Of a stretch of 64,000 nucleotides of DNA, positions 1 through 64,000 are shown piece by piece. The position numbers and the translations under genes were made by a program. Under the pieces are notes generated by a model. That model was not told where the DNA came from. It made no database searches and saw only the letters and a list, made by a program, of their open reading frames with translations. Numbering within the stretch: position 1 is the stretch's first letter; every line of letters starts with the position of its first letter. This stretch comes from an uncultured Elusimicrobia bacterium (GTDB lineage Bacteria; Elusimicrobiota; Elusimicrobia; Elusimicrobiales; UBA9959): the NCBI GenBank assembly GCA_903879915.1, contig CAIRNJ010000091.1, positions 95,718 to 159,717 on the forward strand. The letters run 5' to 3'.

Positions 1-776
1 ACCGGCCGGGACGGCAGCGCCCAGACCTCGTAAGGGTACCGCGCGCAGACCGGCACGAAGGCAGCGGCGGAAGCTTCCCGGGCCACCAGGCGGGCGCCGC
101 CGGCCAGTTCGCCGGCCAGCATATCCGCCAGCAGGCCGCGGCCGTGATCCTCCATGTATCCGCGCTGCAGCTCCAGCTCGCGCGCCGGGATGGGCGGGAT
201 GAACGGATAAGCGTAGATCTGCCCGTGCGGATGGTTGAGCGTCACGCCCATTTCCTGGCCGCGGTTCTCGAACGGCATCACATATTGTATTTCCTCGCGC
301 CCGCCTATTTCCTCATAGCGGTCCGCCCAGACGTCCACGAGCAGCTCGAAGTGCGAGAGCGGCAGCGCGCCCAGGCTGGAGGCCGCGTCCTGCGTGAACA
401 CCACCACCTCGCAGACGCCGTTGGCGGGGCGGCTGGGGGTGGGCAGTTCGGGGCGGGCCGAGGCGCCGGCCGCCATGGACGGGAAGCGGTTGTCGAAAAC
501 GGCTATATCGTAGTCGCCGACCGGCAGCTCCGTGGGGAACTGCTCCGACCGGCTGGGCGCCAGCGGGTTGTATTCCGGCGGCGGCAGGAAGGTCCTGTTA
601 TTGCGGTGGCTGGCGTAGGCCACCCACTCGCCGCGCAGCGGATGCCAGCGCAGGTGGGGGTCGGCCTCCACGGGCTCCGCGCCGGGGCTGGGGGCGCGCA
701 GGCCGCCGGGAATAGGCCGCCGCGAGTAAAGCAAAAGCTGTCTGCCGTCCGGCTTTTTTAGTTTTATTTTTTCCAT
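1..776 (-). CDS. galT: Galactose-1-phosphate uridylyltransferase (partial; 3' end runs off the left window edge)
   Basis: Absent from the ORF track because it is truncated by the edge. My minus-strand translation from ATG 776..774 gives MEKIKLKKPDGRQLLLYSRRP...FENRGQEMGVTLNHPHGQIYAYPF, which contains the GalT HPH active-site motif. It starts 6 nt after the lacZ stop. The + ORF 144..761 is its antisense shadow. Confidence 0.8.
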   Translation of the reverse strand, partial: MEKIKLKKPDGRQLLLYSRRPIPGGLRAPSPGAEPVEADPHLRWHPLRGEWVAYASHRNNRTFLPPPEYNPLAPSRSEQFPTELPVGDYDIAVFDNRFPSMAAGASARPELPTPSRPANGVCEVVVFTQDAASSLGALPLSHFELLVDVWADRYEEIGGREEIQYVMPFENRGQEMGVTLNHPHGQIYAYPFIPPIPARELELQRGYMEDHGRGLLADMLAGELAGGARLVAREASAAAFVPVCARYPYEVWALPSRP

Positions 777-781
777 AAGAA

Positions 782-4106
<3,325 letters not shown>

Positions 4107-4419
4107 CTGCCGTCCGCTGTCATTTGAGCCGGAGGCTTAAAGAGGGAATAGGCGGTCGGAATATCGGGAGAGCGCGCAATGTCCGTTAAACTTCCGCATA
4201 CGCATGGTGCTTTTGTCTTGAGGCAACGGTGAAAATAGGCCTTTTAGTCCTGCGAGATATTCTCTTTATGCTCAGGTGCTCCGCTTTATCCCGCCCCGCT
4301 GTCCCGATAGCCTAACGTTAGCTAAAGCACTGACCCGATTATTGCTAAAATAGCAAGGAATAAGCTTGCGATAGCAGCCCTTATGTTCATTACAGCTCAT
4401 CAGCCCCACGGAGGGAACC

Positions 4420-5928
4420 ATGGAAAATAAATTCGAAGAACTTCGTAAACGCTGCGAGGAGATGGCCGCCTTGGGGTCGGCCGGAGCGCTGCTGGGCTGG
4501 GACCAGAACGTCTATATGCCGCCCAAGGGCGCGCAAGCCCGTGGCAGAACGCTGGCGGTGATAAGCGAGCTGGCCCATCACAAGCTTACCTGCAGGGAGA
4601 CCGGGACGCTCATAGCGGACCTTTACGACTGGGCCCAGGCCAAGGGATACGACAGTTTCGAGGCGGCTTTCCTGCGCGCCATAAAGCGCGACTACGACCA
4701 GGAGGTCAAGATCCCGGCCGAACTGGTAAAAGAGCTCTCCCTGGCCACCACGGCCTCTTTCGAAGCCTGGCATAAGGCCAGGAAGGCTTCCGACTTCGCC
4801 ATGTTCGCCCCGCACCTGGAGAAGGTGGCGGAGCTGAACCTGCGCAAGGCGGAAGCGCTGGGCTACGATAAGTCGCCTTACGACGCGCTGCTGGACCTTT
4901 ACGACGCCGGCATGCGCCGCGAGAAGCTGGACGGCATTTTCGCCGAGCTGGCCGCCGGCCTGACGCCCGTGATAAAGGCCATAAACGAAAGGGCGGACAA
5001 AGTTTCAAGCGCCCCGTTCAAGGGCGATTTCGCCCCCGCCGCGCAGCTCGGCCTCGCCCTGGAGATAGCCAGGGCGCTGGGCTATGACCTCGAGGCCGGC
5101 CGCCAGGACCTGGCCGCGCACCCGTTCTCCAGCGGCATACTTTCGCCCGACGACGTGCGCATAACCACGCGCACGCAGGCCGACTGGCTCCCGGCCTGCG
5201 TCTACGCCTCCATCCACGAGACCGGCCACGCCCTCTACGAGCAGGGCTTCCCCGGTGAATTCGCGTTCACCCCGCTGGCCTCGGCCGCCTCCCTGGGCGT
5301 GCACGAATCGCAGTCGCGCTTCTGGGAGAACCTGATAGGCCGCAGCCGGCCTTTCGCTGCCTGGGCGCTGCCGCTGTACCGCAAGCATTTCCCCGGCAAG
5401 TTCGACAGCCTCACGCCCGAGGACATCTACCGCGCGGCCAACCGGTCAGAGGCCTCGCTGATACGCGTGGAAGCGGATGAAGTCACCTACAACCTGCATA
5501 TAGCGCTGCGCTACGAGATAGAAACGCAGCTGCTGGACCGCAGCCTGAAGATAAAGGACGCGCCGGAGCTCTGGAACGCGAAGATGAAGGAGTATTTCGG
5601 CATAACTCCCTCCAACGACGCCGAAGGCATACTGCAGGACGTGCACTGGGGCTACGGCATGATAGGCTATTTCCCGTCCTATACCATCGGCAACCTGATC
5701 TCTGCCCAGCTTTACGCCGCTATCCGCAAGGACCTGCCCGGCATGGACGCCATGATAGAGAAGGGGGAGTTCGCGCCGCTGCTGGCCTGGCTCAGGCGGA
5801 AGGTGCACGCGCAGGGGCGGAAGTACCAGCCCGAAGAGCTGCTGGACCGCGCTGCGGGGCAGAAGCTCAGCGTGAAGCCTTTCGTGGAGTACATAAGAAC
5901 GAAGTACTCCGCGCTGTACGGCTTTTGA
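4420..5928 (+). CDS. M32 family carboxypeptidase (Taq-type metallocarboxypeptidase)
   Basis: HETGHALYEQG (HExxH), HESQSRFWEN, IRVEADEVTYNLHI and DVHWGYG are all M32 signatures. A GGAGGG Shine-Dalgarno sits just upstream of the ATG. Confidence 0.88.
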   Translation: MENKFEELRKRCEEMAALGSAGALLGWDQNVYMPPKGAQARGRTLAVISELAHHKLTCRETGTLIADLYDWAQAKGYDSFEAAFLRAIKRDYDQEVKIPAELVKELSLATTASFEAWHKARKASDFAMFAPHLEKVAELNLRKAEALGYDKSPYDALLDLYDAGMRREKLDGIFAELAAGLTPVIKAINERADKVSSAPFKGDFAPAAQLGLALEIARALGYDLEAGRQDLAAHPFSSGILSPDDVRITTRTQADWLPACVYASIHETGHALYEQGFPGEFAFTPLASAASLGVHESQSRFWENLIGRSRPFAAWALPLYRKHFPGKFDSLTPEDIYRAANRSEASLIRVEADEVTYNLHIALRYEIETQLLDRSLKIKDAPELWNAKMKEYFGITPSNDAEGILQDVHWGYGMIGYFPSYTIGNLISAQLYAAIRKDLPGMDAMIEKGEFAPLLAWLRRKVHAQGRKYQPEELLDRAAGQKLSVKPFVEYIRTKYSALYGF

Positions 5929-5940
5929 GCGTCCTCCGAG

Positions 5941-6504
5941 TTATATGCGCCCTTCGCACGCGGCTTTGGCGGCTTTCCTCAGGCAGGTCACTATTACCAG
6001 CGGCGTTAAAATAACGCCCGCGATAAATCCTAGCAGCCCGAAGAGACCTCCGCGCAATCTGGCGGCGCCATAGCTGTGTTCCGCGTATTTGCCGCGCGAG
6101 CCTAAAAAATAGCCTGCCAGCGCCATCGAGATCGGGGTCATCACGATCGCGATAGGGGCAAGAATAATGCTCTCCACCGCCCTGGCGCGCTTGTGGCTGG
6201 AGATAGGCGCTACATGGGGGGGAGGTACCTGGGCCGCCAGGGAGACCCGCCGTGCGGCGGATACGGCCGCGGCCTGGTCTAAGACAGGGTCCGGGAAAGA
6301 GCCGAGCCTCACGGCCGGCGCCTGCGCCGCCCCGTCCAGGGTTCTGGCGGAAAAAAGCCTGGCGGCTTCAGGCGTGCCGGCTTCGGCGGCCGCGGACAAC
6401 TCCGCGGCCAGCTCGAGCGAAGCGCGCGAGGTCTGGGCGGACGCCCCGGCACCGGTCAGGGACAGAAGGATAAGCAGCGCTCCCGCCGTTAAGTGTTTGT
6501 TCAT
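5941..6504 (-). CDS. Hypothetical membrane-anchored exported protein
   Basis: Signal peptide MNKHLTAGALLILLSLTGAGASA, an Ala-rich linker and hydrophobic C-terminal helices. It has a 4-nt ATGA overlap with the upstream lipase-like gene. Confidence 0.55.
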   Translation of the reverse strand: MNKHLTAGALLILLSLTGAGASAQTSRASLELAAELSAAAEAGTPEAARLFSARTLDGAAQAPAVRLGSFPDPVLDQAAAVSAARRVSLAAQVPPPHVAPISSHKRARAVESIILAPIAIVMTPISMALAGYFLGSRGKYAEHSYGAARLRGGLFGLLGFIAGVILTPLVIVTCLRKAAKAACEGRI

Positions 6505-7505
6505 TTTATCGCTCCCGCCGGCAGCCGCGCGAGCAGCAGCTCGAACAAAGTGTTTATGAACGCTATCCGGTCGAACGGGATGCGGGAACTTTCGCTGATG
6601 GTAGCGTTATGGTCCGGGGTCCCGGCGGTTATAGTATAAGCGCCGGGCAGCAGCGCGCTTTCGGTAGGGACAACCCCGTCGTTCTTCATTCCGTGCTCCA
6701 GCAGGAAATTACGGATCATCGCGTTCTCCGTATCCATGGAACCATCGTCGTTATCTACCCACGAACCGAAAGAGACGAAAGGGACCCGGGCGGTAAGGTA
6801 GGCGATGCCCTCCGCGTTATCCTGCTGATATCTCGTGCGCGTATCTACGGTAAGGTCCAGCAGCGACAGTTCCGAACCGCCCAGTATCGACAGCGCGGTC
6901 CACATGGTAGTGAGCCAATTCTCGAGCACATAATCCGCGATCAGCGTTCCTTTAAAAGGGCTCTGGATCGTGATCACGCCCGCCACTTTCGCGTCCAGGT
7001 CCGGCTCGGCCAGCAGCGCCTCAAGCGTATCCAGGCCGCCCTTGCTGTGCGCCACTATAATGACCGGCCCGGGGGACCGTCTTACGCTTTCGGCTACCCT
7101 TGCGGCATTATCCACTACCGAACTTTCGGACCTTATATCGACGATGCGCGCGTCTATCCCGTTGCTGCGCAGCCAGGCTATCTGCGAATAAAAATACGGC
7201 TTTTTCGGCATCTGCGGGCTCTTGTCCAGTAATTCCGGGGCTACCGAACTGTTGCTCAGGAACCCGGGCACGAAAAGAACGCGGTATTCGCCCAGCTGCA
7301 GCGGAACGGTTCCGCCCTGGGCCCGGGTCTTTTCCGGAAAAATTCGTTCATATTCCGCTGAAATGTCTCCCGGGAGTTCCTGTGTCGGGGCCGTCCCGGG
7401 CGCGGGCCCGGCGCCCCAGCACCGGGCGTGCCAGGGCAGCACCAGCAGGGCGGCCAAAGCCGCCGCGCGCAGGCGCTCATGTCTGAACAGGGCAGTGTAG
7501 GTCAT
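6501..7505 (-). CDS. Secreted alpha/beta-hydrolase, lipase/esterase-like
   Basis: VLFVPGF, nucleophile elbow VAHSKGG (a GxSxG variant) and IQSPFKGT. Cassette copy B lies upstream. Confidence 0.6.
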   Translation of the reverse strand: MTYTALFRHERLRAAALAALLVLPWHARCWGAGPAPGTAPTQELPGDISAEYERIFPEKTRAQGGTVPLQLGEYRVLFVPGFLSNSSVAPELLDKSPQMPKKPYFYSQIAWLRSNGIDARIVDIRSESSVVDNAARVAESVRRSPGPVIIVAHSKGGLDTLEALLAEPDLDAKVAGVITIQSPFKGTLIADYVLENWLTTMWTALSILGGSELSLLDLTVDTRTRYQQDNAEGIAYLTARVPFVSFGSWVDNDDGSMDTENAMIRNFLLEHGMKNDGVVPTESALLPGAYTITAGTPDHNATISESSRIPFDRIAFINTLFELLLARLPAGAIK

Positions 7506-7693
7506 AGGTTTAACGCTTCCTGAGCTTTAAGAACGGACCGCTTCGAGAACATGCGCGGCCGAACTATCGTGTTAAGGATAATTTACCTTACTTTCAGGCG
7601 GTTACCATGAGGCAGGGGAACCAGAACGGGACTTTTTTTTGGCCCAGGAGCGGCGGCTGAATTAAAACAACTATCTTTAAACCTTAAGTTTAA
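7506..7693 (-). promoter_or_regulatory. Type-1 upstream cassette, copy B (lipase-like operon)
   Basis: P0 at 7677..7693 (TTAAAC-N5-GTTTAA variant), core at 7643..7660, CATGAGG at 7606..7612 and AATTTACC at 7580..7587. Linkers are 16/30/18 nt and the leader to the ATG is 74 nt. Confidence 0.7.
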
Positions 7694-7878
7694 AACCGGG
7701 GGTCTTTCAGATCGTTCCGGCAAGCCTGAGGCCGGTAAAGATATGGTAAAAGAGTGCCCGGCTGAAGGTGGGCATAATAATTAAAAAACAGGAACTAAAA
7801 GCACTTAGCTTTGGCGCAGGCTGGAGGTAAACTATAAGCAGGAAGCAGTATCCAGATTCGGGTGTCAACGGAGAGGCT

Positions 7879-8637
7879 ATGAAAAAGATGATCCTGGCGG
7901 CGGCAGCGGTAATAGCGGTTTCCGGCCTCGGATATGCGGGGGAAAGCGCGTTCAACGAGCTCAGCGGCGGGGCGGCCGCGGCCGGCGTGACTATTGCGCA
8001 GCCGCCGGCTCCTTCGGGCGCGGCCGGGGCGGAGCAGGCGGGGAAAGATCCCCTGCGCCGCGGGCTCACCGCCGGCGAAAAGAAACTGCTGGAAAAAATA
8101 TTCGCGGACGGTATCGATTATTCCAGGGTGACGCTGCATCACCATAAATGGCTGCCTTTCCAGTCGGACAAAGTTGCGATGTCCCCGAACGGCAGCATCT
8201 ACCTGCCTGGAGAGCTGTATTTCGAAGATTTCAGCGTCCTGGCCGCGACGGATCCCCACTTCATCCTGTTCCTGCATGAAATGGGCCACGTTTATCAGTA
8301 CAAGCAGGGTGTGGCCGTGACTGCCAGAAGGTTTTTCGAAGGCGGGAGGTACCGCTACACGATAACGCCGGACAAAGACCTTAACGATTATACGCTGGAA
8401 GCGCAGGCCGAGATAATCGGCGACTACGCGTTCTGCATTTTTATAGGGCGGGCCTGGGGCTTTTCGGAAGAGTTCAACGCGCTGCTGAAGGTTAAGTGTG
8501 TCAAAAGGTTCTCGCCCGCGCTGGATAATTTCCTGAAAGACCCGAAGTACCTCCGGGCGGACGAAGAGCGCAGGGCCGCTATCCAGCACGAGCGGGCCGC
8601 GCAACGGCTGCGGCACAAGGGCAACCCCGGCGCATAA
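7879..8637 (+). CDS. Secreted HExxH metallopeptidase-like protein
   Basis: Signal peptide MKKMILAAAAVIAVSGLGYAGE. LHEMGHVYQ (HExxH) is preceded by LTAGEKKLLEKIFADGIDYSRVTLH, which resembles DUF4157-type domains. GGTAAACT lies ~45 nt upstream of the ATG. Confidence 0.5.
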   Translation: MKKMILAAAAVIAVSGLGYAGESAFNELSGGAAAAGVTIAQPPAPSGAAGAEQAGKDPLRRGLTAGEKKLLEKIFADGIDYSRVTLHHHKWLPFQSDKVAMSPNGSIYLPGELYFEDFSVLAATDPHFILFLHEMGHVYQYKQGVAVTARRFFEGGRYRYTITPDKDLNDYTLEAQAEIIGDYAFCIFIGRAWGFSEEFNALLKVKCVKRFSPALDNFLKDPKYLRADEERRAAIQHERAAQRLRHKGNPGA

Positions 8638-8676
8638 CTCGTCTTCCGGCCCTATACCTGGCATCATGAGCATGGT

Positions 8677-8706
8677 CTGGCAGGCGGAGGTTTCCCATGG
8701 TATAAT
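8677..8706 (+). promoter_or_regulatory. Candidate ssrA promoter
   Basis: CTGGCA (8677..8682), an 18-nt spacer, then TATAAT (8701..8706) preceded by TGG (extended -10 like). It lies ~50 nt upstream of the mature tmRNA 5' end. Confidence 0.4.
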
Positions 8707-8755
8707 ATAAAGACGCCATCCAGGGCAAAGTCAGTGCCCGGGCGGCCCGACAGAC

Positions 8756-9107
8756 GGGGGCGAATAGGTTCGACGTTGACTTGTTCTGTCAGATCAGCAG
8801 GCCATGGTTGACCAGGCCATGTAAAACAGGGTCAAAAACATAAAAGCCAACTCCAACGAGATGGCCTGGGCGCACGCTTAAGTGTGCCTCGCTTGTAGCC
8901 TACCCGCCTGAGCGGGCTATAAAGCGTTAAATTCAGGCTGCTGTCGTCAGGGGCGCGCTTCGTCCCGTGCCGGCTTAAGACAATACGGAGCTTGGCCGGG
9001 AATTGTCGTCCTGAACTAATCCCGGCCGAGACACACTCAGGGCTAAGCCTGTAGCGGTTCTGACAAGCTGTTAGCGGACCCGGGTGCGAATCCCGGCGCC
9101 TCCACCA
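8756..9107 (+). ncRNA. ssrA: tmRNA (transfer-messenger RNA)
   Basis: The 5' GGGGGCG pairs with the 3' CGCCTCC-ACCA, including the G3:U alanine identity pair. A T-arm GGACCCGGGTGCGAATCCCGG is present. The internal tag ORF GCC AAC TCC AAC GAG ATG GCC TGG GCG CAC GCT TAA encodes ANSNEMAWAHA. Confidence 0.9.
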
Positions 9108-9114
9108 GATATAA

Positions 9115-9152
9115 AGCGCAGGGTGCTAAAACACCCTGCGCTTTTATTTTTT
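9115..9152 (+). terminator. Rho-independent terminator of ssrA
   Basis: AGCGCAGGGTG-ctaaaa-CACCCTGCGCT followed by TTTATTTTTT. Confidence 0.8.
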
Positions 9153-9156
9153 CCGC

Positions 9157-9185
9157 TTGACCATAACGGAGCGGAGAGTTATAAT
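9157..9185 (+). promoter_or_regulatory. Sigma70-type promoter
   Basis: TTGACC (9157..9162), a 17-nt spacer, then TATAAT (9180..9185). Confidence 0.6.
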
Positions 9186-9283
9186 AATTCCAGTTCTTTT
9201 TGGTCCGGAAACTTAAACTCTGTGTAACCCGGGGGATCGGCCCCGGGGTGAAACGCGATCCCGCCATAACGGGATGAACCCAC

Positions 9284-9331
9284 GGGAAAGATGGTACGGC
9301 TCGGCCGTCCCTGTCTTTCCCGTTTTTGTTT
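9284..9331 (+). terminator. Terminator-like hairpin inside the 5' leader of the 9360 gene (candidate attenuator)
   Basis: GGGAAAGA (9284..9291) pairs with TCTTTCCC (9314..9321), with an inner ACGG/CCGT pairing, followed by GTTTTTGTTT. It lies between the promoter at 9157..9185 and the ATG at 9360. Confidence 0.5.
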
Positions 9332-9359
9332 GCCCGGCAGCATGGCAAGGAGGGAACAA

Positions 9360-9908
9360 ATGGGTATCAGAACGTTAGCGGTTTGCAGCGCGGTTATCGC
9401 CTTCGCATCAATGGCAGAGGGCGCGGAAATACGGTTCGACAGGGGAGTGGACCTTGAACAGTTCGTCACGGCCGCCGGGCAGGGGGAGGTTCCGTCTCCC
9501 GCGCCGGCCCGGTCGCACAACGGGAATATAGGCCTCACGCGCTCCTGCGCGCGGCTGGCGCTGGGCGCGGGGGAAGGCCCGGTCGTATCGAAAAAAGCGG
9601 AACTTGCCAGCCAGCGGTATATAGAAGAGTGCAAGCCGGTGCCCGCCGGCGATACCGGTCTGATAATAGAGCATTGCTATCAGCGCCCGCTGCAGGAGTG
9701 GACGCGCACGGTAAAGCTTCTTGCCGCGCCGCGCCAGCTTCCGCCGGGCGCTGAAGAGATCTTCGAGGTCTGCCTTGAGGGGGAGAAGCTGGAACTGACT
9801 CCGGTAGTGGTTTTCTACCCCTACGCCTTAGCCCGGGAGGGGGAGGGTGAAGTTCTGTTCACCCTGACTCCGCCGCCCGCCGCGCCCGGAAAGAAGAAAG
9901 CCCCCTGA
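9360..9908 (+). CDS. Secreted hypothetical protein
   Basis: I moved the start to MGIRTLAVCSAVIAFASMAEGAE (ATG 9360), which has AAGGAGGGAACAA upstream. The track start 9291 adds a non-signal extension. Confidence 0.55.
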   Translation: MGIRTLAVCSAVIAFASMAEGAEIRFDRGVDLEQFVTAAGQGEVPSPAPARSHNGNIGLTRSCARLALGAGEGPVVSKKAELASQRYIEECKPVPAGDTGLIIEHCYQRPLQEWTRTVKLLAAPRQLPPGAEEIFEVCLEGEKLELTPVVVFYPYALAREGEGEVLFTLTPPPAAPGKKKAP

Positions 9909-9918
9909 GCGGGGGCTT
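9898..9918. terminator. Hairpin between convergent genes
   Basis: AAGCCCCC-tgagc-GGGGGCTT. The U-rich tail (TCTTCTTTCC) is on the minus-strand reading, so it more likely serves the 9951..12893 gene. Confidence 0.4.
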
Positions 9919-9950
9919 CCTTCGCTGTTCACGGGCGGCCGGCCGCCTGC

Positions 9951-12893
9951 TTACTGCACGTACCAGAATTTGCCGTTGAGGGTTTTGCTGATCTTCACTT
10001 TTTCTCCGGCGCCCGCCGTCACTTCCTCGGTAACGGTGGATTTCTCCTCGTGCTTGATGCTGTTCTCGTAGTTGCGCCCGGTTATGGTCGCCTCGTAGGA
10101 GACGCGGTATTTGCCGCCGCCGGCGGGAGTTATTTTTATGTTCGCTATGACGTATTTGATGTCGTTGAAGACCGAGAAGCTGTTCCTCATCGACTCCTGC
10201 AGGTCCGAAAGGGTGGTGCCGTCGCCGGCTTCCCAGTCGTCGCTGATGAAGCTCATCACGCCCGATTCGTCGCGCGATTCATAGGCGTCCTTGAAGCCGG
10301 CGTACAGGTCCTTTATCTTCGCCACGGTCTCGGCGTCCGCTGTCTTCTGAGTTTTTGAGGCGGTCTCGGAGCCGGTCAGTTTTTCCAGCATCTCCTCGTA
10401 CAGCTGTATCTTTTCCGGTATCTTCTCCATCGCGTCGAAGAGCGGATAATATTCCTTCGGGCCGTACCGCACGTAGCTGATCCTGTCGTGGAAGGCTTTC
10501 CTCAGCTCCTGCAACTGCGCCAGCTTGCCTTTGTTGGCTTCCCAGGCCAGTTTCATTTCTTTGAGGTAAGCGGCCCCGTCCGATTCCGCGGGGTCCAGGT
10601 CCAGCTCCGCTTTTTTGTTCTTAAGCTTGAACCTGTTCGTCAGCAGCGTGGTCTCTTTGCCGGGTTTGGGGTCCATCATGTACTGGCCCAGCGCGGTCAC
10701 CACATCGGGCGCGAGGGATTTTATCTTAAGCGCGAGCGTTTCCCCTTCTATGAAGGAAGCGTAGCGCGAATTATACTCGTTCTGCAGCGCGTCCAGGCCT
10801 TTCTTTATGTCTATCTTGGGGAACTGTGCCGGCGCCGGTTCGATCTCAAGCCCCCAGCCGTCTATGGCGCAGCCGTTCCAATTGAACCCGTTGATCCCCC
10901 ACTCGCCGTTGTAAAGAGCGTCGGGAAGCGCGTTCGTGAGCTTGGTTTTCAGGACCGCGAGGTCTTTTTCGTACGCGTCCAGGACCTTCTGCAGTTTTTC
11001 GGGCGCGTCTTTTACCGTTTCCGCGTCTTTCTGGAGATTGACCGCGATCTCGTCCATAAGCGACGCTTTGACCAGGAATTTCCCCGGCTCGGAAATGGCG
11101 ATGTCGCCGCGTTCCGAGCCGAGTTTTACTCCGATGGCCGCAACGGCGTTCGGATCATACCACACTTCCGGGAAGCTGAGCTTGGCGGCATATTCGTCGC
11201 GCAGGGCGTCCTTCGCTTCGTGGGCTTTTTGCGCCAGCAGTTTGGCTTCAGCGTTCAACTGCTCATAGGTCGTCCTCAATTCGGTGTTGCGTTTCAGGGC
11301 CCGGCTGCTGGCCTGCTCTAATATAGCTTCCAGTTCCGAGCCCAGCACGTTGTGTTCCTTATATCTGTTTCTGCTGATCTTTTCCCTTGCGTCGTCGCAT
11401 TCCCTCATTCTCTGCTCAAGCTGCTTCAGCCGCTGCCTGTCGCTCTCGGTCTGATTCAATTTTTTCAAGATCTCACTGTATTCGTCGTCCGCTCTCTTAT
11501 GTTCGTTTTCAATGTTCTTGTAAACCGGGGTCAGATCATTATCTATCCCCTGGTAGACAGTATTATAGCTGGCGTTCGCCGCTTCTATCGTCTTCATGTC
11601 GTAACCCGCGGTCCCGTCCTCTTTGATGTTGTCCGTGATGGCCTGATACGCTGCCAGCGCGGGCTGGCGGTTCAGCGAAGGGTACGAAAACCCCCCGGAA
11701 GGTTTCGGTTCTTTGGCGACTACAGCGATCTTTTCGTTGGTTTCAGCCCTGTTGATCTCGCCTATGCCGCTGAGGCCGCGCTGATAGGCCGCCTTAAGCC
11801 TGGCATATACCGCGGTTTTTTCAGCCCCCATTTTGCCGCCGTTGGGGATCCAGCGCACTACGTCGCGTACGGTAGCGGTTATGTGGGACAGTTCGGCGCG
11901 TACCGTGTCCCCGCTCTGCGCTTTAATGGCCTTTTCAATGATAGGCCCCGCCTGCGAAGAATAGGTCTTTACTTCGGGCCAGGCCTTGAAAGCGCTGCCG
12001 CTTTTCGCCAGGTAGTCGTTCATGCTCATGCCCAGCGAATCCACGAATTTCTGCAGCTTCTGGAACCGCTGAATGGTAAGCACGCGCTGTTCGTCCGCTT
12101 TGGCGATGGCGTTCAGGCTGGTCATCAGCTGTACGAGGCAGCCTTTAATATAGACCTCTTCCTCCTTCAGCTTTGCCGCCTGCTGTTTGTTAATTTCCGC
12201 GGTGCCCAGTGTAAGGGAGTCCCAGAAACTCGGCTCCGGCCAGGTGAGCCCGCAGGCGTCGCTGGCATACTTCTTGTATATTTCCCTGCCGGTGCCGTTC
12301 TTTATAAGTTTCCACATCTTCTCCGAGCTTTCCGCGTTCACCGGCATGGGGTCGCCCTCGCCCAGTTTGCGGCTGCGGTTGCGCATAGTGGATTCTATCG
12401 TGGCATACAGCGTCTCAAGTTCCCTTTCATAAGTGGCTTTTGAAAGCTGCGCGTAAGATTCCCTGGTTACTTTGAAGGTCACCATTACGGCGCTCAGCGG
12501 CCAGGTGCCGGTCATCCCCAGTTTTAGAAGGTAGGCTTTTCCGGTTTCGGTGCCGGCCAGCTCGGCCAGGACCTGTGCTCCCGCCGAAAGAGCCGCTTCT
12601 CCGACTTCACCTTTGTAGAGATTGCCCGACACATCAAGGGCGGTCATGTACCAGCCCAGCCCTTTCGCCAGTATGCTCAGGTCTTTGGCCAGCTCTTTCT
12701 GAGCGTCCGGCCCGGCGTCCGCGTAATGGTCCAGCATTACGCCGTAGATCTCGGGGATGCCTTCCATGGCCAGTTTGTCCAGGAACCCTATGTCCTCTTC
12801 GGCGCTGGTGCCGCGCGGGACACAAACCAGTAATGTCAATATAATAAGGAGCCGGGAACAGTTCTTAATGGTTTTCATGGTTTTATTGGTCAT
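9951..12893 (-). CDS. Large secreted coiled-coil-rich protein with a C-terminal NTF2/SnoaL-like domain
   Basis: 980 aa with a signal-like N-terminus LLIILTLLVCVPRGTSAEE and long K/E/L/A-rich stretches. The C-terminal IKDLYAGFKDAYESRDESGVMSFISDDWEAGDG...KYRVSYEATITG follows the pattern of NTF2-like (DUF4440/SnoaL) folds. Confidence 0.6.
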   Translation of the reverse strand: MTNKTMKTIKNCSRLLIILTLLVCVPRGTSAEEDIGFLDKLAMEGIPEIYGVMLDHYADAGPDAQKELAKDLSILAKGLGWYMTALDVSGNLYKGEVGEAALSAGAQVLAELAGTETGKAYLLKLGMTGTWPLSAVMVTFKVTRESYAQLSKATYERELETLYATIESTMRNRSRKLGEGDPMPVNAESSEKMWKLIKNGTGREIYKKYASDACGLTWPEPSFWDSLTLGTAEINKQQAAKLKEEEVYIKGCLVQLMTSLNAIAKADEQRVLTIQRFQKLQKFVDSLGMSMNDYLAKSGSAFKAWPEVKTYSSQAGPIIEKAIKAQSGDTVRAELSHITATVRDVVRWIPNGGKMGAEKTAVYARLKAAYQRGLSGIGEINRAETNEKIAVVAKEPKPSGGFSYPSLNRQPALAAYQAITDNIKEDGTAGYDMKTIEAANASYNTVYQGIDNDLTPVYKNIENEHKRADDEYSEILKKLNQTESDRQRLKQLEQRMRECDDAREKISRNRYKEHNVLGSELEAILEQASSRALKRNTELRTTYEQLNAEAKLLAQKAHEAKDALRDEYAAKLSFPEVWYDPNAVAAIGVKLGSERGDIAISEPGKFLVKASLMDEIAVNLQKDAETVKDAPEKLQKVLDAYEKDLAVLKTKLTNALPDALYNGEWGINGFNWNGCAIDGWGLEIEPAPAQFPKIDIKKGLDALQNEYNSRYASFIEGETLALKIKSLAPDVVTALGQYMMDPKPGKETTLLTNRFKLKNKKAELDLDPAESDGAAYLKEMKLAWEANKGKLAQLQELRKAFHDRISYVRYGPKEYYPLFDAMEKIPEKIQLYEEMLEKLTGSETASKTQKTADAETVAKIKDLYAGFKDAYESRDESGVMSFISDDWEAGDGTTLSDLQESMRNSFSVFNDIKYVIANIKITPAGGGKYRVSYEATITGRNYENSIKHEEKSTVTEEVTAGAGEKVKISKTLNGKFWYVQ

Positions 12894-12904
12894 AGCGCAG
12901 CCTT

Positions 12905-12947
12905 AAAAAAACCTCCGGCAGGCCGCTGCCCTGTACCGGAGGTTTTT
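12905..12947 (-). terminator. Strong hairpin between operon genes (A-run/T-run flanked, bidirectional-type terminator)
   Basis: AAAAACCTCCGG...CCGGAGGTTTTT. On the minus strand it is followed by TTTTTTTAAGG immediately before the 9951..12893 start codon. Confidence 0.6.
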
Positions 12948-12972
12948 GTGCTTCTCAACCGACCCGTCAGGC

Positions 12973-14193
12973 TTAGAAATTCCGGCCGTTCGGGGAATAC
13001 TTATAGCGCAGGGTCGTTTTCGGTATCTCCAGGCTCTTTATTTCAATAGCGCCGTACGCCCCGCCCGCAAGCTTGAAAGCATAGACATGGTTTTCAGCCA
13101 TGAGAATGGAGGTGTTGTACAGGCAGGTATACCCGGCCGCCGGCGCCGCGGCCAGGTCGTCCAGGCTCATCGTGCCCATATCCTGGTACGAGACGTCAGC
13201 CCTGGTGGTCAGGTGATGGCTGTCGCCGTAGATGGCGAACTCTCCGGAGATATTGGGGTTGATGGTCGGGGGACTGGCCCAGGGCTCCTTCGTTACCAGC
13301 TCGTCCGGGAAACTGAAGCTTTCGAAGTACTTGGCCGAACTGGAATAGTCGTAGGTCATCACGATATTGGCCTGCGCCGAGCCCGTGGCCACGCCCGAGG
13401 GGTCGGAGATCCCGAAGATCAGCGGGGTTTTCATGCTGTAGATCAGCGGGCCTTTGTCGCCCAGGACGAAGACGAACTCGGTGGTGCCGGTGTCCTTGTT
13501 GGTCTTGCCGGTGCTTATCGAGGTCATCATCCTGCTGTAGTTCAGCGACACGGCTATCATCCCTTTCTCGTTGACGGAAACGTTGTTGAAGTTGAACCTG
13601 AGCTCCAGGTTGTCGTAGGCCTGGAAGTCGGTCCGCACCGCGCGGTCGAGCACGGTCTTGTCGCCGGTGAAATCCTCGCTGACGAAGGCCATGAAGCGGG
13701 AAATGCTTTCTTCCTTGTAGGTTTCCACCATGCTGTCCAGCGCTTCTTTTACTCCGTCCTTCACCGTGGTTTCGGCTATCGTCACTTCTTTATAGGTGGC
13801 GTCCACGTCGCTGGGTTTGCCGGTGGTATCTATTGCCTTCACGTAGATCTTGTACGTCGTCCCGGTCTGGGGCTTGAAGCCGTACTCGAAAGCGCCATTG
13901 TCGGAAAGCTTCGCTTTTTCCCATTTCTCTTTGCCGTCCACGCTTACCTGCACGGCGCCTATCTTGGATTTATCCGCTACGGCCTTGCCCTTTATGTTTA
14001 TCATCCCGTCGGGCAGCGTTTCTTTGTACACCGTCAGTTTGGTGCCGGTCTCGTCGAAGGCCAGGCGGTTGAGGAACAGGTGTTCCACCCGCACGGCGTC
14101 CTGCGACTTGCCGAAGATCCACCATTTCGCCGAAGCGCTGGCGGCCGACAGCGCGATTATTGAAATGAACAGTAAGGCTGTTATTTTTTTCAT
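12973..14193 (-). CDS. Secreted hypothetical protein with an NTF2-like central domain
   Basis: Signal peptide MKKITALLFISIIALSAASASA. ALDSMVETYKEESISRFMAFVSEDFTGDKTVL follows an NTF2-like pattern. The overlapping + ORF 12946..14163 is a Gly/Val/Arg-rich antisense shadow. Confidence 0.6.
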   Translation of the reverse strand: MKKITALLFISIIALSAASASAKWWIFGKSQDAVRVEHLFLNRLAFDETGTKLTVYKETLPDGMINIKGKAVADKSKIGAVQVSVDGKEKWEKAKLSDNGAFEYGFKPQTGTTYKIYVKAIDTTGKPSDVDATYKEVTIAETTVKDGVKEALDSMVETYKEESISRFMAFVSEDFTGDKTVLDRAVRTDFQAYDNLELRFNFNNVSVNEKGMIAVSLNYSRMMTSISTGKTNKDTGTTEFVFVLGDKGPLIYSMKTPLIFGISDPSGVATGSAQANIVMTYDYSSSAKYFESFSFPDELVTKEPWASPPTINPNISGEFAIYGDSHHLTTRADVSYQDMGTMSLDDLAAAPAAGYTCLYNTSILMAENHVYAFKLAGGAYGAIEIKSLEIPKTTLRYKYSPNGRNF

Positions 14194-14211
14194 AATAGTA
14201 TCCCTATTTCT

Positions 14212-15921
14212 TTAGAATTCGACGTTTACGCCGGTGGACAGGCTGGTTTCAGTAAAACTCTTGGCGGCCGTAGTGTAGCTGAGGTCGTTGACCCTGGCCT
14301 TGAAATACAGCACGCCCTGGTTCAGGTTGGCGAACAGTTTGTTCAGGAACGGGGCCTTGTAGAAGATATTGCAGTTCAGGAAGGTGCGGGTGAGGTCGTC
14401 GGCGCCGGCTTTCAGCAGCCGCTTCTGCCCCGCCTTGAAGGTGGAGGTGATCTTCTGCGAAGGGATCTCGGGGTCCAGCGCCACCGAGTACTCATAGATC
14501 TTGTCCCTGGAGTTCGACAGCTCGTTCTTGTCGGTCCAGACGCCGAGGTACAGCGCCGGCTTGAACACGAATTTGCCCATCGTCCGCCTGTCGCGCAGCG
14601 AGGTGTTCACCAGCAGTTCCTGCTCGTCCCGCACCTTGGCGTTGGTCTTGTAGATAGAGTAGCCGGCGTTGGTGTCGCTGTCCAGCCCGAAGAAGCGGTC
14701 GCGGTAATTCGCGTTTATCAGGTGGTTCACCGTGCTCGCGCCGCCGCCGTAGACGCGGTCGTATTTATAGTCAAGGTCGGCGGTGCCGTACTGGCGGTTG
14801 AACAGTTTCGCCAGCGTAACCCCTATTTCGGGCTTGTAGCTGCTGGACTGGTAGGCTTTCTGCCGGTTAAGGTCGTCCCGGAACCAGAGCATGGCGAAGT
14901 TGAAGGAAATATCCCTGTCGTATTTATACTTCCATTTCCCTTTCAGTTTTTCCCTGTCGGTGGAAGCCGAGCCGAGCAGCGTCAGGAAATAAGGCGAGAC
15001 GCGCTCGTATTCCAGGTTCACCCTGTTCTTGCCCTGCTCCATTATGAGCTCGGTCTGCTGGGCGGAGCCGTCGGCCTTGGCCGCCGCGGCGCCCTTCTGC
15101 GGCGTCAGCGAGGCGAAGCCGGCGGCCGTTTCGTTGCGCACGGTAAGCCCGGCCGCGGGCCGGTACTCGAAATCCATGGAATAGACCGAGTTCTCGTAAA
15201 CGGGGTCGGTGTCGAAGATCCGGGAATGCGCGTCGTCGGTCACGTTCAGCGCGCTCATCCCCAGCCAGAAATCCGGCGAAAGGGTCTGTTTTAGCCGGGC
15301 TCCGGCAGCGGTCCGTTTCAGGGCCTTCACTTCGCTGTCGCCGTAGAAATTATCCCAGCGCGGGTAGGCCAGGCCGTAGACCAGGGTAAGCTCCGGGGAA
15401 TCTTTTTGGGAGTCGTAATACTTATAGGAGGCGCCTTTGAGCGCGCTGTTCAGGGAATACTGCGAGAAGGATTCGAAAGTATCGCCCACGTTCAGCGTGT
15501 TGTTCCCGTCCGAGATCCTGCCCTGCAGGTTCGTGAGCAGGACCTTTTTAACGTCCAGCTGCTGGTCGTTGGTGTACCTGACGCCCAGGTTCATGCGGTA
15601 TTCGTAGCCTTTGAAAGCGCCGTTGCCGCTGAGATTGAGCGCGTCGGAATACACCCAGCCCTTCTGCAGCGAGGACTGGCTCGCGCCCTGGCCGCCTATC
15701 ATGTTATAGGTAAGGTCCAGCTCGTTGTTGGCGTGCAGCTCGAGCTTCTTGTCCGCTATCGCCGTAGTGTCCGCCGCCGCTGCCGCTTCGGGCGCCGCGG
15801 CCGCTTCCGTTTTCCCGGGCAGGGCGAAAGCCCCTCCGGTCGTGGTCAGAAAAAAAAGAAAGCTCAGCAGAGCCTTGTTCATCCGTGCCGCCCGCGCATA
15901 GTGCATCTTGCCTTTGGTCAT
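14212..15921 (-). CDS. Outer-membrane beta-barrel protein (putative)
   Basis: Alternating aromatic/polar beta-strand pattern, C-terminus ...STGVNVEF (terminal Phe), and signal peptide LLSFLFFLTTTGGAFALPG. I chose the start at M19 (ATG 15921), which has TAAGGA 6 nt upstream. The track start is 15975. Confidence 0.6.
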   Translation of the reverse strand: MTKGKMHYARAARMNKALLSFLFFLTTTGGAFALPGKTEAAAAPEAAAAADTTAIADKKLELHANNELDLTYNMIGGQGASQSSLQKGWVYSDALNLSGNGAFKGYEYRMNLGVRYTNDQQLDVKKVLLTNLQGRISDGNNTLNVGDTFESFSQYSLNSALKGASYKYYDSQKDSPELTLVYGLAYPRWDNFYGDSEVKALKRTAAGARLKQTLSPDFWLGMSALNVTDDAHSRIFDTDPVYENSVYSMDFEYRPAAGLTVRNETAAGFASLTPQKGAAAAKADGSAQQTELIMEQGKNRVNLEYERVSPYFLTLLGSASTDREKLKGKWKYKYDRDISFNFAMLWFRDDLNRQKAYQSSSYKPEIGVTLAKLFNRQYGTADLDYKYDRVYGGGASTVNHLINANYRDRFFGLDSDTNAGYSIYKTNAKVRDEQELLVNTSLRDRRTMGKFVFKPALYLGVWTDKNELSNSRDKIYEYSVALDPEIPSQKITSTFKAGQKRLLKAGADDLTRTFLNCNIFYKAPFLNKLFANLNQGVLYFKARVNDLSYTTAAKSFTETSLSTGVNVEF

Positions 15922-16032
15922 AGTATTCCTTAGCATGCGGTTTTTAAAAGACTTAACGACGTAATTGAACCCCAATCGATTCTATTGCTTTTCAAGTTCA
16001 GGTGTCAACACGGGAAAGAACGGGGACAACGG

Positions 16033-16590
16033 CTACCTGAGCCGGCCGGAATACAGGGTGCTGTAGCGGGGGGCCGAGCCGGTAAGCCGGCTTTCTATCA
16101 CCTCAACGGAGCCGATAACGCTTTGCGCTTCCAGGCCGGCGGCTTTGCGGCCCAATTCCCCGGTCAGGGCCGGCGCCAGCCGCGTTTTAACCCGCCCGAT
16201 GGTGAGATGCGGCTCGAACTTGAACTCGAACATGAACCCCTCGGCCGCCAGTGCTTCCGAAAGCTTAAGGGCCAGTTCTTTCAGCGTCCCGGGCCGCTCC
16301 TCCGCCAGGCCGAGCCACAATACGCGCGGCTTGTCCAGCGCGGGGAAAGCTCCCAGGCCGTTAAGGCGCACGGGCAGGCGCTGGAAAAGGCCGGCCGCGC
16401 GTTCTACGCCGCGGGCCGCCGCCGGCGCCATGGCTTCGGGCACTTCCCCCAGGAAAACGTAGGTAAGATGGAGGTTCTCGGGCTCCACCCACTTTACCGC
16501 CTTGCCGAAGCGCGGCGCCGCGAAAGCCTGCAGCTCCTTTACGCGCTCCGTGAGCTGCTGCGAAAAGCCGGACGCTATGAATAAACGCAT
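16033..16590 (-). CDS. thpR: RNA 2',3'-cyclic phosphodiesterase / 2'-5' RNA ligase family (2H phosphoesterase)
   Basis: Two HxT motifs are present: NLHLTYVFLG and EPHLTIGRV. The length is ~185 aa. Confidence 0.8.
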   Translation of the reverse strand: MRLFIASGFSQQLTERVKELQAFAAPRFGKAVKWVEPENLHLTYVFLGEVPEAMAPAAARGVERAAGLFQRLPVRLNGLGAFPALDKPRVLWLGLAEERPGTLKELALKLSEALAAEGFMFEFKFEPHLTIGRVKTRLAPALTGELGRKAAGLEAQSVIGSVEVIESRLTGSAPRYSTLYSGRLR

Positions 16591-16605
16591 ATTCGGCGCG
16601 GTCCC

Positions 16606-17625
16606 CTATTCCTTTTTCAGGCTGGCCTTTTTATACACCTTGCGCAGTATCAGGTAAGTGCAGCCGCCTATCACGACCATGGCCAGGATGAAAGCGGGGT
16701 AGGCTACCCGCCAGTTCGCGGGGCCGGTCATCATGCTCCATTCGGACATGCCTCCGATCCCTGCCAGCAGCGTGAGCGGCATGAAGATGGTGGTAATGAG
16801 CGTCAGGCGCCTGACGGTGATGTTGGTGCGGTTGGCTATCAGGCTCATATGGTTGTTGACCATCGAAAGGTACATTTCGGTGAGGCTCAGGATAACTTCC
16901 CTGTAGATCTCCGCCTCCTCGTAATACTTGGTAAGGTGGTCGTAGATGTCCCTGAAATTATAGATCGCCTTTTCGCTGACGAATGGGGAATCCCGCCGGC
17001 AGAGCTTTACCAGCACCTCCCGCTCGTAAAAAAGGCTTTTGCGCATCACCAGCACGTTCCTTCTCAGGTCTACGAGCCGGGACATCCGGAACCCCGGCAG
17101 GTCCTTTAAGATGCTCTCTTCCGTGTCGTCCACTTCCGACTCTATCATGTCTATGGCCCTGTGTTTGGCGTCTATCACGTGGTCCAGCAGCGCGTGCAGC
17201 AGGAAATCCGGTCCATGGCCCAGGTTCGGCGCCTCCCGCCGGAGCACCGGCGCGAGTTCCGCGTCTTCCCAGTGCGCGGCCCGGTCTCTGCCGCCTACGG
17301 TCACAAGGAAGCCGGCGCCGATAATGAAGTCTATCTCGCCGGTGGCGAAAACGCCGTCCCGGTACGAGTAGGAATTCATCAGCAGGAAAGAGGTCTTGTC
17401 GAAGTTGTCGATCTTCGGGATCTGGGCCTCGTCCAGGCAGTCCTCCACTGACAAGGGATGTATCCCCAGCAGCTGTACCAGCGGCTTAAGGTCTTCGGGC
17501 GCAGGGTCCCTGAAGTCCAGCCAGGCGTAGCCGCCGCCGGGCGCGGGCCGCGCCGCGTCTTCCGCCGACCCCATAGGGCGCAGTTCGCCCTGCGGGCTTA
17601 CCTGGTAAAATTTATGGTCTGCCAT
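16606..17625 (-). CDS. CorA-like divalent metal ion transporter
   Basis: 339 aa with a cytoplasmic N-domain plus two C-terminal TM helices, FMPLTLLAGIGGMSEW. The canonical GMN motif reads GMS here. Confidence 0.75.
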   Translation of the reverse strand: MADHKFYQVSPQGELRPMGSAEDAARPAPGGGYAWLDFRDPAPEDLKPLVQLLGIHPLSVEDCLDEAQIPKIDNFDKTSFLLMNSYSYRDGVFATGEIDFIIGAGFLVTVGGRDRAAHWEDAELAPVLRREAPNLGHGPDFLLHALLDHVIDAKHRAIDMIESEVDDTEESILKDLPGFRMSRLVDLRRNVLVMRKSLFYEREVLVKLCRRDSPFVSEKAIYNFRDIYDHLTKYYEEAEIYREVILSLTEMYLSMVNNHMSLIANRTNITVRRLTLITTIFMPLTLLAGIGGMSEWSMMTGPANWRVAYPAFILAMVVIGGCTYLILRKVYKKASLKKE

Positions 17626-17818
17626 ATCCCTCCCCGTGCCGTCATCCGCCGCCGGTCCCCAGATTTTATCAATTATAGCCGCCGGATACTTGCGCGGCCC
17701 GAGCGCCGCCCGTTATCTCCACCCGGGCCGGCGTAGGCCTTTTGGCTCTTGTGGCCTTTTCGCCCGCTATATATAGTATTAGTGCCGTGCTGCAAGGCGG
17801 CTATTTTACGGAGGTAAA

Positions 17819-18598
17819 ATGTTTTACAGGCAACCCCGGTACTTCACAGCTATGCTCCGCAGATCCCTCAGCGCTTTAATACTGGCTTCCGGCCTGTTCT
17901 CCGCGGCATATGCCGAAGAAGGCTTCTATTATCTTTCGCCTCAGGCCGTAAGCTTTAACATCCCCGCGGCCCCCGCGCCTGTCGCGGCGGCGCGGCCTGC
18001 TGCCTACCTCACCCAGGCCCAGCTGCAGATAAACGATTTTCCCGCGCCGCCGGCCGCGGGTTCGGCCGAAGATAAGGCCGACCTGGCGGCGGTGCTGCAG
18101 TGGCAGAAAGTCCGCACGCAGGACCAGTGCGACGCGGCCCTGGCGCAGTCGGACGAAAGTTTTATCTCGTTCTTCAGCTCGGTCACCCCGTTCCAGAAGC
18201 CGCTGCCGGCCGCGGTGGCGACTTTCTTCAAACGCGTAGGGGCTAACGCTACCGACGCCAACCAATACATAAAAAAAATATACAAGCGCGACCGCCCTTT
18301 CCTGCGCTCGGCGGCGCTGAACCCCTGCCTGGGCCGCGCGCAGGGTTTCTCCTACCCCAGCGGGCACGCCGGCATGTCCCATCTGTTCGGGCTTGTACTT
18401 TCGGACCTGCTGCCGCGGCAGGGCGCTATTTTTATGCGCGAGGCCGACCAGGCCGCGCTCAACCGCGTGATAGGCGGCGTGCACCACCCCTCGGACGTGG
18501 AAGCCGGCAAGAAACTGGGCGACAGGCTGTATAAAGAGCTGCTTAAGAACCCGGTTTTTGTTTCCGACATGCAGGGGCTGTCCGCTTATTTCCGCTGA
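17819..18598 (+). CDS. Class A acid phosphatase / PAP2 family, secreted
   Basis: KRDRPF, YPSGHAG and RVIGGVHHPSDVEAG match KX6RP-PSGH-SRX5HX3D. A signal peptide and a GGAGG Shine-Dalgarno are present. Confidence 0.85.
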   Translation: MFYRQPRYFTAMLRRSLSALILASGLFSAAYAEEGFYYLSPQAVSFNIPAAPAPVAAARPAAYLTQAQLQINDFPAPPAAGSAEDKADLAAVLQWQKVRTQDQCDAALAQSDESFISFFSSVTPFQKPLPAAVATFFKRVGANATDANQYIKKIYKRDRPFLRSAALNPCLGRAQGFSYPSGHAGMSHLFGLVLSDLLPRQGAIFMREADQAALNRVIGGVHHPSDVEAGKKLGDRLYKELLKNPVFVSDMQGLSAYFR

Positions 18599-18624
18599 TA
18601 GCCTGACCTGAACTATAAATAGAA

Positions 18625-18660
18625 CAGGCGCCCCGCTTTTGGCGGGGCGCCTGGTTTTTT
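18625..18660 (+). terminator. Rho-independent terminator
   Basis: CAGGCGCCCCGC-ttttg-GCGGGGCGCCTG followed by GTTTTTT. Confidence 0.8.
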
Positions 18661-18686
18661 CGCTGTCTTAAGTCCTGCGGAACAGG

Positions 18687-20312
18687 TCAGAGGAAGCCGT
18701 CTATCTGGCCGGCCGCGTGGTCCGCCGCGTCCGGCGAGTAATGCGTGATGCGCGTGCTGCGGGCGATGTCCGTGTCGAACAGGCGCTGCTCTATGTCCTG
18801 CGCCAGGCCGGCGTCGGTCACCACCAGGTTAAGTTCGTCGTTGTTGTAGAAACTGCGGGCGTCCAGGTTGGACGAGCCGAACGTGGCCCAGCGGCCGTCC
18901 ATGACCGCCACTTTCTCGTGCGCCATGCGGCTCGGGTATTCATAGATCTCCACCCCGGCTTTTAGCAGTTTCGGGTAGCTGTACCGCGAAGCGTGCTGCA
19001 CTATCGGCTCATCGTTCTCCCGGGGAAGCACCACCTGTACTTTTACCCCGCGCCGCGCGGCGGCGTTCAGCGCGTCCACCACGTCCTCGTCGGTGAAGTA
19101 AGGGTTGGCTATCCGTATGGACCGCTGCGCGGTGCCTATGGCCCGCAGGTACACGGCTTTTATGTTCTGGTCGCGCTTGCCGGTATGCGGCACCACCCGG
19201 GTTTCGGCGCCCCCCGGGACTTCAGCGCTGAACTGATAAAGTCCGGGTCCGGACAGCAATTCGTCGGTGGCCAGGTACCAGCGCTCAACGAAAGCCTTCT
19301 GGAGTTCGGCCACGGCCGGCCCCATGATAAGCGTCTGCTGGTCGTGCCAGTCCACCTGGTAAAGCCTGCCTACGTTCATCCCGCCCGTAAAGCCTATTTG
19401 CCCGTCTATCACCACCACTTTGCGGTGGTCAAGGTGGTCCTGCAGCAGCGGCGGCTTCTGGGCGTATACCCACACCCCGCTGCTGCGCAGGTTCTCTATC
19501 AGCTTTTTTAATTCATTGTCGTCTTCCAGGTCCGAGCCTTTCGCGTCTATCAGCAGCCGCACCTTTACTCCCTCTTTGGCTTTCTCGGAGAGCACCCTGG
19601 CCAGCCCCTGGCCGATATTGTCGGCCTGCAGCTGGAACAGTTCTATGTGTATGGAACTTTTGGCCGCCCTGAGGGCTTTGCCGCCCTCTATCTCCACGGC
19701 GGGCCCGTCAATAAGGAACTTGATATTATTGCGCTTGGCCTGCTGCGCGCCGGCCGCCACGCCGATATACCTGTCCAGGCCGTCCCAGTCGCCGGGCACC
19801 ACCGAGAAACGCGCGGCTGTCTGCATGTCAAGTATGCGCTTGTAGTCGCCTACGGCCTGGCGCAGGTGGCCGGGGTTGGCCCGGTAGAACATATAGTCGA
19901 AGGCCGCGGCGTCCGGCGCCGAGGCCAGTATGCGCGCGATAGCGCGTTCGCGGTAATCCTGCATGCCGAGGCCGTCGGAACTGGTTGCGGACGGCACGGC
20001 GTTCCTTATCAGGGTAAGCAGCATCTCCACTTTCTGTTCCGGCGCGGCGGCTTTCAGCGACGCGGCGCAGACGGTAACGATCTCCTCCTCTTTGCCGGGG
20101 TTAGCCGTGAACTGCGCGGTGCAGGGGAGGGACTTAAGCTCCGGCATCCCCGCGGGCACCGGCCCCGAGACCGGGAACCCGATGCCTGTTTTGCCGTCGG
20201 CCAGCCCGGCCTCGACGGCCCTTGCGGCTTTTTCGAAATCCCCCGCGCTCAGAAGGCCCTGCGCGGAGAAGGAGAGCGCCGCGGCTATAAGCAAGTTGGT
20301 GTGTTTGTTCAT
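18687..20312 (-). CDS. Secreted phospholipase D / cardiolipin-synthase-like protein (two HKD motifs)
   Basis: HRKVVVIDG and HEKVAVMDGRWATFGSSNLD are two HxKxxxxD motifs. The signal peptide is MNKHTNLLIAAALSFSAQGLLSA. It starts 33 nt downstream of the A1 paralog stop, so it is likely co-transcribed. Confidence 0.85.
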   Translation of the reverse strand: MNKHTNLLIAAALSFSAQGLLSAGDFEKAARAVEAGLADGKTGIGFPVSGPVPAGMPELKSLPCTAQFTANPGKEEEIVTVCAASLKAAAPEQKVEMLLTLIRNAVPSATSSDGLGMQDYRERAIARILASAPDAAAFDYMFYRANPGHLRQAVGDYKRILDMQTAARFSVVPGDWDGLDRYIGVAAGAQQAKRNNIKFLIDGPAVEIEGGKALRAAKSSIHIELFQLQADNIGQGLARVLSEKAKEGVKVRLLIDAKGSDLEDDNELKKLIENLRSSGVWVYAQKPPLLQDHLDHRKVVVIDGQIGFTGGMNVGRLYQVDWHDQQTLIMGPAVAELQKAFVERWYLATDELLSGPGLYQFSAEVPGGAETRVVPHTGKRDQNIKAVYLRAIGTAQRSIRIANPYFTDEDVVDALNAAARRGVKVQVVLPRENDEPIVQHASRYSYPKLLKAGVEIYEYPSRMAHEKVAVMDGRWATFGSSNLDARSFYNNDELNLVVTDAGLAQDIEQRLFDTDIARSTRITHYSPDAADHAAGQIDGFL

Positions 20313-20345
20313 TTATGGTTTCCTTTACGTTGTCCGTGGCTAAGC

Positions 20346-22532
20346 TTAGTCCGTCAGCGTCGCGGGGTCCGCGAAGCGCGCCTGCATCTGGTTCACTTCG
20401 GCTATGTTGGCGTCGAAGCTGTTCTCCCGGTTGTTGAAGAACTGGTAGTTCTGCGTCACGTCGGTCTCGCCCTTAACCTTTTTATCGGTATGGACGTAGA
20501 CTTCCGCGGACACGTTCAGGGGGTCCACCAGCTGCACCAGCACCTTCAGGATCTCCTCGTAGGCCAGGTCGCTCCTGGTGCTGCCCGCCACCACTTTGGC
20601 CAGCTGCTCGGACTGCGCTTTCCAGCCGCCGGCGTGGCGCACCGTGAAGATATCGTGTATCACGTCGCTGGCGTCGTGCGCCAGCCCTCTCACCGTGGCC
20701 ATCGGGTCGTAGCCTTCCGTCACGGCCATCCCGCTCATGCGTTTCTCGGCGGTCTTCCAGTCGTAGTCCACCTGGCCTTTGTTGTTTATCGTGAACAGAT
20801 CGCCTACCCTGTCTACGATCTCGGGGACCACTTCGCGCATCACGTTCATGAACGCTTTCAGGATCTCCTGCGGGGGCGCCAGGATGATCTGCTGCACGCC
20901 GCCCTCGCTGATCAGCAGCTTTAAGTTCATCACGCCGGTCTTATAGAGCTTCATGCTGTGCGTCTCGGGGAAGATGGTGTCGGTGGGCAGCACGTTGGTG
21001 TTGTCCGTGCCGTTGCCTTTCATCCCCACGTAGCGCAGCACGCCGTTGGCGTTCTCCAGCATTTCGCGGGCCTGGCCGTCGCCGTGCTCCACAAAGCCCT
21101 CGTTGTGCTGGTACATCAGGGCGGGCAGGGTGGCTTTCCCGTCGGCGGTTTCTTTGTTCACCACGTAGATGGTCTTCTGCGTGTTGTGCTTCCTTTTGGT
21201 GCCGAGAATGGGCACGTTCAGGGTTTTGCCGTCCGAGGTCTTGGTGCGCTGCTGCACGTGCAGCGTGGTGCCGTTATTGTCCAGGGCCTGGTAGCGGTTG
21301 TAGGAGGTGGTCCAGCTGACGTCCTGCGAATGCGCTATGGGTATCTGCGCGTGCAGGTTGTGGCTGTGGCCGTGGTAGATGTCGCTGGCGGCGAAGTCGG
21401 GCTTCGCGCCTACTTCCTGGCTGGCGTGCGCGGCCGTGTCGGTCAGGTTGCCCAGGCCGCTGGCCGTTTCGTCGTTCTCGGCGAAGTCGTTGAAGTGCAG
21501 GCCCAGCTCCACGAAGCGCTTAAGGATGCTGAAGTCGCCCTGCAGGAATTTCTCCAGCGTCTCCATCTGTACGGGGTCCTTGGGGTTCAGGATGAACTCC
21601 ACCAGCAGCTTCTTGCCGAAGGTGCGGGAATAGCCTAAAGAAAGCTGGGCGGCTATCCACTTGTTCACCTGGCTGGCCCAGGTTTTGTTGATGAAGTTGG
21701 CCAGGATGTTATCCGCGGTCCACAGGCCGAGGTCGGACATGGGGATCTGCACGCTGGAGACGCCGGCGCTCACGCTCTTTACGGTAACGCGGTCCAGGCG
21801 GACGCGCAGCCGCAGGCGGTTCTCGTCCATGCGGTAAAGGGTTACCGAGGGCCTGCGCTCCTTGGTCTCGCCGGCCGAAATGGAAACGTTCACCATCTCG
21901 TTAAAGGTGGCGCCCATGCTGGCGCCGAAGCTGAGGCGCATGGAAAGGGGCAGCTTCCAGATCTCGCCTACTTCCATGGCGGACAGGCGCCTGGAGGTGG
22001 CGGGGATGACCGTTTTCATCTCATAAAGCTTCACCAGCGTGCCCAGCTCCTTACAGTACTTGTCGCTTTCCAGCGGGCGCACCACCTGCGATCTGCCCTC
22101 CAGCTGGCCGCCTATGCTTACGCCCAGCCCCTGCACGTTCGGTACCTGCAGGATCTCGTTGCCGAGGCCGACGGAAAGCTTTACGTTCACTTCGTCCACC
22201 AGGGCCAGTTTTTCATCAGGGAACCTTTTCAGGTAGCGGGCGAAGCCGCCGCCTATGCCCAGTACGTCCACCAGTTTAAGGTTCTGGTTAAGCTTCAGTT
22301 GGGCGGCTTTGCAGACGCTGTCCACGGTGCCGTCCTTGAGCTTTTCCCAGAACTGGTCGAAGTCGCTGGAGACCGGCGCGCCGGTAGAGACGGTCGGGAT
22401 CCTCGCGTCCTTATACTCTTCCAGCACCGAAGGAGGAACAGAACCTCTTAATGAATCCAGCGCGCTGGTTCCCGCGTAGGATACGTTCGCTCCGAACAGC
22501 ACCGCAGCCGCAGCGTATAGCGATCTTTTCAT
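20346..22532 (-). CDS. Secreted protein of unknown function, family A paralog 1 (728 aa)
   Basis: Signal module MKRSLYAAAAVLFGANVSYAGTSALDSLRG. It aligns along its length with 22730..24958 (e.g. RPSVTLYRMDENRLRLRVRLDRVTV is identical) and more distantly with 35952..38258. I recognised no domain. Confidence 0.8.
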   Translation of the reverse strand: MKRSLYAAAAVLFGANVSYAGTSALDSLRGSVPPSVLEEYKDARIPTVSTGAPVSSDFDQFWEKLKDGTVDSVCKAAQLKLNQNLKLVDVLGIGGGFARYLKRFPDEKLALVDEVNVKLSVGLGNEILQVPNVQGLGVSIGGQLEGRSQVVRPLESDKYCKELGTLVKLYEMKTVIPATSRRLSAMEVGEIWKLPLSMRLSFGASMGATFNEMVNVSISAGETKERRPSVTLYRMDENRLRLRVRLDRVTVKSVSAGVSSVQIPMSDLGLWTADNILANFINKTWASQVNKWIAAQLSLGYSRTFGKKLLVEFILNPKDPVQMETLEKFLQGDFSILKRFVELGLHFNDFAENDETASGLGNLTDTAAHASQEVGAKPDFAASDIYHGHSHNLHAQIPIAHSQDVSWTTSYNRYQALDNNGTTLHVQQRTKTSDGKTLNVPILGTKRKHNTQKTIYVVNKETADGKATLPALMYQHNEGFVEHGDGQAREMLENANGVLRYVGMKGNGTDNTNVLPTDTIFPETHSMKLYKTGVMNLKLLISEGGVQQIILAPPQEILKAFMNVMREVVPEIVDRVGDLFTINNKGQVDYDWKTAEKRMSGMAVTEGYDPMATVRGLAHDASDVIHDIFTVRHAGGWKAQSEQLAKVVAGSTRSDLAYEEILKVLVQLVDPLNVSAEVYVHTDKKVKGETDVTQNYQFFNNRENSFDANIAEVNQMQARFADPATLTD

Positions 22533-22715
22533 AGTTTTCTTTCTCTCCTTGATTTCCGTACTGTGTGCGTTACTCGTTCCGTCTTTGAAATCTCTTGTTA
22601 TAGTTTACCGCGTTCTGCGCCGGGCCGCCTGAGGCGGGGGAACCAGCGCGGCCCGCTTATTCGACCCAGGAGCGCCGGCTTATGGAAAACGCCTTTCGTT
22701 AAGCCGCCGGCTTAA
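22533..22715 (-). promoter_or_regulatory. Type-1 upstream cassette, copy C (A1 + PLD)
   Basis: P0 at 22699..22715, core at 22665..22682 (one mismatch), CCTGAGG at 22628..22634 and AGTTTACC at 22602..22609. Linkers are 16/30/18 nt. Confidence 0.75.
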
Positions 22716-22729
22716 CCCGCCCGCCGGTC

Positions 22730-24958
22730 CTAATCCGTCAGCACGGCCGGGTCAGCGAAGCGCGCGTGCATCTGGTTGACCTCCGCTATGCCGGCGTCGA
22801 AGCTGTTGTCCCGGCCGTTGAAGAACTGGTAGTTCCGCGTCACGTCCTCCTCTCCCTCCACCTGCTTGTCGGTATGCACGTAGACCTCGGCCGAGACGTT
22901 CAGCGGGTCTACCACCTGCACCACCACCTGAAGGAAATCCTCGTAGCTGAGGCCGCTGTCCGAGCTGCCGGCGGCTATTTCGGCGAGCTTCTCCGCCTGC
23001 GCCTTCCAGCCGGCGGCGCCGCGCGCCCCGGCCAGGCCGCGCAGGAATTCTTCCGCGCCGAGGGCGAGCTTTTTTACCACGTCCACCGGCTTTACGGGGT
23101 TCGCATAGTCGGCCGAAGTGCCGCCCACGCGCCGGGCGGCCTCCCGGGAGTCGTAGCGCACCCTGCCTTCCTCGCCGATATAGAACAGGCCCATCACCTT
23201 ATCCACTATGCCGGGCACGAACCGGCGCATCATGTTCAGGTACGCTTTCATCACGGCCTGCGCCGGGGCCAGCAGGATCTCCTGCAGGCCGCGCTCGTTT
23301 ATAAGCAGCTTGAAATTCATCACGGCGGTGTCATAATGTTTGAAGAAGCCGCCCGTATCGGGGAATATTTCGGCCGAGGGCAGCGTGTTCCCTTCGTTAG
23401 CCGCGCCGCCGTTCACGCCTACATAGCGCAGTACGCCGTTGGCCGTTTCCAGCATGTCGCGGGCCGTGCCGTCGCCCTGCCTCAGGAAGCCTTCGTTCTG
23501 CTGGTACATAAGCGCCGGCATGCTGGTTTTCCCGTCCAGCCCTTCCTTATTCACTACGTAGACGGTCTTCTGCGAATTGTATTTTACCTGCGAGCCCAGG
23601 AACGGCAGGTTCACCGACCGGCCGTCGGAATTGCGGGTGCGCTGCTGCACGTGCAGCGTTTCGCCCTGCCGGTCGGTGGACTGGTAGCGGTTATAGGAGG
23701 CGCTCCAACTGACGTCCTGGGCGTGCACGAAAGGCAGCCGCATATGCAGGTTATTCGAATGGCCGTGATAAATGTCGCTGCCCGCGAAGGACGGCTTCTC
23801 TCCTACGCCCCGGGCGGCCTGGCCGGCCGCGTCCGTTATCTCGCCCAGGCCGCCGGCCGTTTCGTCGTTTTCGGCGAAGTGGTTGAAATGCAGCCCCAGC
23901 TCTATGAAGCGCTTAAGGATGCTGAAGTCGCTCCGCATAAATTTCTCCAGCGCGGCCATCTGCCGCGCATCTTTGGGGTCCAGGATGAACTCCACCAGCA
24001 GCTTCTTGCCGAAATTCCTCGAATACCCGAAGGAGAGCTGCGCGGCCAGGAACTTGTTCACCTCGCCGGCCCAGGTCCTGTTGACGAAGCCGGCCAGCAC
24101 GTTGTCCGCGTTCCACAGGCCCAGGTCGGACAGGGGGAACTGCACGCCGGAGACGGAGGCGCCGGCGCTCTGCACCGTAACGCGGTCCAGGCGCACGCGC
24201 AGGCGGAGGCGGTTCTCGTCCATGCGGTAAAGCGTTACGGAGGGCCTGCGCTCCTTGCTTTCGCCGGCCGAGACGGAGACGCTTACCAGCTCGTTGAACG
24301 TGGTGCCCAGAGTGGCGCCGAAGCTGAAGCGCAGGCTCAGCGGCAGCTTCCAGATCTCGCCTATCTCCATAGCGGAGATGCGCCCGGCCGTGGCCGGGAT
24401 GGCGGTCTTCAGGTCATAAAGCTTTACGAGCGTGCCGAGTTCCCTGCAGTATTTGTCGCTGTCCAGCGGTCTGACCACCTGCGACCTGCCCTCCAGCCGG
24501 CCGCTGAGGCTGACGCCCAGGCCCTGTACGGCGGGGAGCTGCAGGATATCGTTGCCCAGCGTCGCCGAAAGATTTACATCCACCTCGTCCACCAGGGCCA
24601 GCTTCTGGCTGGGGGCCCTGAGCAGGTAGCGGCCCACCCCGCCGCCCACGCCCGGCACGCTGCCCAGCCTGACGTTCTCATTAAGCTTGAGCTGGGCCGC
24701 TTTGCAGACGTCGTCGATGGTGCCGTCCTTGAGCTTTTCCCAGAAATTGGCGAAGTCGCTGGTGACCGGGGCGCCCGGGGTAACCGTGGGCACGCCGAGG
24801 TTGGAGGACTCAACGCTGGCGCCGTCTACGCCGGCCGAGACCGAGCCGCTGAAAGTGGCGGGGCCGGCCGCCTTTAATGAAGCCAGCGCGCCGGTTCCCG
24901 CGCAGGCCAGGTTCGCCCCGAAGAACAACGCCGCCGCCGCGTAGAGAGTTCTTTTCAT
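22730..24958 (-). CDS. Secreted protein of unknown function, family A paralog 2 (742 aa)
   Basis: Signal module MKRTLYAAAALFFGANLACAGTGALASLKA. It is a close paralog of 20346..22532 and shares the C-terminus ARFADPAVLTD. Confidence 0.8.
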   Translation of the reverse strand: MKRTLYAAAALFFGANLACAGTGALASLKAAGPATFSGSVSAGVDGASVESSNLGVPTVTPGAPVTSDFANFWEKLKDGTIDDVCKAAQLKLNENVRLGSVPGVGGGVGRYLLRAPSQKLALVDEVDVNLSATLGNDILQLPAVQGLGVSLSGRLEGRSQVVRPLDSDKYCRELGTLVKLYDLKTAIPATAGRISAMEIGEIWKLPLSLRFSFGATLGTTFNELVSVSVSAGESKERRPSVTLYRMDENRLRLRVRLDRVTVQSAGASVSGVQFPLSDLGLWNADNVLAGFVNRTWAGEVNKFLAAQLSFGYSRNFGKKLLVEFILDPKDARQMAALEKFMRSDFSILKRFIELGLHFNHFAENDETAGGLGEITDAAGQAARGVGEKPSFAGSDIYHGHSNNLHMRLPFVHAQDVSWSASYNRYQSTDRQGETLHVQQRTRNSDGRSVNLPFLGSQVKYNSQKTVYVVNKEGLDGKTSMPALMYQQNEGFLRQGDGTARDMLETANGVLRYVGVNGGAANEGNTLPSAEIFPDTGGFFKHYDTAVMNFKLLINERGLQEILLAPAQAVMKAYLNMMRRFVPGIVDKVMGLFYIGEEGRVRYDSREAARRVGGTSADYANPVKPVDVVKKLALGAEEFLRGLAGARGAAGWKAQAEKLAEIAAGSSDSGLSYEDFLQVVVQVVDPLNVSAEVYVHTDKQVEGEEDVTRNYQFFNGRDNSFDAGIAEVNQMHARFADPAVLTD

Positions 24959-25140
24959 TTTTTTCGCCTTGCTTATCTGTTCCGTCCCGGGCGTGTGTTC
25001 CTAATCCGCTTTCTGCTTATAAGTAAAGTTTACTTCGCCCGCGGCCGGCTTCCCTGAGGCCGAAGGACCAGCGCTCGCCGCTTCTTCGACCCAGGAGCGG
25101 CGGCTTATAAAAAATGCTTTTAATTAAGCAGACGGCTTAA
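24959..25140 (-). promoter_or_regulatory. Type-1 upstream cassette, copy D (A2)
   Basis: P0 at 25124..25140, core at 25090..25107, CCTGAGG at 25053..25059 and AGTTTACT at 25027..25034. Linkers are 16/30/18 nt. Confidence 0.75.
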
Positions 25141-25237
25141 CAGGCGCGGGTGTTGCCGGGCGCCTGTCCGGGAGGGGGGATCATCCTATCGCCGGCCTGG
25201 GCGTGGTCAGCGGGGTATGGAGGTTTGTTCAGCGGCA

Positions 25238-25278
25238 GAAAAAATAAGCCGGGCGGGGCCCTGAGGCTCCGCCCGGTT
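25238..25278 (-). terminator. Rho-independent terminator of the L,D-transpeptidase gene
   Basis: A 14-bp stem AAGCCGGGCGGGGCC/GGCTCCGCCCGGTT with two G-U pairs. On the minus strand it is followed by TTATTTTTTCT. Confidence 0.7.
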
Positions 25279-25312
25279 CGTTAAGGCTTTGTTCCGGCTG
25301 GTTGCTTTGCTG

Positions 25313-26002
25313 TTATCTGGGCGGCGCGCCCTGCACGCAGATAACGGCATTCCCTTTCCCGCTGGCGCGCACCAGCGAGTAAACAGTGTCCGCGTCCGCC
25401 CGCGACAGGCGCACGCAGCCGTGGGAAGCCGGCTGGCCCAGCAGCGCTTCGTTGGCGGCGCTGGTTGCGTGCACCGCTATGTTCCCGTTGAAGAACATGC
25501 TGTGGGGCATGGGCGCGTTGTTATAAAGGCTGGAATAATGCATTTCCTCCATGGAGTCGGGGGAGTAGCATTTGCCGCTGCCTGGCGTGCGGTGGCCCGG
25601 GATGCCGGAGGAGATCTTGAATTCCTGGTTAAGGGTGGGCGATTTCACTATCAGGCGCTGGCGGTTGAGGTCCACGGTCAGGCGCACCGCGGCGTTCTGT
25701 ATCCTGAGCGGGTCCGTCACCAGGAAGCGCGTATAGTCGAACCCGAAAGCCGCGGCAACTTCGTCCGGGGTATGCTCGTCGATGAATTTAGCCGGGTCGG
25801 CCAGCGCCTCCGCGCGCAGGCTCCGGACCTCCGCGCTGTTGCCGTAAACCTGCGGCCCGGCCGCGGCGGGCGAGGCCGCGGGGGCCGGCGCGGCTTCTGA
25901 AGCCGTAAGGGCGGTCAGCTCCCTGCGTATGCTCTCGATGTCAGTTGAAAAACAGGGGGCGGCGTTCAGGGCCAGCAGTACCAGCGGCAGTAATATTTTC
26001 AT
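25313..26002 (-). CDS. L,D-transpeptidase (YkuD domain), secreted
   Basis: GQPASHGCVRLSRADADTVY carries the catalytic HGC motif. The signal peptide is MKILLPLVLLALNA. I chose the start at the ATG 9 nt after AAGGAG. The track start is 26026. Confidence 0.8.
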   Translation of the reverse strand: MKILLPLVLLALNAAPCFSTDIESIRRELTALTASEAAPAPAASPAAAGPQVYGNSAEVRSLRAEALADPAKFIDEHTPDEVAAAFGFDYTRFLVTDPLRIQNAAVRLTVDLNRQRLIVKSPTLNQEFKISSGIPGHRTPGSGKCYSPDSMEEMHYSSLYNNAPMPHSMFFNGNIAVHATSAANEALLGQPASHGCVRLSRADADTVYSLVRASGKGNAVICVQGAPPR

Positions 26003-26035
26003 GTTCATAGTCTCCTTGTATCTCATGGTCTCAGT

Positions 26036-27055
26036 TCAATTTGCGGCCGCGAATTCTCCGAGTTTTTGGCTCAGTTCGGAGAAATGCGGGTTGGTTTCGG
26101 GCCTGGTAACGGCGGCGTGGGCTATGCCCTCCGCCTGCGGGTAGCGCACGTACACGCTGCCGGACGCGGCCGGCAGCTCCGCCATGAACTCTGTAACGGC
26201 GGCGGGGCTGACCGTGGTATCCGCCTCGGATTCCACCGCGAAGACCGCGGTTCCGGCGGAGCTCAGCCTTTTCAGGATCTCGGCGCGCCCGTCATTGTTG
26301 TCGCCGATCAGCTCGCTGAGCTGGCAGACGCCGTTGATGGCCATCTTTGTATAGTTGTACGGGCTTACCTCGGCGGTTTCGGCAGGCTCCTTATAGTCGC
26401 CTTTGATCTTGGTAGTGAGCCACAGGGACTGGCAGCCCAGGAACACCGAGGTCTGCTCGCTTTCGTTGATAGCCAGGGCTGGGGAGAACAGGAAAAGCTT
26501 GTCCGCCTTAAGTCCCGGATGCCTGTGCAGGGCGTCCAAAGACAGGGCGCCGCCGGTAGAGAACCCGGCCAGGGAAACCCGCTCGCCCAGCCCGGCCGCT
26601 ATCTCCAGGCCGCGGTCTACTTCCGCCTGCCACTCCGCCTTGGTGGCGGTGGTAAGGTCCTCCGGTTTCGTGCCGTGGCCCGGCAGCAGGACGGAAACCA
26701 CATTGTAGCCCCGCTGGTACAGTGTTTCGCCGAGCTGGCGCATGAACCAGGGGGAGTCGGTCAGCCCGTGTATCATCAGCACGGTCTTGGGCGCCTTCGC
26801 GCCGTGCTCGAGCATAAAGGGCAGATTATCTTCGTTCTTGATGCCATTCAGCTTTGACTGCCTGTAATTTTTAAATTCGCCTATCGCGTTCGCGTAGCCG
26901 GCTACGTCCGCCGGCGCCGCCGCTGCGGCCGGCACGCCGAGCTGTATTTCCTGCATAGAAGCGCCCGCGCCGTTCTCGAGCTGCTCCAGCGGGGTGGCCG
27001 CGAAAGAAGGGGCCGCCGCGAACATAACCGCCAGGTAAATAGTTTTTTTGATCAT
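26036..27055 (-). CDS. Secreted alpha/beta-hydrolase (esterase/lysophospholipase-like)
   Basis: VLMIHGLTDSP, nucleophile elbow LAGFSTGGA (GxSxG), and signal peptide MIKKTIYLAVMFAAAPSFAA. Confidence 0.7.
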   Translation of the reverse strand: MIKKTIYLAVMFAAAPSFAATPLEQLENGAGASMQEIQLGVPAAAAAPADVAGYANAIGEFKNYRQSKLNGIKNEDNLPFMLEHGAKAPKTVLMIHGLTDSPWFMRQLGETLYQRGYNVVSVLLPGHGTKPEDLTTATKAEWQAEVDRGLEIAAGLGERVSLAGFSTGGALSLDALHRHPGLKADKLFLFSPALAINESEQTSVFLGCQSLWLTTKIKGDYKEPAETAEVSPYNYTKMAINGVCQLSELIGDNNDGRAEILKRLSSAGTAVFAVESEADTTVSPAAVTEFMAELPAASGSVYVRYPQAEGIAHAAVTRPETNPHFSELSQKLGEFAAAN

Positions 27056-27071
27056 ATTGTTCCTTAATATA

Positions 27072-27102
27072 GGGCCGGGCGCGTTTTGTGCGCGCCCGGC
27101 CC
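27072..27102 (-). terminator. Hairpin terminator downstream of FGE-domain gene 1
   Basis: GGGCCGGGCGCG-ttttgtg-CGCGCCCGGCCC, a perfect 12-bp stem. Confidence 0.55.
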
Positions 27103-27111
27103 CGGTTAAGT

Positions 27112-27993
27112 TTATTTCACCAGCCGGAAGCCTACGTAGAAGCTGCCCTGCTTCATGTAAATATAGCTGCGGAAGTCGGTGCGCAGGTATTCGTTGTCGC
27201 TGCTGTAGAAGGAATTACCGCGGATGACATTGTCGCCGTTGGCGGCGCCTTTAACCGCGCTGCCGTCGGCGGGAGCGCCGGCGTACGATTCCTTATATAT
27301 GTCCTGCGTTATCTGCCAGACGTTGCCGGCCATGTCGCACAGGCCCTGCTTGGTGTTGCCCGCGGGCTTGGAACAGACGGGCCCGGTGCCGTTGTTGCCG
27401 CCGCCTACGCCGTTCTCTACGCCGTCGTATACCGCCCTGGCGTGGGTAACGGGCTCGTTGCCCCAGGGATATTTATTGCTCTTGCCTTCGCTCCGGGCGG
27501 CGTATTCCCATTCGGCCTCGGTGGGGAGCCTCGCGCCGGCGAACTTCGCGTAGTCGTTCATTTGCTTCCCGTTCAGGCAGTTCATCGGGTATTTCTGGTC
27601 GTTGGGAGTATGCCAGTTGCAGTTGAAGCTGTAGTAAGTGACCGGGGGCGTCGTGCACTTCCCTGCGTTAACGCACTGCGCGTATTGCTCCACGGTTACC
27701 ACTGTTTTGGCCATTTTAAAGGTATTAATACTTACCTCGTGTACCGGCCTTGTGTTATTAGACCCCGGGGCGCTTTTCTCTGCCCCCATCTGGTACTTGC
27801 CCCCGTGAATGGTCACCCATTTTATCTGCGCCGCGCCGGCGGCGTAAGCCGCCACATCCGGGTTAAATATATCTCCGTCCGCGTAGGTGGACGCCTCGAT
27901 GTTCCAGGCTTTCACCGCCAGGTCCCCGAATTCAGCGGCAACTGCGTTGCCGGCCAAACCTAACATCGCTATCAGCATCATCGCTTTTTTCAT
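27112..27993 (-). CDS. Secreted FGE-sulfatase (SUMF1/EgtB-like) domain protein, paralog 1
   Basis: CDMAGNVWQITQD, NVIRGNSF and a C-terminal GFRLVK follow the FGE-sulfatase domain pattern. The signal peptide is MKKAMMLIAMLGLAGNAVAAE. Confidence 0.75.
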   Translation of the reverse strand: MKKAMMLIAMLGLAGNAVAAEFGDLAVKAWNIEASTYADGDIFNPDVAAYAAGAAQIKWVTIHGGKYQMGAEKSAPGSNNTRPVHEVSINTFKMAKTVVTVEQYAQCVNAGKCTTPPVTYYSFNCNWHTPNDQKYPMNCLNGKQMNDYAKFAGARLPTEAEWEYAARSEGKSNKYPWGNEPVTHARAVYDGVENGVGGGNNGTGPVCSKPAGNTKQGLCDMAGNVWQITQDIYKESYAGAPADGSAVKGAANGDNVIRGNSFYSSDNEYLRTDFRSYIYMKQGSFYVGFRLVK

Positions 27994-28173
27994 TTGTGGT
28001 TTCTCCTTGGCTATTCTGACCTCTGGGTTTTATTGCCGCCTTCAAAACCTCACACTATAAGTTTACCGAGTTTTCCGTCGTGTTTCCTGAGGCAGAAGAA
28101 CCAAGGCCGCGCGCTTATTTGACCCAGGAGAGCCGGCTTACAAATACTGCTTTTAATTAAGCCGCCGGCTTAA
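27994..28173 (-). promoter_or_regulatory. Type-1 upstream cassette, copy E (FGE-domain gene 1)
   Basis: P0 at 28157..28173, core at 28123..28140 (two mismatches), CCTGAGG at 28086..28092 and AGTTTACC at 28060..28067. Linkers are 16/30/18 nt and the leader is 66 nt. Confidence 0.75.
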
Positions 28174-28177
28174 CCGA

Positions 28178-28231
28178 AATAGAGTGACACACAACTTAAT
28201 TGCTGTCAATTAAGTTGTGTGTCACCCTATT
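28178..28231 (-). terminator. Long palindromic hairpin, family copy 1
   Basis: Perfect 19-bp arms GTGACACACAACTTAATTG (28184..28202) and CAATTAAGTTGTGTGTCAC (28207..28225) with loop CTGT. It lies downstream of the 28289 gene stop and has a T-rich flank on the minus strand. Confidence 0.6.
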
Positions 28232-28288
28232 TGCAGGCAGGCTTTAATATACGGCCGGGGGAACCGTATTTTGATCCCTGTCGTTCCC

Positions 28289-29131
28289 TCAGGCAGTATG
28301 CTGCACGCCATCCAGGCCGGTCCAGCTTAAACCGCCGTTCGCGTTCAGCGTGAAGTCTTTTGCGTAGCGGCTGATCAGCAGGCCGTTGAGGAAGAGGTCG
28401 TGATAGCTGTCGAGCGCGGCCGCATCTCCAGTCCTGGCGGCCACGCTGAACTTGAGCACGTTCGAACCTACCCGGCTGGTGGCGCCGCCGGTGTTCCTGT
28501 AGAGGGTGTTGAACGTGTCCAGCCAGGCGGTTGTTCCGGTGAACGCCGACACTTGATATTCCTTCACACCGGAACCGATCCGGTCCGTTTTTAGGCCCTC
28601 ATTCCTGTAGAGGTAGCCGTAAGTGTCCTTCCAGACCACCTGCCCGGTGAAGGCGTTTACATCCCGGCTCTCTGCGCAAGAGCCTATCCGCGAAGAGTTC
28701 CTGTAAAGGTATTTGTAATGGTCCGTCCAGACCACGTCCCCGGTGAAGGCAGCTATGCCGTATTCCTTTACCTCGCGGCCCAGCCTGTCCGCGTTCCTGT
28801 AAAGGTTGCCGGCCCTGTCGGTCCAGGCGGCGTCGTTGGTGCAGCCGGTCTTGAAGGCCACCGCTCCGCGGCCGAGCAGGGTATGCCCGTTATAGATGTC
28901 GCCTTTGTTGTCTATGAATACCGGCGGCTTATAGCAGGCGGACTGTGGCGGAGCCGGCTGCGGTACGTCCTGCTGGTGCGGCGTCTGGAAGGAATGCCCG
29001 ATATCGGCGGCGCCGCACTTTAAGAGCCCCGCGAAGCTCGCCGAGGGGCCATCAAACGCCGCCCCCGGAGCCGCGGCGTAAGCGCCCGTAGCTGCCGCGA
29101 GCGCGGCAATGATAATCAATATTTTTTTCAT
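28289..29131 (-). CDS. Secreted repeat protein (about five ~38-aa repeats, LYRN...G..V..F.V..FTG...W.D)
   Basis: Signal peptide MKKILIIIAALAAATGAYAA. The repeated units NLYRNADRLGREVKEYGIAAFTGDVVWTD, YLYRNSSRIGSCAESRDVNAFTGQVVWKD and others suggest a beta-propeller-like architecture. Confidence 0.6.
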   Translation of the reverse strand: MKKILIIIAALAAATGAYAAAPGAAFDGPSASFAGLLKCGAADIGHSFQTPHQQDVPQPAPPQSACYKPPVFIDNKGDIYNGHTLLGRGAVAFKTGCTNDAAWTDRAGNLYRNADRLGREVKEYGIAAFTGDVVWTDHYKYLYRNSSRIGSCAESRDVNAFTGQVVWKDTYGYLYRNEGLKTDRIGSGVKEYQVSAFTGTTAWLDTFNTLYRNTGGATSRVGSNVLKFSVAARTGDAAALDSYHDLFLNGLLISRYAKDFTLNANGGLSWTGLDGVQHTA

Positions 29132-29313
29132 TTTGTACCCCTTATCCGGAAAGCATACGGCGAACTTTGCCGCTTGATCAAAGTTTACAGTATCTCCGGA
29201 GTGTTCCGATTGAGGCGAAGGGTAAGCGCGGCGAGGTTATTCGGACTATAACGGGTGAGACGCCACGGAGGGCGTTTTAGGAACAATTATTGTTGCCAAG
29301 GCGCGGGCGCCCG

Positions 29314-30150
29314 TCAGAAAGACTTAACTTTGCGCATGCGCAGCTTTATCAGGTAGAAGCCGGTATTCTGGCCGGCCGAATGCGTGGCGTAGGCGTTGGC
29401 GCCGTCCATGGCCTGCGCCAGCTGCAGCCGGAAGTTGCTCATGGCGCCCTCTTCGGCGCGCACCAGCTCCAGCCGCTCGAAGAATTCCGGCCCGCCGGCT
29501 TTTTCCAGGTAGCCGTTGATGGTTTCCAGCTGGGCGCCCATGCCCTCGAGCCGGCCGGGGTAGGTGAAAAATTTGCCCTGGTGGCGGCACTTGTATTTGC
29601 CAGCCGGGGTTTTAAGGAGCAGGCCGGCTTTCTTCAGCGACTCAAGCGCCTTCGCGACGGCTTTGGGCTCCAGCTCGAGTTTCCCGGCCAGTTCCTCCGG
29701 GGACCAGGTGCCCCCGTCGCTGCACAGCGCTTCGGCGCACCAGTAGACGGCCTCGCTGGCGGCCATAGCGGTGAATTCCTCCGGGCTTAAATGCACCGAG
29801 GAATGGGCCTTCATCCAGGTCATGGCGCCGGGCCCGGCGCCGGCCGCGGACTGGCCGGAAAAAAGCGGGGCTAGTATGTAATCCGCGCACCTGCCGCCGC
29901 CCAGCGAGTCGCGCAGGTAGCTCATAAGCAGCTCCCTGGCCTCGGCCTGCGTCGGCAGCAGCCGCAGGGCCAGCATGATCCGCTCCAGCCACTCGGGCTT
30001 GGGGACGGACGCTCCCTTCTCGATGCGCATGTAGTGGACGAAGGTGAAAGCGAAGTGCTTTCTGCCGCCGTTGCGGTGGTAGAACTTGTAGGCGGTGTCG
30101 AAGCCCGCGGCCGACCTGGCCTTTATAAGGTTTTCGTGGAAACTCAGCAT
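29314..30150 (-). CDS. Putative HTH/winged-helix transcription regulator, paralog R1 (TIGR02147/DUF4423-like)
   Basis: The N-terminus LIKARSAAGFDTAYKFYHRNGGRKHFAFTFVHYMRIEKG and the central PEELAGKLELEPKAVAKALESLKKAGLL are collinear with 41850..42710, 42723..43604 and 50896..51765. Confidence 0.55.
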   Translation of the reverse strand: MLSFHENLIKARSAAGFDTAYKFYHRNGGRKHFAFTFVHYMRIEKGASVPKPEWLERIMLALRLLPTQAEARELLMSYLRDSLGGGRCADYILAPLFSGQSAAGAGPGAMTWMKAHSSVHLSPEEFTAMAASEAVYWCAEALCSDGGTWSPEELAGKLELEPKAVAKALESLKKAGLLLKTPAGKYKCRHQGKFFTYPGRLEGMGAQLETINGYLEKAGGPEFFERLELVRAEEGAMSNFRLQLAQAMDGANAYATHSAGQNTGFYLIKLRMRKVKSF

Positions 30151-30233
30151 TTGCTCTCCTTGACCATAGGCTAGTTATTATAGCGGTAGGGCGCGGTTTT
30201 AGCAACTTTCAGGCGGGAAATAAGGTGGGGAAA

Positions 30234-30283
30234 TAAAGTGACACAGAACTTAATTGTTGCCAATTAAGTTCTGTGTCACTTTA
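30234..30283 (-). terminator. Long palindromic hairpin, family copy 2
   Basis: Arms GTGACACAGAACTTAATTG (30238..30256) and CAATTAAGTTCTGTGTCAC (30261..30279) with loop TTGC. It matches copy 1 except for one position, which is changed in both arms. It lies right after the S8 stop and ~85 nt upstream of the R1 start. Confidence 0.6.
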
Positions 30284-30284
30284 A

Positions 30285-31436
30285 TTATAACAGCTCCATC
30301 GCTTTCTTCAGGTCAAGACGGCCGGTGCCGAAGACTTCATCCCGGCCGGGGTTGCCCAGGTCCACAGTGGATGCCAGCAGCAGGTCGATGAGTTCCTGCG
30401 CGGTCAGGTCAGGTTTTACCGACAGCATCAGCGCCGCCGCGCCGGAAACTATGGCGGCTGACAGCGAAGTGCCGTTGCTGGTTATGTAGCCGCCGCCTTT
30501 GTCGGTGGTATACAGCGCGGAAGACGGCGCGGAAAGGTCCACATACGCCCCGGTGTTGTACGCCGGCGGATGCCAGTCCAGTTCGTTGGTAGCCCCCGCC
30601 ACCAGCATATGCGGGTCGTCGGGGAGGTTGAGATACTCTCCCTTATTGCCGGCCGATACTACCAGCACCCCGCCCTTGTTATAAAGATATTCCGCCGCTT
30701 CCTGCACTGCCAGGTTGCCGGCGGCGTTGCTCATGCTCAGGTTAACCACCTTTATGCCCCGGTCGGCGCCCCACTTAATGCATTTCGCGCTGTTGGCGTG
30801 GTCGGTGGCGCCGTCGGCCTGGTTGCTCACCTTGCCGGGGATCATCGTGACCGCCCAGTTAACCCCTGAGGCGCCGGTGCCGGTATGGCCGCCCTGCGCG
30901 CCTATCAGCCCGGCTATGCGCGTGCCGTGGCCGTTGCCGGTGGGCTCAGTATTAGCGCTGCCGTCCACGAAGTTCATGCCCGGGCCCACGTTGCCGCGCA
31001 GGTCCGGGTGCCCGGACTCTATGCCGGTGTCGCAGACCAGCACCCGCACGCTGCGGCTGCCTTTGCTTTTCGCCCAGAAAAGCGGGGCCTGTATCTTAGA
31101 AAGGAACCAGGTCTTATCCGGAGCGTCCGCTTCTACAGCGGCTTTGGGCGGATAAGCGAGTTCCTGCGGCTGTACCGCGCTCACACTATTGAGCGCCTCC
31201 AGTCTGGCGGCAAGGTCCTTTCCGCCCCTTGAGGTTTTTCCTTTCGCCAGGTAAACGTCGCCAACCACGGGGTCTACCGTAATGCCGGGCAGGTCCCGTT
31301 CCAGCGCCGCAGTGAACGCTTCTATGCCGCTGCCTTTCTGGAGCTTGAACAGTACCGAAGCTTCTCCTTCTTCCGCCGCCGCGCCCGTTGAAAGCGCCAG
31401 CAGCGCCGCCGCCGCAAGTTTTAGTTGTGTTTTCAT
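30285..31436 (-). CDS. Secreted subtilisin-like serine peptidase (S8)
   Basis: The Asp-His-Ser triad contexts are VLVCDTGIESGHPDL, GHGTRIAGLIGA and GTSLSAAIVSGAAAL. A signal peptide is present. Confidence 0.88.
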   Translation of the reverse strand: MKTQLKLAAAALLALSTGAAAEEGEASVLFKLQKGSGIEAFTAALERDLPGITVDPVVGDVYLAKGKTSRGGKDLAARLEALNSVSAVQPQELAYPPKAAVEADAPDKTWFLSKIQAPLFWAKSKGSRSVRVLVCDTGIESGHPDLRGNVGPGMNFVDGSANTEPTGNGHGTRIAGLIGAQGGHTGTGASGVNWAVTMIPGKVSNQADGATDHANSAKCIKWGADRGIKVVNLSMSNAAGNLAVQEAAEYLYNKGGVLVVSAGNKGEYLNLPDDPHMLVAGATNELDWHPPAYNTGAYVDLSAPSSALYTTDKGGGYITSNGTSLSAAIVSGAAALMLSVKPDLTAQELIDLLLASTVDLGNPGRDEVFGTGRLDLKKAMELL

Positions 31437-31439
31437 GCT

Positions 31440-32471
31440 TTAGTTCGCCCCGAGCGCGGGCTCGCTCTTAAGGTTCCAGATGCCGGACGCCACGGACAGG
31501 TTGCATTTATCGCCGGGCTGGCATACTTTCAGCTGCCGGCAATTGCTGGCTCCGTCGTGGAAATGGTCCGCGTGGCCGCTGGACGTTATCCCCAGCACCT
31601 CGCCGGTGGCGGAGTCGAACACCGGGGAGCCGGAGTCGCCGCCGAAAGTGTCCATTTCGGAATCGAAAGCCTGCCCGCTGGGTTTTATATGCAGGATAGG
31701 CGCGGAGTCTTTGAATTTCAGCGGCAGCCCGTTGGAATTCCCGATGTTCACCAGCCCGGTCCCCACGGCCGGCTGTGAGTTCAGGGCCAGCTTTAAAGGC
31801 TTGCGCCCCTCTACCGGGCGGTCCAGCTGCAGGATGGCGTAGTCTATGTCCCCGAAATTCTGGTAGTTCCGGGCTACTATCTTTTTGCACTGGTAGACCC
31901 TGTCCGCACCGACCTTCGTGTAATTCTTGTCGCTCTGGCTCGCCAGCGCGTATTCGAAGACCCATTTGAAATTATCGCAGTCTTCCTGGGCCTTTATACA
32001 ATGCGCCGCGGTCACCAGCAGGTCGGGCTTTACCAGGAACCCCGTGCAGCTGGGAACGGTGATCTGGTCCGCGAAACGATTGCCGGGGCATTCCTTCGCG
32101 CTCAGTGGATCGCCATGCAGCTCCCAGGAAGAGCCGCGGTCTGTGATGTGATCTACGGAAACCTTGCCGGCCAGGGAACGGCCGATCTCCCGCCAGCGGT
32201 CCGGAACGGAGAAAAGCTCCTGCCGGTCGTCCTTCCCGAAAATAGCCCGGGAAGGCAGCACGGCGGCGGAGCTGACAGTTTTCGGCCGCATCTCTTCCCT
32301 GAGGAGGGTCATGATAGAAGACAGGTCCACGCCCTGGGCTTCCGGAGCCTGAACGGCCGCTGCGGCCGGGAAGCCCGCGCTGCCCGCCCGCGGTTGTTCC
32401 AAGCCGTAGGCTAGGTCAAATTTCGCCCAAGCAAACATTAACACGATGGTTAGCGCTATGAGTATTTTCAT
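31440..32471 (-). CDS. Secreted trypsin-like serine peptidase (S1)
   Basis: LVTAAHCI and GGDSGSPVF are present. There is a 3-nt gap to the downstream S8 gene, so they form an operon. Confidence 0.85.
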   Translation of the reverse strand: MKILIALTIVLMFAWAKFDLAYGLEQPRAGSAGFPAAAAVQAPEAQGVDLSSIMTLLREEMRPKTVSSAAVLPSRAIFGKDDRQELFSVPDRWREIGRSLAGKVSVDHITDRGSSWELHGDPLSAKECPGNRFADQITVPSCTGFLVKPDLLVTAAHCIKAQEDCDNFKWVFEYALASQSDKNYTKVGADRVYQCKKIVARNYQNFGDIDYAILQLDRPVEGRKPLKLALNSQPAVGTGLVNIGNSNGLPLKFKDSAPILHIKPSGQAFDSEMDTFGGDSGSPVFDSATGEVLGITSSGHADHFHDGASNCRQLKVCQPGDKCNLSVASGIWNLKSEPALGAN

Positions 32472-32497
32472 TTTTTGTGCCCTTATAGTAGTGGTAT

Positions 32498-32535
32498 AAA
32501 GGACCCGGGCGCGCCCTGCGGCGGCCGGGCCCTTT
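32498..32535 (-). terminator. Possible terminator hairpin downstream of the His/Gly/Pro-rich gene
   Basis: AAAGGACCCGGG...CCGGGCCCTTT is an imperfect stem with a 16-nt loop. The U-tract on the minus strand is weak. Confidence 0.35.
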
Positions 32536-32550
32536 ATTTTACGTCCCTGT

Positions 32551-33666
32551 CTACTGAATGTCCAACATCTCTACGCTGCTGGTCTCCGGGCCTACCGAGC
32601 CCTGGCTGCGGCGCGCGAACTTAACGGTAAGTACGTACTTGCCGGGGTTCGGGTTGTCGGCGAGCCTTATGCTGTACAGCGAGGCCACGTCGTAAGTGCC
32701 GTGCACGGTTATCTGCTGCAGCCCGTTGGGGGACACGTTCCCGCCGGCGGGAAGGACCATAGCCTCTACCGTGAGGTCTATCTGCGAGCCCTTGTAGTAG
32801 GCAGCTTTAGCGTCGGAGAAGGTCAGATAGAACGACCTGCCGATATAGCCGGAGGAGTCCAGCGCGATCTCTTTATACACCGGAGCAGGCTGAGGCGGTA
32901 CGGGGTTGTAGGGCTCGGGGGTAGGCGGATAATACGGCTCGGGCTGGGGCGGCATAGGAGGCTGCGGATGCCACGGCGCAGGCTGCGGATGCCATGGGCC
33001 GGGGCCGTCATGATAACCAGGGCCGTCGTGGTTGCCGGGACCGGGCTGCGGATGCCACGGCTCAGGCTGCGGGCCGGGATGGTTGTCGTGACCGGGGCCG
33101 TCGTGGTTGCCGGGGCCGGGCTGAGGTCCGGGCTGGGGATGCCACGGCTCAGGCTGCGGGCCGGGATGATTATCATGGCCGGGGCCGTCGTGATTGCCGG
33201 GGCCGGGCTGGGGCTGCGGATGCCAAGGTCCAGGCTGGGGACCGGGCTGAGGGCCGGGGCCGTTGTGATGACCGGGGCCGTCGTGGTTGCCGGGGCCGTC
33301 GTGGTTGCCGGGGCCGGGTTCCGGGTGCCAGGGCTGGGGTTCCGGCACAGGCGGAGGGTTAAAGCCGCCGTGATCGCCGCCGGGCTGCGGGTTAAAACCG
33401 CCGTGGTCGCCGCCGGGCTGCTGGCCGCCGCCGTGGTCTCCGCCGCCGTGGTTGCCGCCAGGCTGCTGGCCGCCGCCGTGGTCGCCGAAGCCGGGGCCGG
33501 GCTGGTTGCCGCCGCCGTGGCCGCCGCCGTGGTCACCCGGTCCTTTCAAAGTATCAACGGTTTTCAGCACTTCTCCTACGCTCTTATCGAAGTCTGCTTC
33601 CGCCGCGAACGCCCTCCCGGAAAGCGAGAGCAGCATTGCTGCCGCAACTAAAGATTTCGTTTTCAT
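32551..33666 (-). CDS. Secreted His/Gly/Pro-rich low-complexity protein with a structured C-terminal domain
   Basis: Signal peptide MKTKSLVAAAMLLSLSGRAFAAE. About 220 aa consist of GDHGGG, GPGNHDGPG and PWHPQPGP motifs, followed by a ~110-aa beta-rich C-terminus. Confidence 0.7.
   Translation of the reverse strand: MKTKSLVAAAMLLSLSGRAFAAEADFDKSVGEVLKTVDTLKGPGDHGGGHGGGNQPGPGFGDHGGGQQPGGNHGGGDHGGGQQPGGDHGGFNPQPGGDHGGFNPPPVPEPQPWHPEPGPGNHDGPGNHDGPGHHNGPGPQPGPQPGPWHPQPQPGPGNHDGPGHDNHPGPQPEPWHPQPGPQPGPGNHDGPGHDNHPGPQPEPWHPQPGPGNHDGPGYHDGPGPWHPQPAPWHPQPPMPPQPEPYYPPTPEPYNPVPPQPAPVYKEIALDSSGYIGRSFYLTFSDAKAAYYKGSQIDLTVEAMVLPAGGNVSPNGLQQITVHGTYDVASLYSIRLADNPNPGKYVLTVKFARRSQGSVGPETSSVEMLDIQ
32883..33537 (-). 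repeat. Coding low-complexity/tandem repeat region (GGNCCNGG-rich)
   Basis: Repeated DNA units such as ggccggggccgtcgtggttgcc encode GPGNHDGPG/PWHPQPGP. Confidence 0.7.
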
Positions 33667-33827
33667 AATCCTCCCAGTAATTTTGGCGCATAATGCCTTA
33701 CGCCATTAAAACTATTTTATGGAATCCTGCGAGTCCCCAATAGAGGCGTTGGGCCCAGCGCCTTTTTGTTTATTGACCCAGGAGGAACGGCTTATTAAAA
33801 GCGGCTTTAGTTAAGCATCCGGCTTAA
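33667..33827 (-). promoter_or_regulatory. Type-1 upstream cassette, copy F (His/Gly/Pro-rich gene); divergent
   Basis: P0 at 33811..33827 (TTAAGC-N5-GCTTAA), core at 33777..33794 (diverged), ATAGAGG at 33740..33746 in place of CCTGAGG, and ATTTTATG at 33714..33721 (TAAAAT hexamer). Linkers are still 16/30/18 nt. Confidence 0.6.
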
Positions 33828-33840
33828 CAGAATAGCGGCT

Positions 33841-33877
33841 GAAAAAATGAACAACCCCGCCGGAGAGCGGGGTTGTT
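33841..33877 (-). terminator. Rho-independent terminator of the APP1-like gene / operon G
   Basis: AACAACCCCGC-cggaga-GCGGGGTTGTT, with CATTTTTTC following on the minus strand. Confidence 0.7.
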
Positions 33878-33912
33878 GAAGGATAATCTCAGGTTCCGAC
33901 TTTTTGGGGGGG

Positions 33913-34779
33913 TTACTTGTTCCGGCACAGATCGTTCACGTTCGCTTTAACTTGTTCGTAAATCCCGCTTATAGCCGAAGCGTCCGGGGTTTGGGCCAGA
34001 ATTTTCTGGTTGAGTTTCGGCCAGGCTTTGAAGGTCGCGCACTCCATAAATTCAGGGACCACCTGTTTTGCCAGTTCTCTGTTGCCGCTGTCATACTCTA
34101 TTTCTCCGAGGATCCTCGTCAGGGCGGCTTCGTCCAGCCAGCCGTGGTTGGCGAACTGTACCGCCAGGTCCGCGGAGGTTAAAAACGGAACGTGCCCGGC
34201 CGGGATCTCAAGCCCGTTCGCGCCCGGTTTGTAGACGTGGTGTATGAAAGAATATACCCGGGCGGCGCCGTTCTGGCCTTCAACATGTTTCATAAGCTCG
34301 CCGTAAGCGTAGATATCCTGCTCGCCGTTATCACCGACAAGTATCATCAGCTCGGGTTTTTCCCGTTCATAGATCCTTATAAGTTCGCGGGCTTTGAACT
34401 CTCCGGGGCCTTCCGTCATCGGGTCCCTTCCGCTCACTATGGAATCCTTTATGTCTCCCCGCTGCGGCGGAAAACCGGACATCCTTAAAAAATCTATCCC
34501 TATCTCGTCAAGTTCTCCCGGCGCCGCTGTCAGGTATTCCGTCTTGCCGGCGGCCGCGAAAACGGCCGCGCAGCCGTTATAAAGTATGCTCATGCCGGCA
34601 AATTCATTGTCGGTGCCGAACGCGTGCCCGGCCGTGTTCATGCTGTTTATGCCGGATATTTTAATGGTGTCGTCGATGTCCGAGATCAGCAGGTTCCGGG
34701 CCGCGAACAGGTCCGTCCCCGGCACGGAGAGCATTGCTGTAAAACTTAAACAGCCGGCCAATTTTTTTATATGGTTCAT
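33913..34779 (-). CDS. Secreted APP1-like (DUF2183) phosphatidate/lipid phosphatase
   Basis: LLISDIDDTIK (DxDxT) and LVGDNGEQDIYAY match the App1 catalytic domain pattern. A signal peptide is present. Confidence 0.6.
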   Translation of the reverse strand: MNHIKKLAGCLSFTAMLSVPGTDLFAARNLLISDIDDTIKISGINSMNTAGHAFGTDNEFAGMSILYNGCAAVFAAAGKTEYLTAAPGELDEIGIDFLRMSGFPPQRGDIKDSIVSGRDPMTEGPGEFKARELIRIYEREKPELMILVGDNGEQDIYAYGELMKHVEGQNGAARVYSFIHHVYKPGANGLEIPAGHVPFLTSADLAVQFANHGWLDEAALTRILGEIEYDSGNRELAKQVVPEFMECATFKAWPKLNQKILAQTPDASAISGIYEQVKANVNDLCRNK

Positions 34780-34791
34780 CGTTCGTCCTTT

Positions 34792-35880
34792 TTAATTCGC
34801 CGGCAGGGTGGAGCAGTCAAAATAGCCCTGCCCTGTGCTCCTGCCGGTTACCAGGAATTCTTCCATTACCGCGGCCAGCGGGCGGGACCTGAGGCCGGAA
34901 TACTCGTCCAGCGCCAGCTCGCCGAAGCTGGTAAGGTAAGCCTGCGCGGCCATGGCCGCCAGCTCTGGCGCCCTGCCTACGCCCGGGAACCTGTCGTCGC
35001 CCTTAAAATATATGCTGTCCCGGGGGTCGGCGTTGAAGCCGAAGAGATGGACACAGGCTTTGGCCTCGGCCGGCGGCAGAAGTTCGTTGTCGTAGTAATA
35101 GCACAGGTCTTCTATAACGCGCGGGTCGGCGGCCGACCGCTGCGTGTGCGCGGGGGAAAACGAATCCTCTATGGTGTGCGCCGCCACGCCCAGCGAGAAA
35201 TACATCAGCTCGTAAGCGCGCAAAGCCTCGCTTTTGTCGGGGGTATTATTGCCTCTCAGCCATTCCTTCCAGGCGCTGTCCGTGAACCTTCCGATCAGAC
35301 TTACGGCTTTTTCGCAGGAGCGGCGGGCGGAGTCAAGTTTTACCGGAGGCTTCCCGCCGGTTTCAATGAACGCTCTTAAAAAATGAACCGGCATCCCCAT
35401 GCCGTTCGGGTTGAAGTTCTCGTACGTGGACTCGGCCAGCTCTACGCCCAGCTGCTCGTTCCAGATCCGGGTGTAAAGCCTGAACAGCGCGGATTTGGAG
35501 GTTCCATGTATGTTAAGGCGCTGCGGATAATCGGCCGCCGTGTTGCCCGACTGCAGCCTGTTCGAAGTAAGAAGGGTAGAATGTTTGATGTCGTCGACCT
35601 GAAAAAAACCGCCTTTCAGGGTTTCCGGGTTCAGCTCGAAATCTTCCGGGAGTATCCCGGGCGCGGCCGGTTTCTGGCCAAGCCCCTTAAGCCAGGCCCC
35701 GATGGCCGCGCTTTGAGTGCCGCGCAGCGCGCCGTTCGCGCCTTCTATGGCGGATCTTGTCAGTACGCTGTGCGAATCGAAGATATACTTTCCGAACTGG
35801 TCCCAGCTGCGGGCTACGGACGGAGCGGTGAGGAGGCAGGCTAAGGTTAGAATTCCCGCTGCTATCTTCTGTTTGGTCAT
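34792..35880 (-). CDS. Secreted zinc-dependent phospholipase C-like protein
   Basis: The mature N-terminus WDQFGKYIFDSH has Trp1 and His~11 as in clostridial alpha-toxin. LGVAAHTIEDSFSPAH matches LG.A.H...D...P.H of Zn-PLC. Confidence 0.6.
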   Translation of the reverse strand: MTKQKIAAGILTLACLLTAPSVARSWDQFGKYIFDSHSVLTRSAIEGANGALRGTQSAAIGAWLKGLGQKPAAPGILPEDFELNPETLKGGFFQVDDIKHSTLLTSNRLQSGNTAADYPQRLNIHGTSKSALFRLYTRIWNEQLGVELAESTYENFNPNGMGMPVHFLRAFIETGGKPPVKLDSARRSCEKAVSLIGRFTDSAWKEWLRGNNTPDKSEALRAYELMYFSLGVAAHTIEDSFSPAHTQRSAADPRVIEDLCYYYDNELLPPAEAKACVHLFGFNADPRDSIYFKGDDRFPGVGRAPELAAMAAQAYLTSFGELALDEYSGLRSRPLAAVMEEFLVTGRSTGQGYFDCSTLPAN

Positions 35881-35951
35881 TTTCAGTGTTCTCCCGGCCT
35901 TTAAATGCTGCCGCGCCCGGTGTAATAACCGGGCGCGGTCCGTTCTTCTGT

Positions 35952-43694: not shown

Positions 43695-44627
43695 TTAATT
43701 CGCCGGCATCGTCTGTTCTATCCACTGCAGTCTGTGCATTGTGCTCACTGCGTCTAAAGCCTCTCGGAGGTCCCGGTTGTAGGGGAACTCGGCATTATAC
43801 GCGTCCTCCACCAGCCGGGTCAGCATCTGTACGCCTTCCCCCTGGCTTCCGGCGGTGAAAAGGGTGCCGTTGGGATAATACCAGGCCCCGCTGTTCCCGG
43901 ACTGGACAAGAAAAGCGTATTTCCCGTTGGGATATTTCCAGGACCCCTTGTCGCTGTAGTTGTCCGCTATCAGCGCGTATTTTCCGCTGGGATACTTCCA
44001 GGCGCCTTTGTCGCTGTAGCCGTCGCCTACCAGCGCGTAGCTCCCGTTCGGGTATTTCCAGGAACCCTTGTCGCTGTAGTTGTTCCCTACCAGCGCGTAT
44101 TTTCCGCTGGGATACTTCCAGGCGCCTTTGTCGCTCCAACCCTCACCCACCAGCGCGTAGTTCCCGCCGGGATACTTCCAGGAACCTTTATCGCTCCAGC
44201 CCTCTCCCACGAAAGCGTATTGTCCGCCGGGATATTTCCAGGAGCCTTTGTCGCTGTATTCCGGTCCCGCGTAAGCTATCGTCCCGTCCGGATATCGTAC
44301 CGTGGCTGTCGGCTCGTTAGAAAAATGGCAGACCAGGCGCGCCAGCGCGGCCGGCTCATTCCCTGAGCCCGCGTTCTCAAGCTCCGCTAAAAATTCCATC
44401 GTGCGGGCCTGCGCGCAGCGGTCAATGGTGCCCTCAATATCTCTTAAGGAGGCTTCTGAGCGCGGCCGTTTCTCCGCGCCGTAGTTCACGGGAGAGCCCG
44501 GCAGGACCGCTTCATTAAGTACAGAAGGTGAAACGGAGGTTTTTAATGACCCGATCGCTCCTTCTCCCGCGAAAGCCGCATTAACACCTAACAGCACCGC
44601 CGCAGCCGCATAGATAGAACTTTTCAT
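43695..44627 (-). CDS. Secreted tandem-repeat protein (about seven 19-aa repeats, SDKGSWKYPNGxYALVGxGY)
   Basis: Signal module MKSSIYAAAAVLLGVNAAFAGEGAIGSLK. The repeats resemble MORN-variant GxWxYYxNG motifs. Confidence 0.65.
   Translation of the reverse strand: MKSSIYAAAAVLLGVNAAFAGEGAIGSLKTSVSPSVLNEAVLPGSPVNYGAEKRPRSEASLRDIEGTIDRCAQARTMEFLAELENAGSGNEPAALARLVCHFSNEPTATVRYPDGTIAYAGPEYSDKGSWKYPGGQYAFVGEGWSDKGSWKYPGGNYALVGEGWSDKGAWKYPSGKYALVGNNYSDKGSWKYPNGSYALVGDGYSDKGAWKYPSGKYALIADNYSDKGSWKYPNGKYAFLVQSGNSGAWYYPNGTLFTAGSQGEGVQMLTRLVEDAYNAEFPYNRDLREALDAVSTMHRLQWIEQTMPAN
43856..44303 (-). repeat. Tandem 57-nt coding repeats
   Basis: Recurrent ...ccgctgggatacttccaggcgcctttgtcgct... units are visible by eye. 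Confidence 0.7.
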
Positions 44628-44681
44628 TTCCGATTCTCCTTAACCTGTCCAGACCGTGGAGGAATAGTCGCCTGCCGCCTG

Positions 44682-45272
44682 TCAGTATTTGGACATTCTA
44701 TCCCAGAGCTTCTGGTTCACCGCTACGTAGCGGACCGAGGTGTAATCGGTCATATTCATCGCCATCATCCCGGCGAATTCATAGTCCATCTGTACGCGGG
44801 CGTAATAGCCGTTGCCGTCGTTCTTAAGTTCCGTATATTTCAACCCGGACAGTTTGATCACGTTCTGAACCGCGGCCAGGTCGGCGCTTTTCCAGAACTG
44901 GACCACGAACGGCCCCTGCCAGGCGTCCGCGGCCGGTATAACGTAAAGCTTGCGCACATCGAAGGGATCTGTCTGGTCCTTGGGCGTGGTTACCGCCGCC
45001 TCGAGGGACTTTTTTATTCCGCCGGGCCGGGGCGTCTTAACGGCGGCCGGCGCATGAGCGGGCGGAATGGCGGTATCCCGCGCCGCGGCCTGCGCGTTTA
45101 TGGCGGAGGCGTGCACCGCCAGGTCGGCGAACTGGGGGGAATTCTGGCCGTGGGGCATCTCTCCTCCCAGCGGCCCGTTCGGGAAACACGACACGGAGCC
45201 CGCGCACATCTCGGCTGCATATACGCCGCCGGTCAAGCCTAACATCGCAGCCACCATTAGTATTTTTTTCAT
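44682..45272 (-). CDS. Secreted hypothetical protein
   Basis: Signal peptide MKKILMVAAMLGLTGGVYAAE. It is the first gene behind cassette I and has a GAGGAGG Shine-Dalgarno. Confidence 0.6.
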   Translation of the reverse strand: MKKILMVAAMLGLTGGVYAAEMCAGSVSCFPNGPLGGEMPHGQNSPQFADLAVHASAINAQAAARDTAIPPAHAPAAVKTPRPGGIKKSLEAAVTTPKDQTDPFDVRKLYVIPAADAWQGPFVVQFWKSADLAAVQNVIKLSGLKYTELKNDGNGYYARVQMDYEFAGMMAMNMTDYTSVRYVAVNQKLWDRMSKY

Positions 45273-45423
45273 TTACTGTTTCCTCCTCTGTCTGAAACCT
45301 CTTACTACAAGTTTACCCCGTTTCTCCGCTGCTTTCCTGAGGCCTAAGAACCAGAACGGCCGATTTCTTTGACCCAGGAGCGGCGGCTTAGCTGAATAGT
45401 ATTTCGTTAAGCCGCGGGCTTAA
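45273..45423 (-). promoter_or_regulatory. Type-1 upstream cassette, copy I
   Basis: P0 at 45407..45423 (overlapping the stop codon 45420..45422 of the upstream gene), core at 45373..45390, CCTGAGG at 45336..45342 and AGTTTACC at 45310..45317. Linkers are 16/30/18 nt and the leader is 37 nt. Confidence 0.75.
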
Positions 45424-46070
45424 TACCCCGCGGGCGTAAATACCGCCGGGGCGTTCTTCCGCGCTTCGCCGTAAGACTCCTGCCTGCTCCGGCACGTCTG
45501 CAGCGCCGCGTCAAGGCTTGCCGGGGCGCCGAAGACGGGGCTTACGGCCCTGTCCAGGCACACCAGCGGGGCGAGAGGTTCTGAAGTGCCGCCGCAAAGC
45601 TGAAGGCCGTATTCGAGGGTAAGCGAGTAACCGCCGATGGTCTGGGATACGGTCCGATCAAGGCAGGTGACCGGGGCTTCCGCAACGGAGGTGCCGCCGC
45701 ACAGCTGAATGCCCTGCTTAAGGTTAAGTCTATACTGGTACGCTATTGAATGCCCCAGCGCTTTTTCAAGGCAGGCCAGCGGCGCTTCCGGTTTTGCGCT
45801 GCCCGCGCACAGGTTGAAGCTGTCGTCGCGGGTAAGGTCCCGGCCCCCGACGGGCCTGGTCTTCGCCGTATCTACGCAGTTCTGCATGGTGAACGTCTGT
45901 TCCGCCGGCGCCGCTGCATCGGCATAGGATTTGGCTTCGGCCGGCCGAACCAGCCCAGCGATAGCCGAAACCGGGGTATTAGCTTTCAATGAACCGCGCG
46001 CGCTTTCACCCGCGTAAGAGATATTTATCCCGAATATTACCGCCGCCGCCGTATATAGTGATCTTTTCAT
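45420..46070 (-). CDS. Secreted Cys-repeat protein, family C paralog 1
   Basis: Signal module MKRSLYTAAAVIFGINISYAGESARGSLK. Three units of the type LC.G....APL.CL..A are present. Confidence 0.6.
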   Translation of the reverse strand: MKRSLYTAAAVIFGINISYAGESARGSLKANTPVSAIAGLVRPAEAKSYADAAAPAEQTFTMQNCVDTAKTRPVGGRDLTRDDSFNLCAGSAKPEAPLACLEKALGHSIAYQYRLNLKQGIQLCGGTSVAEAPVTCLDRTVSQTIGGYSLTLEYGLQLCGGTSEPLAPLVCLDRAVSPVFGAPASLDAALQTCRSRQESYGEARKNAPAVFTPAGY

Positions 46071-46085
46071 AGTAGCCAGCTCTCC

Positions 46086-46292
46086 TTACAGACAATATGC
46101 GATGGTCCCTGCGCCCATGTCGGAGCCGTTCTGATCGAACGGTCCCCAGAAGAACAGGTCCTCGCCGTCCGTCCCTTCCACTTCAGCTGCAGTGGGCGCG
46201 CTGGCGGGAACTATTAGTCCGGTGGGGGCCGCTTTCTGCGCCGGCTTTGAAACCATCCTGGAAGTTATATTTAACAGTCCGGAACTTTTCAT
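46086..46292 (-). CDS. Small hypothetical protein (68 aa), no signal peptide
   Basis: It directly follows a full cassette (J) and has an AAGGAGGG Shine-Dalgarno. The sequence is Ala/Pro/Gly-rich and ends in ...AYCL. Confidence 0.4.
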   Translation of the reverse strand: MKSSGLLNITSRMVSKPAQKAAPTGLIVPASAPTAAEVEGTDGEDLFFWGPFDQNGSDMGAGTIAYCL

Positions 46293-46447
46293 GCGCCCTC
46301 CTTGCCTGTCCGCCTTGGAAACCTCTCATTACTAGTTTACCCCGCGGGACGCCTGGCTTCCTGAGGACGAAGCCCCAATGCGGCGCGCTTATCCGGCCCA
46401 GGAGCGGCGGCTTATGAAAAGCGTATTCTGTTAAGCCGCCGGCTTAA
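46293..46447 (-). promoter_or_regulatory. Type-1 upstream cassette, copy J
   Basis: P0 at 46431..46447, core at 46397..46414, CCTGAGG at 46360..46366 and AGTTTACC at 46334..46341. Linkers are 16/30/18 nt. P0 starts 11 nt after the upstream CE4 stop. Confidence 0.75.
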
Positions 46448-46458
46448 CCGCCGCTTTA

Positions 46459-47565
46459 TTACTCTCCTTTAAAAGCCTGCGCCAGCCTTTCGGGGGAAAC
46501 TACTTTGTAGCCGTTCTCGGCCAGCCAACCTGCCAGCCGCTTGGCGGCCGTGCGGCTCTGCGGATGGATGTCGTGCATCAGCACTATGCCCTTGCCGCGC
46601 TTCGCTATCATGGAGATGGTGTTCTTGTAAAGCGTATCGGGGTCTTTCGTGGACCAGTCCAGCGTGTCTATGGTCCAGCCCACCGGCACCAGGTCCAGGT
46701 CGGAGGCTATGGCCCTGGCGGCCTCGGGCGAGACCACGCCGTAGGGCGGCCTGAAGAAAGAGGACTTTTTCCCGGTGACCGCGGTTATGGAGGAGCTTAC
46801 GCCGCCCAGCTGCCTGAGGGTTTCCTCCAGCGACAGCGCGGTGAAAGGCTTGCCTGACGGGGTGGCGTGGTTGTAGCCGTGCACGCCGATAAGGTGCCCG
46901 TCGGCCGCTTCGGCCTTCAGGCGGGTTTTGCCGTTCTCGCCGAGGTTGGCGCCCAGCACGAAGAACAGGCTCTGCGCGCCGGCCTCTTTCATGGAGGAGG
47001 AGACCTCCTCTGTCAGCGGCCCGGGGCCGTCGTCGAAGGTCAGGATCACTTCGCCGTTGTTCAGGAACCCGTCGAACTGCACCAGGTAAGGCGTATTGGC
47101 CTTTACGTAGTTTATCTGGCAGTAGCCGGCTTTTATGGGCACGCCGCGCGTTTCTTCGCCGCGTAAGCCGCCGAAGTTAAAAACGCCGTCCAGTTCCGCT
47201 TTCACCCTGTCAGAAATCCAGCCGTTGTCCCGGGGCGGTTCGGGCCGGTAGGGGGCGCCTGAGGCGGCGGTTATGCCGGCCGAAAGGTTTTCCAGCACGC
47301 CGCGCAGGTATTTGCCGGCGGCCGAGTGCTCGAGGAATTCGGGCGTGTCCTGCCGCTCCGAGAAAGCTCTCTCGGAATATGCCCGGAGGGCGGAATAATA
47401 TTCATCGTAGCCGGCTTTCAGCGAATTTATGTCCGCGGCGGGCGGCTGCGCGGCCGGTACTTCTACGGCGGCGGGGACCTGCGGCAGCTGAGGGGGCTGC
47501 GCGAAAGCCGGAACGAACGGCGCTATTGAAAACAATGAAACCAGCAGGCAGAGCTTTTTGTTCAT
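46459..47565 (-). CDS. Secreted polysaccharide deacetylase (NodB/CE4)
   Basis: ILTFDDGPG, GVHGYNH, FFRPPYG and VLMHD are the CE4 motifs. A signal peptide is present. Confidence 0.82.
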   Translation of the reverse strand: MNKKLCLLVSLFSIAPFVPAFAQPPQLPQVPAAVEVPAAQPPAADINSLKAGYDEYYSALRAYSERAFSERQDTPEFLEHSAAGKYLRGVLENLSAGITAASGAPYRPEPPRDNGWISDRVKAELDGVFNFGGLRGEETRGVPIKAGYCQINYVKANTPYLVQFDGFLNNGEVILTFDDGPGPLTEEVSSSMKEAGAQSLFFVLGANLGENGKTRLKAEAADGHLIGVHGYNHATPSGKPFTALSLEETLRQLGGVSSSITAVTGKKSSFFRPPYGVVSPEAARAIASDLDLVPVGWTIDTLDWSTKDPDTLYKNTISMIAKRGKGIVLMHDIHPQSRTAAKRLAGWLAENGYKVVSPERLAQAFKGE

Positions 47566-47583
47566 TATATTATCTCCTTGGAA

Positions 47584-48132
47584 TTATACTCCAGTCAATA
47601 ATGCGTAACCGGTTCCCCCGGGCAGGCCGGCGGCTTTAAGTATCAGCCTCCCGCCGTTCTGCCTTATCTCCGCGCTGACGGCGGCGCCGGCGGCGGGCTT
47701 GAGCGCCATAACGGCCGTCCCGTCGCTGTAGCCGGTGCCTTGGTAGCCCTTCCCCGCCAGCGCGAGCTCGGCGGAAAAGTAAACCACCGGCCCGACAAAA
47801 TCATAATGGCCGGTTATCTTTATATGCCCGGCGCCCCGGTCGAGTCTGGCGTTAATATCCGCGGTCAGCAGTTCCAGGTCGTAGCCGTCCGGATAGTCCG
47901 GCGAGACCAGTTCGGACAGCGGCACAGCCTGCCCGCTTTCGAAAAGGCCGGCCAGCGCGGCGTAGGTCCGTTTGCCATTTTCGCCCGCGGTAAGCGTAAC
48001 CCGCGCCGGCGCGCCGGCTGCGGGCCCTGCGGCGGCCGCAGGCGCTTGCGCTGCAAGCGTCTTGAGCGCTTCTGCGGCGTACGCGCCGCCTGTTATCCCC
48101 GACACCAGAACCAGTATCATCAGCTTCTTCAT
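47584..48132 (-). CDS. Secreted hypothetical protein
   Basis: Signal peptide MKKLMILVLVSGITGGAYAAE. It is the middle gene of operon K. Confidence 0.55.
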   Translation of the reverse strand: MKKLMILVLVSGITGGAYAAEALKTLAAQAPAAAAGPAAGAPARVTLTAGENGKRTYAALAGLFESGQAVPLSELVSPDYPDGYDLELLTADINARLDRGAGHIKITGHYDFVGPVVYFSAELALAGKGYQGTGYSDGTAVMALKPAAGAAVSAEIRQNGGRLILKAAGLPGGTGYALLTGV

Positions 48133-48189
48133 TATTGTTCCCTCCGGATCTTTTATTTTTTTTGCTGCGGGCTTCGCAAATACTGGCTG

Positions 48190-49110
48190 TTAAATGCCCC
48201 AGCCTTTCCAGAATATCAGGCAGGAGTAGACCCTGCCTTCAGGAGTTTCATTGCTGTAGATCTGCAGGCCCATTACTTTCGAGCGGTGTTCCGCAGCGGA
48301 GAGCAGGATTTCCACGGCTTTTTCCGCGCTCTTATACTTGCCTTCATAGTCGGCCTTGCAGGTTTTAGTGTTCGCAAGGTGAGAGGCCGCGCCGGAGATA
48401 TACGCGCCCACCTGGTGCGTGCCCTCGAAGATAACGCCTATTCCCGCCTCCATCCCGTACAGGTCCAGCGCTTTCTCCGTGTTAGCGGCGGCAGGCCTGT
48501 TGATGCTGTAATAGACCGTGAACGAGAACTTGTCGCCCTGCATAACTACGAGTTTCGCCAGCACTTTCCCGCCGGCGCGCTCTACCATCAGAGCGGCTGC
48601 CGCGGCGTCCGTGGCGGCCGCCGCCGCGGTCTGGTAAACGCGTCCGGCGGCGAAGCCGTCGAAGCTTTCAATGGCCGGCGAGCCGCTGTAAAGGATCTCC
48701 AGGGTGTAGCCTTGCGCAACGGCCGGGGCGTCCAGGCTGTGCAGCTTCAGCCCCGCGTTCTGCAGCAGTTTGGTCCAGAAGTTTATGGCTTTAGAAAGGT
48801 TTTCCTTGTCCGGTAGCGCGGCATGGGACCGGAGCACGGGATAGCCGCTGTTAATGCCCGCCTCCTGCGGCGTATACGCGGGGAGGGGGGCCATTAAAAA
48901 ATACGGCATTGTAACGCCGTTCTGCTCTATCCCGCTGTCGGCCGAAGATGGCGAGAGGAAACTTAAGATGGATTTAGGGCCGGCCGCCCTGGCGACCGCC
49001 GCGCTTTCCGTGCCGGCCAGCGTCAGGAGCCCGCCCAGGGCGGGGGCCGCGCACTGCCCCAGCTGCGCCGAACACATCGTAACCGCGAATATCGTCAGCA
49101 TTCTTTTCAT
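48190..49110 (-). CDS. Secreted hypothetical protein
   Basis: Signal peptide MKRMLTIFAVTMCSAQLGQCAA. It is the first gene behind cassette K. Confidence 0.55.
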   Translation of the reverse strand: MKRMLTIFAVTMCSAQLGQCAAPALGGLLTLAGTESAAVARAAGPKSILSFLSPSSADSGIEQNGVTMPYFLMAPLPAYTPQEAGINSGYPVLRSHAALPDKENLSKAINFWTKLLQNAGLKLHSLDAPAVAQGYTLEILYSGSPAIESFDGFAAGRVYQTAAAAATDAAAAALMVERAGGKVLAKLVVMQGDKFSFTVYYSINRPAAANTEKALDLYGMEAGIGVIFEGTHQVGAYISGAASHLANTKTCKADYEGKYKSAEKAVEILLSAAEHRSKVMGLQIYSNETPEGRVYSCLIFWKGWGI

Positions 49111-49287
49111 CTGGTTCTCCTTATCTTCTGTACGGGCCGGGGCTTGTTCCAGGCCTCAAAACCTCACAATATAAGTTTACCGCGGTTTTTGCCGGATTAC
49201 CTGAGGCCGAAGAACTAACGCGCGCGGCTTATCCGGCCCAGGAGCGGCGGCTTATCAGCGCCGCCTTTCGTTAAGCCTTTGGCTTAA
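49111..49287 (-). promoter_or_regulatory. Type-1 upstream cassette, copy K
   Basis: P0 at 49271..49287 (TTAAGCC-TTT-GGCTTAA), core at 49237..49254, CCTGAGG at 49200..49206 and AGTTTACC at 49174..49181. I counted the linkers base by base as 16/30/18. Confidence 0.8.
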
Positions 49288-49410
49288 CGCTGTCGGGCGC
49301 CGGACAATAACCTGTAATTGTAGCGGGGTACAGCTCCGCCCGTGACAAATACTTAACACAACCATAGTGGTGCTATTGGGATTTGTTTTATTAATGGCAG
49401 ACAAGCAAAC

Positions 49411-49439
49411 TTGACAATGTATAACTTAAGGTATACAAT
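49411..49439 (+). promoter_or_regulatory. Canonical sigma70-type promoter
   Basis: TTGACA (49411..49416), a 17-nt spacer, then TACAAT (49434..49439). It lies ~160 nt upstream of the response-regulator ATG. Confidence 0.65.
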
Positions 49440-49602
49440 AAAAAAGGGGAATACATTCTCATAGTGATGTTTTAGTGGGGTAATCGAGAAAGGTATCTGG
49501 GGGGGAATGAGATCACACTGTAAGGCTGAAGCGTACTAAGGGGCCGGCGGGCTGACGCCGTACCTGGCGATCGTCCGCTGAGATCTTTGTAGGGAGAGCT
49601 TT

Positions 49603-50052
49603 ATGCTGAAAGTAATGGTGGTTGATGACGAAAAAGACACTGTCTGCCTTGTGAAATACCTGATGGAGCGTGAAAAGCTGGAAGTTGTTGAAGCCAGCAA
49701 CGGGCTTGAAGCTTACGCGCGTCTTACCTCCGGCACCGCGGCCCTGAGGCCGCCCGACGCTATAATTCTCGACGTTATGATGCCTGAAATGGACGGCTAC
49801 ACTTTTCATACCAAGCTGCAGGAAACGGAGGGGTTGCAGGATATCCCTATCGTTATCCTGAGCGCCAAAGATAAGCTGCGGGAGATGTTCTCGTCCTCTT
49901 CCAATATCTTCGCTTTCGTGGAAAAACCGTTCGAGGCCAAAACGCTGGTGGACACGGTGAAAGCCGCCATGGACAGCAGAAAAAGCAGAGGTTTTGATAC
50001 CCTGAACAACCCCGCCAACAGCGGCAGAATGATAAAGCCGCCGCTGAATTAA
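49603..50052 (+). CDS. Single-domain response regulator (CheY-like receiver)
   Basis: VVDDEKD, ILDVMMPEMDG (phospho-acceptor Asp), LSAKD and VEKPF are present. There is no output domain. Confidence 0.85.
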   Translation: MLKVMVVDDEKDTVCLVKYLMEREKLEVVEASNGLEAYARLTSGTAALRPPDAIILDVMMPEMDGYTFHTKLQETEGLQDIPIVILSAKDKLREMFSSSSNIFAFVEKPFEAKTLVDTVKAAMDSRKSRGFDTLNNPANSGRMIKPPLN

Positions 50053-50103
50053 ATGGAGCCCGGAGCCGCGGCGTGTAGAACGCAGAGTAATAAAGGAAGA
50101 ACC

Positions 50104-50718
50104 ATGAAAATAACAGTGTTGACCATCATGCTCGCGGCAGCGGCGCTTTCAGCCGCTTACGCCGGCGAAAGCGCGGCAGGCCTGCTCAGGTCCGCCGTTC
50201 CGGGGCCGGCCCCGGAGGCCGTTCTTCCCGCTGCGCCAACTGCTGCGCCGGCCGGTACGCAGCTTGATGCTAAAACCCGGTACCAGGCCGACGCGCCCAT
50301 AGCGTGCTATCTCAAGGCCGTAACCTCATTATTCCCGGCCGCTTATCCCTTCGCGGCTGAAAGGGCCGTAAAGTTCTGCAGCGGCGCACAGTCCGCGGAC
50401 GCGCCTTTAGCCTGTTATAGCACGGCCCTGGCCTTAACCTACCCGGGCGGCGCTCATTTTACTGTGGACAGCGCCATCAACCTCTGCAGCGGTGCGCAAT
50501 CCGCTGAGGCGCCCATAGCCTGTTATGGCAAAGCCCTGGCCTTAACTTATCCAAGCGGCTATCCCTTCACGCCTGATAACGCTGTCAGGCTCTGCGCCGG
50601 CGCGCTATCCGCTGATGCGCCCATAGCCTGCTATAGCAAAGCTATGGCCTTAATTTATCCGAGCGGTGCTCCTTTCTCGGCGGACAGCGCCATCAAGCTG
50701 TGCGGGGATGCGCTGTAA
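50104..50718 (+). CDS. Secreted Cys-repeat protein, family C paralog 2 (four 36-aa repeats)
   Basis: I moved the start to MKITVLTIMLAAAALSAAYAGESAAGLLR (ATG 50104, AAGGAAGA upstream). The repeats are DAPIACY.KA.AL.YP.G..F..D.A..LC.GA.SA. Confidence 0.65.
   Translation: MKITVLTIMLAAAALSAAYAGESAAGLLRSAVPGPAPEAVLPAAPTAAPAGTQLDAKTRYQADAPIACYLKAVTSLFPAAYPFAAERAVKFCSGAQSADAPLACYSTALALTYPGGAHFTVDSAINLCSGAQSAEAPIACYGKALALTYPSGYPFTPDNAVRLCAGALSADAPIACYSKAMALIYPSGAPFSADSAIKLCGDAL
50290..50715 (+). repeat. Four tandem 108-nt coding repeats
   Basis: The 36-aa Cys-pair unit recurs four times to the end of the ORF. Confidence 0.65.
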
Positions 50719-50842
50719 TGGCGTACGCTTGTCTGTCTCCTGACAGGCGTAGTTCTGGTCGTCTTAAAAGTCAAGTGATGCGGCTGTTCACGTAGCGAAG
50801 TTCTGTGCCGGGCGGTAAAGCTGGTTTTCCCGCATTCATAAA

Positions 50843-50876
50843 AGAACGGGACCGGCGCAAGAGCCGGTCCCGTTCT
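50843..50876 (-). terminator. Terminator between convergent genes (best U-tract on the minus strand)
   Basis: AGAACGGGACCGGC-gcaaga-GCCGGTCCCGTTCT is a perfect 14-bp stem. The minus strand continues TTTTATGAA. Confidence 0.6.
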
Positions 50877-50895
50877 TCTGTGCCCGCTTCCGCGG

Positions 50896-51765
50896 TCAGT
50901 CCTTGGGGAGCAGCTGGAAGATGCCGGCGTCGACCATATAGATGGCTGACGCCTGCCTGTTCTCTCCGGAGTCGGCGTAGATGGCGGCCAGCTCCACGAA
51001 TTTATCCATGTGCTGGCGGTAGATATCCAGGTTGGCCCTCGACATACGGATGGTTATCCGTCTCGTATCCACCCGGCCGGCTTTCTTCATCCACTTCTCC
51101 AGGTGTCCCAGCAACGCGGCCTTCACCGGGGCGGTAGCCGGCGTCGCGGGCAGCAGCTCCACTACTTTCGCCGCGTATTCGGAGCGCGTTTTATCATTGG
51201 TAAACTCAGCTATGCCCTGGGCCGCGAACGTTCTGAGGGTTTTCCTTATCAGGTCGGGTTTGAAGCCCGTGGCGTTGGATAATTCGCGCACCGTTACCCA
51301 GCCCGTGGTGTTGAACAGATAATACTGGCAGAGGAACGACACCATGTCGCGGGCGCATACTTTCCATTGTTCCAGCGTAAGATTGGCGGTGCGCTGCGCG
51401 AGCGCTTTTTGTGTCGCGGCTTCCGCCAGCTCCCTGCTGGGGAGGTCCTCGTCCGCGGCGCCGGCTGCCGCCGGGGCGGACAGGGAATCGAGCAGTTCGT
51501 CCGAGCCCGACAGCGCTTTGAAATAGGCCCGGATCAGCTCCTGGCCCCGGGGGGAATCCTGTTCCACGCCCAGCGCGGCTATTATCGCTTTCAGGCGCCA
51601 GCTCCTGGGCAATTTCTTCCCGTGCTCCGTGTTCCAGTAGGTCATCAGGCTGAAGCCCAGGCTTTTTTTCCCGCCTACGCTGTTATAGAACTGGTGCGCG
51701 CTGGAGAAGCCCAGCTCTTTCCTTATCCTGGCCAGTACGCTGCCGAAAGCTTTTGAATTATTCAT
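50896..51765 (-). CDS. Putative HTH/winged-helix transcription regulator, paralog R4
   Basis: MNNSKAFGSVLARIRKELGFSSAHQFYNSVGG... and WVTVRELSNATGFKPDLIRKTLRTFAAQGI are present. Its start codon is 21 nt from palindrome P0 of divergent cassette L. Confidence 0.6.
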   Translation of the reverse strand: MNNSKAFGSVLARIRKELGFSSAHQFYNSVGGKKSLGFSLMTYWNTEHGKKLPRSWRLKAIIAALGVEQDSPRGQELIRAYFKALSGSDELLDSLSAPAAAGAADEDLPSRELAEAATQKALAQRTANLTLEQWKVCARDMVSFLCQYYLFNTTGWVTVRELSNATGFKPDLIRKTLRTFAAQGIAEFTNDKTRSEYAAKVVELLPATPATAPVKAALLGHLEKWMKKAGRVDTRRITIRMSRANLDIYRQHMDKFVELAAIYADSGENRQASAIYMVDAGIFQLLPKD

Positions 51766-51785
51766 TCGGCAATTATAACAAATAG

Positions 51786-51969
51786 TTAAACCACGGGTTT
51801 AGGAAAATGCGTTATCCCTAAGCCGCCGCTCCTGGGCCGTAATACGGGGCGGCGCTGGTTCCGCGGCCTCATGTGGCCGGTCCGCCAACGGAGTAAACTA
51901 TAGTAAGAAGTTTTGAAAGCCGCGCGGCCGGACAGCCGGAGCGGAACATAAATAAGGAGAGCAACTAAC
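51786..51969 (+). promoter_or_regulatory. Type-1 upstream cassette, copy L (the only plus-strand copy)
   Basis: P0 at 51786..51802 (TTAAACC-ACG-GGTTTAG), core TAAGCCGCCGCTCCTGGG at 51819..51836, CCTCATG at 51867..51873 and AGTAAACT at 51892..51899. Linkers are 16/30/18 nt and the leader is 70 nt. Confidence 0.75.
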
Positions 51970-52968
51970 ATGAAAAGAACAGTATGCGCTGCGGTGGCGG
52001 TGTTGTTGGGGGGAAATGTTTGTTACGCGGGAGAAGCTGCTCTTAACTCTTTAAGAGCCGCCGTTACGCCTTCGGCTCTGGCCGAGGCGGCTTCGCCGGA
52101 AAGCCCCAGGGGCTATGTGGTAGAGAACGATGCCCTGGCCGGTGCGCCATCCACTCCGGTGGAATGGGTTTCGGTGGGCGGCGGCCGGTTCATAATGGGC
52201 ACCGACAGCGCGGACGAGCAGTTCGCGGCGTCCAAACCGGCCCACGCTGTCAATGTAAGGTCTTTCGAGCTGTCCAGAACGCCCGTTACGGTGGAGCAAT
52301 ACGCGGAATGCGTGGTGAAAGGCAAATGCACGGAGCCGGGCACCGAGAAAGTGCCGGGTTCTAAACCGCCGCATTACGGCTACTGGATCGATCCTTCCGG
52401 GCCCGTGAATTTCACCGGCTACTGCAACTGGAAGGTGCCGGGCAAAGAACTTCACCCGGTCAACTGCGTAAGCTTCAAGCAGGCCGCGGATTACGCTAAG
52501 TTCAAGGGCGCGCGGCTGCCCACCGAGGCCGAATGGGAATACGCGGCCACCGGCGGCGGCAATAACCTGAAATATCCCTGGGGCAACAATAATCCCACGC
52601 CGGAAACGGTGGTGATGGATTTCTGCGGCGGCTACGCCGGCTGCCCCGGCCTCTACGGCCCCAAGCCGGTCTGCTCCAAGCCCGCGGGCAACGCGAAGGT
52701 GTCGGGCGGCGAGCTGTGCGACATGGCCGGCAACGTGTGGCAGTGGTTGCAGGACGGCTACAGGGATTCTTATAAAGGCGCGCCGGTCAACGGCTCCGCC
52801 GTCAGGGGCAGCGCGACCGGCGAACGGGTGGTGCGCGGCGGCTCTTTCGGAGACTACGGCGGGCCCGGCGACGGCCCCACCGATTCCTTCGCCTCGCGCT
52901 CGGATTACCGCGGCCACCGCAGCCCCGCCGGCCAGTACGACTTCCTCGGGTTCAGGCTGGCCAGGTAA
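51970..52968 (+). CDS. Secreted FGE-sulfatase (SUMF1/EgtB-like) domain protein, paralog 2
   Basis: Signal module MKRTVCAAVAVLLGGNVCYAGEAALNSLR. CDMAGNVWQWLQD, RVVRGGSF and GFRLAR are present. Confidence 0.78.
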   Translation: MKRTVCAAVAVLLGGNVCYAGEAALNSLRAAVTPSALAEAASPESPRGYVVENDALAGAPSTPVEWVSVGGGRFIMGTDSADEQFAASKPAHAVNVRSFELSRTPVTVEQYAECVVKGKCTEPGTEKVPGSKPPHYGYWIDPSGPVNFTGYCNWKVPGKELHPVNCVSFKQAADYAKFKGARLPTEAEWEYAATGGGNNLKYPWGNNNPTPETVVMDFCGGYAGCPGLYGPKPVCSKPAGNAKVSGGELCDMAGNVWQWLQDGYRDSYKGAPVNGSAVRGSATGERVVRGGSFGDYGGPGDGPTDSFASRSDYRGHRSPAGQYDFLGFRLAR

Positions 52969-53042
52969 AAGTTACGGTTCCGGACCCCCCGGGCGCCACG
53001 CGCGCCCGGGAGCGGACGGTAGAAAGAAAGGGTACGAACAAT

Positions 53043-54410
53043 ATGAAAATAACTCTATACGCCGCGGCAGCAGCGCTGGCAATGGCCGGAGCCGCCTATG
53101 CGGGCACGGCGGCAGAACAGCTGGGGCTTAATACGGAAAAAGCCGCGCGGGCGGCCGCGGCGCTGCCGGCGCCGGCCGCGGTCCGGATGCTGGCCGAAAC
53201 AAAAACTGCTGTTTCCCGACGGCCGGAGAAAGCCGGTCCGGAAAAGCTTAAATTCGACTTCGTTTCAAAATACGAGCGGCTGGACTATATAGCGAAGGCG
53301 TCACTGTGGGTGCCGGAAGCGGAGCTGAATACCGCGGCGCTGGATCTCAGTCAGACTCCTTTCAAGCGCCCCTGGTACCGGCCCGACGAGACTGTGGACT
53401 GTAAATACATCCCTATGGCGGCCGCCTACGCGGAAGGCAAGCCCAACGGCGCCACGCCCAAGTTCAAATGCGAGGACGCGAAAGGCAGGAAGCTCAAGGT
53501 GAAATACGGCCTGGAGGACGGCGAGGTCTATACGGAAGTGGCCGCTACCTGGATCATGACCGCGATCGGCGCCTATGCCGATAAAATGTATCCTGTCAGG
53601 CTGAATTGCCCGGACTGCCCGTCCGATCCTTTCGAAAGCGAAGAGGACAGGGGCGGGTGGGCGAACGGCGCCAAAGTAGCCGTCGAGGACAAGCTCGCGG
53701 AGCGCATCGAGAACCATGAGAATTCCGGGATAGGCTTCGACGAATATTTCCGCATCGAGAACAGGATGGAGGCGGAAGCGCTGATCGGGCTGGCACATTT
53801 CCTGAAGAACGGGGACAATAAAGCCGCCAATCAGGCGCTGGGCTGCCTGTCAAAGGACATGGCAAGGGACCCCGCCGACGGAAAGGTAAAATGCCTGAAA
53901 CCTATAGTTTATCTGCAGGACACCGGCATGGCTTTCGGCGCGCCCGGCGTGTTCTCGTTCGGCAAGGGTAAAATGGATTTTGACGCCTGGGCGCATGCGC
54001 GGGTATGGGACGACGCGGCTAAATGCAGGCTTTCCATGAAAACGCACATCACCTGTTCGTCCTTCGAGCGGGTAGATTTCAGCGGCCGGGACCAGCATCA
54101 GATAGGCGAAAAAGCCCGGCAGCTGCTGGTGCGCAGGCTGTCGCTGCTTTCGCGCGCGCAGCTGATAGACATTTTTACCGCTGCCCGCGCCCCCGAGCGG
54201 GAGCCCAGGCACACGGCGCAGGAGTGGGCGGACCTGTTCCTCAATAAGGTGGAGGAACTGCGCAACCCCGCCGGCGCGGGGAACCCCGGGAAGTTCTCCT
54301 GCCCTTACGACATAGTGCCGCGGAATTCCGCGGACCTGTCCCTTTATGAGTTTACCGGAGACTATACCTGTTATCCCGACGGTACGCAGTATAACCCGTA
54401 TGGACACTGA
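53043..54410 (+). CDS. Secreted protein with kinase-like catalytic-loop motifs (function unproven)
   Basis: Signal peptide MKITLYAAAAALAMAGAAYAG. KLKVKYG...EVYTEVAATWIM resembles the Lys/Glu pair, LKNGDNKAANQ resembles G-D-x-K/H-x-x-N as in GDRHxxN, and YLQDTGMAFG is DFG-like. Confidence 0.55.
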   Translation: MKITLYAAAAALAMAGAAYAGTAAEQLGLNTEKAARAAAALPAPAAVRMLAETKTAVSRRPEKAGPEKLKFDFVSKYERLDYIAKASLWVPEAELNTAALDLSQTPFKRPWYRPDETVDCKYIPMAAAYAEGKPNGATPKFKCEDAKGRKLKVKYGLEDGEVYTEVAATWIMTAIGAYADKMYPVRLNCPDCPSDPFESEEDRGGWANGAKVAVEDKLAERIENHENSGIGFDEYFRIENRMEAEALIGLAHFLKNGDNKAANQALGCLSKDMARDPADGKVKCLKPIVYLQDTGMAFGAPGVFSFGKGKMDFDAWAHARVWDDAAKCRLSMKTHITCSSFERVDFSGRDQHQIGEKARQLLVRRLSLLSRAQLIDIFTAARAPEREPRHTAQEWADLFLNKVEELRNPAGAGNPGKFSCPYDIVPRNSADLSLYEFTGDYTCYPDGTQYNPYGH

Positions 54411-54506
54411 ATACAGGGAACATCTAGTATGCTTAAGAGAACTTCCTTAAGCGCCTGCTGCCCGGGAACAGTGTGCGCTGACCGTTAACGGAAGACCCCA
54501 CGGTAC

Positions 54507-54535
54507 TTGACAGACGTAATTGCGCGCTATACAAT
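54507..54535 (+). promoter_or_regulatory. Canonical sigma70-type promoter
   Basis: TTGACA (54507..54512), a 17-nt spacer, then TACAAT (54530..54535). It lies ~50 nt upstream of ATG 54587. Confidence 0.65.
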
Positions 54536-54586
54536 TGAATAACCGAACTGGACAAGATTTTACAGGTCAGGCTTTCAGGAGAAAAT

Positions 54587-55672
54587 ATGAAACGGATAAA
54601 TATAGCGGTCTTTGCTGTTCTGGCGGCTGCGGGCGCCTGGATAGTTCCCGGCATAAGTACAGCTTCGGAGTATGTTCCTCCGGCCGGCCTGCGTGACGCC
54701 GTTGCCGATAACGGCGGGCAGGCGATGCAAAGTCTGCCTAAGGCAGCGCTGGAAGGTCCCGCCGCCCCCAGAGTTACCCCACCCTCTCCCAAAAAAGGAG
54801 CTATTGAGGTTCCGGAACATAAGGTGCTGAAAATATATTCGAATAAACCTCTCCCGGAGGCAAAGATAGAAGAGGATAAAAAGAACGTGACGGTCTGGGT
54901 CAACCCCGACTGCAGCAACAAGAACTGCGAGGTGAAAGCGGTCAGGTTCGCCTCCTGGGATTACAGGATCACCGCCCAGGGAGAGCTGTCTTTCGCCAGC
55001 GGCTTTTCGGCGCATTACAGGACCGATACGGTCCCGACCCTGGAGAAGTACGGTTTCGTGCAGTGGATCAAAGGCTGCGTTTTTGACTCCGAGGTGGAGA
55101 ACGGGAAGCTTAAATACACCCACGCTTACTCGCGCCCCTACTGGCAGCATGGGACGGAGGAACAGGACCACTACGCCAGTTTCCATCATCCGGTGCTGGC
55201 GCTGGACAGCGTGGACGCCGATCCCGTGTACGCCAGTTCGCCCGGCGTGCCGCACCCGGGCGGCTACAAATGGAACCGCGTCAGGGGGTCATTAGCGAAT
55301 GACTCGATGGTGCGTTATTTTAACGAAAAGCCCGTGGTGCCGGAGCTGTACGTTACCGACTATCCCTCCACTTCGTTCACTCACACTCTCGGCGGAGTGA
55401 AGCTGGCCAAGAACACCTCGCTGACTTTCCGCACCTGCTTGTACAGGATAGCCGATATCCCGCAGGTGACCGCCCCGGAAACGGACGTTTTCCCGGGCGC
55501 GCTGGTCTGCTACGACTGGAGCTCGTCGCATATCTATAACCATACCGCCAAAGTTTTCGAGAAGTGGGACAGGCTGCATCCGGAATGCGCGCGAAGCCTG
55601 GCCGAGATAGAAGCGGAAAAGAACGCGCCCGCTCTTCAGGGGAAATCCATTATTCGGGACATGGAAAAATAA
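54587..55672 (+). CDS. Secreted hypothetical protein
   Basis: Signal peptide MKRINIAVFAVLAAAGAW and an AGGAGAAAA Shine-Dalgarno. I recognised no domain. Confidence 0.6.
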   Translation: MKRINIAVFAVLAAAGAWIVPGISTASEYVPPAGLRDAVADNGGQAMQSLPKAALEGPAAPRVTPPSPKKGAIEVPEHKVLKIYSNKPLPEAKIEEDKKNVTVWVNPDCSNKNCEVKAVRFASWDYRITAQGELSFASGFSAHYRTDTVPTLEKYGFVQWIKGCVFDSEVENGKLKYTHAYSRPYWQHGTEEQDHYASFHHPVLALDSVDADPVYASSPGVPHPGGYKWNRVRGSLANDSMVRYFNEKPVVPELYVTDYPSTSFTHTLGGVKLAKNTSLTFRTCLYRIADIPQVTAPETDVFPGALVCYDWSSSHIYNHTAKVFEKWDRLHPECARSLAEIEAEKNAPALQGKSIIRDMEK

Positions 55673-55833
55673 ATATTCCCGCCGCCTGCCAGCCCAGGGC
55701 CGCTACGCCGGCCATATAGTATTTAGTATTTCTCCTTAAAGTCCGGACAAGTCCGCGGCGGGGCGTCCCGCCATCCCGCACGCTACGTATAAATAAAAAC
55801 GCTCCTCAGCGGCGCCGCCGCTGGTTGCGTATA

Positions 55834-55997
55834 GTGCCCTTTCAGGGTACTAAAACTCTCTTATTCATACGAAGGCCGGCGTAAGCCAAAAAACTTTCCT
55901 GCCGGGTCCGGCGCCTCTTATCGCGCGCCGGGGAACAAGGTAGACTTATATTAAGAAGTTAGGAGATTCCCGGAAAGCCGTAATAAAGGAGAGCAAT
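55834..55997 (+). promoter_or_regulatory. Type-2 upstream cassette, copy 1
   Basis: Hairpin GTGCCC-tttca-GGGTAC at 55834..55850, then 23 nt, then GGCCGGCGTAAGCCAAAAAACTTTCCTGCCGGGT...GCCTCTTA..., then TAGACT at 55941..55946. It aligns without gaps to 63208..63320. Confidence 0.6.
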
Positions 55998-56130
55998 ATG
56001 CCAAAGGTCTTGATAACTCATGATTTCGCGGTGAAGGCAGAGGCGCCTGGGCGGATACCGCGGCCGAAAGGTCCGGGGCCGCGGCTGGCAGTAAAATAGC
56101 GGGTGCTGCGGCTACGGACGGCTATTGCGT
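55998..56130 (+). pseudogene. Decayed duplicate of the 5' end of gene 56197..57183
   Basis: ATGccaaaggtcttgataac...gggcgcctgggcggataccgcggcc...tccggggccgcggctggcagtaaaatag parallels ATGacaaagatattgataac...gggcgcctgggcgggtaccgccgcc...tccgggccgcggccggcggggaaatag. A stop occurs after 33 codons. Confidence 0.5.
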
Positions 56131-56196
56131 TCCGCGGCTGCCTCCCGGCAACGCCATTGCGTCGCAATAATAAACACGGGGAATAATAGGAGCGAT

Positions 56197-57183
56197 ATGA
56201 CAAAGATATTGATAACGCTGGTTCTTGCGGCGCTGGCCCGGGGCGCCTGGGCGGGTACCGCCGCCAACCAGCTCCGGGCCGCGGCCGGCGGGGAAATAGT
56301 GTACGCGACTGAGCCGCCGGTTTCAGCGCCGGCTAAGGCCGGGCAGGAAGAGGGGCCCTATCTCCCCAGGCTTAAACCCGTATCCTATAGCGATATTACC
56401 GCCGGGCTTAAGAAAGCCCGGGGCCTGGTCTTTGAATGGAAAGAGAATACCGCGGCGCCCAGGTTCGCCGTTCCCTGGACCTATCTTAACGGTAACCATT
56501 GCGCCGACCGCGCCCTGGCTACCTATCTGGCGCTGGCTGCGCCTGACGGCCAGCCTGTGCTGAAGATCCCGCTGTCGCAGGCGGCCGCGAACGCTTACAC
56601 CGCCTCTCCGGCCATAGAAGCCACGCAGATAGACCTGATGGCGCCGATCAACGGAAAGCAAACCCTGTATTTCCCGGACGGCACCTCCAAGGAATATCCC
56701 ATCAGCTGGTCCCACCACAGGGCTTTAGGCGTTAATGTGGACGGCCAGCTTATGGCCATAGACCTGGCCGCTTCCGACGAACCTCTCCCCATAAAGGATT
56801 GGGTCGGCCTGTATTTCCGTGAGTATGAGAAAGTGAAGTGCTCGAATCTGAACGAGGCGGATTATGTGGAGCTGATGATCTATGAGACCTGCTTGCATAA
56901 CGGCTGGATCCCCGGCCCGCACGGGGAAGTGCCGGTGTGCAAGGAACCGAAGCTGACCTGCGGGTATAAGTTCCTGGAGGATGTCGGCTTTGATCCTAAG
57001 GTGAAAGGGGATGCCTGGGGAGGGCTTATCTCCGCGACCGCCGGGGTCGCGTACGCGTTCGCCTCGGACCTGCAGAATTTGCAGGCAGATACGGGATTAA
57101 AACTGGACCCGGTCAAGGAAGTCCCTGATCTGCGTTCGAAGCTGATCCTCGATTATCCCAGTACCTGGACGCATAAGTATTAG
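56197..57183 (+). CDS. Secreted protein-glutaminase-like (papain-fold Cys-His-Asp) protein
   Basis: I moved the start to MTKILITLVLAALARGAWAG (ATG 56197, AGGAG upstream). NGNHCADRALATYL, SWSHHRALGV and MAIDLA parallel DGCYARAHKM, AWSYHVAILV and IIDPS of Chryseobacterium protein-glutaminase. Confidence 0.5.
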   Translation: MTKILITLVLAALARGAWAGTAANQLRAAAGGEIVYATEPPVSAPAKAGQEEGPYLPRLKPVSYSDITAGLKKARGLVFEWKENTAAPRFAVPWTYLNGNHCADRALATYLALAAPDGQPVLKIPLSQAAANAYTASPAIEATQIDLMAPINGKQTLYFPDGTSKEYPISWSHHRALGVNVDGQLMAIDLAASDEPLPIKDWVGLYFREYEKVKCSNLNEADYVELMIYETCLHNGWIPGPHGEVPVCKEPKLTCGYKFLEDVGFDPKVKGDAWGGLISATAGVAYAFASDLQNLQADTGLKLDPVKEVPDLRSKLILDYPSTWTHKY

Positions 57184-57262
57184 CAGCTGCTGAGCCCGCG
57201 TTGCGGGGTATCCGATAAGTAACCAGGTTCTTTTGTAAGAAGCCTTAATAAATATAAAGCCG

Positions 57263-57310
57263 GGGACATAATATCGTGAGGTCTAAACGGTATTATGTCC
57301 CTGACTTTTT
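57263..57310 (+). terminator. Rho-independent terminator
   Basis: GGGACATAATA (57263..57273) pairs with TATTATGTCCC (57291..57301) around a 17-nt loop, followed by TGACTTTTT. Confidence 0.65.
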
Positions 57311-57367
57311 ATGGCGCGTTGTTTTGAATACACAAAGACAAGTTAACGCTACATAATGGAAAACATA

Positions 57368-57396
57368 TTTACAAAAGAATATGTCTGTGATATACT
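57368..57396 (+). promoter_or_regulatory. Sigma70-type promoter of the FG-GAP/C1/C11 operon
   Basis: TTTACA (57368..57373), a 17-nt spacer, then TATACT (57391..57396). Confidence 0.6.
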
Positions 57397-57438
57397 TTCA
57401 GGAGGTTTTTAGCCTGTAGCGCAGCGAAGGAGTAAATA

Positions 57439-58824
57439 ATGAGGAAAACGAACTTTGTCCAGGGTTATTCTGCGGCCGCATTGATGGCGGCGGGCCTGAC
57501 GCTGGCAGCAGGGATAGGTTCTGCGGGCGCCGCGCCGGTCTCGGCCTCTGATGTCCCGTGCCGCGGAGAGGGCTGGCAGAACTGCGTGAACCCGGAGATC
57601 CCTGACAGGTCCGTTCCGGGTCCCGTGCTGTCGTTATCGGCGGCGTCGGCCTATGAAACTATAGTTATCGACCCCGCGCCTGAAAAACCGGCTTTTATCC
57701 TGTCCAACGATATAAACGGCGACGGCTTCCCGGAGCTGATAGTGAGCAAGTTCGCGGGCTCGGGGCCCACCGGCAGCGGGGCGCTGGACATTTATTCCAT
57801 GGATACTCCCGGCGATCCGCGCAAATGGAAGAAGCAGCGCGTGGCCGACAAAATTAAATTCCCGAACATGGTAACGGTGGACGACGTGAACGGCGATTCG
57901 AAACCCGACATCCTGCTGCCGTACGGCTTCCTGGCCTGCACGCCTGGAAAATGCGGCGGCATCGAGTGGCTGGAGAACACCGGCGGCGGCTGGACGCGGC
58001 ATACGGTGATCACCAACTACGGGCGCTTCTTCCACCGGGCGAAGCTGGTGGACATGGACGGCGACGGCATAAAGGATATCCTGGCCGTGGGCGAAGAAAA
58101 GGGCCTTACGGGCGCCGGCTCGGCGGAGGTCTACATGTTCAAAGGCGCCGGCGGCGGCTCGTTCAGCTCCAAGCCGGCGTTCGTGGACGCGGGCATGGGC
58201 GCCCTTTTTGACGCGGGGGACGTGGACGGCGACGGCGACACCGACATGGTCTCGCCGGAATTTTTCGGCAGGAAAACTTCTTTCGCCTGGCTGGAAAACT
58301 CCGCGCCCGGCGTGTGGAAGCGGCACGCCATAGATAACACCAGCGGCGGCGGCATGCAGATAACGCTGGTGCCGAACCTTTACGGCGACGGCCGGCTGCG
58401 GGCCGTGGCCGACAACCACACCAATACAAGCGACGACCAGGCCGCTCCCGAGTCGGCGGTGTTCGTGTTCGACATCCCCGCCGGCCCAGCCGGCGGCGCC
58501 TGGTCCAAGACGAAGATCTCGGAAGGCATCAAATGCCGCAAATCCCCGCTGATGGGGCCGCAGGGCGCGCCCGGCCCGCTGGACTGGGGCGACGCCGACG
58601 GCGACGGGGACATAGACGTGCTGGTGCACGGCGACGGCGACCCGAGGGCTTTCCTGCTGGAGCAGGTAACGCCGGGCAAGTTCCGCACCGTGGTGATAGC
58701 CGAGGACGTGCCGCAGGGCGCGGCTTCTTTCTCCGATACCGATAAGGACGGCATTCCGGAAGTGGTGGTTTCGAGCTACGAAAAGGACAAGCTGCTGCTT
58801 CTGAAAAAAAGACCGGGCAAATGA
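57439..58824 (+). CDS. Secreted FG-GAP/VCBS repeat (integrin-alpha-like beta-propeller) protein
   Basis: Recurrent Ca-binding loops DINGDGFPELIV, DVNGDSKPDILL, DMDGDGIKDIL, DVDGDGDTDMV, DADGDGDIDVLV and DTDKDGIPEVVV. A signal peptide is present. Confidence 0.8.
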   Translation: MRKTNFVQGYSAAALMAAGLTLAAGIGSAGAAPVSASDVPCRGEGWQNCVNPEIPDRSVPGPVLSLSAASAYETIVIDPAPEKPAFILSNDINGDGFPELIVSKFAGSGPTGSGALDIYSMDTPGDPRKWKKQRVADKIKFPNMVTVDDVNGDSKPDILLPYGFLACTPGKCGGIEWLENTGGGWTRHTVITNYGRFFHRAKLVDMDGDGIKDILAVGEEKGLTGAGSAEVYMFKGAGGGSFSSKPAFVDAGMGALFDAGDVDGDGDTDMVSPEFFGRKTSFAWLENSAPGVWKRHAIDNTSGGGMQITLVPNLYGDGRLRAVADNHTNTSDDQAAPESAVFVFDIPAGPAGGAWSKTKISEGIKCRKSPLMGPQGAPGPLDWGDADGDGDIDVLVHGDGDPRAFLLEQVTPGKFRTVVIAEDVPQGAASFSDTDKDGIPEVVVSSYEKDKLLLLKKRPGK

Positions 58825-59750
58825 CCAGCAAAAGAATATCGGCAGGCTATGCGGCGCTCCTGTTCTTTTTGTCAATTCCCGCGGCAAGAGTCTTCGGTCT
58901 TGAGGCCGGCGGCGGCAGGCAGCGCCTGGACGCGCTGCGCAGCGGGATAAAAGAAAAAGGCGCGCGCTGGACCGCCGGCGAGACCAGCCTCTCCGGGCTT
59001 TCGTTCGAAGAGCTGCGGCTCAAGGCCGGCCTTTTCGAACAGCTCAACGCCGCGCCGCTGCTGGAAAAGCCTATGGCGGACCTGCCGGCCGCGGCGGACT
59101 GGCGCAGCTTCAACGGCAATTACGTGGGCACCGTAAAAGAGCAGGGAAAATGTAATTCCTGCTGGGCTTTCGCGCTGACCGGCGGGCTGGAATCCCATCT
59201 GATGATAACCAGGGGCAAGCCCGGCGAGAACCTCGACCTGGCGGAGCAGATACTGGTCTCCTGCAGCGGCTTCGGCTCCTGCCGCGGCGGCAGCCTTTAC
59301 GCCAATTACCTGCGGCGCACCGGTCTGCCTCCCGAGCGTTTTTATCCGTATACGGCCGCGGACGGCCCCTGCGAGGCCGCGCAGCCCGGCTGGCAGCAGG
59401 ACGCCTACCGGGCGGAGGAGTGGGATTCGGTCCCCAACAAGCTTTACGACCTGAAGTCGGCGCTGGTGCGCTACGGGCCCCTGCCAGCCGCCATGATAAT
59501 GTACGAGGACCTGGCGCATTACAAGGCCGGCGTTTATTCTTACGTGTCAGGCAAAAAAGTGGGCGACCACGCCGTGCTCATTATAGGCTACGACGACCCC
59601 GGCGGCTATTTTATCGCCAGGAACAGCTGGGGCACGAACTGGGGGGAGAACGGATTTTTCAGGATAGCCTATTCGGAAATGGGCAGCGTGGTGTCGTTCG
59701 CCTACGACTCGGTGGTTTTCAGGTCCGGCGCGGCCGCCGGGCCGCGGTAG
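58821..59750 (+). CDS. Secreted papain-family cysteine peptidase (C1A)
   Basis: QGKCNSCWAFALTGG (Cys), GDHAVLIIGYDD (His) and NSWGTNWGENGFFRIAY (Asn/Trp). It has a 4-nt overlap with the upstream gene. Confidence 0.88.
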   Translation: MTSKRISAGYAALLFFLSIPAARVFGLEAGGGRQRLDALRSGIKEKGARWTAGETSLSGLSFEELRLKAGLFEQLNAAPLLEKPMADLPAAADWRSFNGNYVGTVKEQGKCNSCWAFALTGGLESHLMITRGKPGENLDLAEQILVSCSGFGSCRGGSLYANYLRRTGLPPERFYPYTAADGPCEAAQPGWQQDAYRAEEWDSVPNKLYDLKSALVRYGPLPAAMIMYEDLAHYKAGVYSYVSGKKVGDHAVLIIGYDDPGGYFIARNSWGTNWGENGFFRIAYSEMGSVVSFAYDSVVFRSGAAAGPR

Positions 59751-59772
59751 AACTTTTATGTACGGAGGGAAC

Positions 59773-64000: not shown

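Follow-up and report, generated by a model that had tools for sequence, protein, structure and literature searches.

A type-1 export-leader module at the N-terminus of unrelated proteins in a freshwater Elusimicrobiota lineage

Why should genes that encode unrelated proteins begin with nearly the same codons? The question is raised by five genes in a 64,000-nucleotide stretch of DNA (hereafter the window) from a lake Elusimicrobiota metagenome-assembled genome (MAG; uncultured, freshwater), for which an earlier note had described a common start of about 30 codons and had proposed that it travels with an upstream DNA cassette as one portable unit. Here we ask what this common start is, which parts of it are conserved, and whether it moves between genes.

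Results

A specific N-terminal module on five genes

One conserved N-terminal module of about 45 residues, termed type 1, is common to the five genes, which are present exactly as the earlier note had quoted them, the first four on the minus strand and the last on the plus strand; a sixth, distant relative lies elsewhere in the window. Bit scores are from a hidden Markov model (HMM) built solely from sequences foreign to the window.

22398..22532, minus strand: type-1 leader, codons 1-45, of family A gene 20346-22532, MKRSLYAAAAVLFGANVSYA then GTSALDSLRGSVPPSVLEEYKDARI; 73.9 bits
24824..24958, minus strand: type-1 leader of family A paralogue 22730-24958 (A2), with the most diverged post-cleavage part; 33.9 bits
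44493..44627, minus strand: type-1 leader of 20-aa-repeat protein 43695-44627; 67.9 bits
45936..46070, minus strand: type-1 leader of Cys-repeat protein 45420-46070; 57.4 bits
51970..52104, plus strand: type-1 leader of FGE/SUMF1-domain protein 51970-52968 (W_FGE); 60.9 bits
7879..7977, plus strand: distant type-1-like leader, MKKMILAAAAVIAVSGLGYAGESAFNELSGG, of ORF 7879-8637; 22.2 bits, E 3e-6

The module consists of a Sec/signal-peptidase-I signal peptide of the form MK[RK]-hydrophobic-S/A/C-x-A↓G (predicted cut), followed by about 25 conserved residues with the consensus G[ET]xALDSL[KR]xSVxPSVLxE. The signal-peptide part has an n-region MK[RKS], a hydrophobic region of about 14 residues and small residues at -3 and -1, and inspection of the type-1 signal peptides for a lipobox and for a twin arginine revealed neither. 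A variable Pro/Ala/Ser-rich linker joins the post-cleavage segment (residues 21 to about 45) to the cargo domain. The shared start is real but longer than the 30 codons first described, since conservation reaches residue 40-45 or so, and the suspicion that it passes the likely signal-peptidase site is borne out.

The foreign-only HMM scored the five module ORFs at 34-74 bits and reversed-sequence decoys at no more than 5.2 bits, and about 30 other window ORFs with signal-peptide-like N-termini stayed below 10 bits, ORF 7879 excepted. Used as the sole model, the signal-peptide half (19-44 bits) set all five apart from everything else, and the post-cleavage half set four of them apart (12-33 bits), with A2 at noise level (5 bits). 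The likeness is also visible in the DNA, as had been claimed: the first 32 codons of non-paralogous pairs share 62-69% nucleotide identity, each of two degenerate codon patterns derived from the five N-termini matches exactly those five sites in the window, and a repeat search placed four of the five module regions in one direct-repeat family (D11), with the fifth on the opposite strand. Neither pattern matched in 100 dinucleotide-preserving shuffles of the window, and neither the module nor the upstream cassette is covered by a model in Pfam, NCBIfam or Rfam.

A generic origin of this likeness, by which the Ala/Leu-rich signal peptides of a GC-rich genome would all look alike, had been named in the earlier note as a possible undoing of its proposal. 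The Ala-rich h-region of the module fits such a reading, as does the general occurrence in Gram-negative signal peptides of A-x-A with an acidic residue after it. The looser versions of the module that had been listed also fared unevenly: ORF 7879 is a distant but significant member, 50104 (E 0.002-0.03) and 53043 (E 0.004-0.15) are marginal, and 40220 and 35952 went undetected by the module HMM and are indistinguishable from background. Against this stand the HMM scores and the shuffles, the extent of conservation some 25 residues beyond the signal peptide, and a scan of 185,579 species genomes with a DNA pattern, which returned 3 loci, all in Elusimicrobia MAGs. Generic composition or chance, to which we attach almost no credence, is refuted by the shuffles, the species-genome scan and the scores, and the shared N-terminus is a specific module.

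Distribution and cargo

The earlier note had suggested a search for the motif in other genomes of the lineage; broad searches put the number of proteins with the module at about 40, all of those with an organism named by a source being from Elusimicrobia. Among 1.84 billion representative proteins, a profile search gave only 18 hits, about 13 of them genuine, all starting with the module and differing in cargo; a metagenome scan gave 7 genuine module loci; and 14 type-1 FGE proteins and 8 family A proteins are further carriers. The cargo comprises at least 12 mutually unrelated families, and its folds include the FGE-sulfatase domain (PF03781), a chagasin-I42-like domain and family A, which occupies two adjacent genes of the window.

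20346..24958, minus strand: two tandem family A cargo genes, of a family of about 750 aa found in Elusimicrobia only

All-against-all BLASTP of the window cargo agrees with the claim that the mature parts are unrelated, save for a few paralogues: 20346 and 22730 are tandem copies with 66% identity, that family has a third, more distant member in 35952 (about 31%), and 45420 is related to 50104. These relationships are what plain paralogy without recombination would lead one to expect, in which a single ancestral gene kept its N-terminus while the mature parts diverged past recognition. We regard this as very improbable, because the cargo domains are well-defined, unrelated folds and because, as described below, leader type does not track cargo similarity.

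Exchange of leaders between cargo genes

Judged from sequence, this freshwater Elusimicrobiota clade has at least three or four discrete leader types, type 1 among them, which differ in their signal peptide or membrane anchor and in the conserved motif that comes after it; the types other than type 1 were classified by regular expressions written after seeing the data. Examples from the window are as follows.

27904..27993, minus strand: type-2 leader MKKAMMLIAMLGLAGNAVAAEFGDLAVKA of FGE paralogue 27112-27993 (W_FGE2)
45183..45272, minus strand: type-2-like leader MKKILMVAAMLGLTGGVYAAE of ORF 44682-45272, assigned by eye, no HMM score
48043..48132, minus strand: type-2-like leader MKKLMILVLVSGITGGAYAAEALKTL of ORF 47584-48132, assigned by eye
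54587..54721, plus strand: type-3-like leader of ORF 54587-55672, motif PPAGLRDAVADNG
62923..63057, minus strand: type-3-like leader …HNAPPADLRDALASG of ORF 61756-63057 (Lnb_N domain)

The type-3 consensus, drawn from 42 FGE homologues, is HRNIPADLRDAVAD. W_FGE2 shows that the same cargo family uses a second leader within one genome, and family A likewise occurs with type-2 (P0057) and type-3 (P0069) leaders. Near-identical enzymes carry dissimilar leaders: W_FGE (type 1) and P0127 (type 3) share 79% identity in the cargo and 26% in the leader, W_FGE2 (type 2) and P0224 (type 1), whose loci are syntenic, 85% and 20%, P0134 and P0160 81% and 16%, and P0139 and P0219 81% and 31%. The two type-1 proteins W_FGE and P0224, by comparison, are 58% identical in the leader and 42% in the cargo. 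For 12 of 15 type-1 FGE proteins, the protein closest in cargo had another leader type. Similar discordance appears within family A, where L009_A and L011_A are 92-100% identical over residues 21-65 and 74% in the cargo, and L007_A and L009_A are 85% identical in the cargo and just 50% over residues 21-40. Overall, FGE orthologues with 79-85% identity in the cargo have type 1 or one of at least three other leader types. Wholly different leaders on domains so alike are difficult to reconcile with simple descent from one ancestor, and the suggestion that the leader is portable is upheld. Profile-profile comparison of types 1, 2 and 3 showed no significant similarity between their post-signal motifs, which leaves a common recognition principle unsupported.

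Conserved 5' regions before clustered, unrelated genes are also a feature of the vsp/vpma loci of Mycoplasma (conserved 5' non-coding and signal-peptide region; PMC2268961), and phase or antigenic variation of that type, with one expression site recombined onto silent cargo genes, might be imagined here. It is exceedingly improbable: the module genes of the window are all complete, each with a ribosome-binding site and start codon of its own, and they are stable in several metagenomes; the window ORFs scanned gave no recombinase-family match, no inverted-repeat pairs were seen at the module boundaries, and the signal peptides lack a lipobox.

Conservation behind the signal peptide

Nei-Gojobori estimates, made on about 20 codons per region from sequences that are not independent, gave pS of 0.61 and pN of 0.16 for the signal peptide, and pS of 0.57 and pN of 0.27 for the post-cleavage codons 21-39. 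Synonymous sites are thus near saturation while pN is low, and both halves of the module therefore appear to be under protein-level selection; on this pattern, the post-cleavage part is under purifying selection in its own right. Identity among family A orthologues is 80-95% in the signal peptide and 69-80% in the mature part.

These estimates bear on the possibility that the signal peptide alone matters and that the next 25 or so residues are a neutral passenger of recent 5'-end duplications. Several observations are compatible with such hitch-hiking. Breakpoints vary, with copies from the low-GC lineage (P0033/L014) carrying the extra FGE-derived residues 'KGYAAGN', and little of the second half of the motif remains in 22730. 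The AF2 model of the family A protein 20346-22532 gives residues 1-43 a pLDDT below 50 and places them outside the fold, with helices at 23-30 and 34-42 that are of low confidence and unpacked against it. The near-saturated synonymous sites, however, do not suit a recent neutral passenger, the motif is kept across species about 10% apart in GC content and across the whole range of cargo families, and each of the other leader types has a conserved post-signal motif of its own. We consider hitch-hiking unlikely, though it retains a modest share of our belief.

Conservation of the nucleotide sequence instead of the peptide, either as a 5' coding-region control of translation (a rare-codon ramp or a bldA-like dependence on a rare tRNA-Leu(UAA)) or as a site bound by protein or RNA, was weighed on the codon usage of the module. 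Rare codons are kept at fixed positions (GGA21, TCA27, TTA28 and CCT34 in 12 of 15 sequences, GTT32 in 11 of 15), in a setting where TTA accounts for 1% of Leu, TCA for 4% of Ser and GGA for 6% of Gly codons and where, in the GC-rich genomes, Leu25 and Leu37 are CTG; module genes have a GC3 of 0.54 over codons 11-30, compared with 0.73 for other genes. Some of the conservation may accordingly act at the nucleotide or translation level. TTA is nonetheless enriched in the first 40 codons of genes generally (8.4% vs 2.6% elsewhere), so much of the rare-codon effect is an ordinary AT-rich 5' ramp. RNAalifold detected no conserved fold of the module mRNA (-3.9 kcal/mol), no enrichment of the 9-mer TCATTRARR is seen elsewhere, and the amino acids are kept despite many synonymous differences, which indicates that selection acts on the peptide. 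The nucleotide reading as the main explanation has, in our estimation, only a slim chance of being correct.

A separable upstream cassette

The five module genes are accompanied by a non-coding cassette, either directly upstream or at the head of their unit.

22560..22735, minus strand: non-coding cassette of 20346-22532, with palindrome TTAAGCC-N3-GGCTTAA, then TAAGCCGCCGCTCCTGGG, CTGGTTC, GCCTCAGG and GGTAAACT
24985..25160, minus strand: cassette upstream of 22730-24958
51766..51941, plus strand: cassette upstream of 51970-52968
45268..45443, minus strand: cassette heading unit 45272→43695, with the module on the second gene (43695-44627)
46292..46467, minus strand: cassette heading a unit of a 68-aa ORF (46086-46292) and module gene 45420-46070

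The description of all five genes as cassette-associated consequently holds directly for those starting at 22532, 24958 and 51970; those starting at 44627 and 46070 each come second in a cassette-led unit. Cassettes stand 70-100 nt ahead of a module gene in the window and also in L007, L008, L009, L011, L012 and L013, which would suit a mobile expression-and-export unit, cassette and module being copied together before new genes. This part of the earlier proposal is not supported. Seven of the 12 window cassettes head units without a core module gene (starting at 4075, 7505, 27993, 33666, 38258, 41479 and 49110), two of them heading the looser-version genes 35952 and 40220, and the lower-GC relatives L014, L016 and L017 carry the module and no recognizable cassette. 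From the TAAACT box to the ATG, module genes resemble one another (0.58-0.82) no more closely than they resemble non-module genes (0.52-0.72), and the exchange of type 1 for type 2 between W_FGE2 and P0224 took place inside a syntenic locus. The upstream cassette is separable from, and independent of, the leader module, and we give joint copying a small probability.

Discussion

Our findings are best accommodated, with somewhat better than even confidence, by a reading in which type 1 is a lineage-specific, interchangeable export-leader cassette, swapped between genes by recombination at the leader/cargo junction, with the post-signal segment serving as an address or pro-segment. Residues 1-20 would form a Sec-type signal peptide, probably cut by signal peptidase I after S/A/C-Y/F/C-A↓G, with A20↓G21 as the predicted cleavage point, and residues 21 to about 45 a second element conserved whatever the cargo. 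We infer that this element acts as an address, a retention tag or a pro-segment that sets the fate of the protein after Sec translocation, though no cognate sorting machinery for it was identified. Recombination at the junction would move leaders between cargo genes, and leaders moved in this way would account for the same enzyme carrying different leaders in close relatives; a leader swap would then re-address the cargo. Family A is the probable origin of the type-1 module, whose post-cleavage segment may descend from a native N-terminal extension of that family ('…LSxSVxxLK…' in distant members). If this reading of the sequences is right, it suggests that these bacteria re-address proteins by exchanging N-terminal tags.

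Several known systems invite comparison. The YSIRK-G/S and KxYKxGKxW motifs of Gram-positive surface proteins and the ESPR of autotransporters are signal-peptide motifs on varied cargo that are tied to a secretion route; their position is in the n- or h-region, ahead of the cleavage site, and they are represented by Pfam or NCBIfam models, none of which matched the module proteins. Type 1 is like them in being a recognizable motif in or beside the signal peptide on diverse exported proteins of one lineage. In Borrelia, a conserved upstream box and a shared leader precede unrelated mature proteins, an arrangement read as 5'-end recombination in a multigene set, and the products are SPase II lipobox lipoproteins encoded on cp32 prophage plasmids, with the leader ending at the lipidated Cys. 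These 'upstream homology box' genes of Borrelia burgdorferi, for the OspE/OspF-like leader lipoproteins (Erp/Elp/Mlp), were reportedly described by Marconi and colleagues in 1996 (J Bacteriol 178:5615) and by Akins and colleagues in 1999 (Infect Immun 67:1526), both cited in PMC10016077. The Elusimicrobiota genes share with them an upstream non-coding box and a common leader before otherwise unrelated mature parts, but type 1 lacks a lipobox, is chromosomal, includes a conserved post-cleavage segment of about 25 residues and exists beside several alternative leader types.

The vpma genes of Mycoplasma agalactiae and vsp genes of M. bovis have no significant homology beyond their N-terminal regions, and encode repetitive lipoprotein antigens (AAKC motif) switched by Xer1 site-specific recombination at a single expression site (PMC2268961). 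Unlike these, the Elusimicrobiota cargo consists of enzymes and folded domains, with no silent copies seen and no recombinase among the scanned ORFs. In polymorphic toxin systems a conserved N-terminal trafficking region is retained while C-terminal domains are exchanged by recombination (PMC3482391). A constant N-terminal export part joined to variable cargo by recombination is common to both; in the toxins, however, one long scaffold swaps toxin tips with paired immunity genes, whereas here it is the leader that is swapped, between unrelated cargo proteins that are intact, and there was no sign of an immunity-gene pattern. The closest functional parallels may be signals at the mature N-terminus that stay on the protein once the signal peptide is gone. 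In Bacteroidetes, surface lipoproteins have a lipoprotein export signal (LES) of 3-5 residues after the lipidated Cys, and the Gly/Asn-rich N22 segment of curli CsgA, specific to curli subunits, targets the CsgG channel. The type-1 segment has no sequence similarity to either, but a short mature N-terminal motif that steers a post-Sec step on different cargo, as LES and N22 do, would be its most plausible mode of working.

Results

Five genes share a specific N-terminal module

Our analysis confirms that five genes of the window begin with the same N-terminal module. All five open reading frames lie where the earlier note had placed them, with the translated N-termini that it quoted; four are encoded on the minus strand and one on the plus strand.

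Genes carrying the type-1 leader module
20346-22532, minus strand, family A protein (an Elusimicrobia cargo family of about 750 residues)
22730-24958, minus strand, family A protein (A2)
43695-44627, minus strand, 20-aa-repeat protein
45420-46070, minus strand, Cys-repeat protein
51970-52968, plus strand, FGE-sulfatase-domain protein (W_FGE)

The likeness extends to the DNA level, as had been noted; a degenerate codon pattern taken from the five N-termini matches exactly these five sites in the window and nothing in 100 dinucleotide-preserving shuffles. A second pattern, lacking the start-codon anchor, recovers the same five sites and again none in the shuffles, and a direct-repeat family (D11) found by repeat search covers four of the five module regions, the fifth being on the opposite strand. 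Circularity was avoided by building a hidden Markov model solely from module sequences outside the window and running it on every stop-to-stop segment within it. Under this foreign-only model the five modules score 73.9, 67.9, 60.9, 57.4 and 33.9 bits, and reversed decoys reach at most 5.2 bits. Looser versions of the module had also been proposed; that of ORF 7879 is significant (22.2 bits, E 3e-6) and those of 50104 and 53043 are marginal, but the others go undetected, as all remaining segments, including some 30 further ORFs with signal-peptide-like N-termini, fall below about 7 bits. The signal-peptide half of the profile by itself sets all five genes apart from the remaining segments; the post-cleavage half by itself sets four of the five apart and gives noise for A2. 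Given the scores of the whole module and of its halves, the similarity is therefore specific rather than a matter of generic signal-peptide composition.

The mature parts are indeed unrelated, with all-against-all BLASTP past residue 50 separating family A, the 20-aa-repeat protein, the Cys-repeat protein and the FGE domain. The relationships detected by BLASTP lie within these groups: 20346 and 22730 are paralogues (66% identical), 35952 is a third family A member in the window, 45420 and 50104 are related in their parts after residue 50, and 51970 and 27112 (W_FGE2) are both FGE proteins, the last also by Pfam. Three genes for signal-peptide proteins contain internal coding repeats, and the window also holds a tmRNA gene whose tag peptide, ANSNEMAWAHA, ends in AHA instead of the usual LAA.

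Internal repeats and tmRNA gene
43855-44318, six or seven 60-nt repeats (…SDKGSWKYPxGxYALVG…)
50287-50713, three 108-nt Cys-containing repeats (APIACY…LC[SG]GA)
32963-33538, Gly/His/Pro-rich low-complexity array (GPGDHGGG…) inside 32551-33666
8756-9107, plus strand, tmRNA gene (Rfam RF00023, 135.7 bits)

The module joins a Sec-type signal peptide to a conserved segment past its probable cleavage site

Residues 1-20 display the three regions typical of a Sec/SPase-I signal peptide. The positively charged n-region, MK[RKS], is shared by the five window genes and almost all of the relatives; the h-region is uncharged and about 14 residues long (residues 5-17 are LYAAAAVLFGANV and variants); and the c-region has, family-wide, S/A/C at -3 (position 18) and A, rarely S, at -1 (position 20), with an aromatic position -2 reported as Y/F/C. 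Cleavage probably occurs at S-Y-A↓G, which would place the mature N-terminus at G21. Conservation runs past this site, as the earlier note had recognized, in the form G-[ET]-x-A-[LF]-[DEN]-S-L-[KR]-x-S-V-x-P-S-V-L-[SE]-[GE] to about residue 40-45, and a variable Pro/Ala/Ser-rich linker then joins the segment to the cargo. Lys or Arg closes the module in most members and is missing from 22730 and 43695; that it might be a propeptide-processing site is a weak idea. The 'KGY' of FGE proteins is a property of that cargo family rather than of the leader.

Other classes of export signal were weighed and rejected. There is no lipobox, L-[AS]-[GA]-C, for a lipoprotein (SPase II) signal, and Cys at position 18 or 19 occurs in two of the five window genes and is not conserved. 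The n-region, MKR or MKK, has no RR and so lacks the twin-arginine motif S/T-R-R-x-F-L-K of a Tat signal peptide. In a type IV prepilin-like leader a short basic stretch would end at G↓[FM]xxxE and a hydrophobic helix of about 20 residues would come next; here the hydrophobic stretch precedes the conserved Gly and what follows it is polar and amphipathic. No Pfam-A model (E up to 0.01-0.1) or NCBIfam model (E up to 1) matches the N-terminal 50 residues of about 20 module proteins. In the AlphaFold2 model of family A (72-sequence alignment, mean pLDDT 78, pTM 0.79), residues 1-43 have pLDDT below 50 and form short helices at 23-30 and 34-42 outside the folded body, so that in the predicted structure the type-1 segment would behave as an appendage rather than a component of the cargo fold. 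The body itself is modelled with many beta strands of 15-22 residues and with helical domains, and its only structural matches are weak ones to outer-membrane beta-barrels (E at least 1e-3, TM at most 0.2).

The module is carried by many cargo families in Elusimicrobia

When 1.84 billion representative proteins were searched with a profile of the five N-termini, only 18 matched at E<=1e-3, of which about 13 are genuine; in every genuine match the module stands at the very start, and the cargo varies, with FGE and chagasin-I42-like domains, a short-repeat protein and several unknowns among it. The 46-aa leader alignment was too short and too low in complexity for a word-indexed protein search, which returned no matches. 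Genomes and metagenomes were scanned with hand-written DNA patterns. In 185,579 species genomes the strict pattern has three matching loci, all in MAGs of uncultured Elusimicrobia (isolate names AlinenLipids, MJ-time and LacPavin), and at one of them the module sits on a new HExxH-containing protein of 257 aa. The looser pattern gave eight matches in metagenomes, seven genuine and one (L010) a false positive, and some of the metagenome module loci derive from relatives of only 49-55% GC. Searches with family A and FGE sequences contributed 8 and 14 further carriers, respectively. The search of other genomes that had been suggested thus yields about 40 distinct module proteins with at least 12 mutually unrelated cargo families, and every carrier named by a source is from Elusimicrobia. 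No extra module genes were found in the flanks of 21 fetched loci. The window genes recur in assemblies whose ENA records bear 'BUCK21' names.

Leaders are exchanged on related cargo

Among the 119 best FGE homologues, those named by a source are all from Elusimicrobia except one Myxococcota MAG (P0133). In this set the catalytic domain and its junction, …[KR]GYVAGNDPSAGxPxKPVEWV…, follow at least four types of leader. Type 3 lacks an A-x-A site and probably serves as an anchor that is not cleaved.

Leader types on FGE proteins
Type 1, the module, GExALDSLK…, 15 sequences including W_FGE
Type 2, MKK..M.VVMMGM.GGAYAA[ED]F[SG][DE]LAVKAADLKA, short motif AEFGDLAVKAADLKA, 23 sequences
Type 3, M.NWKKY.LAAVIVTAAGFGYIKSSHRNIP[AS]DLRDAVAD, short motif HRNIPADLRDAVAD, 42 sequences
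Type 4, …SWGQIGFGPGQSMDP.DAL, short motif GFGPGQSMD, 16 sequences

For 12 of the 15 type-1 FGE proteins the closest neighbour in cargo sequence is not of type 1, and the pairwise comparisons below show sharp leader/cargo mosaics.

Leader and cargo identity in pairs of FGE proteins
51970 (type 1) and P0127 (type 3), leader 26%, cargo 79%
27112 (type 2) and P0224 (type 1), leader 20%, cargo 85%
P0134 (type 1) and P0160 (type 3), leader 16%, cargo 81%
P0139 (type 1) and P0219 (type 2), leader 31%, cargo 81%
51970 and P0224 (both type 1), leader 58%, cargo 42%

The locus of P0224, on a different contig from the same metagenome, is syntenic with that of 27112 (a 278-aa regulator, the FGE gene and a Hydrolase_4 gene, in that order), and the pair looks like an in-place leader replacement between close relatives. 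Family A behaves similarly. Between the family A loci L009 and L011, residues 21-65 are 92-100% identical and the cargo 74%; between L007 and L009, the cargo is 85% identical and residues 21-40 are 50% identical. Family A also occurs with a type 2 leader (P0057) and a type 3 leader (P0069).

The window itself contains the type 1 leader five times, in addition to 7879, together with three type-2-like leaders (MKK..M..AMLGL.GG.YAAEFGDLAV) and two type-3-like leaders (a hydrophobic anchor, then P[AS]DLRDAVAD). Types 2 and 3 are also carried by FGE and family A homologues from other Elusimicrobia.

Other leaders in the window
27904-27993, minus strand, type-2-like leader of gene 27112
45183-45272, minus strand, type-2-like leader of gene 44682
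48043-48132, minus strand, type-2-like leader of gene 47584
54587-54721, plus strand, type-3-like leader of gene 54587
62923-63057, minus strand, type-3-like leader of gene 61756

A motif common to types 1, 2 and 3 ('D-L-[KR]') was considered and discarded, with hhalign probabilities of at most 5%; a regular-expression enrichment test for it is untrustworthy because its patterns were written with the data already in view.

Both halves of the module are conserved at the protein level

Modules on differing cargo were compared by the Nei-Gojobori method which, with few sites per region and sequences that are not independent, gives a mean pS of 0.61 and pN of 0.16 for codons 2-20. For codons 21-39, where the post-cleavage motif is conserved independently of cargo across at least 12 cargo families, pS is 0.57 and pN 0.27. 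Synonymous differences are thus near saturation in both halves and non-synonymous ones low. Family A orthologues are 80-95% identical in the signal peptide as against 69-80% in the mature protein, the reverse of the usual trend, in which signal peptides change faster than the mature part. Together, the near-saturated pS, the low pN and the family A identities indicate that the signal peptide and the post-cleavage half are both old and under protein-level purifying selection on any cargo.

Several codons that are rare in this genome are kept across species and cargo, namely GGA21, TCA27, TTA28 and CCT34 in 12 of 15 sequences each and GTT32 in 11 of 15 (window examples are at 22446-22454, 44541-44549 and 52048-52056). 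Within the codon set used for comparison, TTA makes up 1% of the Leu codons, with TCA at 4% for Ser and GGA at 6% for Gly. Other synonymous sites in the module are scrambled, Gly14 is spread over all four Gly codons, and Leu25 and Leu37 are CTG in GC-rich genomes. An AT-rich 5' ramp is general to genes here, TTA being used for 8.4% of leucines within the first 40 codons and for 2.6% of those elsewhere; GC3 over codons 11-30 is 0.54 in module genes versus 0.73 in other genes, and the position-specific pattern exceeds this general ramp. RNAalifold detected no conserved mRNA structure in the module (-3.9 kcal/mol, five weak pairs), and a possible basis for the conserved rare codons is the pacing of translation or a need for a rare tRNA. 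The 9-mer TCATTRARR, rejected as a dispersed site, has seven matches where about two are expected, and four of the seven fall within the modules.

As to origin, family A comprises 86 clusters of about 750 aa, named from Elusimicrobia only and without a Pfam match. Most of its distant members carry 'ALDFDGG…S[FL]S[ED]SVxxLKxxS' between the signal peptide and the start of the fold ('[KR][AT]PxVST…FWExLK'), and P0068 is intermediate in this stretch ('AGALTELKSEVPPS'). On this visual similarity, the type-1 segment 'SALDSLKASVPPS' may have arisen as a native N-terminal extension of family A and spread from there. Synteny is conserved around family A: in the window (18687-24958, minus strand) and in loci L018 (10001-13847) and L019 (10001-13824), the next gene after a family A gene encodes a PLD/cardiolipin-synthase-like protein. 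This second protein has a signal-peptide-like N-terminus and scores 227 bits with TIGR04265, below the cut-off; the neighbourhood also includes an FGE gene and a pair of peptidases, one trypsin-like and one S8.

The upstream cassette is separable from the module

The module had been seen, together with an upstream DNA cassette, as a portable expression-and-export unit. The leader is portable, but a single unit of leader and cassette is not supported. The cassette is a non-coding element of about 125-175 nt, present in 12 window copies, always 40-100 nt upstream of a gene start and in the orientation of the gene. The genes that it leads mostly encode proteins with signal-peptide-like N-termini.

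Cassette copies
4039-4112, minus strand
7577-7701, minus strand
22599-22723, minus strand
25024-25148, minus strand
28057-28181, minus strand
33711-33835, minus strand
38325-38449, minus strand
41538-41662, minus strand
45307-45431, minus strand
46331-46455, minus strand
49171-49295, minus strand
51784-51910, plus strand

Seven of the 12 copies lead units without a core module gene, and two module genes are the second genes of their units. The cassette occurs in other Elusimicrobia MAGs (L007-L009, L011-L013, L015, L018 and L019). In GC-rich relatives it stands before most module genes; it also leads non-module genes, and loci L014, L016 and L017 have the module without a recognizable cassette. 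A single homologous block of cassette, untranslated region and module is not supported either: in the stretch from cassette to ATG, module genes resemble one another no more than other genes do.

Five conserved blocks make up the cassette: a TTAAGCC-N3-GGCTTAA palindrome, TAAGCCGCCGCTCCTGGG, CTGGTTC, GCCTCAGG and GGTAAACT. It has no Rfam match at the gathering threshold or at E<=1, and the single hairpin predicted by RNAalifold, TTAAGCC-N3-GGCTTAA, is equally explained as a DNA palindrome, so that a structured RNA was rejected; a long CCTGGG…CCTCAGG stem seen by eye had no RNAalifold support. Nor is it a sigma-70 promoter, since no consensus site lies inside any copy. Locus L021 of a related MAG has a canonical TTGACA-N17-TATAAT (4900-5000) before a type-3 FGE gene, where the window gene has the cassette; ordinary promoters are therefore in use in the lineage, and the cassette is of another kind. 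The simplest reading of it is as a shared regulatory/promoter region of a secreted-protein regulon.

Four wHTH paralogues of about 280-290 aa adjoin cassette-led genes and are candidate regulators that would bind the cassette palindrome. Three of the four have weak winged-helix matches (ArsR/MarR/LexA-like, residues ~140-190), and their N-terminus is conserved (MNNSKAFG..L.KIRK..GF.SAHQFF). Homologous 286-aa genes are divergent beside family A in L018 (8934-9794) and L019 (8183-9043).

wHTH paralogues and neighbouring features
29314-30150, minus strand, wHTH paralogue
41850-42710, plus strand, wHTH paralogue
42723-43604, plus strand, wHTH paralogue
50896-51765, minus strand, wHTH paralogue
28177-28232, palindrome
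30231-30286, palindrome
46086-46292, minus strand, 68-aa ORF, MKSSGLLNITSRMVSK…

The two palindromes are near-identical (AAATAGAGTGACACACAACTTAATTG / CAATTAAGTTGTGTGTCAC…, 26+26 nt, 96% complementary, 4-nt loop) and flank a two-gene unit, 28289-30150, that encodes a signal-peptide-bearing 280-aa protein and one wHTH paralogue; they look like operator sites. The 68-aa ORF lies between the cassette at 46292-46467 and module gene 45420-46070; it is a gene call in the public assembly, with no family match on record.

Discussion

Our findings support the earlier interpretation of the module in part. We think it fairly probable that the type-1 leader is an interchangeable export-leader cassette, in which a Sec/SPase-I signal peptide is coupled to a selected post-cleavage address or pro-segment. 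The traits that together recall an address label are a selected, cargo-independent segment of about 25 residues past the cleavage site, which no fewer than 12 cargo families carry, the existence of at least three alternative leaders, and clear instances of one leader replacing another on near-identical enzymes. A more ambitious reading, which we consider unlikely, is combinatorial N-terminal addressing in Elusimicrobiota, with leader types 1-4 each served by dedicated machinery. Each post-signal motif would then be read by its own putative sorting or anchoring machinery, a leader swap would re-target one enzyme between envelope compartments, and the leaders would do at the N-terminus what T9SS-CTD or PEP-CTERM signals do at the C-terminus. 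In diderm bacteria, most of the known sorting signals that act after Sec export either sit at the C-terminus, as do T9SS CTD, PEP-CTERM and the like, or belong to lipoproteins. Elusimicrobiota have very few cultured members, and the literature searched gives no account of secreted-protein sorting in this phylum.

The interchangeable export leader also has practical uses. It supplies testable peptides, such as the tryptic G-E-S-A-L-D-S-L-K in lake metaproteomes; the motif set can be used in phylogenetic profiling for sorting machinery; and leader HMMs would improve secretome annotation of Elusimicrobiota MAGs, in which most of the cargo, family A included, is now annotated 'hypothetical'. Should the segment be only a linker or propeptide, it would still offer a clean case of exon-shuffling-like evolution of signal sequences in bacteria.

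Comparable architectures exist elsewhere. The lipoprotein export signal (LES) of Bacteroidetes and the N22 segment of CsgA are N-terminal sorting signals at the mature end, and by analogy it is these that the post-cleavage segment would most resemble in function, though it shares no sequence similarity with either. Borrelia reportedly has 'upstream homology box / OspE-F-like leader peptide' genes with a shared leader architecture. In the vpma/vsp genes of Mycoplasma, conservation covers the 5' untranslated region and the coding sequence of the signal peptide, and no homology is shared beyond them (PMC2268961). A conserved leader-coding region before unrelated mature regions is common to the Borrelia UHB/OspEF-leader genes, the Mycoplasma vsp/vpma genes and the module described here. 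Both of those systems, however, consist of lipoproteins, whereas the Elusimicrobia module has no lipobox. Switching of vpma/vsp depends on a site-specific recombinase, and here no recombinase family appears among the Pfam/NCBIfam matches of the scanned ORFs of the 64-kb window, nor did a repeat search of the window find inverted repeats at module boundaries. Given this likeness to the Borrelia and Mycoplasma systems without their lipoprotein or recombinase features, we therefore class the module as a shared, recombining leader of an unusual form, set apart by its post-cleavage element of about 25 residues and by its several interchangeable leader types.

Follow-up and report, generated by a model that had tools for sequence, protein, structure and literature searches.

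Family A genes and their neighbors

The window analyzed here, a stretch of 64,000 nucleotides from an uncultured Elusimicrobia bacterium, contains three members of a protein family, designated family A, all encoded on the minus strand. Based on the open reading frames and their translations, A1 (20346..22532) encodes a protein of 728 aa, A2 (22730..24958) one of 742 aa, and A3 (35952..38258), which belongs to a deep subfamily, one of 768 aa. The coordinates are exactly those given in the original prediction. Translation of A3 may start at the internal Met29. The paralogs are collinear end to end, with amino-acid identities of 66% between A1 and A2 and 32% between A1 and A3. Among the shared blocks described earlier, RPSVTLYRMDENRLRLRVRLDRVTV has the same letters in A1 and A2 and is discernible in A3; A1 and A2 also contain GKKLLVEFIL...PKDP and LKVLVQLVDPLNVSAEVYVHTDK, both of which are partly preserved in A3. 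The C-terminal ends read ARFADPA(T/V)LTD in A1/A2 and HFDDPAVNTD in A3, as had been noted. A1 is a 100% match to P0001, and A2 is identical to P0007, which is present on 13 contigs. All three proteins carry a Sec-type N-terminal signal, in agreement with their description as secreted; in A1 the signal (about residues 1-20) is followed by a variable linker and a structured body of ~670 aa.

A gene for a PLD-family phospholipase with two HKD/PLDc_2 domains (18687..20312, minus strand; Pfam PLDc_2 E=2.1e-50) begins 33 nt after the end of A1 and shares its transcription unit, confirming that A1 is followed by PLD, and a terminator-like hairpin (18625-18653) comes after it. At a distance of 71 nt downstream of A3 lies a gene for a weakly Zn-dependent-PLC-like protein (34792..35880, minus strand; Pfam Zn_dep_PLPC E=1.3e-3). 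This assignment is insecure, the match of 19.1 bits being below the Pfam cut-off of 26.8, and the protein has no PDB sequence match. Another 12 nt downstream is the gene for an APP1-like protein with a phosphatidate phosphatase catalytic domain (33913..34779, minus strand; Pfam APP1_cat E=1.1e-17). The proposed succession of A3, a PLC-like and an APP1-like gene is confirmed, the PLC-like identification being weak. A2 is monocistronic, since the cassette of A1, described below, comes directly after A2. The compact order of a family A gene, PLD, trypsin and S8 is also found in a second genome.

The adjacent A1 and A2 had been thought to share long near-identical DNA stretches, indicating a recent duplication and offering a recombination substrate. 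Their DNA is only 75% identical, however, with no exact match longer than 33 bp and a dS of ~0.61. Moreover, closer orthologs of A1 and of A2 are found separately in other genomes and species. A recent duplication was rejected on these observations, which lend no support to the recombination substrate either; judged by its divergence, the A1/A2 duplication is an old one.

A cassette shared with secreted-hydrolase operons

Each of the three genes lies behind its own cassette, as originally claimed. The copies, all on the minus strand, are located at 22601..22716 upstream of A1 (model match 101 bits), at 25026..25141 upstream of A2 (94.2 bits) and at 38327..38442 upstream of A3 (95.6 bits). The cassette of ~118 bp is made up of the palindrome TTAAGCCGGCGGCTTAA, a conserved GC-rich block and GGTAAACT. 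There are 12 copies in the window compared to 0.05 expected by chance, and the palindrome TTAAGCC-N3-GGCTTAA is found in 12 cassettes. The operons headed by cassettes encode PLD, PLC-like, APP1-like, trypsin-like and S8 proteins, alpha/beta-hydrolases, GH2 and a polysaccharide deacetylase; the co-regulated set, as defined by the shared cassette, also has FGE-sulfatase-like proteins. Family genes are preceded by the cassette at loci L009, L010, L011 and L044 as well. Every copy is served by a separate promoter and by a strong ribosome-binding site, AAGGAG.

We interpret the cassette as a lineage-specific putative promoter/operator. The idea that it accompanies the family throughout the phylum was rejected, since the model matches are confined to the closest relatives. 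A structured cis-regulatory RNA was also considered and rejected: there is no Rfam match, and the one structure that RNAalifold detects is the palindrome itself, its covariation term being -0.3 kcal/mol. Four HTH proteins encoded nearby (29314-30150, 41850-42710, 42723-43604 and 50896-51765) are the candidate regulators. They match DUF4423 weakly, and their assignment to TIGR02147 was discarded for want of an NCBIfam match.

In Bacillus cereus, the palindromic box of PlcR precedes many operons for secreted phospholipases, proteases and membrane-active proteins. The likeness to the present case, with its palindrome in 12 cassettes, lies in how such a regulon works and not in membership. The phylum and the box are different here, the putative operator is a much longer conserved cassette, and no PlcR/PapR homolog was identified.

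Range of the family and its genomic context

Family A is small: 1.84 billion representative proteins yield 180 clusters of it, which almost without exception share one architecture. The 86 full-length homologs come without exception from Elusimicrobiota MAGs, and a GTDB scan yielded 46 loci, all in Elusimicrobiota or unlabelled MAGs. By every named source, the family is so far confined to Elusimicrobiota, a phylum rich in uncultured members, and is present in only a subset of it. No family member comes from a cultured organism; the MAGs derive from lakes, among them those of the Lac Pavin, Alinen and 'BUCK21' datasets. A genome may hold several deep paralogs, and tandem paralogs are frequent. 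Carriage by mobile elements was not found in plasmids, phages or IMG/VR, and the literature has yielded nothing on family A, TIGR02147, or surface or lytic proteins of Elusimicrobiota.

A membrane-targeting or lipid-presenting role had been suggested from the repeated pairing with phospholipid-degrading enzymes. The pairing holds in the genome of the window but fails family-wide: among 44 loci of GTDB species representatives, PLD adjoins a member at two, and the PLC-like and APP1 genes of the window recur at one. The phospholipase link is confined to the closest relatives of the window, and the membrane or lipid role derived from it finds support in this lineage and not across the family. Most members in other genomes stand alone amid housekeeping genes, often in conserved synteny with them and with no hydrolases close by, and 14 of 53 have no same-strand neighbor within 250 bp. 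Because most members elsewhere lack hydrolase neighbors, the link to a degradative secretome may have arisen by recruitment in this lineage and need not reflect the original role. A conserved operon partner was sought across the GTDB loci and rejected, with no Pfam family found in more than two of 60 putative operon partners. The identification of a recurrent neighbor with the PLC-like protein of the window was likewise dropped (hhalign probability 1.8%, a relation not demonstrable); neither of these two groups has a Pfam or PDB match.

These observations bear on the possibility that family A is a structural protein of the surface or envelope, for example a coat resembling an S-layer or a scaffold associated with the outer membrane, anchored to LPS or an anionic polymer by the Arg patch described below. 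Restriction to one phylum, a single architecture, the frequent stand-alone position in housekeeping synteny, tandem paralogs, and a promoter and strong ribosome-binding site for each copy are all consistent with such a role. The locus is also far more divergent between sister genomes (dS 0.65, dN 0.18) than its flanks (dS 0.13-0.18, dN 0.013-0.016), which are 95% identical, and phage or grazer pressure could account for this lineage divergence. However, the variation is even and not focused in exposed loops, with almost no indels, and a single population has identical alleles on 13 contigs, which argues against rapid variation within it. Pfam reveals neither SLH nor any other domain known to serve as an anchor, and conservation is uniform, not bipartite as would be expected from S-layer proteins, which join a conserved anchor to a hypervariable remainder and are very abundant. 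The presence of the family in only part of the phylum, with 46 GTDB loci and 180 clusters, also speaks against a coat. We consider a structural surface role unlikely.

Homology searches and predicted fold

When A1-A3 were searched against Pfam-A, NCBIfam, PHROGs and PADLOC, the best scores were 11-21 bits compared to cut-offs of 27-575; ten divergent or extended members found nothing in Pfam. A family-profile search of PDB sequences gave no match at E<=10, and no internal duplication was detected within the protein. The description of a family of exported paralogs without a domain recognizable by Pfam or NCBIfam is therefore upheld. The AF2 model of A1 has a pLDDT of 76.8 and a pTM of 0.77, and that of A3 a pLDDT of 74.7 and a pTM of 0.76, with the same order of secondary structure. 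In both models, very long antiparallel beta-hairpins alternate with helical segments, the latter accounting for about 200 residues in A1. Foldseek searches of PDB and BFVD with the two models, a check put forward with the original prediction, matched no known family: there is no convincing hit, with query-normalised TM values <=0.21. Against solved barrels, the target-normalised TM is <=0.35 with rmsd values of 11-32 Å for both models. Family A is thus likely to be a new protein family and fold, the comparison of the predicted fold covering PDB and BFVD.

The best Foldseek matches of both models are outer-membrane barrels, and an integral outer-membrane beta-barrel, serving as a porin, uptake channel or translocator for the neighbor enzymes, has to be weighed. 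Very long antiparallel hairpins are a feature in common with FecA, RagA and autotransporter beta-domains, FecA having the best local 3Di similarity (E=9.6e-4 with a probability of 0.97 for A1, E=1.1e-2 for A3), and the Arg ladder recalls anion-selective porins. Nevertheless, there is no global superposition on the barrels (TM 0.1-0.35, rmsd >11 Å), and most strands of the family have no lipid-facing face. A hydrophobic face of membrane length (about five alternate residues) is found in 3 of 16 strands, and the five strands between 380 and 484 each have two polar faces. The C-terminal end is a helix followed by ...LTD and not an aromatic beta-signal, the about 200 helical residues do not suit a barrel, nor do the long insertions found at either end of the sheet, and there are no hypervariable loops. 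On strand polarity, C-terminus and loop conservation we reject the barrel, which is largely refuted and very improbable.

Large amphipathic beta-sheets with helical segments also recall vitellogenin and ApoB, and vitellogenin (9enr_A) ranks 21st among the Foldseek matches of A1 and second for A3 (E=9.9e-3). A lipid-transfer-protein fold of this kind was rejected, with probability <=0.06 and TM <0.1. Neither Pfam nor Foldseek indicates similarity to pore-forming toxins or lipid-binding families, and no beta-pore-forming toxin is among the top 50 Foldseek PDB matches of either model.

Charged patch and C-terminus

A signal peptide with an AxA-type site is present in 188 of 204 members. Lipoprotein identity was rejected, since a lipobox-like string occurs in only 11 of the 204, A1 and A3 being without it, and the cleavage sites are of the AxA type. 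No hydrophobic segment was found beyond the signal peptide. Judged by their sequences, the members are Sec-exported, soluble and not lipoproteins. Each forms a single unit of ~670 residues that hardly varies in length; conservation is spread evenly along it, and indels are confined to three internal positions. Two cysteines, C74 and C160, are conserved in 99% of members and are predicted to form a disulfide pair.

The conserved residues R99, D113, R152, K173, R182, E190, W192, R241/R243/R245 and E312 form a charged, Trp-bearing patch on neighboring strands in the N-terminal half of the predicted model. The patch is retained down to 20% identity, with E190, W192, R99 and M186 invariant and D113 and E312 nearly so. 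Conserved residues number 28 in all. The Arg ladder R241-x-R243-x-R245 of A1 (codons at 21798..21812, minus strand) is 96-97% conserved in 204 members and sits on a predicted beta-strand of 22 residues.

Such a patch could belong to a new enzyme whose substrate is an anionic polymer: an acidic or sulfated glycan, for example, or else phospholipid or material resembling teichoic acid. Its cleft would lie on the concave side of the large beta-sheet, with E190, E312 and D113 catalytic and the Arg, Lys and Trp residues binding substrate. The constant length, the uniform conservation and the invariant or nearly invariant residues are enzyme-like; co-regulation with GH2, polysaccharide deacetylase, FGE-sulfatase-like proteins and other hydrolases fits as well, and the deep paralogs in each genome resemble the diversification of substrate-specific hydrolases. 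On the other hand, no catalytic family is matched in Pfam, NCBIfam or PDB, and the set of residues conserved at 93% includes no His, Ser or Cys that could serve as nucleophile; metal-binding motifs are likewise missing from it. A conserved terminal Asp would also be left unexplained. Overall we hold the enzyme to be rather unlikely.

The C-terminal end of A1 consists of a helix (708-720) followed by DPxxLTD, and this tail is modelled with moderate confidence. The codons of the signature F720-A-D-P-A-T-L-T-D728, delineated by conservation, lie at 20349..20375 on the minus strand. In 95% of members the protein ends in Asp. Terminal Asp and the Arg ladder are lost together: tabulating terminal Asp against an intact RxRxR gives 182/9 and 4/8 (odds ratio 40, p=1.6e-7, phylogeny ignored).

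The C-terminus had been taken as a possible secretion or anchoring signal, and the conservation of the exact terminal residue, together with the confidence of the modelled tail, could be read as a sorting signal of a dedicated pathway. However, an F-x-DP-x3-[TS]D end was found on family members only in about 800 kb of Elusimicrobiota DNA, and on no unrelated protein, the co-regulated secreted hydrolases included. No known C-terminal sorting domain is matched in Pfam or NCBIfam; T9SS CTD, PEP-CTERM, LPXTG and GlyGly-CTERM were rejected on this ground and on the confinement of the tail to the family. The co-variation of the terminal Asp with internal arginines is a further argument against a sorting signal, which we regard as improbable. 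The motif is a family signature and not a shared sorting tag, and its restriction to the family and the Asp/Arg co-variation suggest an intramolecular or functional role.

Beta-pore-forming toxins oligomerise and span the membrane with an amphipathic Gly/Ser-rich hairpin. In family A, the Gly-rich, amphipathic hairpin 109-153 has one hydrophobic face, with runs of five and three residues, and one polar face, and its tip is flexible and of low confidence in both models. The pattern would look alike in a hairpin that packs against a hydrophobic core.

Proposed role of family A

Our best explanation, held weakly at a probability of about 0.3, is that family A belongs to a degradative secretome, as a partner that binds anions or membranes. 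Targeting of membranes or lipids is the leading guess, on the grounds of the Arg-rich patch and the co-regulation with secreted hydrolases. The compact gene order shared with a second genome and the divergence of the locus relative to its flanks also count in favor of this explanation. The Arg ladder would bind an anionic ligand that probably carries phosphate, for instance the head groups of phospholipids or LPS. Co-variation alone suggests that the ...L-T-D-COOH tail may dock on the ladder as a latch, and the hairpin 109-153 is a candidate insertion hairpin. In this lineage, the shared cassette would have placed the three old paralogs in a regulon of about 12 secreted-hydrolase operons. The protein would then most likely be a membrane- or envelope-binding, possibly lytic partner that opens the substrate to these hydrolases. 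It should be mentioned that the uniform conservation and the invariant Glu/Asp suit an enzyme equally well.

Large secreted pro-cytolysins offer a comparison. HlyA/VCC of Vibrio cholerae is such a protein, clustered with genes for lipase, phospholipase and protease, and aerolysin-type toxins have C-terminal pro-peptides. Family A is similar in its size of ~740 aa, its Sec signal, its PLD, PLC-like and protease neighbors, its Gly-rich amphipathic hairpin and its conserved C-terminal tail as a candidate latch. It has no sequence or fold similarity to pore-forming toxins of the leukocidin/hemolysin, aerolysin/ETX-MTX2, MACPF or CDC types, and lectin domains are absent. A bolder form of the membrane-binding role would be a membrane-attack protein of new fold, pore-forming or lipid-extracting and held inactive by the C-terminal Asp tail on the Arg ladder, which free-living Elusimicrobiota deploy with phospholipases and proteases, in one palindrome-controlled regulon, to lyse other cells. 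We offer this as speculation that is more probably wrong than right by a wide measure.

Family A would be a phylum-specific family with confident models and no relative in curated families or solved structures. Orphan families of this kind are rare and are a usual source of new biochemistry. The invariant Arg/Glu/Trp patch, the disulfide pair, the co-varying terminal Asp and the co-regulation, by one putative operator, with a compact set of secreted lipases and proteases provide handles for experiments. Should the protein be an enzyme or a coat protein, it would still define a new family. If it binds or breaks membranes, the view of nutrient acquisition by free-living Elusimicrobiota would have to be revised. 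Most of what is known of Elusimicrobiota comes from MAGs and from gut isolates that live by fermentation, and the lytic reading, if true, would provide genomic evidence for a lytic or predatory life in this phylum.

Three diverged paralogs of an orphan family

The three family-A genes lie on the minus strand exactly where they had been placed, A1 at 20346-22532 (728 aa), A2 at 22730-24958 (742 aa) and A3 at 35952-38258 (768 aa). In a MAFFT alignment the proteins are collinear from end to end, with identities of 66% for A1/A2 and 32% for A1/A3, and the shared blocks and conserved C-terminus listed in the original prediction are all present. As it also stated, the paralogs have no recognisable domain: nothing near threshold was found in Pfam or NCBIfam, and PHROGs and PADLOC gave no match. 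In contrast, the recent A1/A2 duplication, proposed on the basis of long near-identical DNA stretches, is not supported. The two genes share 75% DNA identity across 2 kb, the longest stretch of exact identity measures 33 bp, and dS is ~0.61. In a neighbour-joining tree, A1 groups with P0002, a homolog from another MAG, and A2 with a clade whose genes come from several other MAGs, while A3 falls in a separate deep subfamily. Identical A2 was found on 13 contigs, which indicates that the gene is stable inside the window's own population.

Among 5.8 billion proteins, 86 homologs with 35-100% identity were recovered by word-indexed searching, nearly all full length (about 710-790 aa) and none with a Pfam domain; those with a name are all annotated as 'hypothetical protein' and come from Elusimicrobiota MAGs. 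Exhaustive searching of 1.84 billion cluster representatives with an HMM profile built from 54 sequences gave 180 proteins at E ≤1e-3 and 122 at ≤1e-30. One architecture is common to almost all of them; a few are extended at the N-terminus, and in these too no Pfam domain was found. In GTDB, scanned at one genome per species, 46 loci were located; all come from Elusimicrobia(ota) or from unlabelled MAGs, a MAG has at most three of them, and tandem copies are frequent. Among ten very divergent members, the sole named one is from Elusimicrobia. No member was found in plasmids, phages or IMG/VR contigs, and a literature search gave no mention of the family.

Protein anatomy and predicted fold

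An N-terminal hydrophobic segment with an AxA-type signal-peptidase I site is present in 188 of 204 non-identical members and a lipobox-like string in only 11, and the remainder of the chain contains no stretch with the hydrophobicity needed for a transmembrane helix. The signal peptide is followed by a variable Gly/Ser/Ala-rich linker and a body of ~670 residues, strikingly constant in length, in which no internal repeats were found. Across 54 sequences of 35-80% identity, conservation is uniform and body indels are confined to near residues 280, 525 and 605. Many members other than A1-A3 carry a short [SD]FDG motif at the mature N-terminus, before a Gly/Ser-rich linker of variable length (for example at 6373-8700 of L022, 2715-5045 of L018 and 4988-7276 of L017, family loci in other genomes).

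The residues kept in at least 93% of the 204 members, down to 20% identity, are C74, R99, D113, G146, V150, R152, C160, K173, P177, R182, M186, G189, E190, W192, P195, R241, R243, R245, E312, several Gly and Pro, Q667 and the last residue, D728. They establish a conserved charged and aromatic patch as a family feature. R241, R243 and R245 alternate with Leu or Val along one strand, so that the arginines of this ladder point to one sheet face. The two conserved cysteines, C74 and C160, fit a probable extracytoplasmic disulfide.

The conserved C-terminus had been proposed as a secretion or anchoring signal. However, the F-x-DP-x3-[TS]D end occurs on no non-family protein in ~800 kb of Elusimicrobiota sequence, co-regulated secreted enzymes included, and the terminal Asp co-varies with the Arg ladder. 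Intact and broken ladders number 182 and 9 among members with the Asp, against 4 and 8 among those without it (odds ratio 40, Fisher p 1.6e-7, shared ancestry ignored), although some odd C-terminal ends in these counts may be gene-calling errors. This co-loss, together with a motif found on family members alone, argues that the tail acts with the Arg patch, perhaps as a docked latch, and not as a generic tag; a sorting signal is very improbable and largely excluded.

AlphaFold2 models of A1 (pLDDT 76.8, pTM 0.77) and A3 (pLDDT 74.7, pTM 0.76) share a common order of ~16 beta-strands, many of 16-22 residues, interleaved with ~200 helical residues. Among all PDB sequences, none matched a family profile at E ≤10. 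With Foldseek against the PDB, the A1 model has a single match at E ≤1e-3, FecA (probability 0.97, TM 0.19-0.21, rmsd 20 Å), and its best 50 matches are outer-membrane barrels almost throughout. The A3 list is similar, with none at E ≤1e-3 and with low-probability matches to vitellogenin and ApoB; BFVD gave no match. The structure prediction and comparison suggested originally thus yielded models and no convincing known fold in the PDB or BFVD. An integral outer-membrane barrel, the class that dominates the A1 matches, is largely excluded and has only the slightest likelihood: a hydrophobic face of membrane length is present in only 3 of 16 strands, the five-strand meander 380-484 is polar on both faces, a C-terminal helix and ...LTD stand in place of an aromatic beta-signal, long helical insertions occur at both sheet ends, and hypervariable loops are absent. 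By the tests run, with Foldseek against the PDB and BFVD as the structure comparison, family A matches no known family or fold and is therefore new at both levels. We conclude firmly that its members are soluble, Sec-exported proteins of unmatched architecture and that this orphan family is restricted to Elusimicrobiota.

A shared upstream cassette and a degradative island

As predicted, each paralog stands behind its own copy of a ~118-bp cassette (22601-22716 for A1, 25026-25141 for A2 and 38327-38442 for A3, all minus strand). Its consensus is TTAAGCCGGCGGCTTAA, ~22 nt, AAGCCGCCGCTCCTGGGCCG ... CGCTGGTTC ... GGCCTCAGG, ~20 nt, GGTAAACT, with the palindrome TTAAGCC-N3-GGCTTAA, and about 70-135 nt lie between the end of the cassette and the start codon. 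The core 20-mer occurs 13 times in the window vs 0.05 expected, and 12 occurrences are genuine intergenic copies, the others being at 3994-4107, 7579-7693, 28059-28174, 33713-33828, 41540-41655, 45309-45424, 46333-46448 and 49173-49288 (minus) and 51785-51900 (plus). The cassette matches no Rfam family and shows conserved RNA structure at the palindrome alone; it most plausibly represents a promoter together with an operator. By a sequence model, the cassette is restricted to the closest relatives of the window (L009, L010, L011, L019 and L044), where it again precedes family genes.

The cassette-headed units comprise A1 followed by PLD (18687-20312); A2 alone; A3 followed by PLC-like (34792-35880) and APP1-like (33913-34779) genes; an FGE-sulfatase-like gene with an alpha/beta-hydrolase and YkuD; an unannotated 371-aa protein with trypsin-like and subtilase genes; three unannotated proteins (40220-41479, 39425-40195 and 38683-39393); a GH2 beta-galactosidase; another alpha/beta-hydrolase; a second FGE-like protein; and further unannotated proteins. 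This arrangement indicates that family A is co-regulated with secreted hydrolases in the window's lineage. Interspersed among these operons are four paralogs of ~280-290 aa that weakly match winged-helix HTH and DUF4423 families (29314-30150 and 50896-51765, minus; 41850-42710 and 42723-43604, plus). They match no NCBIfam model, TIGR02147-type included, and are candidate regulators of the cassette palindrome. A perfect inverted repeat of 44-48 bp, with arms of 20 bp, occurs in two near-identical copies (GTGACACA..AACTTAATTG / CAATTAAGTT..TGTGTCAC), one directly upstream of the FGE cassette (28181-28228) and one between the S8 protease and DUF4423-like genes (30237-30280).

Genes at 56197-61026 (plus) and 46459-47565 (minus) extend this set with glutaminase-like, FG-GAP repeat, papain-like C1 and clostripain C11 cysteine protease and polysaccharide deacetylase products, so that the whole region forms an island of secreted degradative enzymes. 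Further exported proteins, cassette-driven or neighbouring, with no Pfam or NCBIfam match are encoded at 38683-41479, 32551-33666, 28289-29131 and 43695-45272 (minus) and 53043-55672 (plus); they have 419, 256, 236, 371, 280, 310, 196, 455 and 361 aa, the first two with orthologs in L011 and L044.

Divergence of the locus

The window shares 95% identity with L009, from a sister lineage, along 9.5 kb as far as the PAP2 gene. Beyond it, identity drops to 76-77% across the single family gene of L009, which has no PLD, second family copy, YkuD or alpha/beta-hydrolase; over the family-A region (window 18658-28175, L009 3486-8305) identity is 76-83% and gene content differs. The flanking CorA and PAP2 genes have dS of 0.13-0.18, dN of 0.013-0.016 and dN/dS of about 0.1, against 0.65, 0.18 and 0.28 for the family gene. 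Since divergence at synonymous sites, too, far exceeds that of the flanks, the family alleles or paralogs are older than the split of the two genomes, which points to replacement or differential retention and not to in-place hypermutation. The family-A region is a hot spot of replacement or differential loss. The 95% conserved block also holds three consecutive large ORFs (980, 406 and 574 aa; 9951-15936, minus) with no Pfam match; a tmRNA gene lies at 8756-9107 (plus; Rfam RF00023, 135.7 bits).

Lipase neighbours and possible function

The proposed pairing with phospholipases is real in the window, after A1 and A3, but does not extend to the family. PLD adjoins a member in 2 of 44 GTDB loci (L011 and L049), and the PLC-like and APP1 genes recur in one of the 44 (L010). 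L007/L011 shows a compact order of family gene, PLD, trypsin and S8, and distant members such as P0086 and P0034 are solitary amid housekeeping genes. A same-strand neighbour within 250 bp is absent for 14 of 53 members, and the commonest Pfam family covers at most 2 of 60 putative operon partners. The most frequent neighbour, a convergent carbamoyltransferase-like gene, is plain synteny. The lipase link is not general to family A. The PLC-like label itself is putative, drawn from a sub-threshold Pfam match (19.1 bits vs a cut-off of 26.8) and an H-x3-D-x3-P-x-H motif that we take to be that of Zn-dependent phospholipases C.

An unannotated secreted family of 374-470 aa, whose members have the motif CHLTQDQAxPxHAAN and an Ig-like region at the C-terminus, directly adjoins family-A genes in five loci (L009 4655-5905, L010 2160-3284, L017 7624-9036, L044 14117-15241 and L047 5962-7086). 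Its grouping with the PLC-like protein was rejected, the relation not being demonstrable (hhalign probability 1.8%); neither group has a match in Pfam or the PDB.

Our leading reading, at a probability of roughly 0.3, is that family A may bind anions and target membranes or the envelope, possibly as a lytic protein. The Arg ladder, a Gly-rich amphipathic hairpin (109-153) and co-regulation with lipases and proteases would fit such a role. So would the analogy with the PlcR regulon of Bacillus cereus, which the putative cassette-linked hydrolase regulon resembles, and with Vibrio gene clusters of toxin, lipase and protease, to which the neighbourhood can be likened. A new enzyme acting on an anionic polymer, a doubtful alternative, and a structural surface protein, an unlikely one, each explain parts of the data as well as the anion- or membrane-binding reading does.

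What stands of the original prediction is the orphan exported paralogs and their cassettes; the recent duplication, the family-wide lipase pairing and the sorting tag do not. Family A, known from hosts outside culture, is a well-defined family with testable features.

Follow-up and report, generated by a model that had tools for sequence, protein, structure and literature searches.

How are genes transcribed that stand behind the pentamer GCCTC and, 23 nt further on, the hexamer TAAACT? The question is raised by positions 27994–28173 of the 64,000-nucleotide stretch of DNA analyzed here (the window), an interval that corresponds to copy E of a recurrent element, from the start codon to an upstream palindrome. 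The pattern GCCTC-N23/24-TA[AG]A[ACT]T has 14 matches in the window as compared with 0.41 ± 0.71 in dinucleotide shuffles, none of the 100 shuffles reaching 14, and each of the 14 matches has an ORF downstream in the matching orientation. By this shuffled-background count, made for the window only, the motif reported in the preliminary description is real. The two parts proposed there do not form a promoter by themselves: GCCTC-N23-TAAACT is the core, and the downstream end, of what sequence comparison indicates to be a rigid promoter module of ~115 bp that precedes dozens of secreted-protein operons in uncultured Elusimicrobia. The copies in the window are as follows.

3993–4107, minus strand: copy A, before lacZ (GH2); TAGAAT with a 24-nt spacer; palindrome variant GTTAAACC..GGTTTA
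7580–7694, minus strand: copy B; TAAATT
22602–22716, minus strand: copy C; TAAACT
25027–25141, minus strand: copy D; TAAACT
28060–28174, minus strand: copy E, whole module; palindrome 28156–28174, block B 28123–28140, GCCTC 28089–28093, TAAACT 28060–28065
28053 and 27993, minus strand: approximate inferred transcription start and ATG, respectively, behind copy E
27112–27993, minus strand: first gene behind copy E, secreted, with an FGE-sulfatase domain; begins MKKAMMLIAMLGLAGNAVAA
29182–29297, minus strand: copy L, a divergent version; palindrome AACAAT-A-ATTGTT at 29280–29297; GCCTC-N24-TAAACT
33714–33828, minus strand: copy F; TAAAAT
38328–38442, minus strand: copy G; TAAACT
41541–41655, minus strand: copy H; TAAACT; divergent from the regulator gene at 41850–42710
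45310–45424, minus strand: copy I; TAAACT
46334–46448, minus strand: extra type-1 copy, TCCTC-N23-TAAACT; faces a small ORF of ~68 aa from 46291 and then a gene at 45420–46070
49174–49288, minus strand: copy J; TAAACT
51785–51899, plus strand: copy K; TAAACT; palindrome variant GTTAAACC-N3-GGTTTA; divergent from the regulator paralogue at 50896–51765
55833–55946, plus strand: type-2 copy; palindrome AGTGCCC-N4-GGGTACT ~80 nt upstream of GCCTC-N23-TAGACT
63208–63320, plus strand: type-2 copy; palindrome GTGCCCC-N3-GGGGCAC ~80 nt upstream of GCCTC-N23-TAGAAT

All hexamers agree with those first listed, including TAGAAT and the 24-nt spacer of the lacZ copy and the two type-2 sequences. The statement that the type-1 spacer is exactly 23 nt holds apart from copy A and has to be amended for copy L, where it is 24 nt as well. 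Similarly, GCCTC is found in every type-1 copy originally listed but not in one that was overlooked and reads TCCTC; counting this one, there are 15 copies in 64 kb.

From upstream to downstream, the module comprises the palindrome GTTAAGCC-N3-GGCTTAAC, block B (TAAGCCGCCGCTCCTGGGYC), block C (CTGGTTCYYNGGCCTCAGG), 18 variable bases and GGTAAACT. If transcription starts 7 nt after the hexamer, as we infer in numbering positions here, the palindrome occupies −121 to −103; block B, TAAGCC-GCCG-CTCCTGGG, extends from −87 to −70; the end of block C, GCCTCAGG, from −40 to −33 with GCCTC at −40 to −36; and TAAACT from −12 to −7. The distances between blocks are identical in all type-1 copies of the window, and in copy L the palindrome lies ~81 nt from GCCTC, the same distance as in type 1. 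Among 41 aligned copies, mean pairwise identity is 0.91 in block B, 0.84 in the −10 hexamer, 0.80 in block C and 0.75 in the palindrome as compared with 0.42–0.55 in the spacers and 0.35 in the 5′ UTR; conserved blocks between such diverged segments point to selection and not to recent duplication. The gap between GCCTC and the hexamer is strictly 23 nt in 38 of 40 copies and 23 or 24 nt in distant relatives. Evidence for protein binding is strongest at the palindrome and block B, which lie far upstream and are absent from the preliminary description.

The limits of the element near −35 are narrower than proposed. The sequence TGGTTCNNNNGCCTC is exact in seven copies of the window and has one mismatch in two, and AGG(G/A)AA after GCCTC is conserved weakly. 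Relatives whose regulator (see below) is 48–56% identical keep the palindrome, CCTCCTGGG, GCCTC, the N23/24 spacer and TAAACT/TAGACT, and have lost TGGTTC. Because GCCTC(n)GG alone is kept in these distant relatives, the 18-nt site suggested before, TGGTTCYYNGGCCTCAGG, is too long. The conserved GAGGTTTY described after the hexamer occurs in many close copies and is missing from the distant ones.

The view that the cassette genes form a promoter class apart from the canonical TTGACA-17-TAnAAT promoters of the same window is borne out. The latter are present at the coordinates quoted for them (TTGACC-17-TATAAT at 9157–9185, TTGACA-17-TACAAT at 49411–49439 and 54507–54535, and TTTACA-17-TATACT at 57368–57396). 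In the module, all window copies have a TAnnnT hexamer (TAAACT, TAAAAT, TAAATT, TAGAAT or TAGACT) suited to a −10 element for the inferred start, and no TTGACA-like sequence lies 16–18 bp upstream of it; as reported, the position 17 nt upstream is AGGnAA, which runs into a variable segment with a mean pairwise identity of 0.42. The module is also not of the extended −10 type (TGnTAnnnT) because it reads (C/G)GGTAAACT, where −14 is G and −15 is not T; TGn is present in 18 of the 35 divergent regulator promoters. Instead, a conserved element that is a putative protein site stands at a strictly fixed distance from the −10 hexamer, just upstream of the expected −35 position and overlapping the −35 region, as in class II promoters. 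Inspection against consensus sequences gave no fit to other promoter types. For sigma54 (TGGCAC-N5-TTGC), the distance from the GG of TGGTTC to the GC of GCCTC is 3 bp too short, and the conserved hexamer would fall downstream of the start; for ECF promoters (GGAAC-like −35, 16–17 bp, CGT-like −10), nothing is conserved 16–17 bp after TGGTTC; and sigma28- and sigmaH-type spacings do not fit.

A half-site, T[A/T]A[G/A]CC, is present three times in each copy: in both arms of the palindrome and, 32 bp from the left arm (31 in a few of the 75 distinct copies), at the start of block B. At its second base, 66 of the 75 copies have A,A,A and nine have T,T,T, without a single mixed copy, and this concordance points to a single protein that would read all three sites. 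An RNA hairpin is no explanation for the concordance, because the third half-site pairs with nothing.

A protein of ~286 residues, which occurs in the window in four paralogous forms, is probably the reader of the three half-sites.

41850–42710, plus strand: candidate regulator, 286 aa; N-terminal XRE-type HTH and central MarR-like winged helix
42723–43604, plus strand: tandem paralogue, 293 aa, 67% identical
50896–51765, minus strand: paralogue, 289 aa, 57% identical; leaderless; divergent from copy K; ATG 6 nt after TGTTATAAT, with the hexamer at 51772–51777 (minus strand)
29314–30150, minus strand: distant paralogue, 278 aa, 22–25% identical, with a TATAAT promoter and a Shine-Dalgarno sequence of its own; immediately before copy L

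The AlphaFold2 model of the regulator has a mean pLDDT of 83.6 (80–90 over residues 1–90). Foldseek searches with the N-terminal domain give matches, at a probability of 1.0 and target TM-scores of 0.69–0.72, to the XRE-type controller protein C.BclI (0.72, rmsd 3.2 Å) and to a mycobacterial XRE protein, and in the model this domain appears to be a five-helix lambda-repressor-like (XRE) HTH; Pfam HTH_3 gives no match at E ≤ 0.01. The central domain resembles the MarR-family winged helices NadR, RovA and MarR (Foldseek probability 0.85–0.94, E-values 0.02–0.1, low TM-scores), and matches to Pfam MarR_2, HTH_24 and related families are all below gathering scores. The module is physically paired with genes for this uncharacterized two-domain predicted DNA-binding regulator: a complete divergent module is present at 27 of the 33 regulator loci with enough upstream DNA and at three of the three distant homologues that were looked up. 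In the predicted recognition helix, FVSYWD accompanies operators of the T,T,T class and FMSYWD those of the A,A,A class, and in the predicted recognition domain M/V and H/Y changes go together with the operator difference between TAAGCC and TTAACC or TTAGCC. This covariation is confounded by shared ancestry, and the T,T,T class may represent a single clade. The most divergent paralogue adjoins the most divergent module, copy L. Elsewhere, a 69%-identical homologue of this paralogue is followed by an AAC-N7-GTT palindrome and GCCTC-N23-TATACT; for two further homologues (L071 and L072, 56–58% identity), the downstream module is unclear or absent, L071 having GCTTC-N23-TACACT only.

The regulator genes themselves appear to be leaderless because their ATG follows their own −10 hexamer, TATACT or TATAAT, by 6–7 nt in 34 of 37 cases. 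A remnant of such a start, TGATATACT-N6-ATG, lies near copy H at 41661–41678. The lacZ gene has the same leaderless geometry, its ATG being 7 nt after the TAGAAT of copy A without a usable Shine-Dalgarno sequence, and together with the regulator genes it independently supports the assignment of the −10 element. From this comparative evidence, leaderless transcription from −10-only promoters appears to be routine in the lineage.

These features are best explained, with a probability of roughly 0.6, by a regulator-dependent promoter that has no −35 element and whose core, GCCTC-N23-TAAACT, lies within a larger DNA module of fixed geometry. RNA polymerase with the housekeeping sigma factor would recognize the −10 hexamer, and a sequence-specific protein at GCCTC(A)GG, just upstream of and overlapping the −35 position, would stand in for the −35 contact in a class II-like manner. 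The ~286-residue protein would bind the three in-phase half-sites through its XRE-type HTH; with its MarR-like winged helix, it is also the prime candidate for the activator at GCCTC(A)GG, although this assignment of domains to blocks is provisional. A point against the model is that CTCCTGGG and GCCTCAGG are separated by 37 bp, or 3.5 helical turns, so that a domain bound at both would face opposite sides of straight DNA. The regulator gene would usually be transcribed divergently, from its −10-only promoter into a leaderless mRNA, and the same palindrome covers −39 to −21 of that promoter so that the regulator probably represses itself. The proposed activation would turn on many operons, which encode secreted hydrolases and exported proteins of no assigned function. 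We regard this as a new regulon and not as a new kind of transcription machinery.

The preliminary description had left the choice between an activator and an alternative sigma factor; activator dependence is favored here and a candidate protein is named, whereas the sequence alone neither supports an alternative sigma factor nor rules against one. Several features count against the favored reading. The regulator gene adjoins only about one module in four to six, the near-identical type-1 operators could not tell the several paralogues of the window apart, and nothing ties the regulator specifically to GCCTC. Because GCCTC is kept where the palindrome differs, in the type-2 copies and copy L, it may be read by a common factor other than this regulator, possibly a sigma factor. 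In several copies, moreover, the palindrome comes immediately after the stop of a co-oriented upstream gene and could also act as a transcription insulator. A sigma factor that read GCCTC(A)GG as a −35-like element and TAAACT as −10, leaving the palindrome and block B to a separate regulator, would explain the strict N23 spacing, the fact that GCCTC and the hexamer are the sole elements common to type 1, type 2 and copy L, as expected for a common core-recognition factor, and the consistent difference between TAAACT and the TATACT/TATAAT of the regulator genes. We consider it unlikely because the gap of 23 bp is 5–7 bp beyond any sigma70-family class known to us (16–19 bp for housekeeping and 15–17 bp for ECF and sigma28 types), the sigma54 and ECF consensus sequences do not fit on inspection, and TAGAAT (lacZ), TAAAAT or TATACT in some copies are ordinary TAnnnT −10 hexamers. 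Among ~50 ORFs of the window scanned with Pfam and NCBIfam, there was also no sigma-factor gene or domain and no recombinase gene. It is somewhat less probable still that GCCTC(A)GG is a surrogate −35 at 23-bp spacing that is read by an unusual sigma factor, or by the regulator as a MotA-like factor for −35 replacement or sigma appropriation; if so, Elusimicrobia would have a second, orthogonal promoter grammar dedicated to the secretome.

Two other readings dispense with promoter recognition as the reason for conservation, and both have little probability. In favor of a transcribed cis-regulatory RNA (a 5′ leader or a 3′ element) or a structured single-stranded DNA site, the palindrome folds as a hairpin, in which copies A, B and K have compensatory G:C to A:T changes and some relatives have G-T wobbles; it also often directly follows an upstream stop codon. 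This reading is very doubtful, as RNAalifold with 10 copies gives no structure beyond that hairpin (covariation term −0.18 kcal/mol) and two trivial 3-bp stems, no T-tract follows the hairpin, and the unpaired third half-site varies in step with both arms. Moreover, the leaderless ATG of the divergent regulator is ~20 nt from the palindrome in regulator-linked copies, and the lacZ ATG is so close to its hexamer that on that side the module stays outside the transcript. The 23-nt spacer does not exceed shuffled sequence in self-complementarity (mean MFE −3.18 as compared with −3.11 kcal/mol, mean z −0.05) and thus contains no copy-specific hairpin or operator of this kind; a long-range stem between CTCCTGGGCC and GGCCTCAGG, both sides of which are invariant and without covariation, is not selected by RNAalifold; and the only Rfam match in the window at gathering thresholds is tmRNA at 8756–9107, not a known cis-regulatory RNA. 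Slightly more remote is a mobile repeat that carries a promoter, of the MITE or REP type or a recombination site for cassette shuffling, with conservation that reflects spread. The number of copies in 64 kb would suit it, as would copy L, which together with its regulator and effector genes is bracketed, like an inserted unit, by two near-identical perfect palindromes of 42 bp. Against it, conservation is block-wise with saturated divergence between the blocks, there are no terminal inverted repeats, target duplications or, in the ORFs scanned, recombinase or integrase domains, the copies are always oriented towards a gene, and other species have orthologous copies at these same positions (copy J corresponds to locus L006, K to L058, and H to L014 and L029).

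The module has a narrow distribution. There are 75 distinct copies, and all but one chance match come from Elusimicrobia genomes or metagenome contigs that contain the regulator gene; a DNA pattern scan of GTDB species genomes gave one chance match and 21 true loci, each of them in an Elusimicrobia MAG. Modules of type 2 or the L type were not found outside the window by nhmmer in the fetched loci, which were chosen for type 1. The module always faces a gene, at 17–154 nt (median 66), and by a heuristic prediction 60 of 73 downstream ORFs have a signal peptide. In the window, the genes include S8, trypsin-like, C1 and C11 peptidases, phospholipases, a deacetylase and FGE-sulfatase-domain proteins. 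Hardly any Elusimicrobia have been cultured, and to our knowledge nothing is known of the regulation of their transcription; a literature search on Elusimicrobia and promoters gave nothing relevant. The module provides a concrete predicted regulon, dozens of operons for exported proteases, lipases and proteins of no assigned function, and the regulator family provides candidate master regulators with an operator code that has natural specificity variants. It overturns no general principle of bacterial transcription, but it can guide the prediction of co-regulated secretomes from Elusimicrobia MAGs and may serve as an orthogonal promoter/regulator pair.

The regulator family is so far named only in Elusimicrobia, where it is annotated only as hypothetical. 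It is similar in size to the DUF4423/TIGR02147 family of Fibrobacter succinogenes, Bdellovibrio and others, which is likewise a multi-copy paralogous family, and there are weak Pfam matches to DUF4423 for three window paralogues and precomputed PF14394 matches for several homologues. The window proteins nevertheless score 17.4 and 20.6 bits (17–21) as compared with a gathering threshold of 30 for PF14394. No function is described for DUF4423, and a literature search on DUF4423/TIGR02147 gave one incidental mention. The middle promoters of phage T4 (MotA box at −30, sigma appropriation by AsiA) are similar, by analogy only, in combining a normal −10 with a non-sigma element and a dedicated protein that replaces the −35 contact; here the element is further upstream (−40 to −33), no AsiA-like partner is known and the putative regulon is chromosomal rather than that of a phage. 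With the C proteins of restriction-modification systems (C.BclI, C.AhdI and C.PvuII), the regulator shares an XRE-type HTH, the N-terminal structural match to C.BclI and a palindromic operator that overlaps the −35/spacer region of its own gene, suggestive of autoregulation, and C-protein operons are also leaderless. It differs from them in its length of ~286 residues, which include a MarR-like winged helix and a C-terminal domain besides the HTH, in half-sites and spacing unrelated to C-boxes, and in its linkage to dozens of secreted-protein operons in place of restriction-modification genes. In comparison with class II activator-dependent promoters, which have a CRP/FNR-type site near −41.5, the module has a non-palindromic site, reaches −121 and includes two more conserved blocks at fixed distances, and has a candidate activator without a cNMP or FNR fold, for which activation is a proposal. 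It nevertheless has in common with them a good −10 hexamer and no −35 element (weak or absent in class II), a fixed conserved element at about −52 to −33 from the inferred start, with GCCTCAGG as its invariant part, and a site that is shared by many operons.

The motif GCCTC-N23/24-TA[AG]A[ACT]T has 14 matches in the 64-kb window as compared with 0.41 +/- 0.71 expected from dinucleotide-preserving shuffles, none of 100 of which reached 14, and every match is upstream of an ORF and in the same orientation as that ORF. The preliminary description, whose range (27994-28173) corresponds to copy E (28060-28174, minus strand), had held that this motif and its hexamers recur before genes and that the cassette genes form a distinct promoter class; the recurrence is borne out by this count, and the class is real. 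Its hexamers and spacers are as listed except that the spacer of copy L, a divergent version, is 24 nt and that one type-1 copy was missed:

46334-46448, minus strand, extra type-1 copy, which reads TCCTC instead of GCCTC

The four canonical sigma70-type promoters used for contrast were found where they had been placed. The two best, at 49411-49439 and 54507-54535, have identical hexamers (TTGACA-17-TACAAT); the former leads, through a long leader of ~160 nt, to a stand-alone response-regulator receiver gene (49603-50052), and the latter leads to 54587-55672, which encodes a secreted protein without a known family.

Alignment of the copies revealed that the two-part motif, although real, makes up no more than the downstream end of a far longer conserved element, a module of ~115 bp. 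Read toward the gene, it comprises:

palindrome GTTAAGCC-N3-GGCTTAAC, the first part
15 semi-variable bases (AAAG..TTTT), between the palindrome and block B
block B, TAAGCCGCCGCTCCTGGGYC(AAATAA), after the semi-variable segment
~14 variable G+C-rich bases, between blocks B and C
block C, CTGGTTCYYNGGCCTCAGG, then 18 variable bases
GGTAAACT, after the 18 variable bases, often with TATAnnRTGAGGTTT next
variable 5' UTR (hexamer to ATG 17-154 nt, median 66), with an AAGGAG Shine-Dalgarno and then ATG

Across all type-1 copies in the window, the spacing between blocks does not vary. Mean pairwise identity over ~40 module copies is 0.91 for block B, 0.84 for the -10 region, 0.80 for block C and 0.75 for the palindrome, as against 0.42-0.55 for the three intervening segments and 0.35 for the 5' UTR. 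Near-invariant blocks between stretches of saturated divergence indicate purifying selection on specific sites rather than the residue of recent duplication. The module lacks a -35 and has a G at -14, but the TG motif is absent. The palindromes of the type-2 copies (GTGCCC-N4-GGGCAC) and of copy L (AACAAT-A-ATTGTT) differ from that of type 1 and keep a distance of ~80-81 nt to GCCTC.

GTDB genomes, one per species, were scanned with a pattern that was built from blocks B and C and left the -10 free; of the 22 loci obtained, 21 belong to four MAGs of Elusimicrobia or Elusimicrobiales and one is a chance match in a deltaproteobacterial MAG. All true genome-scan copies that reach far enough downstream have a TAnAnT hexamer at N23 after GCCTC. 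With an nhmmer profile, the window and these loci contain ~47 full module copies, and the addition of metagenome loci brings the number of distinct copies to 75. The window, with a G+C content of ~60%, is therefore assigned to an uncultured Elusimicrobia genome, and ENA/NCBI contigs carry proteins 100% identical to window proteins.

Sixty of 73 distinct copies precede an ORF that has a Shine-Dalgarno and an N terminus passing a simple signal-peptide test, and several of the remaining 13 ORFs have a delayed hydrophobic segment. The products of window operons under the module are:

S8, trypsin-like, C1 and C11 peptidases; phospholipases C and D; polysaccharide deacetylase
alpha/beta hydrolases, L,D-transpeptidase, FGE-sulfatase-domain proteins and many family-less proteins

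Taken whole, the window is a secretome island, with these peptidases, phospholipases, deacetylase and L,D-transpeptidase, an APP1-like phosphatase, the FGE-sulfatase-domain proteins (two in all) and ~20 exported proteins without a Pfam family. The extra type-1 copy is associated with a small ORF of ~68 aa (46085-46291, minus strand; MKSSGLLNITSRMVSKPAQKAAP...GTIAYCL), which has an orthologue in a locus of another species (L014) and is followed by a gene at 45420-46070; similar N termini (LLNLSS..SPAPK) stand ahead of a delayed hydrophobic segment at copy G and in relatives. The exception among the driven genes is lacZ (GH2, copy A), with its ATG 7 nt past TAGAAT and no usable Shine-Dalgarno (3985-3998, minus strand); the sole GGAGG precedes the first ATG by 17 nt, and the mRNA appears to be leaderless.

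The window carries the candidate regulator as four paralogues:

41850-42710, regulator paralogue, first of the four
42723-43604, regulator paralogue, 67% identical
50896-51765, regulator paralogue, 57% identical
29314-30150, regulator paralogue, 22-25% identical

At six genome-scan copies, a homologue of 41850-42710 is arranged divergently, with its ATG ~20 nt from the palindrome and preceded by TGnTATACT-N6, an arrangement also seen for copy K and 50896-51765. A metagenome scan with the regulator protein alignment gave 37 distinct loci, 34 of which have a -10 hexamer 6-7 nt before the regulator ATG (6 nt in 32, 7 nt in 3; TATACT in 23, TATAAT in 7), a spacing that, judged from sequence, is the geometry of a leaderless mRNA. 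A complete divergent module by the strict pattern is present in 27 of the 33 regulator loci with sufficient upstream DNA, and a divergent module is found at all three distant homologues (48-56% identical) looked up singly. The loci of these three keep the palindrome, CCTCCTGGG, GCCTC, the N23/24 spacer and TAAACT or TAGACT but not TGGTTC. Of the site previously proposed to overlap -35, GCCTC(n)GG is deeply conserved and the remainder is not.

More than 100 regulator homologues were found; the organism names given by the sources are all Elusimicrobia, and almost none carries a functional name. The AlphaFold2 model (mean pLDDT 83.6) has two DNA-binding domains: an N-terminal XRE-type HTH, with a target TM-score of 0.72 and an rmsd of 3.2 Å relative to the controller protein C.BclI, and a central domain modeled as a MarR-like winged helix, for which the corresponding Pfam matches are all sub-threshold. 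The most divergent paralogue has copy L immediately downstream, and a 69%-identical homologue of this paralogue elsewhere likewise has an AAC-N7-GTT palindrome and then GCCTC-N23-TATACT after it. Two near-identical, perfect 42-bp palindromes (28184-28225 and 30238-30279; GTGACACA(C/G)AACTTAATTG-N4-CAATTAAGTT(G/C)TGTGTCAC) flank a 2.1-kb unit of this paralogue, copy L and its gene (28289-29131). Their sole difference is compensated in both arms, and the arm has 4 matches as compared with 0.01 expected; the 69 loci retrieved contain none. The two palindromes may act as terminators or mark where an inserted unit ends. Beside the copy H palindrome, ~170 nt upstream of the intact ORF at 41850, TGATATACT-N6-ATGAAAACTTAAAGGCGTTCGG (41661-41700, plus strand) is what is left of a leaderless regulator start and resembles a 5' end that was duplicated and has since decayed.

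Each module contains the hexamer T[A/T]A[G/A]CC at three sites, one in each palindrome arm and one at the beginning of block B. The block B half-site is 32 bp (31 in a few copies) from the left arm, a separation of about three helical turns. Base 2 is A at all three sites in 66 of 75 copies (with an occasional C at one site) and T at all three in 9, and no copy among the 75 mixes A and T. Since the third half-site has no pairing partner, an RNA or DNA hairpin cannot account for this concordance; on the sequence evidence, a single sequence-specific reader of all three half-sites can. In the predicted recognition helix, FVSYWD accompanies the T,T,T class and FMSYWD the A,A,A class, and, apart from one exception, a second regulator residue (SAH/SAY) tracks CCTGGG versus CCTGAA in block B; these associations, which are confounded by shared ancestry, are at most consistent with pairing. 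Both operator classes are present in one MAG, and locus L005 (contig CAIQNV010000072.1) has one of each, which suggests orthogonal paralogue-operator pairs. Its modules, near 155 (minus) and 440 (plus), are back to back and divergent, are of different operator classes (TAAGCC and TTAACC) and have no regulator gene between them.

Because the first transcribed base of the leaderless genes is ~7 nt after the hexamer, the +1 of the module was placed 7 nt after TAAACT, which in copy E would be ~28053 and coincides with the R of RTGAGG, a frequently conserved stretch. Relative to this inferred +1, the elements are located as follows:

-121 to -103, palindrome
-87 to -70, block B
-40 to -36, GCCTC
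-40 to -33, GCCTCAGG

The invariant GCCTC(A)GG is at the position where class II activators bind, and the strict N23 spacing points to a stereospecific contact with polymerase at -10. We infer regulator binding, activation and a domain-to-site assignment in which the XRE/winged-helix protein would occupy the palindrome and block B of a regulator-dependent promoter and perhaps also, via its second domain, GCCTC(A)GG. The palindrome spans -39 to -21 of the regulator's own promoter, which predicts negative autoregulation. In several copies, it comes right after the stop codon of a preceding, co-oriented gene; it has no T-tract and may additionally insulate against read-through. Separately, (A/G)TGAGGTTT is conserved 6 nt after TAAACT in most type-1 copies (~28045-28053 in copy E), the hexamer-N6-ATG spacing of the leaderless regulator genes, and is missing from distant relatives. 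It could be a leaderless mini-ORF or else merely a conserved initially transcribed region; such an ORF would encode just MRF before a stop codon in copies E, H and J, and in relatives it is longer and sometimes overlaps or shares frame with the main start.

Of the two options offered in the preliminary description, activator dependence is the better, and the interpretation given there is, as a whole, partly supported. Recognition by an alternative sigma factor, to which we give a low but appreciable probability, would fit the fact that types 1, 2 and L share GCCTC and the hexamer; on the other side, no sigma gene is present among the window ORFs scanned, and the 23-bp gap is, to our knowledge, longer than any known sigma70-family spacing. 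The module is unlikely to be a transcribed RNA element: RNAalifold backs one hairpin only, the spacers show no more folding than shuffled controls do, the positions of the regulator and lacZ start codons place the module outside their transcripts, and the Rfam match is limited to a tmRNA:

8756-9107, plus strand, tmRNA gene (Rfam RF00023, 135.7 bits)

A mobile repeat is similarly unlikely given the block-wise conservation, the retention of orthologous positions across species and the absence of terminal repeats.

The modules and their candidate regulators, from an uncultured phylum, represent a regulon and a regulator family that have not been described before. The system is not a new transcription mechanism; it would belong, as a new variant, with the regulator-dependent promoters that lack a -35.

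Follow-up and report, generated by a model that had tools for sequence, protein, structure and literature searches.

Two palindromes bracketing a two-gene segment belong to a dispersed repeat family of Elusimicrobiota

The locus and its two palindromes

The DNA analysed here, a stretch of 64,000 nucleotides from an uncultured Elusimicrobia bacterium (the window), contains two perfect palindromes with 19-nt arms, recognised by repeat and fold evidence and assigned to neither strand. Copy 1 occupies 28177..28232, with core arms at 28184-28202 and 28207-28225 separated by the loop CTGT, and 7-nt A/T-rich flanks AAATAGA and CCTATTT; its core, 28184-28225, reads GTGACACACAACTTAATTG-CTGT-CAATTAAGTTGTGTGTCAC. 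Copy 2 occupies 30231..30286, with core arms at 30238-30256 and 30261-30279, the loop TTGC and the flanks AAATAAA and TTTAATT; its core, 30238-30279, reads GTGACACAGAACTTAATTG-TTGC-CAATTAAGTTCTGTGTCAC. Both had been reported in a preliminary description as perfect palindromes whose arms differ only at position 9 (C in copy 1, G in copy 2), with the partner base also changed, and the sequence confirms this. When the flanks are included, the inverted repeats reach 26-nt arms with 96% complementarity (28177-28232 and 30231-30286). Four half-site matches with at most 3 mismatches were found in the window, against 0.01 expected from shuffles. Folding of the sense-strand RNA gave −42.7 kcal/mol for copy 1 (z = −9.5) and −35.7 kcal/mol for copy 2 (z = −10.0). 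Both palindromes and the orientation of their loops are identical in ten assemblies made independently from this strain, so they are not assembly artefacts, and no loop flip-flop was seen within this strain.

The three genes next to the palindromes lie on the minus strand. The first is an S8 subtilase gene (30285..31436; Pfam Peptidase_S8, E = 1.7e-31), whose orthologues are 80-93% identical; copy 2 sits at its 3′ end as a cap. Between the two copies only two genes are found, as had been described. The first gene of this module is R1 (29314..30150), a putative winged-helix, DUF4423-like regulator with weak DUF4423 and ArsR-like matches, whose orthologues form a graded series across Elusimicrobia. 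The second is an open reading frame for a LYRN-repeat secreted protein (28289..29131), for which no Pfam family was matched, and copy 1 lies downstream of it. Each palindrome is preceded by a minus-strand stop codon, that of the LYRN gene (28289) 63 nt from copy 1, and that of the S8 gene (30285) 5 nt from copy 2, the flank of copy 2 overlapping the S8 stop codon by 2 nt. A distance of 87 nt separates copy 2 from the R1 ATG, close to the figure of about 85 given earlier, and a promoter-like site on the minus strand, TTGCTA-17-TATAAT (30177..30205; a consensus match only), lies in between. Beside copy 2, an extra iteration of the outer 10-mer AAATAAGGTG (reverse complement CACCTTATTT) is present at 30218..30227, with no strand assigned; family-wide, such iterations adjoin 26 of 120 arms, against a background expectation of 1.4%. 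The outer edge of copy 1 abuts element P (28034..28179, minus strand), a repeated element of ~130-145 nt placed before an FGE-sulfatase gene, which marks the right-hand boundary of an inserted or variable segment.

Comparison with related genomes, proposed earlier to see whether the region from 28.2 to 30.3 kb is present or absent as a unit, showed this 2.1-kb segment to be an indel. From the S8 stop to element P, the window holds exactly a palindrome, R1, the LYRN gene and a palindrome, where only 83-104 nt are found in loci L061 and L062. The pair formed by R1 and a LYRN-like gene is conserved in locus L065, in a different context and without palindromes. The same comparison shows what stands at the orthologous gene ends. 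In L061, L062 and L064, a terminator made of a GC-rich hairpin and a T-run stands after the S8 orthologue (identities 93%, 80% and 80%), and in L065 the LYRN-like orthologue is followed by an ordinary terminator, GACCGCCGGG..CCCGGCGGTTTTTTTT. The window palindromes fill the slots of their relatives' ordinary GC-rich terminators.

A dispersed family of perfect palindromes

The earlier description took the two palindromes for a pair peculiar to this locus, and their C/G change for a compensatory event within it. Neither view holds, as searches for the repeat across genomes gave many loci falling into two widespread subfamilies. The window palindromes are two copies of a dispersed, Elusimicrobiota-clade-specific family of ~56-bp palindromic repeats. 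In the full unit, 26-nt arms, made of AAWTAAR followed by the 19-nt core GTGACACA[C/G]AACTTAATTG, enclose a sequence-free loop of 0-5 nt, and the foot of the hairpin reads R-GTGAC. Subfamily A has C at arm position 9 and subfamily B has G; copy 1 belongs to A and copy 2 to B. Other, less common subfamilies have as many as four compensated changes, and solo half-sites exist.

The half-site was found at 47 loci, of which ~40 come from MAGs representing 19 Elusimicrobiota species, and also in ~30 metagenome contigs, so that the repeat is known, almost letter for letter, from at least 20 Elusimicrobiota species. MAG loci carrying it range from 51.5 to 66.6% GC, and the proteins they share are 58-95% identical. 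An independent metagenome scan, in which the middle 9 nt of both arms were left free, yielded 35 loci, 29 of which were of type A or B with zero variation at the free positions. Conservation ends sharply 7 nt beyond the 19-nt arms, and base frequencies are uniform past the 26-nt arms. The element is AT-rich (~30-37% GC) inside genomes of 52-67% GC. Exact copies number 1 to 10 per MAG, with 2 in the 64-kb window and 2 in a 528-kb contig. An Rfam search returned nothing at gathering thresholds, and a permissive scan of 27950-30400 only meaningless plant-miRNA matches (E = 0.1-0.3). A phage or plasmid origin was rejected, with zero matches in viral contigs, a phage collection and a plasmid collection. 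We found no paper giving the sequence, or such a repeat in Elusimicrobia.

Selection on structure had been proposed from the two window copies, and the family as a whole agrees with it: dyad symmetry is actively kept. Over the 26 arm pairs, 93.3% of alignment cells are paired, and 13 of the 26 pairs covary, with double-sided changes in 79 cells, a score reached by 0 of 500 shuffles, while slid controls gave 13-31 cells. At position 9, C/C was found 44 times, G/G 16 times and a mixed pair once. Among other compensated variants are GTGACAGTGACC, with 4 changes, GTGGCAC/GTGCCAC and GTGACACCC/GGGTGTCAC. Loops behave differently from arms: they differ among copies within one genome, and are flipped between sister genomes (L043 compared with L050, and L033 with PAL_c). 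A test for selection at the RNA level, based on the strand asymmetry of G.U and A.C pairs, gave no signal (15 versus 19, and 3 versus 2 within arms), and a bias towards pyrimidine-rich loops, seen on contig plus strands in a first sample, was absent from the metagenome sample. At the DNA level, the repeat may be recombinogenic, template switching or conversion from arm to arm flipping the loop and keeping the arms identical. The apparent compensatory double change in the window would then arise because of such arm-to-arm exchange, combined with the existence of two long-standing subfamilies.

Copies are placed non-randomly relative to genes. Fifty-four of 60 face a gene 3′ end, at a median distance of 18.5 nt (33 copies at 30 nt or less), and in at least 6 copies a stop codon lies inside the flank of the element. 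Convergent regions are enriched among copies (16/47 versus 30/236, Fisher p = 0.0008). The exceptions are 2 divergent regions, along with several junctions between closely spaced genes. The element is also found within ~30 nt upstream of a start codon, in L013 and L035 (5′-nucleotidase orthologues), L089, L080 and others. Of 29 copies in tandem gene pairs, only 18 are closer to the stop than to the next start (p = 0.26, with crude gene calls). The neighbouring genes amount to 66 unrelated singletons. A generic REP-like repeat, scattered with no link to gene ends, had been named as the outcome that would undermine the initial interpretation; the copies are indeed many, with unrelated neighbours, yet they keep to gene ends.

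Function of the repeat and competing explanations

Judged from sequence, the likeliest role of the repeat is to terminate or stabilise transcripts, with no specific tie to the regulator next to it. We consider it reasonably probable that it is a REP-like hairpin, acting as a bidirectional terminator and/or as a 3′ mRNA stabiliser, recombinogenic, and not an operator of R1. Transcribed from either strand, the element would fold into a hairpin of high stability with a U-rich tract behind it, the 3′ flank YTTAWTT being conserved on both strands. Such a hairpin could work as a bidirectional intrinsic terminator and/or as a REP-like hairpin stabilising mRNA at 3′ ends or between cistrons. We infer the termination role from position and fold only. 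The position of copies facing stops fits the terminator-like role put forward earlier, as does the presence of ordinary terminators at both gene ends in relatives, and the fold energies, −36 to −43 kcal/mol, compare with ~−26 for these ordinary terminators. Mutual exclusion with canonical terminators showed a trend in the expected direction (2/55 versus 18/168), in a test that was underpowered and used an insensitive detector. A strong terminator just upstream of start codons is awkward for this reading.

With Rho-independent terminators the repeat shares its layout, an A-rich tract, a hairpin and then a U-rich tract, and its location 0-30 nt after stops, and it replaces ordinary ones at orthologous ends. 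However, its stem is about twice as long, with an A/T-rich top and only ~37% GC, and its primary sequence is conserved across unrelated genes and species, which is normally not so in terminators. Arms that are invariant across species while loops are free are more than a plain terminator requires, and suggest an additional, sequence-specific factor. Paired uptake sequences (DUS in Neisseria, USS in Pasteurellaceae) likewise combine a clade-wide sequence, inverted pairs downstream of genes and a terminator role, but they are spaced at ~1 per kb, are chiefly single and are found within genes too, whereas the Elusimicrobiota repeat occurs at ~1 per 100 kb or less and nearly always as an inverted pair.

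As part of the favoured reading, the repeat would also mark the edges of variable gene segments, where recombination between copies may place it; examples are the R1-LYRN module and an array of three palindromes and two ORFs in genome AM1076. A further step, which we find rather doubtful, is that the main role of the element is that of a recombination or attachment site delimiting mobile cassettes, similar to attC or pdif, with terminator activity secondary; the R1-LYRN segment would then be a cassette inserted at a resident palindrome. The palindrome-bounded segment of the window, set against the short S8-P gap of L061 and L062, and the palindrome-free pair in L065 are in line with this. So is the array in AM1076, in which a palindrome, a 201-aa ORF (36% GC), a palindrome, a 169-aa ORF (45% GC) and a palindrome follow each other next to a 52%-GC block, the first two palindromes having identical 42-nt cores; its sister ELA399 has one palindrome there. 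Accessory-type genes are also found bracketed, namely AAA_14+DUF4143 ATPases (L037, L030) and a YhcG nuclease (L039). Against it, the majority of copies are solitary, and clustering below 2 kb is not significant (3 loci, versus ~1.3 expected by estimate). No recombinase was found beside the AM1076 array, whose neighbours are glycan-biosynthesis and dap genes, nor in any retrieved family locus. The far flank of the array is also non-homologous between AM1076 and ELA399, which indicates a synteny break rather than a clean insertion. The GC content of the window module is genome-like (61% versus 60%), and the two window copies differ in subfamily yet are each symmetric, which a crossover inside the palindrome would not yield. 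Co-mobility of cassette and palindrome was rejected, as no palindrome lies near a homologue of the 201-aa ORF, 51% identical to it, that was found in another genome. Integron attC sites, CALINs and pdif share with the repeat hairpin or dyad sites at ORF 3′ ends that bracket small modules, and the one array with three sites and two single-ORF, low-GC cassettes resembles an integron array. Unlike attC, the repeat has perfectly paired arms, no GTTRRRY core and no extrahelical bases; unlike integron arrays, it has no adjacent integrase or recombinase. The Xer sites dif and pdif have 11-bp arms and a 6-bp spacer, compared with arms of 19-26 bp and a variable loop here.

The terminator or stabiliser reading already borrows from REP elements. 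That the repeat is of the REP/REPIN type in the stricter sense, copied by a hairpin-specific HUH (RAYT-like) transposase whose specificity fixes the arm sequence, appears decidedly unlikely. REP and REPIN of Enterobacteria and Pseudomonas are also short extragenic palindromes that form hairpins preserved by compensated changes; they are concentrated downstream of genes and in the intervals of convergent gene pairs, can terminate transcription or stabilise upstream mRNA, and serve as points of recombination and rearrangement. Discrete "master" subfamilies with nearly no intermediates, turnover of position between orthologous operons (L014 versus L027) and partial tandem re-iterations at the base of the hairpin add to the likeness. 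Yet REP stems are imperfect and ~15 nt long, and their copies number tens to hundreds per genome, where ours have perfect arms and few exact copies; the 5′ GTAG head is absent; and within-genome loops differ, unlike those of freshly copied REPINs. No recurrent small ORF family lies beside copies, and a scan for the RAYT/Y1 signature in 1.5 million translated residues from the retrieved loci found no RAYT gene, its one match, in a 66-aa ORF, being spurious. The same master sequence, moreover, is kept over species of differing GC that share only 58-70% protein identity, a breadth which to our knowledge exceeds that of described REP families.

A MITE-like origin, in which two terminal inverted repeats of an insertion sequence lie back to back and are moved in trans by a DDE transposase, is very unlikely. 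Small, sharply bounded, dispersed inverted repeats near genes, with possible effects on transcription, are known from the Correia elements of Neisseria, and the sharp boundaries of the present repeat, its AT-richness, its unrelated neighbours and its isolated half-sites would fit. But no target-site duplication was seen (inspection by eye revealed no direct repeats in the flanks of 39 copies), there is no internal region, the "ends" being just 0-5 nt apart, and ~100 loci contain no parent insertion sequence, full-length element or transposase with such ends. The lack of matches in plasmid, phage and viral collections also speaks against it, and hypervariable loops with invariant arms are the opposite of neutral decay after transposition.

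Finally, the proposal that R1 uses the palindromes as operators, or that a dimeric transcription factor binds them as a shared duplex site and so controls the bracketed genes, is scarcely credible and was rejected: the dyad is perfect, copy 2 does sit 5′ of the R1 start, and the R1 orthologue of L101 has a family member 12 nt past its stop, but the other four of the five R1 orthologue loci with retrievable DNA (L058, L059, L060 and L065) have no copy, even with up to 5 mismatches allowed, and homologues of R1 or LYRN are absent from all of the ~40 other loci, the copies neighbouring unrelated genes instead. Half-site spacing is not fixed (−1 to +5 nt), and this variation in the loop argues against a fixed dimeric operator; together with the lack of co-occurrence, it also tells against the shared protein-binding site suggested at first. 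Mixed C/G sites are almost absent though both types coexist in one genome, which fits base pairing and not a tolerant protein contact. A better operator candidate is a different dyad conserved beside R1, TGGTAACA-N5-TGTTACCA.

Significance for Elusimicrobiota

Elusimicrobiota are almost entirely uncultured, and we know of nothing reported on their transcript ends or small repeats. The repeat offers a sequence tag for gene ends and synteny breakpoints across the clade and, going by its predicted hairpin, a candidate portable bidirectional terminator. For annotation, a palindrome of this family should not be read as a local operator. Long perfect palindromes are usually unstable in bacterial chromosomes, and here is a natural one that is maintained in them.

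It is possible, if on balance unlikely, that the element is the recognition hairpin of a clade-conserved candidate enzyme, which would be a recombinase specific for hairpins or else an HUH nuclease. Such an enzyme would keep the arms invariant in species with only ~60% identical proteins, flip and re-symmetrise the palindrome, and insert or exchange small cassettes at gene ends; the outcome would be a cassette system resembling integrons or REPINs, with a new type of site and no known partner. Arms that do not vary between species, next to loops that vary freely, imply a sequence-specific partner or a copying mechanism, and finding such a partner could reveal a new system of repeat propagation or cassette exchange.

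Two palindromes and their repeat family

Both palindromes were found to read as first described: positions 28184-28225 are GTGACACACAACTTAATTG-CTGT-CAATTAAGTTGTGTGTCAC (copy 1, type A, with C at arm position 9), and positions 30238-30279 are GTGACACAGAACTTAATTG-TTGC-CAATTAAGTTCTGTGTCAC (copy 2, type B, with G). They are the longest inverted repeats of the 64 kb, their arms reaching 26 nt when the A/T-rich flanks are counted, and half-sites match the window 4 times, for 0.01 expected. Sense-strand RNAs fold at −42.7 and −35.7 kcal/mol (z ∼ −10), and both copies, with unchanged loops, are present in 10 assemblies made independently for the same strain. The observation was confirmed, and lies well outside chance expectation.

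The pair is not the local twin proposed in the preliminary description, its copies being members of a large Elusimicrobiota family. When GTGACACANAACTTAATTG was scanned against bacterial and archaeal genomes, one for each species, 47 loci were obtained. Of these, ∼40 belong to 19 Elusimicrobiota MAGs, whose sources include groundwater, lakes and sediments, and each MAG has 1 to 10 exact copies. In six matches outside Elusimicrobiota the free position was occupied by A or T and the partner arm was lacking; these are chance matches. An independent scan of metagenome contigs, which fixed 5 bases per arm end and left free the middle 9 of each arm and a loop of 0-6 nt, yielded 35 loci, one of them a chance match. 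Of the 35, 29 were of type A (…ACACACAAC…) or B (…ACACAGAAC…), with zero deviations at the free positions. Subfamilies that were rarer, yet symmetric internally, were GTGACAGTGACCTTAATTG (4 changes, each compensated), GTGACAGGATACTGAATTG and the imperfect GTGACAGTGAACTTAATTG. Compensated variants were also found in loci L068 (GTGGCAC/GTGCCAC) and L101 (GTGACACCC/GGGTGTCAC) of other genomes. After duplicate removal, the set comprised 60 palindromes and 8 solo half-sites. Several genomes, the window's included, carry types A and B together; the C/G double change, initially taken for a local compensatory mutation pair, is therefore a difference between two old, widespread subfamilies.

A third long hairpin of the window (57252-57312, 26-nt arms, 85% complementarity, ATATAAAGCCGGGGACATAATATCGT…ACGGTATTATGTCCCTGACTTTTTAT) lies 69 nt after an ORF stop, with A-rich and T-rich flanks designed like those of the family. 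It may be a remote member, as its core GACATAATA resembles degenerate relatives in L061 (GGTGACATAATACTTAATTC) and L039. An Omnitrophota MAG (L029, 1189-1268) has inverted half-sites GTGACACATAACTTAATTG and GGGACACATAACTTATTTA, 42 nt apart and with T at the variable position, which may represent a related element beyond Elusimicrobiota.

Pairing between the arms

Beyond the 19-nt arm, 7 further bases are conserved (AAWTAAR and, on the opposite side, YTTAWTT), after which base frequencies abruptly become uniform; no target-site duplication was apparent in the flanks inspected. The loop is mostly 4 nt long, ranging from a one-base overlap to 5 nt, and its sequence is essentially free. An outer 10-mer, CACYTWAWTY, is iterated beside 26 of 120 arms (1.4% expected), including once beside copy 2, at 30218-30227. 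Many of these iterations are clean tandem duplications and take in the last 5-7 nt of the arm, such as (GTCACTTTATTTCCT)x3 in L056.

An alignment of 62 sequences had 93.3% paired cells, and two-sided changes in 13 of the 26 pairs (79 cells). This level of covariation was reached in none of 500 shuffles, and sliding the partner by 1 to 3 columns gave 13 to 31 cells. One-sided changes were almost absent within the 19-nt arms. At arm position 9, 44 sequences have C:G and 16 have G:C, with a single mismatched sequence. Since one arm was held constant in finding part of the sample, the evidence free of this bias is that of the metagenome scan, the flanks and position 9. The variable loop, the near absence of mixed C/G sites although both types share a genome, and the compensated subfamilies point to base pairing from arm to arm. 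The same three features do not fit a dimeric protein site of fixed geometry.

Gene ends and the R1-LYRN module

Genes were called with a simple codon-usage caller trained on the collected loci. A gene 3′ end is faced by 54 of the 60 palindromes, at a median of 18.5 nt from stop codon to arm (30 nt or less for 33 copies), and the stop codon of the upstream ORF falls inside the element's own flank in at least 6 copies. Tandem, convergent and divergent regions held 29, 16 and 2 palindromes, compared to 176, 30 and 30 other intergenic regions of the same loci, an enrichment in convergent regions (odds ratio 3.5, p = 0.0008). The pattern has exceptions: within tandem pairs only 18 of 29 copies were nearer to the stop than to the next start, with a caller that demonstrably missed some genes, and a few copies lay within ∼30 nt of a start codon. 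Among the latter are the elements immediately upstream of 5′-nucleotidase orthologues (64% identical) in two genomes, one element being of type B and its counterpart of type A. The flanking proteins are mutually unrelated (66 singletons in an all-against-all BLAST).

In the window, the S8 protease gene (30285-31436, minus strand) stops 5 nt from copy 2, which with its flanks (30231-30286) overlaps the stop codon by 2 bases. The putative winged-helix regulator gene R1 (29314-30150, minus) has its ATG 87 nt from copy 2, and the LYRN-repeat secreted protein gene (28289-29131, minus) stops 63 nt from copy 1; the gene of an FGE-sulfatase-domain protein follows (27112-27993, minus). Orthologues of the S8 gene in L061, L062 and L064 (93%, 80% and 80% identity) are followed by an ordinary GC-rich hairpin and T-run, and the palindrome is absent. 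The window palindromes sit in terminator slots.

P, a repeated upstream element of ∼130-145 nt, begins 83-104 nt past the S8 stop in L061 and L062, and at 28179, immediately outside copy 1, in the window. The 2.1 kb that separate the S8 stop from P in the window are exactly palindrome, R1, LYRN and palindrome. Compared with related genomes, the bracketed module is thus an indel, which the suspicion that it varies as a unit had anticipated. The segment from S8 to FGE-sulfatase holds different genes in each relative; in L062 an IS5-type transposase gene (DUF772, 4492-5841) is inserted between trypsin-like and S8 protease genes, which indicates that the neighbourhood is prone to rearrangement. 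Contigs of the same strain (L002, L005, L008, L003, L006) end at window ∼29131 and ∼30160-30180, several independent assemblies breaking around the start codon of LYRN or at 14-31 nt 5′ of the R1 ATG. These breaks may be due to repeated leader sequences or to population variation around the module.

A link of the palindromes with R1 itself did not hold. R1 orthologue loci L058, L059 and L060 had no element at up to 5 mismatches, and in L065 an R1+LYRN-like pair (R1 88% identical) stands in a different neighbourhood, followed by GACCGCCGGGTTCTCCCGGCGGTTTTTTTT and no palindrome. In L101 a family member lies just 3′ of the R1 stop, between convergent genes. No R1 or LYRN homologue was found at any palindrome locus besides the window. 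A better candidate for an R1 operator or promoter than the 42-bp palindromes is a dyad just downstream of R1, TGGTAACA-N5-TGTTACCAAAACGCCC, with TATAGT-like bases ∼25 nt later. Its window form is TTGGCAACAATAATTGTTCC (29280-29299), and it is kept in three close R1 orthologue loci (L058 ∼4250, L059 ∼6230, L065 ∼6865 and ∼7930) despite differing downstream genes.

P is found at no fewer than 9 places of the window, before genes for signal-peptide proteins (minus sense, starts 22715, 25140, 28173, 38440, 41655, 45425, 46447 and 49287; plus sense, 51805-51913), and in L061 (3996-4124), L062 (7244-7389, 8715-8802, 10858-10988) and L064 (328-448, 7951-8069). Its consensus is GTTAAGCCGGCGGCTTAA…TAAGCCGCCGCTCCTGGG…CTGGTTC..GGCCTCAGG…GGTAAACTTATA..TGTGAGGTTT, then AAGGAGA and ATGAAAA; it has no match in Rfam, and could be a regulon promoter or leader. 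R1 has paralogues at 41868-42695 (+), 42738-43568 (+) and 50932-51750 (−), with 21-26% identity. The first and third divergently adjoin P elements, as in L064 (17-295, −), an arrangement which suggests that R1-family winged-helix proteins may regulate P-type promoters. The window also holds a tmRNA gene (8756-9107, tag peptide ANSNEMAWAHA) and the gene of a 371-aa secreted protein (32551-33666, −), made mostly of Gly/His/Pro/Gln low-complexity repeats (GGDHGG, PQPGPGNHDGPG), for which no Pfam family was found.

Turnover and nature of the repeat

Sister genomes ELA399 and AM1076 (∼89-91% nucleotide identity) have palindromes in common at two orthologous sites, and at both sites intact arms surround a centre that is inverted with respect to the neighbouring genes. 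Element positions turn over between more distant genomes: in an orthologous nadC operon, one genome has the element after the last gene, and the other only a solo half-site upstream of the first.

A dedicated cassette system bounded by palindromes is a possibility. At one of the two sites shared with ELA399, AM1076 has an array of palindrome, 201-aa ORF (36% GC), palindrome, 169-aa ORF (45% GC) and palindrome, next to a 52%-GC block syntenic with ELA399, which has a single palindrome at the array boundary; far flanks are non-homologous between the two. The array was pieced from L032 and L056, adjoining 8-kb chunks of one contig, with the 201-aa ORF crossing the join; its first two copies have identical 42-nt cores. 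A YhcG-type nuclease gene and AAA_14+DUF4143 ATPase genes are likewise bracketed by copies or half-sites. However, no recombinase borders the AM1076 array, the 201-aa ORF has a homologue (51% identical) in another genome with no palindrome nearby, the R1+LYRN module is of genome-typical GC, and copy clustering is not statistically compelling. The ELA399 ATPase genes (L037 1123-2590, L030 4220-5420) have same-orientation solo half-sites at their flanks, and two of these three half-sites have a motif in common, GGCAATCGTAAATAGTAGCAAT, 20-70 nt upstream; a full palindrome follows 1 nt after the end of a third paralogue.

Position, A- and U-rich flanking tracts and the replacement of ordinary terminators point to a probable 3′-end hairpin, which would serve bidirectional termination and/or protection of the upstream mRNA; enterobacterial REP elements are hairpins that terminate and/or protect upstream mRNA. 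The initial ideas of a putative terminator and of probable structural selection are supported by position and covariation. Loop inversion between the sister genomes shows that, as DNA, the arms interact with each other. A known mechanism at E. coli mutational hotspots, template-switch correction of quasi-palindromes, would hold the arms identical with no need for each change to be selected. Neither the hairpin role nor template switching accounts for the constancy of primary sequence across species: 2 × 26 nt are the same, with randomised loops, among species with 58-95% identity of shared proteins and at loci of 52-67% GC. Such constant arms around randomised loops imply either a partner specific for the sequence or continued copying or conversion out of master copies. 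No RAYT signature or recurrent neighbouring ORF was found in the loci collected around palindromes, and searches for a parent IS in ∼100 collected loci, for matches in phage, viral and plasmid collections, for an Rfam family and for a literature record gave nothing.

The description that suits the element best is a new, low-copy and unusually conserved form of the REP-like hairpin repeats at gene ends. A more interesting possibility is that a hitherto unrecognised system for recombination or copying uses it as its site.
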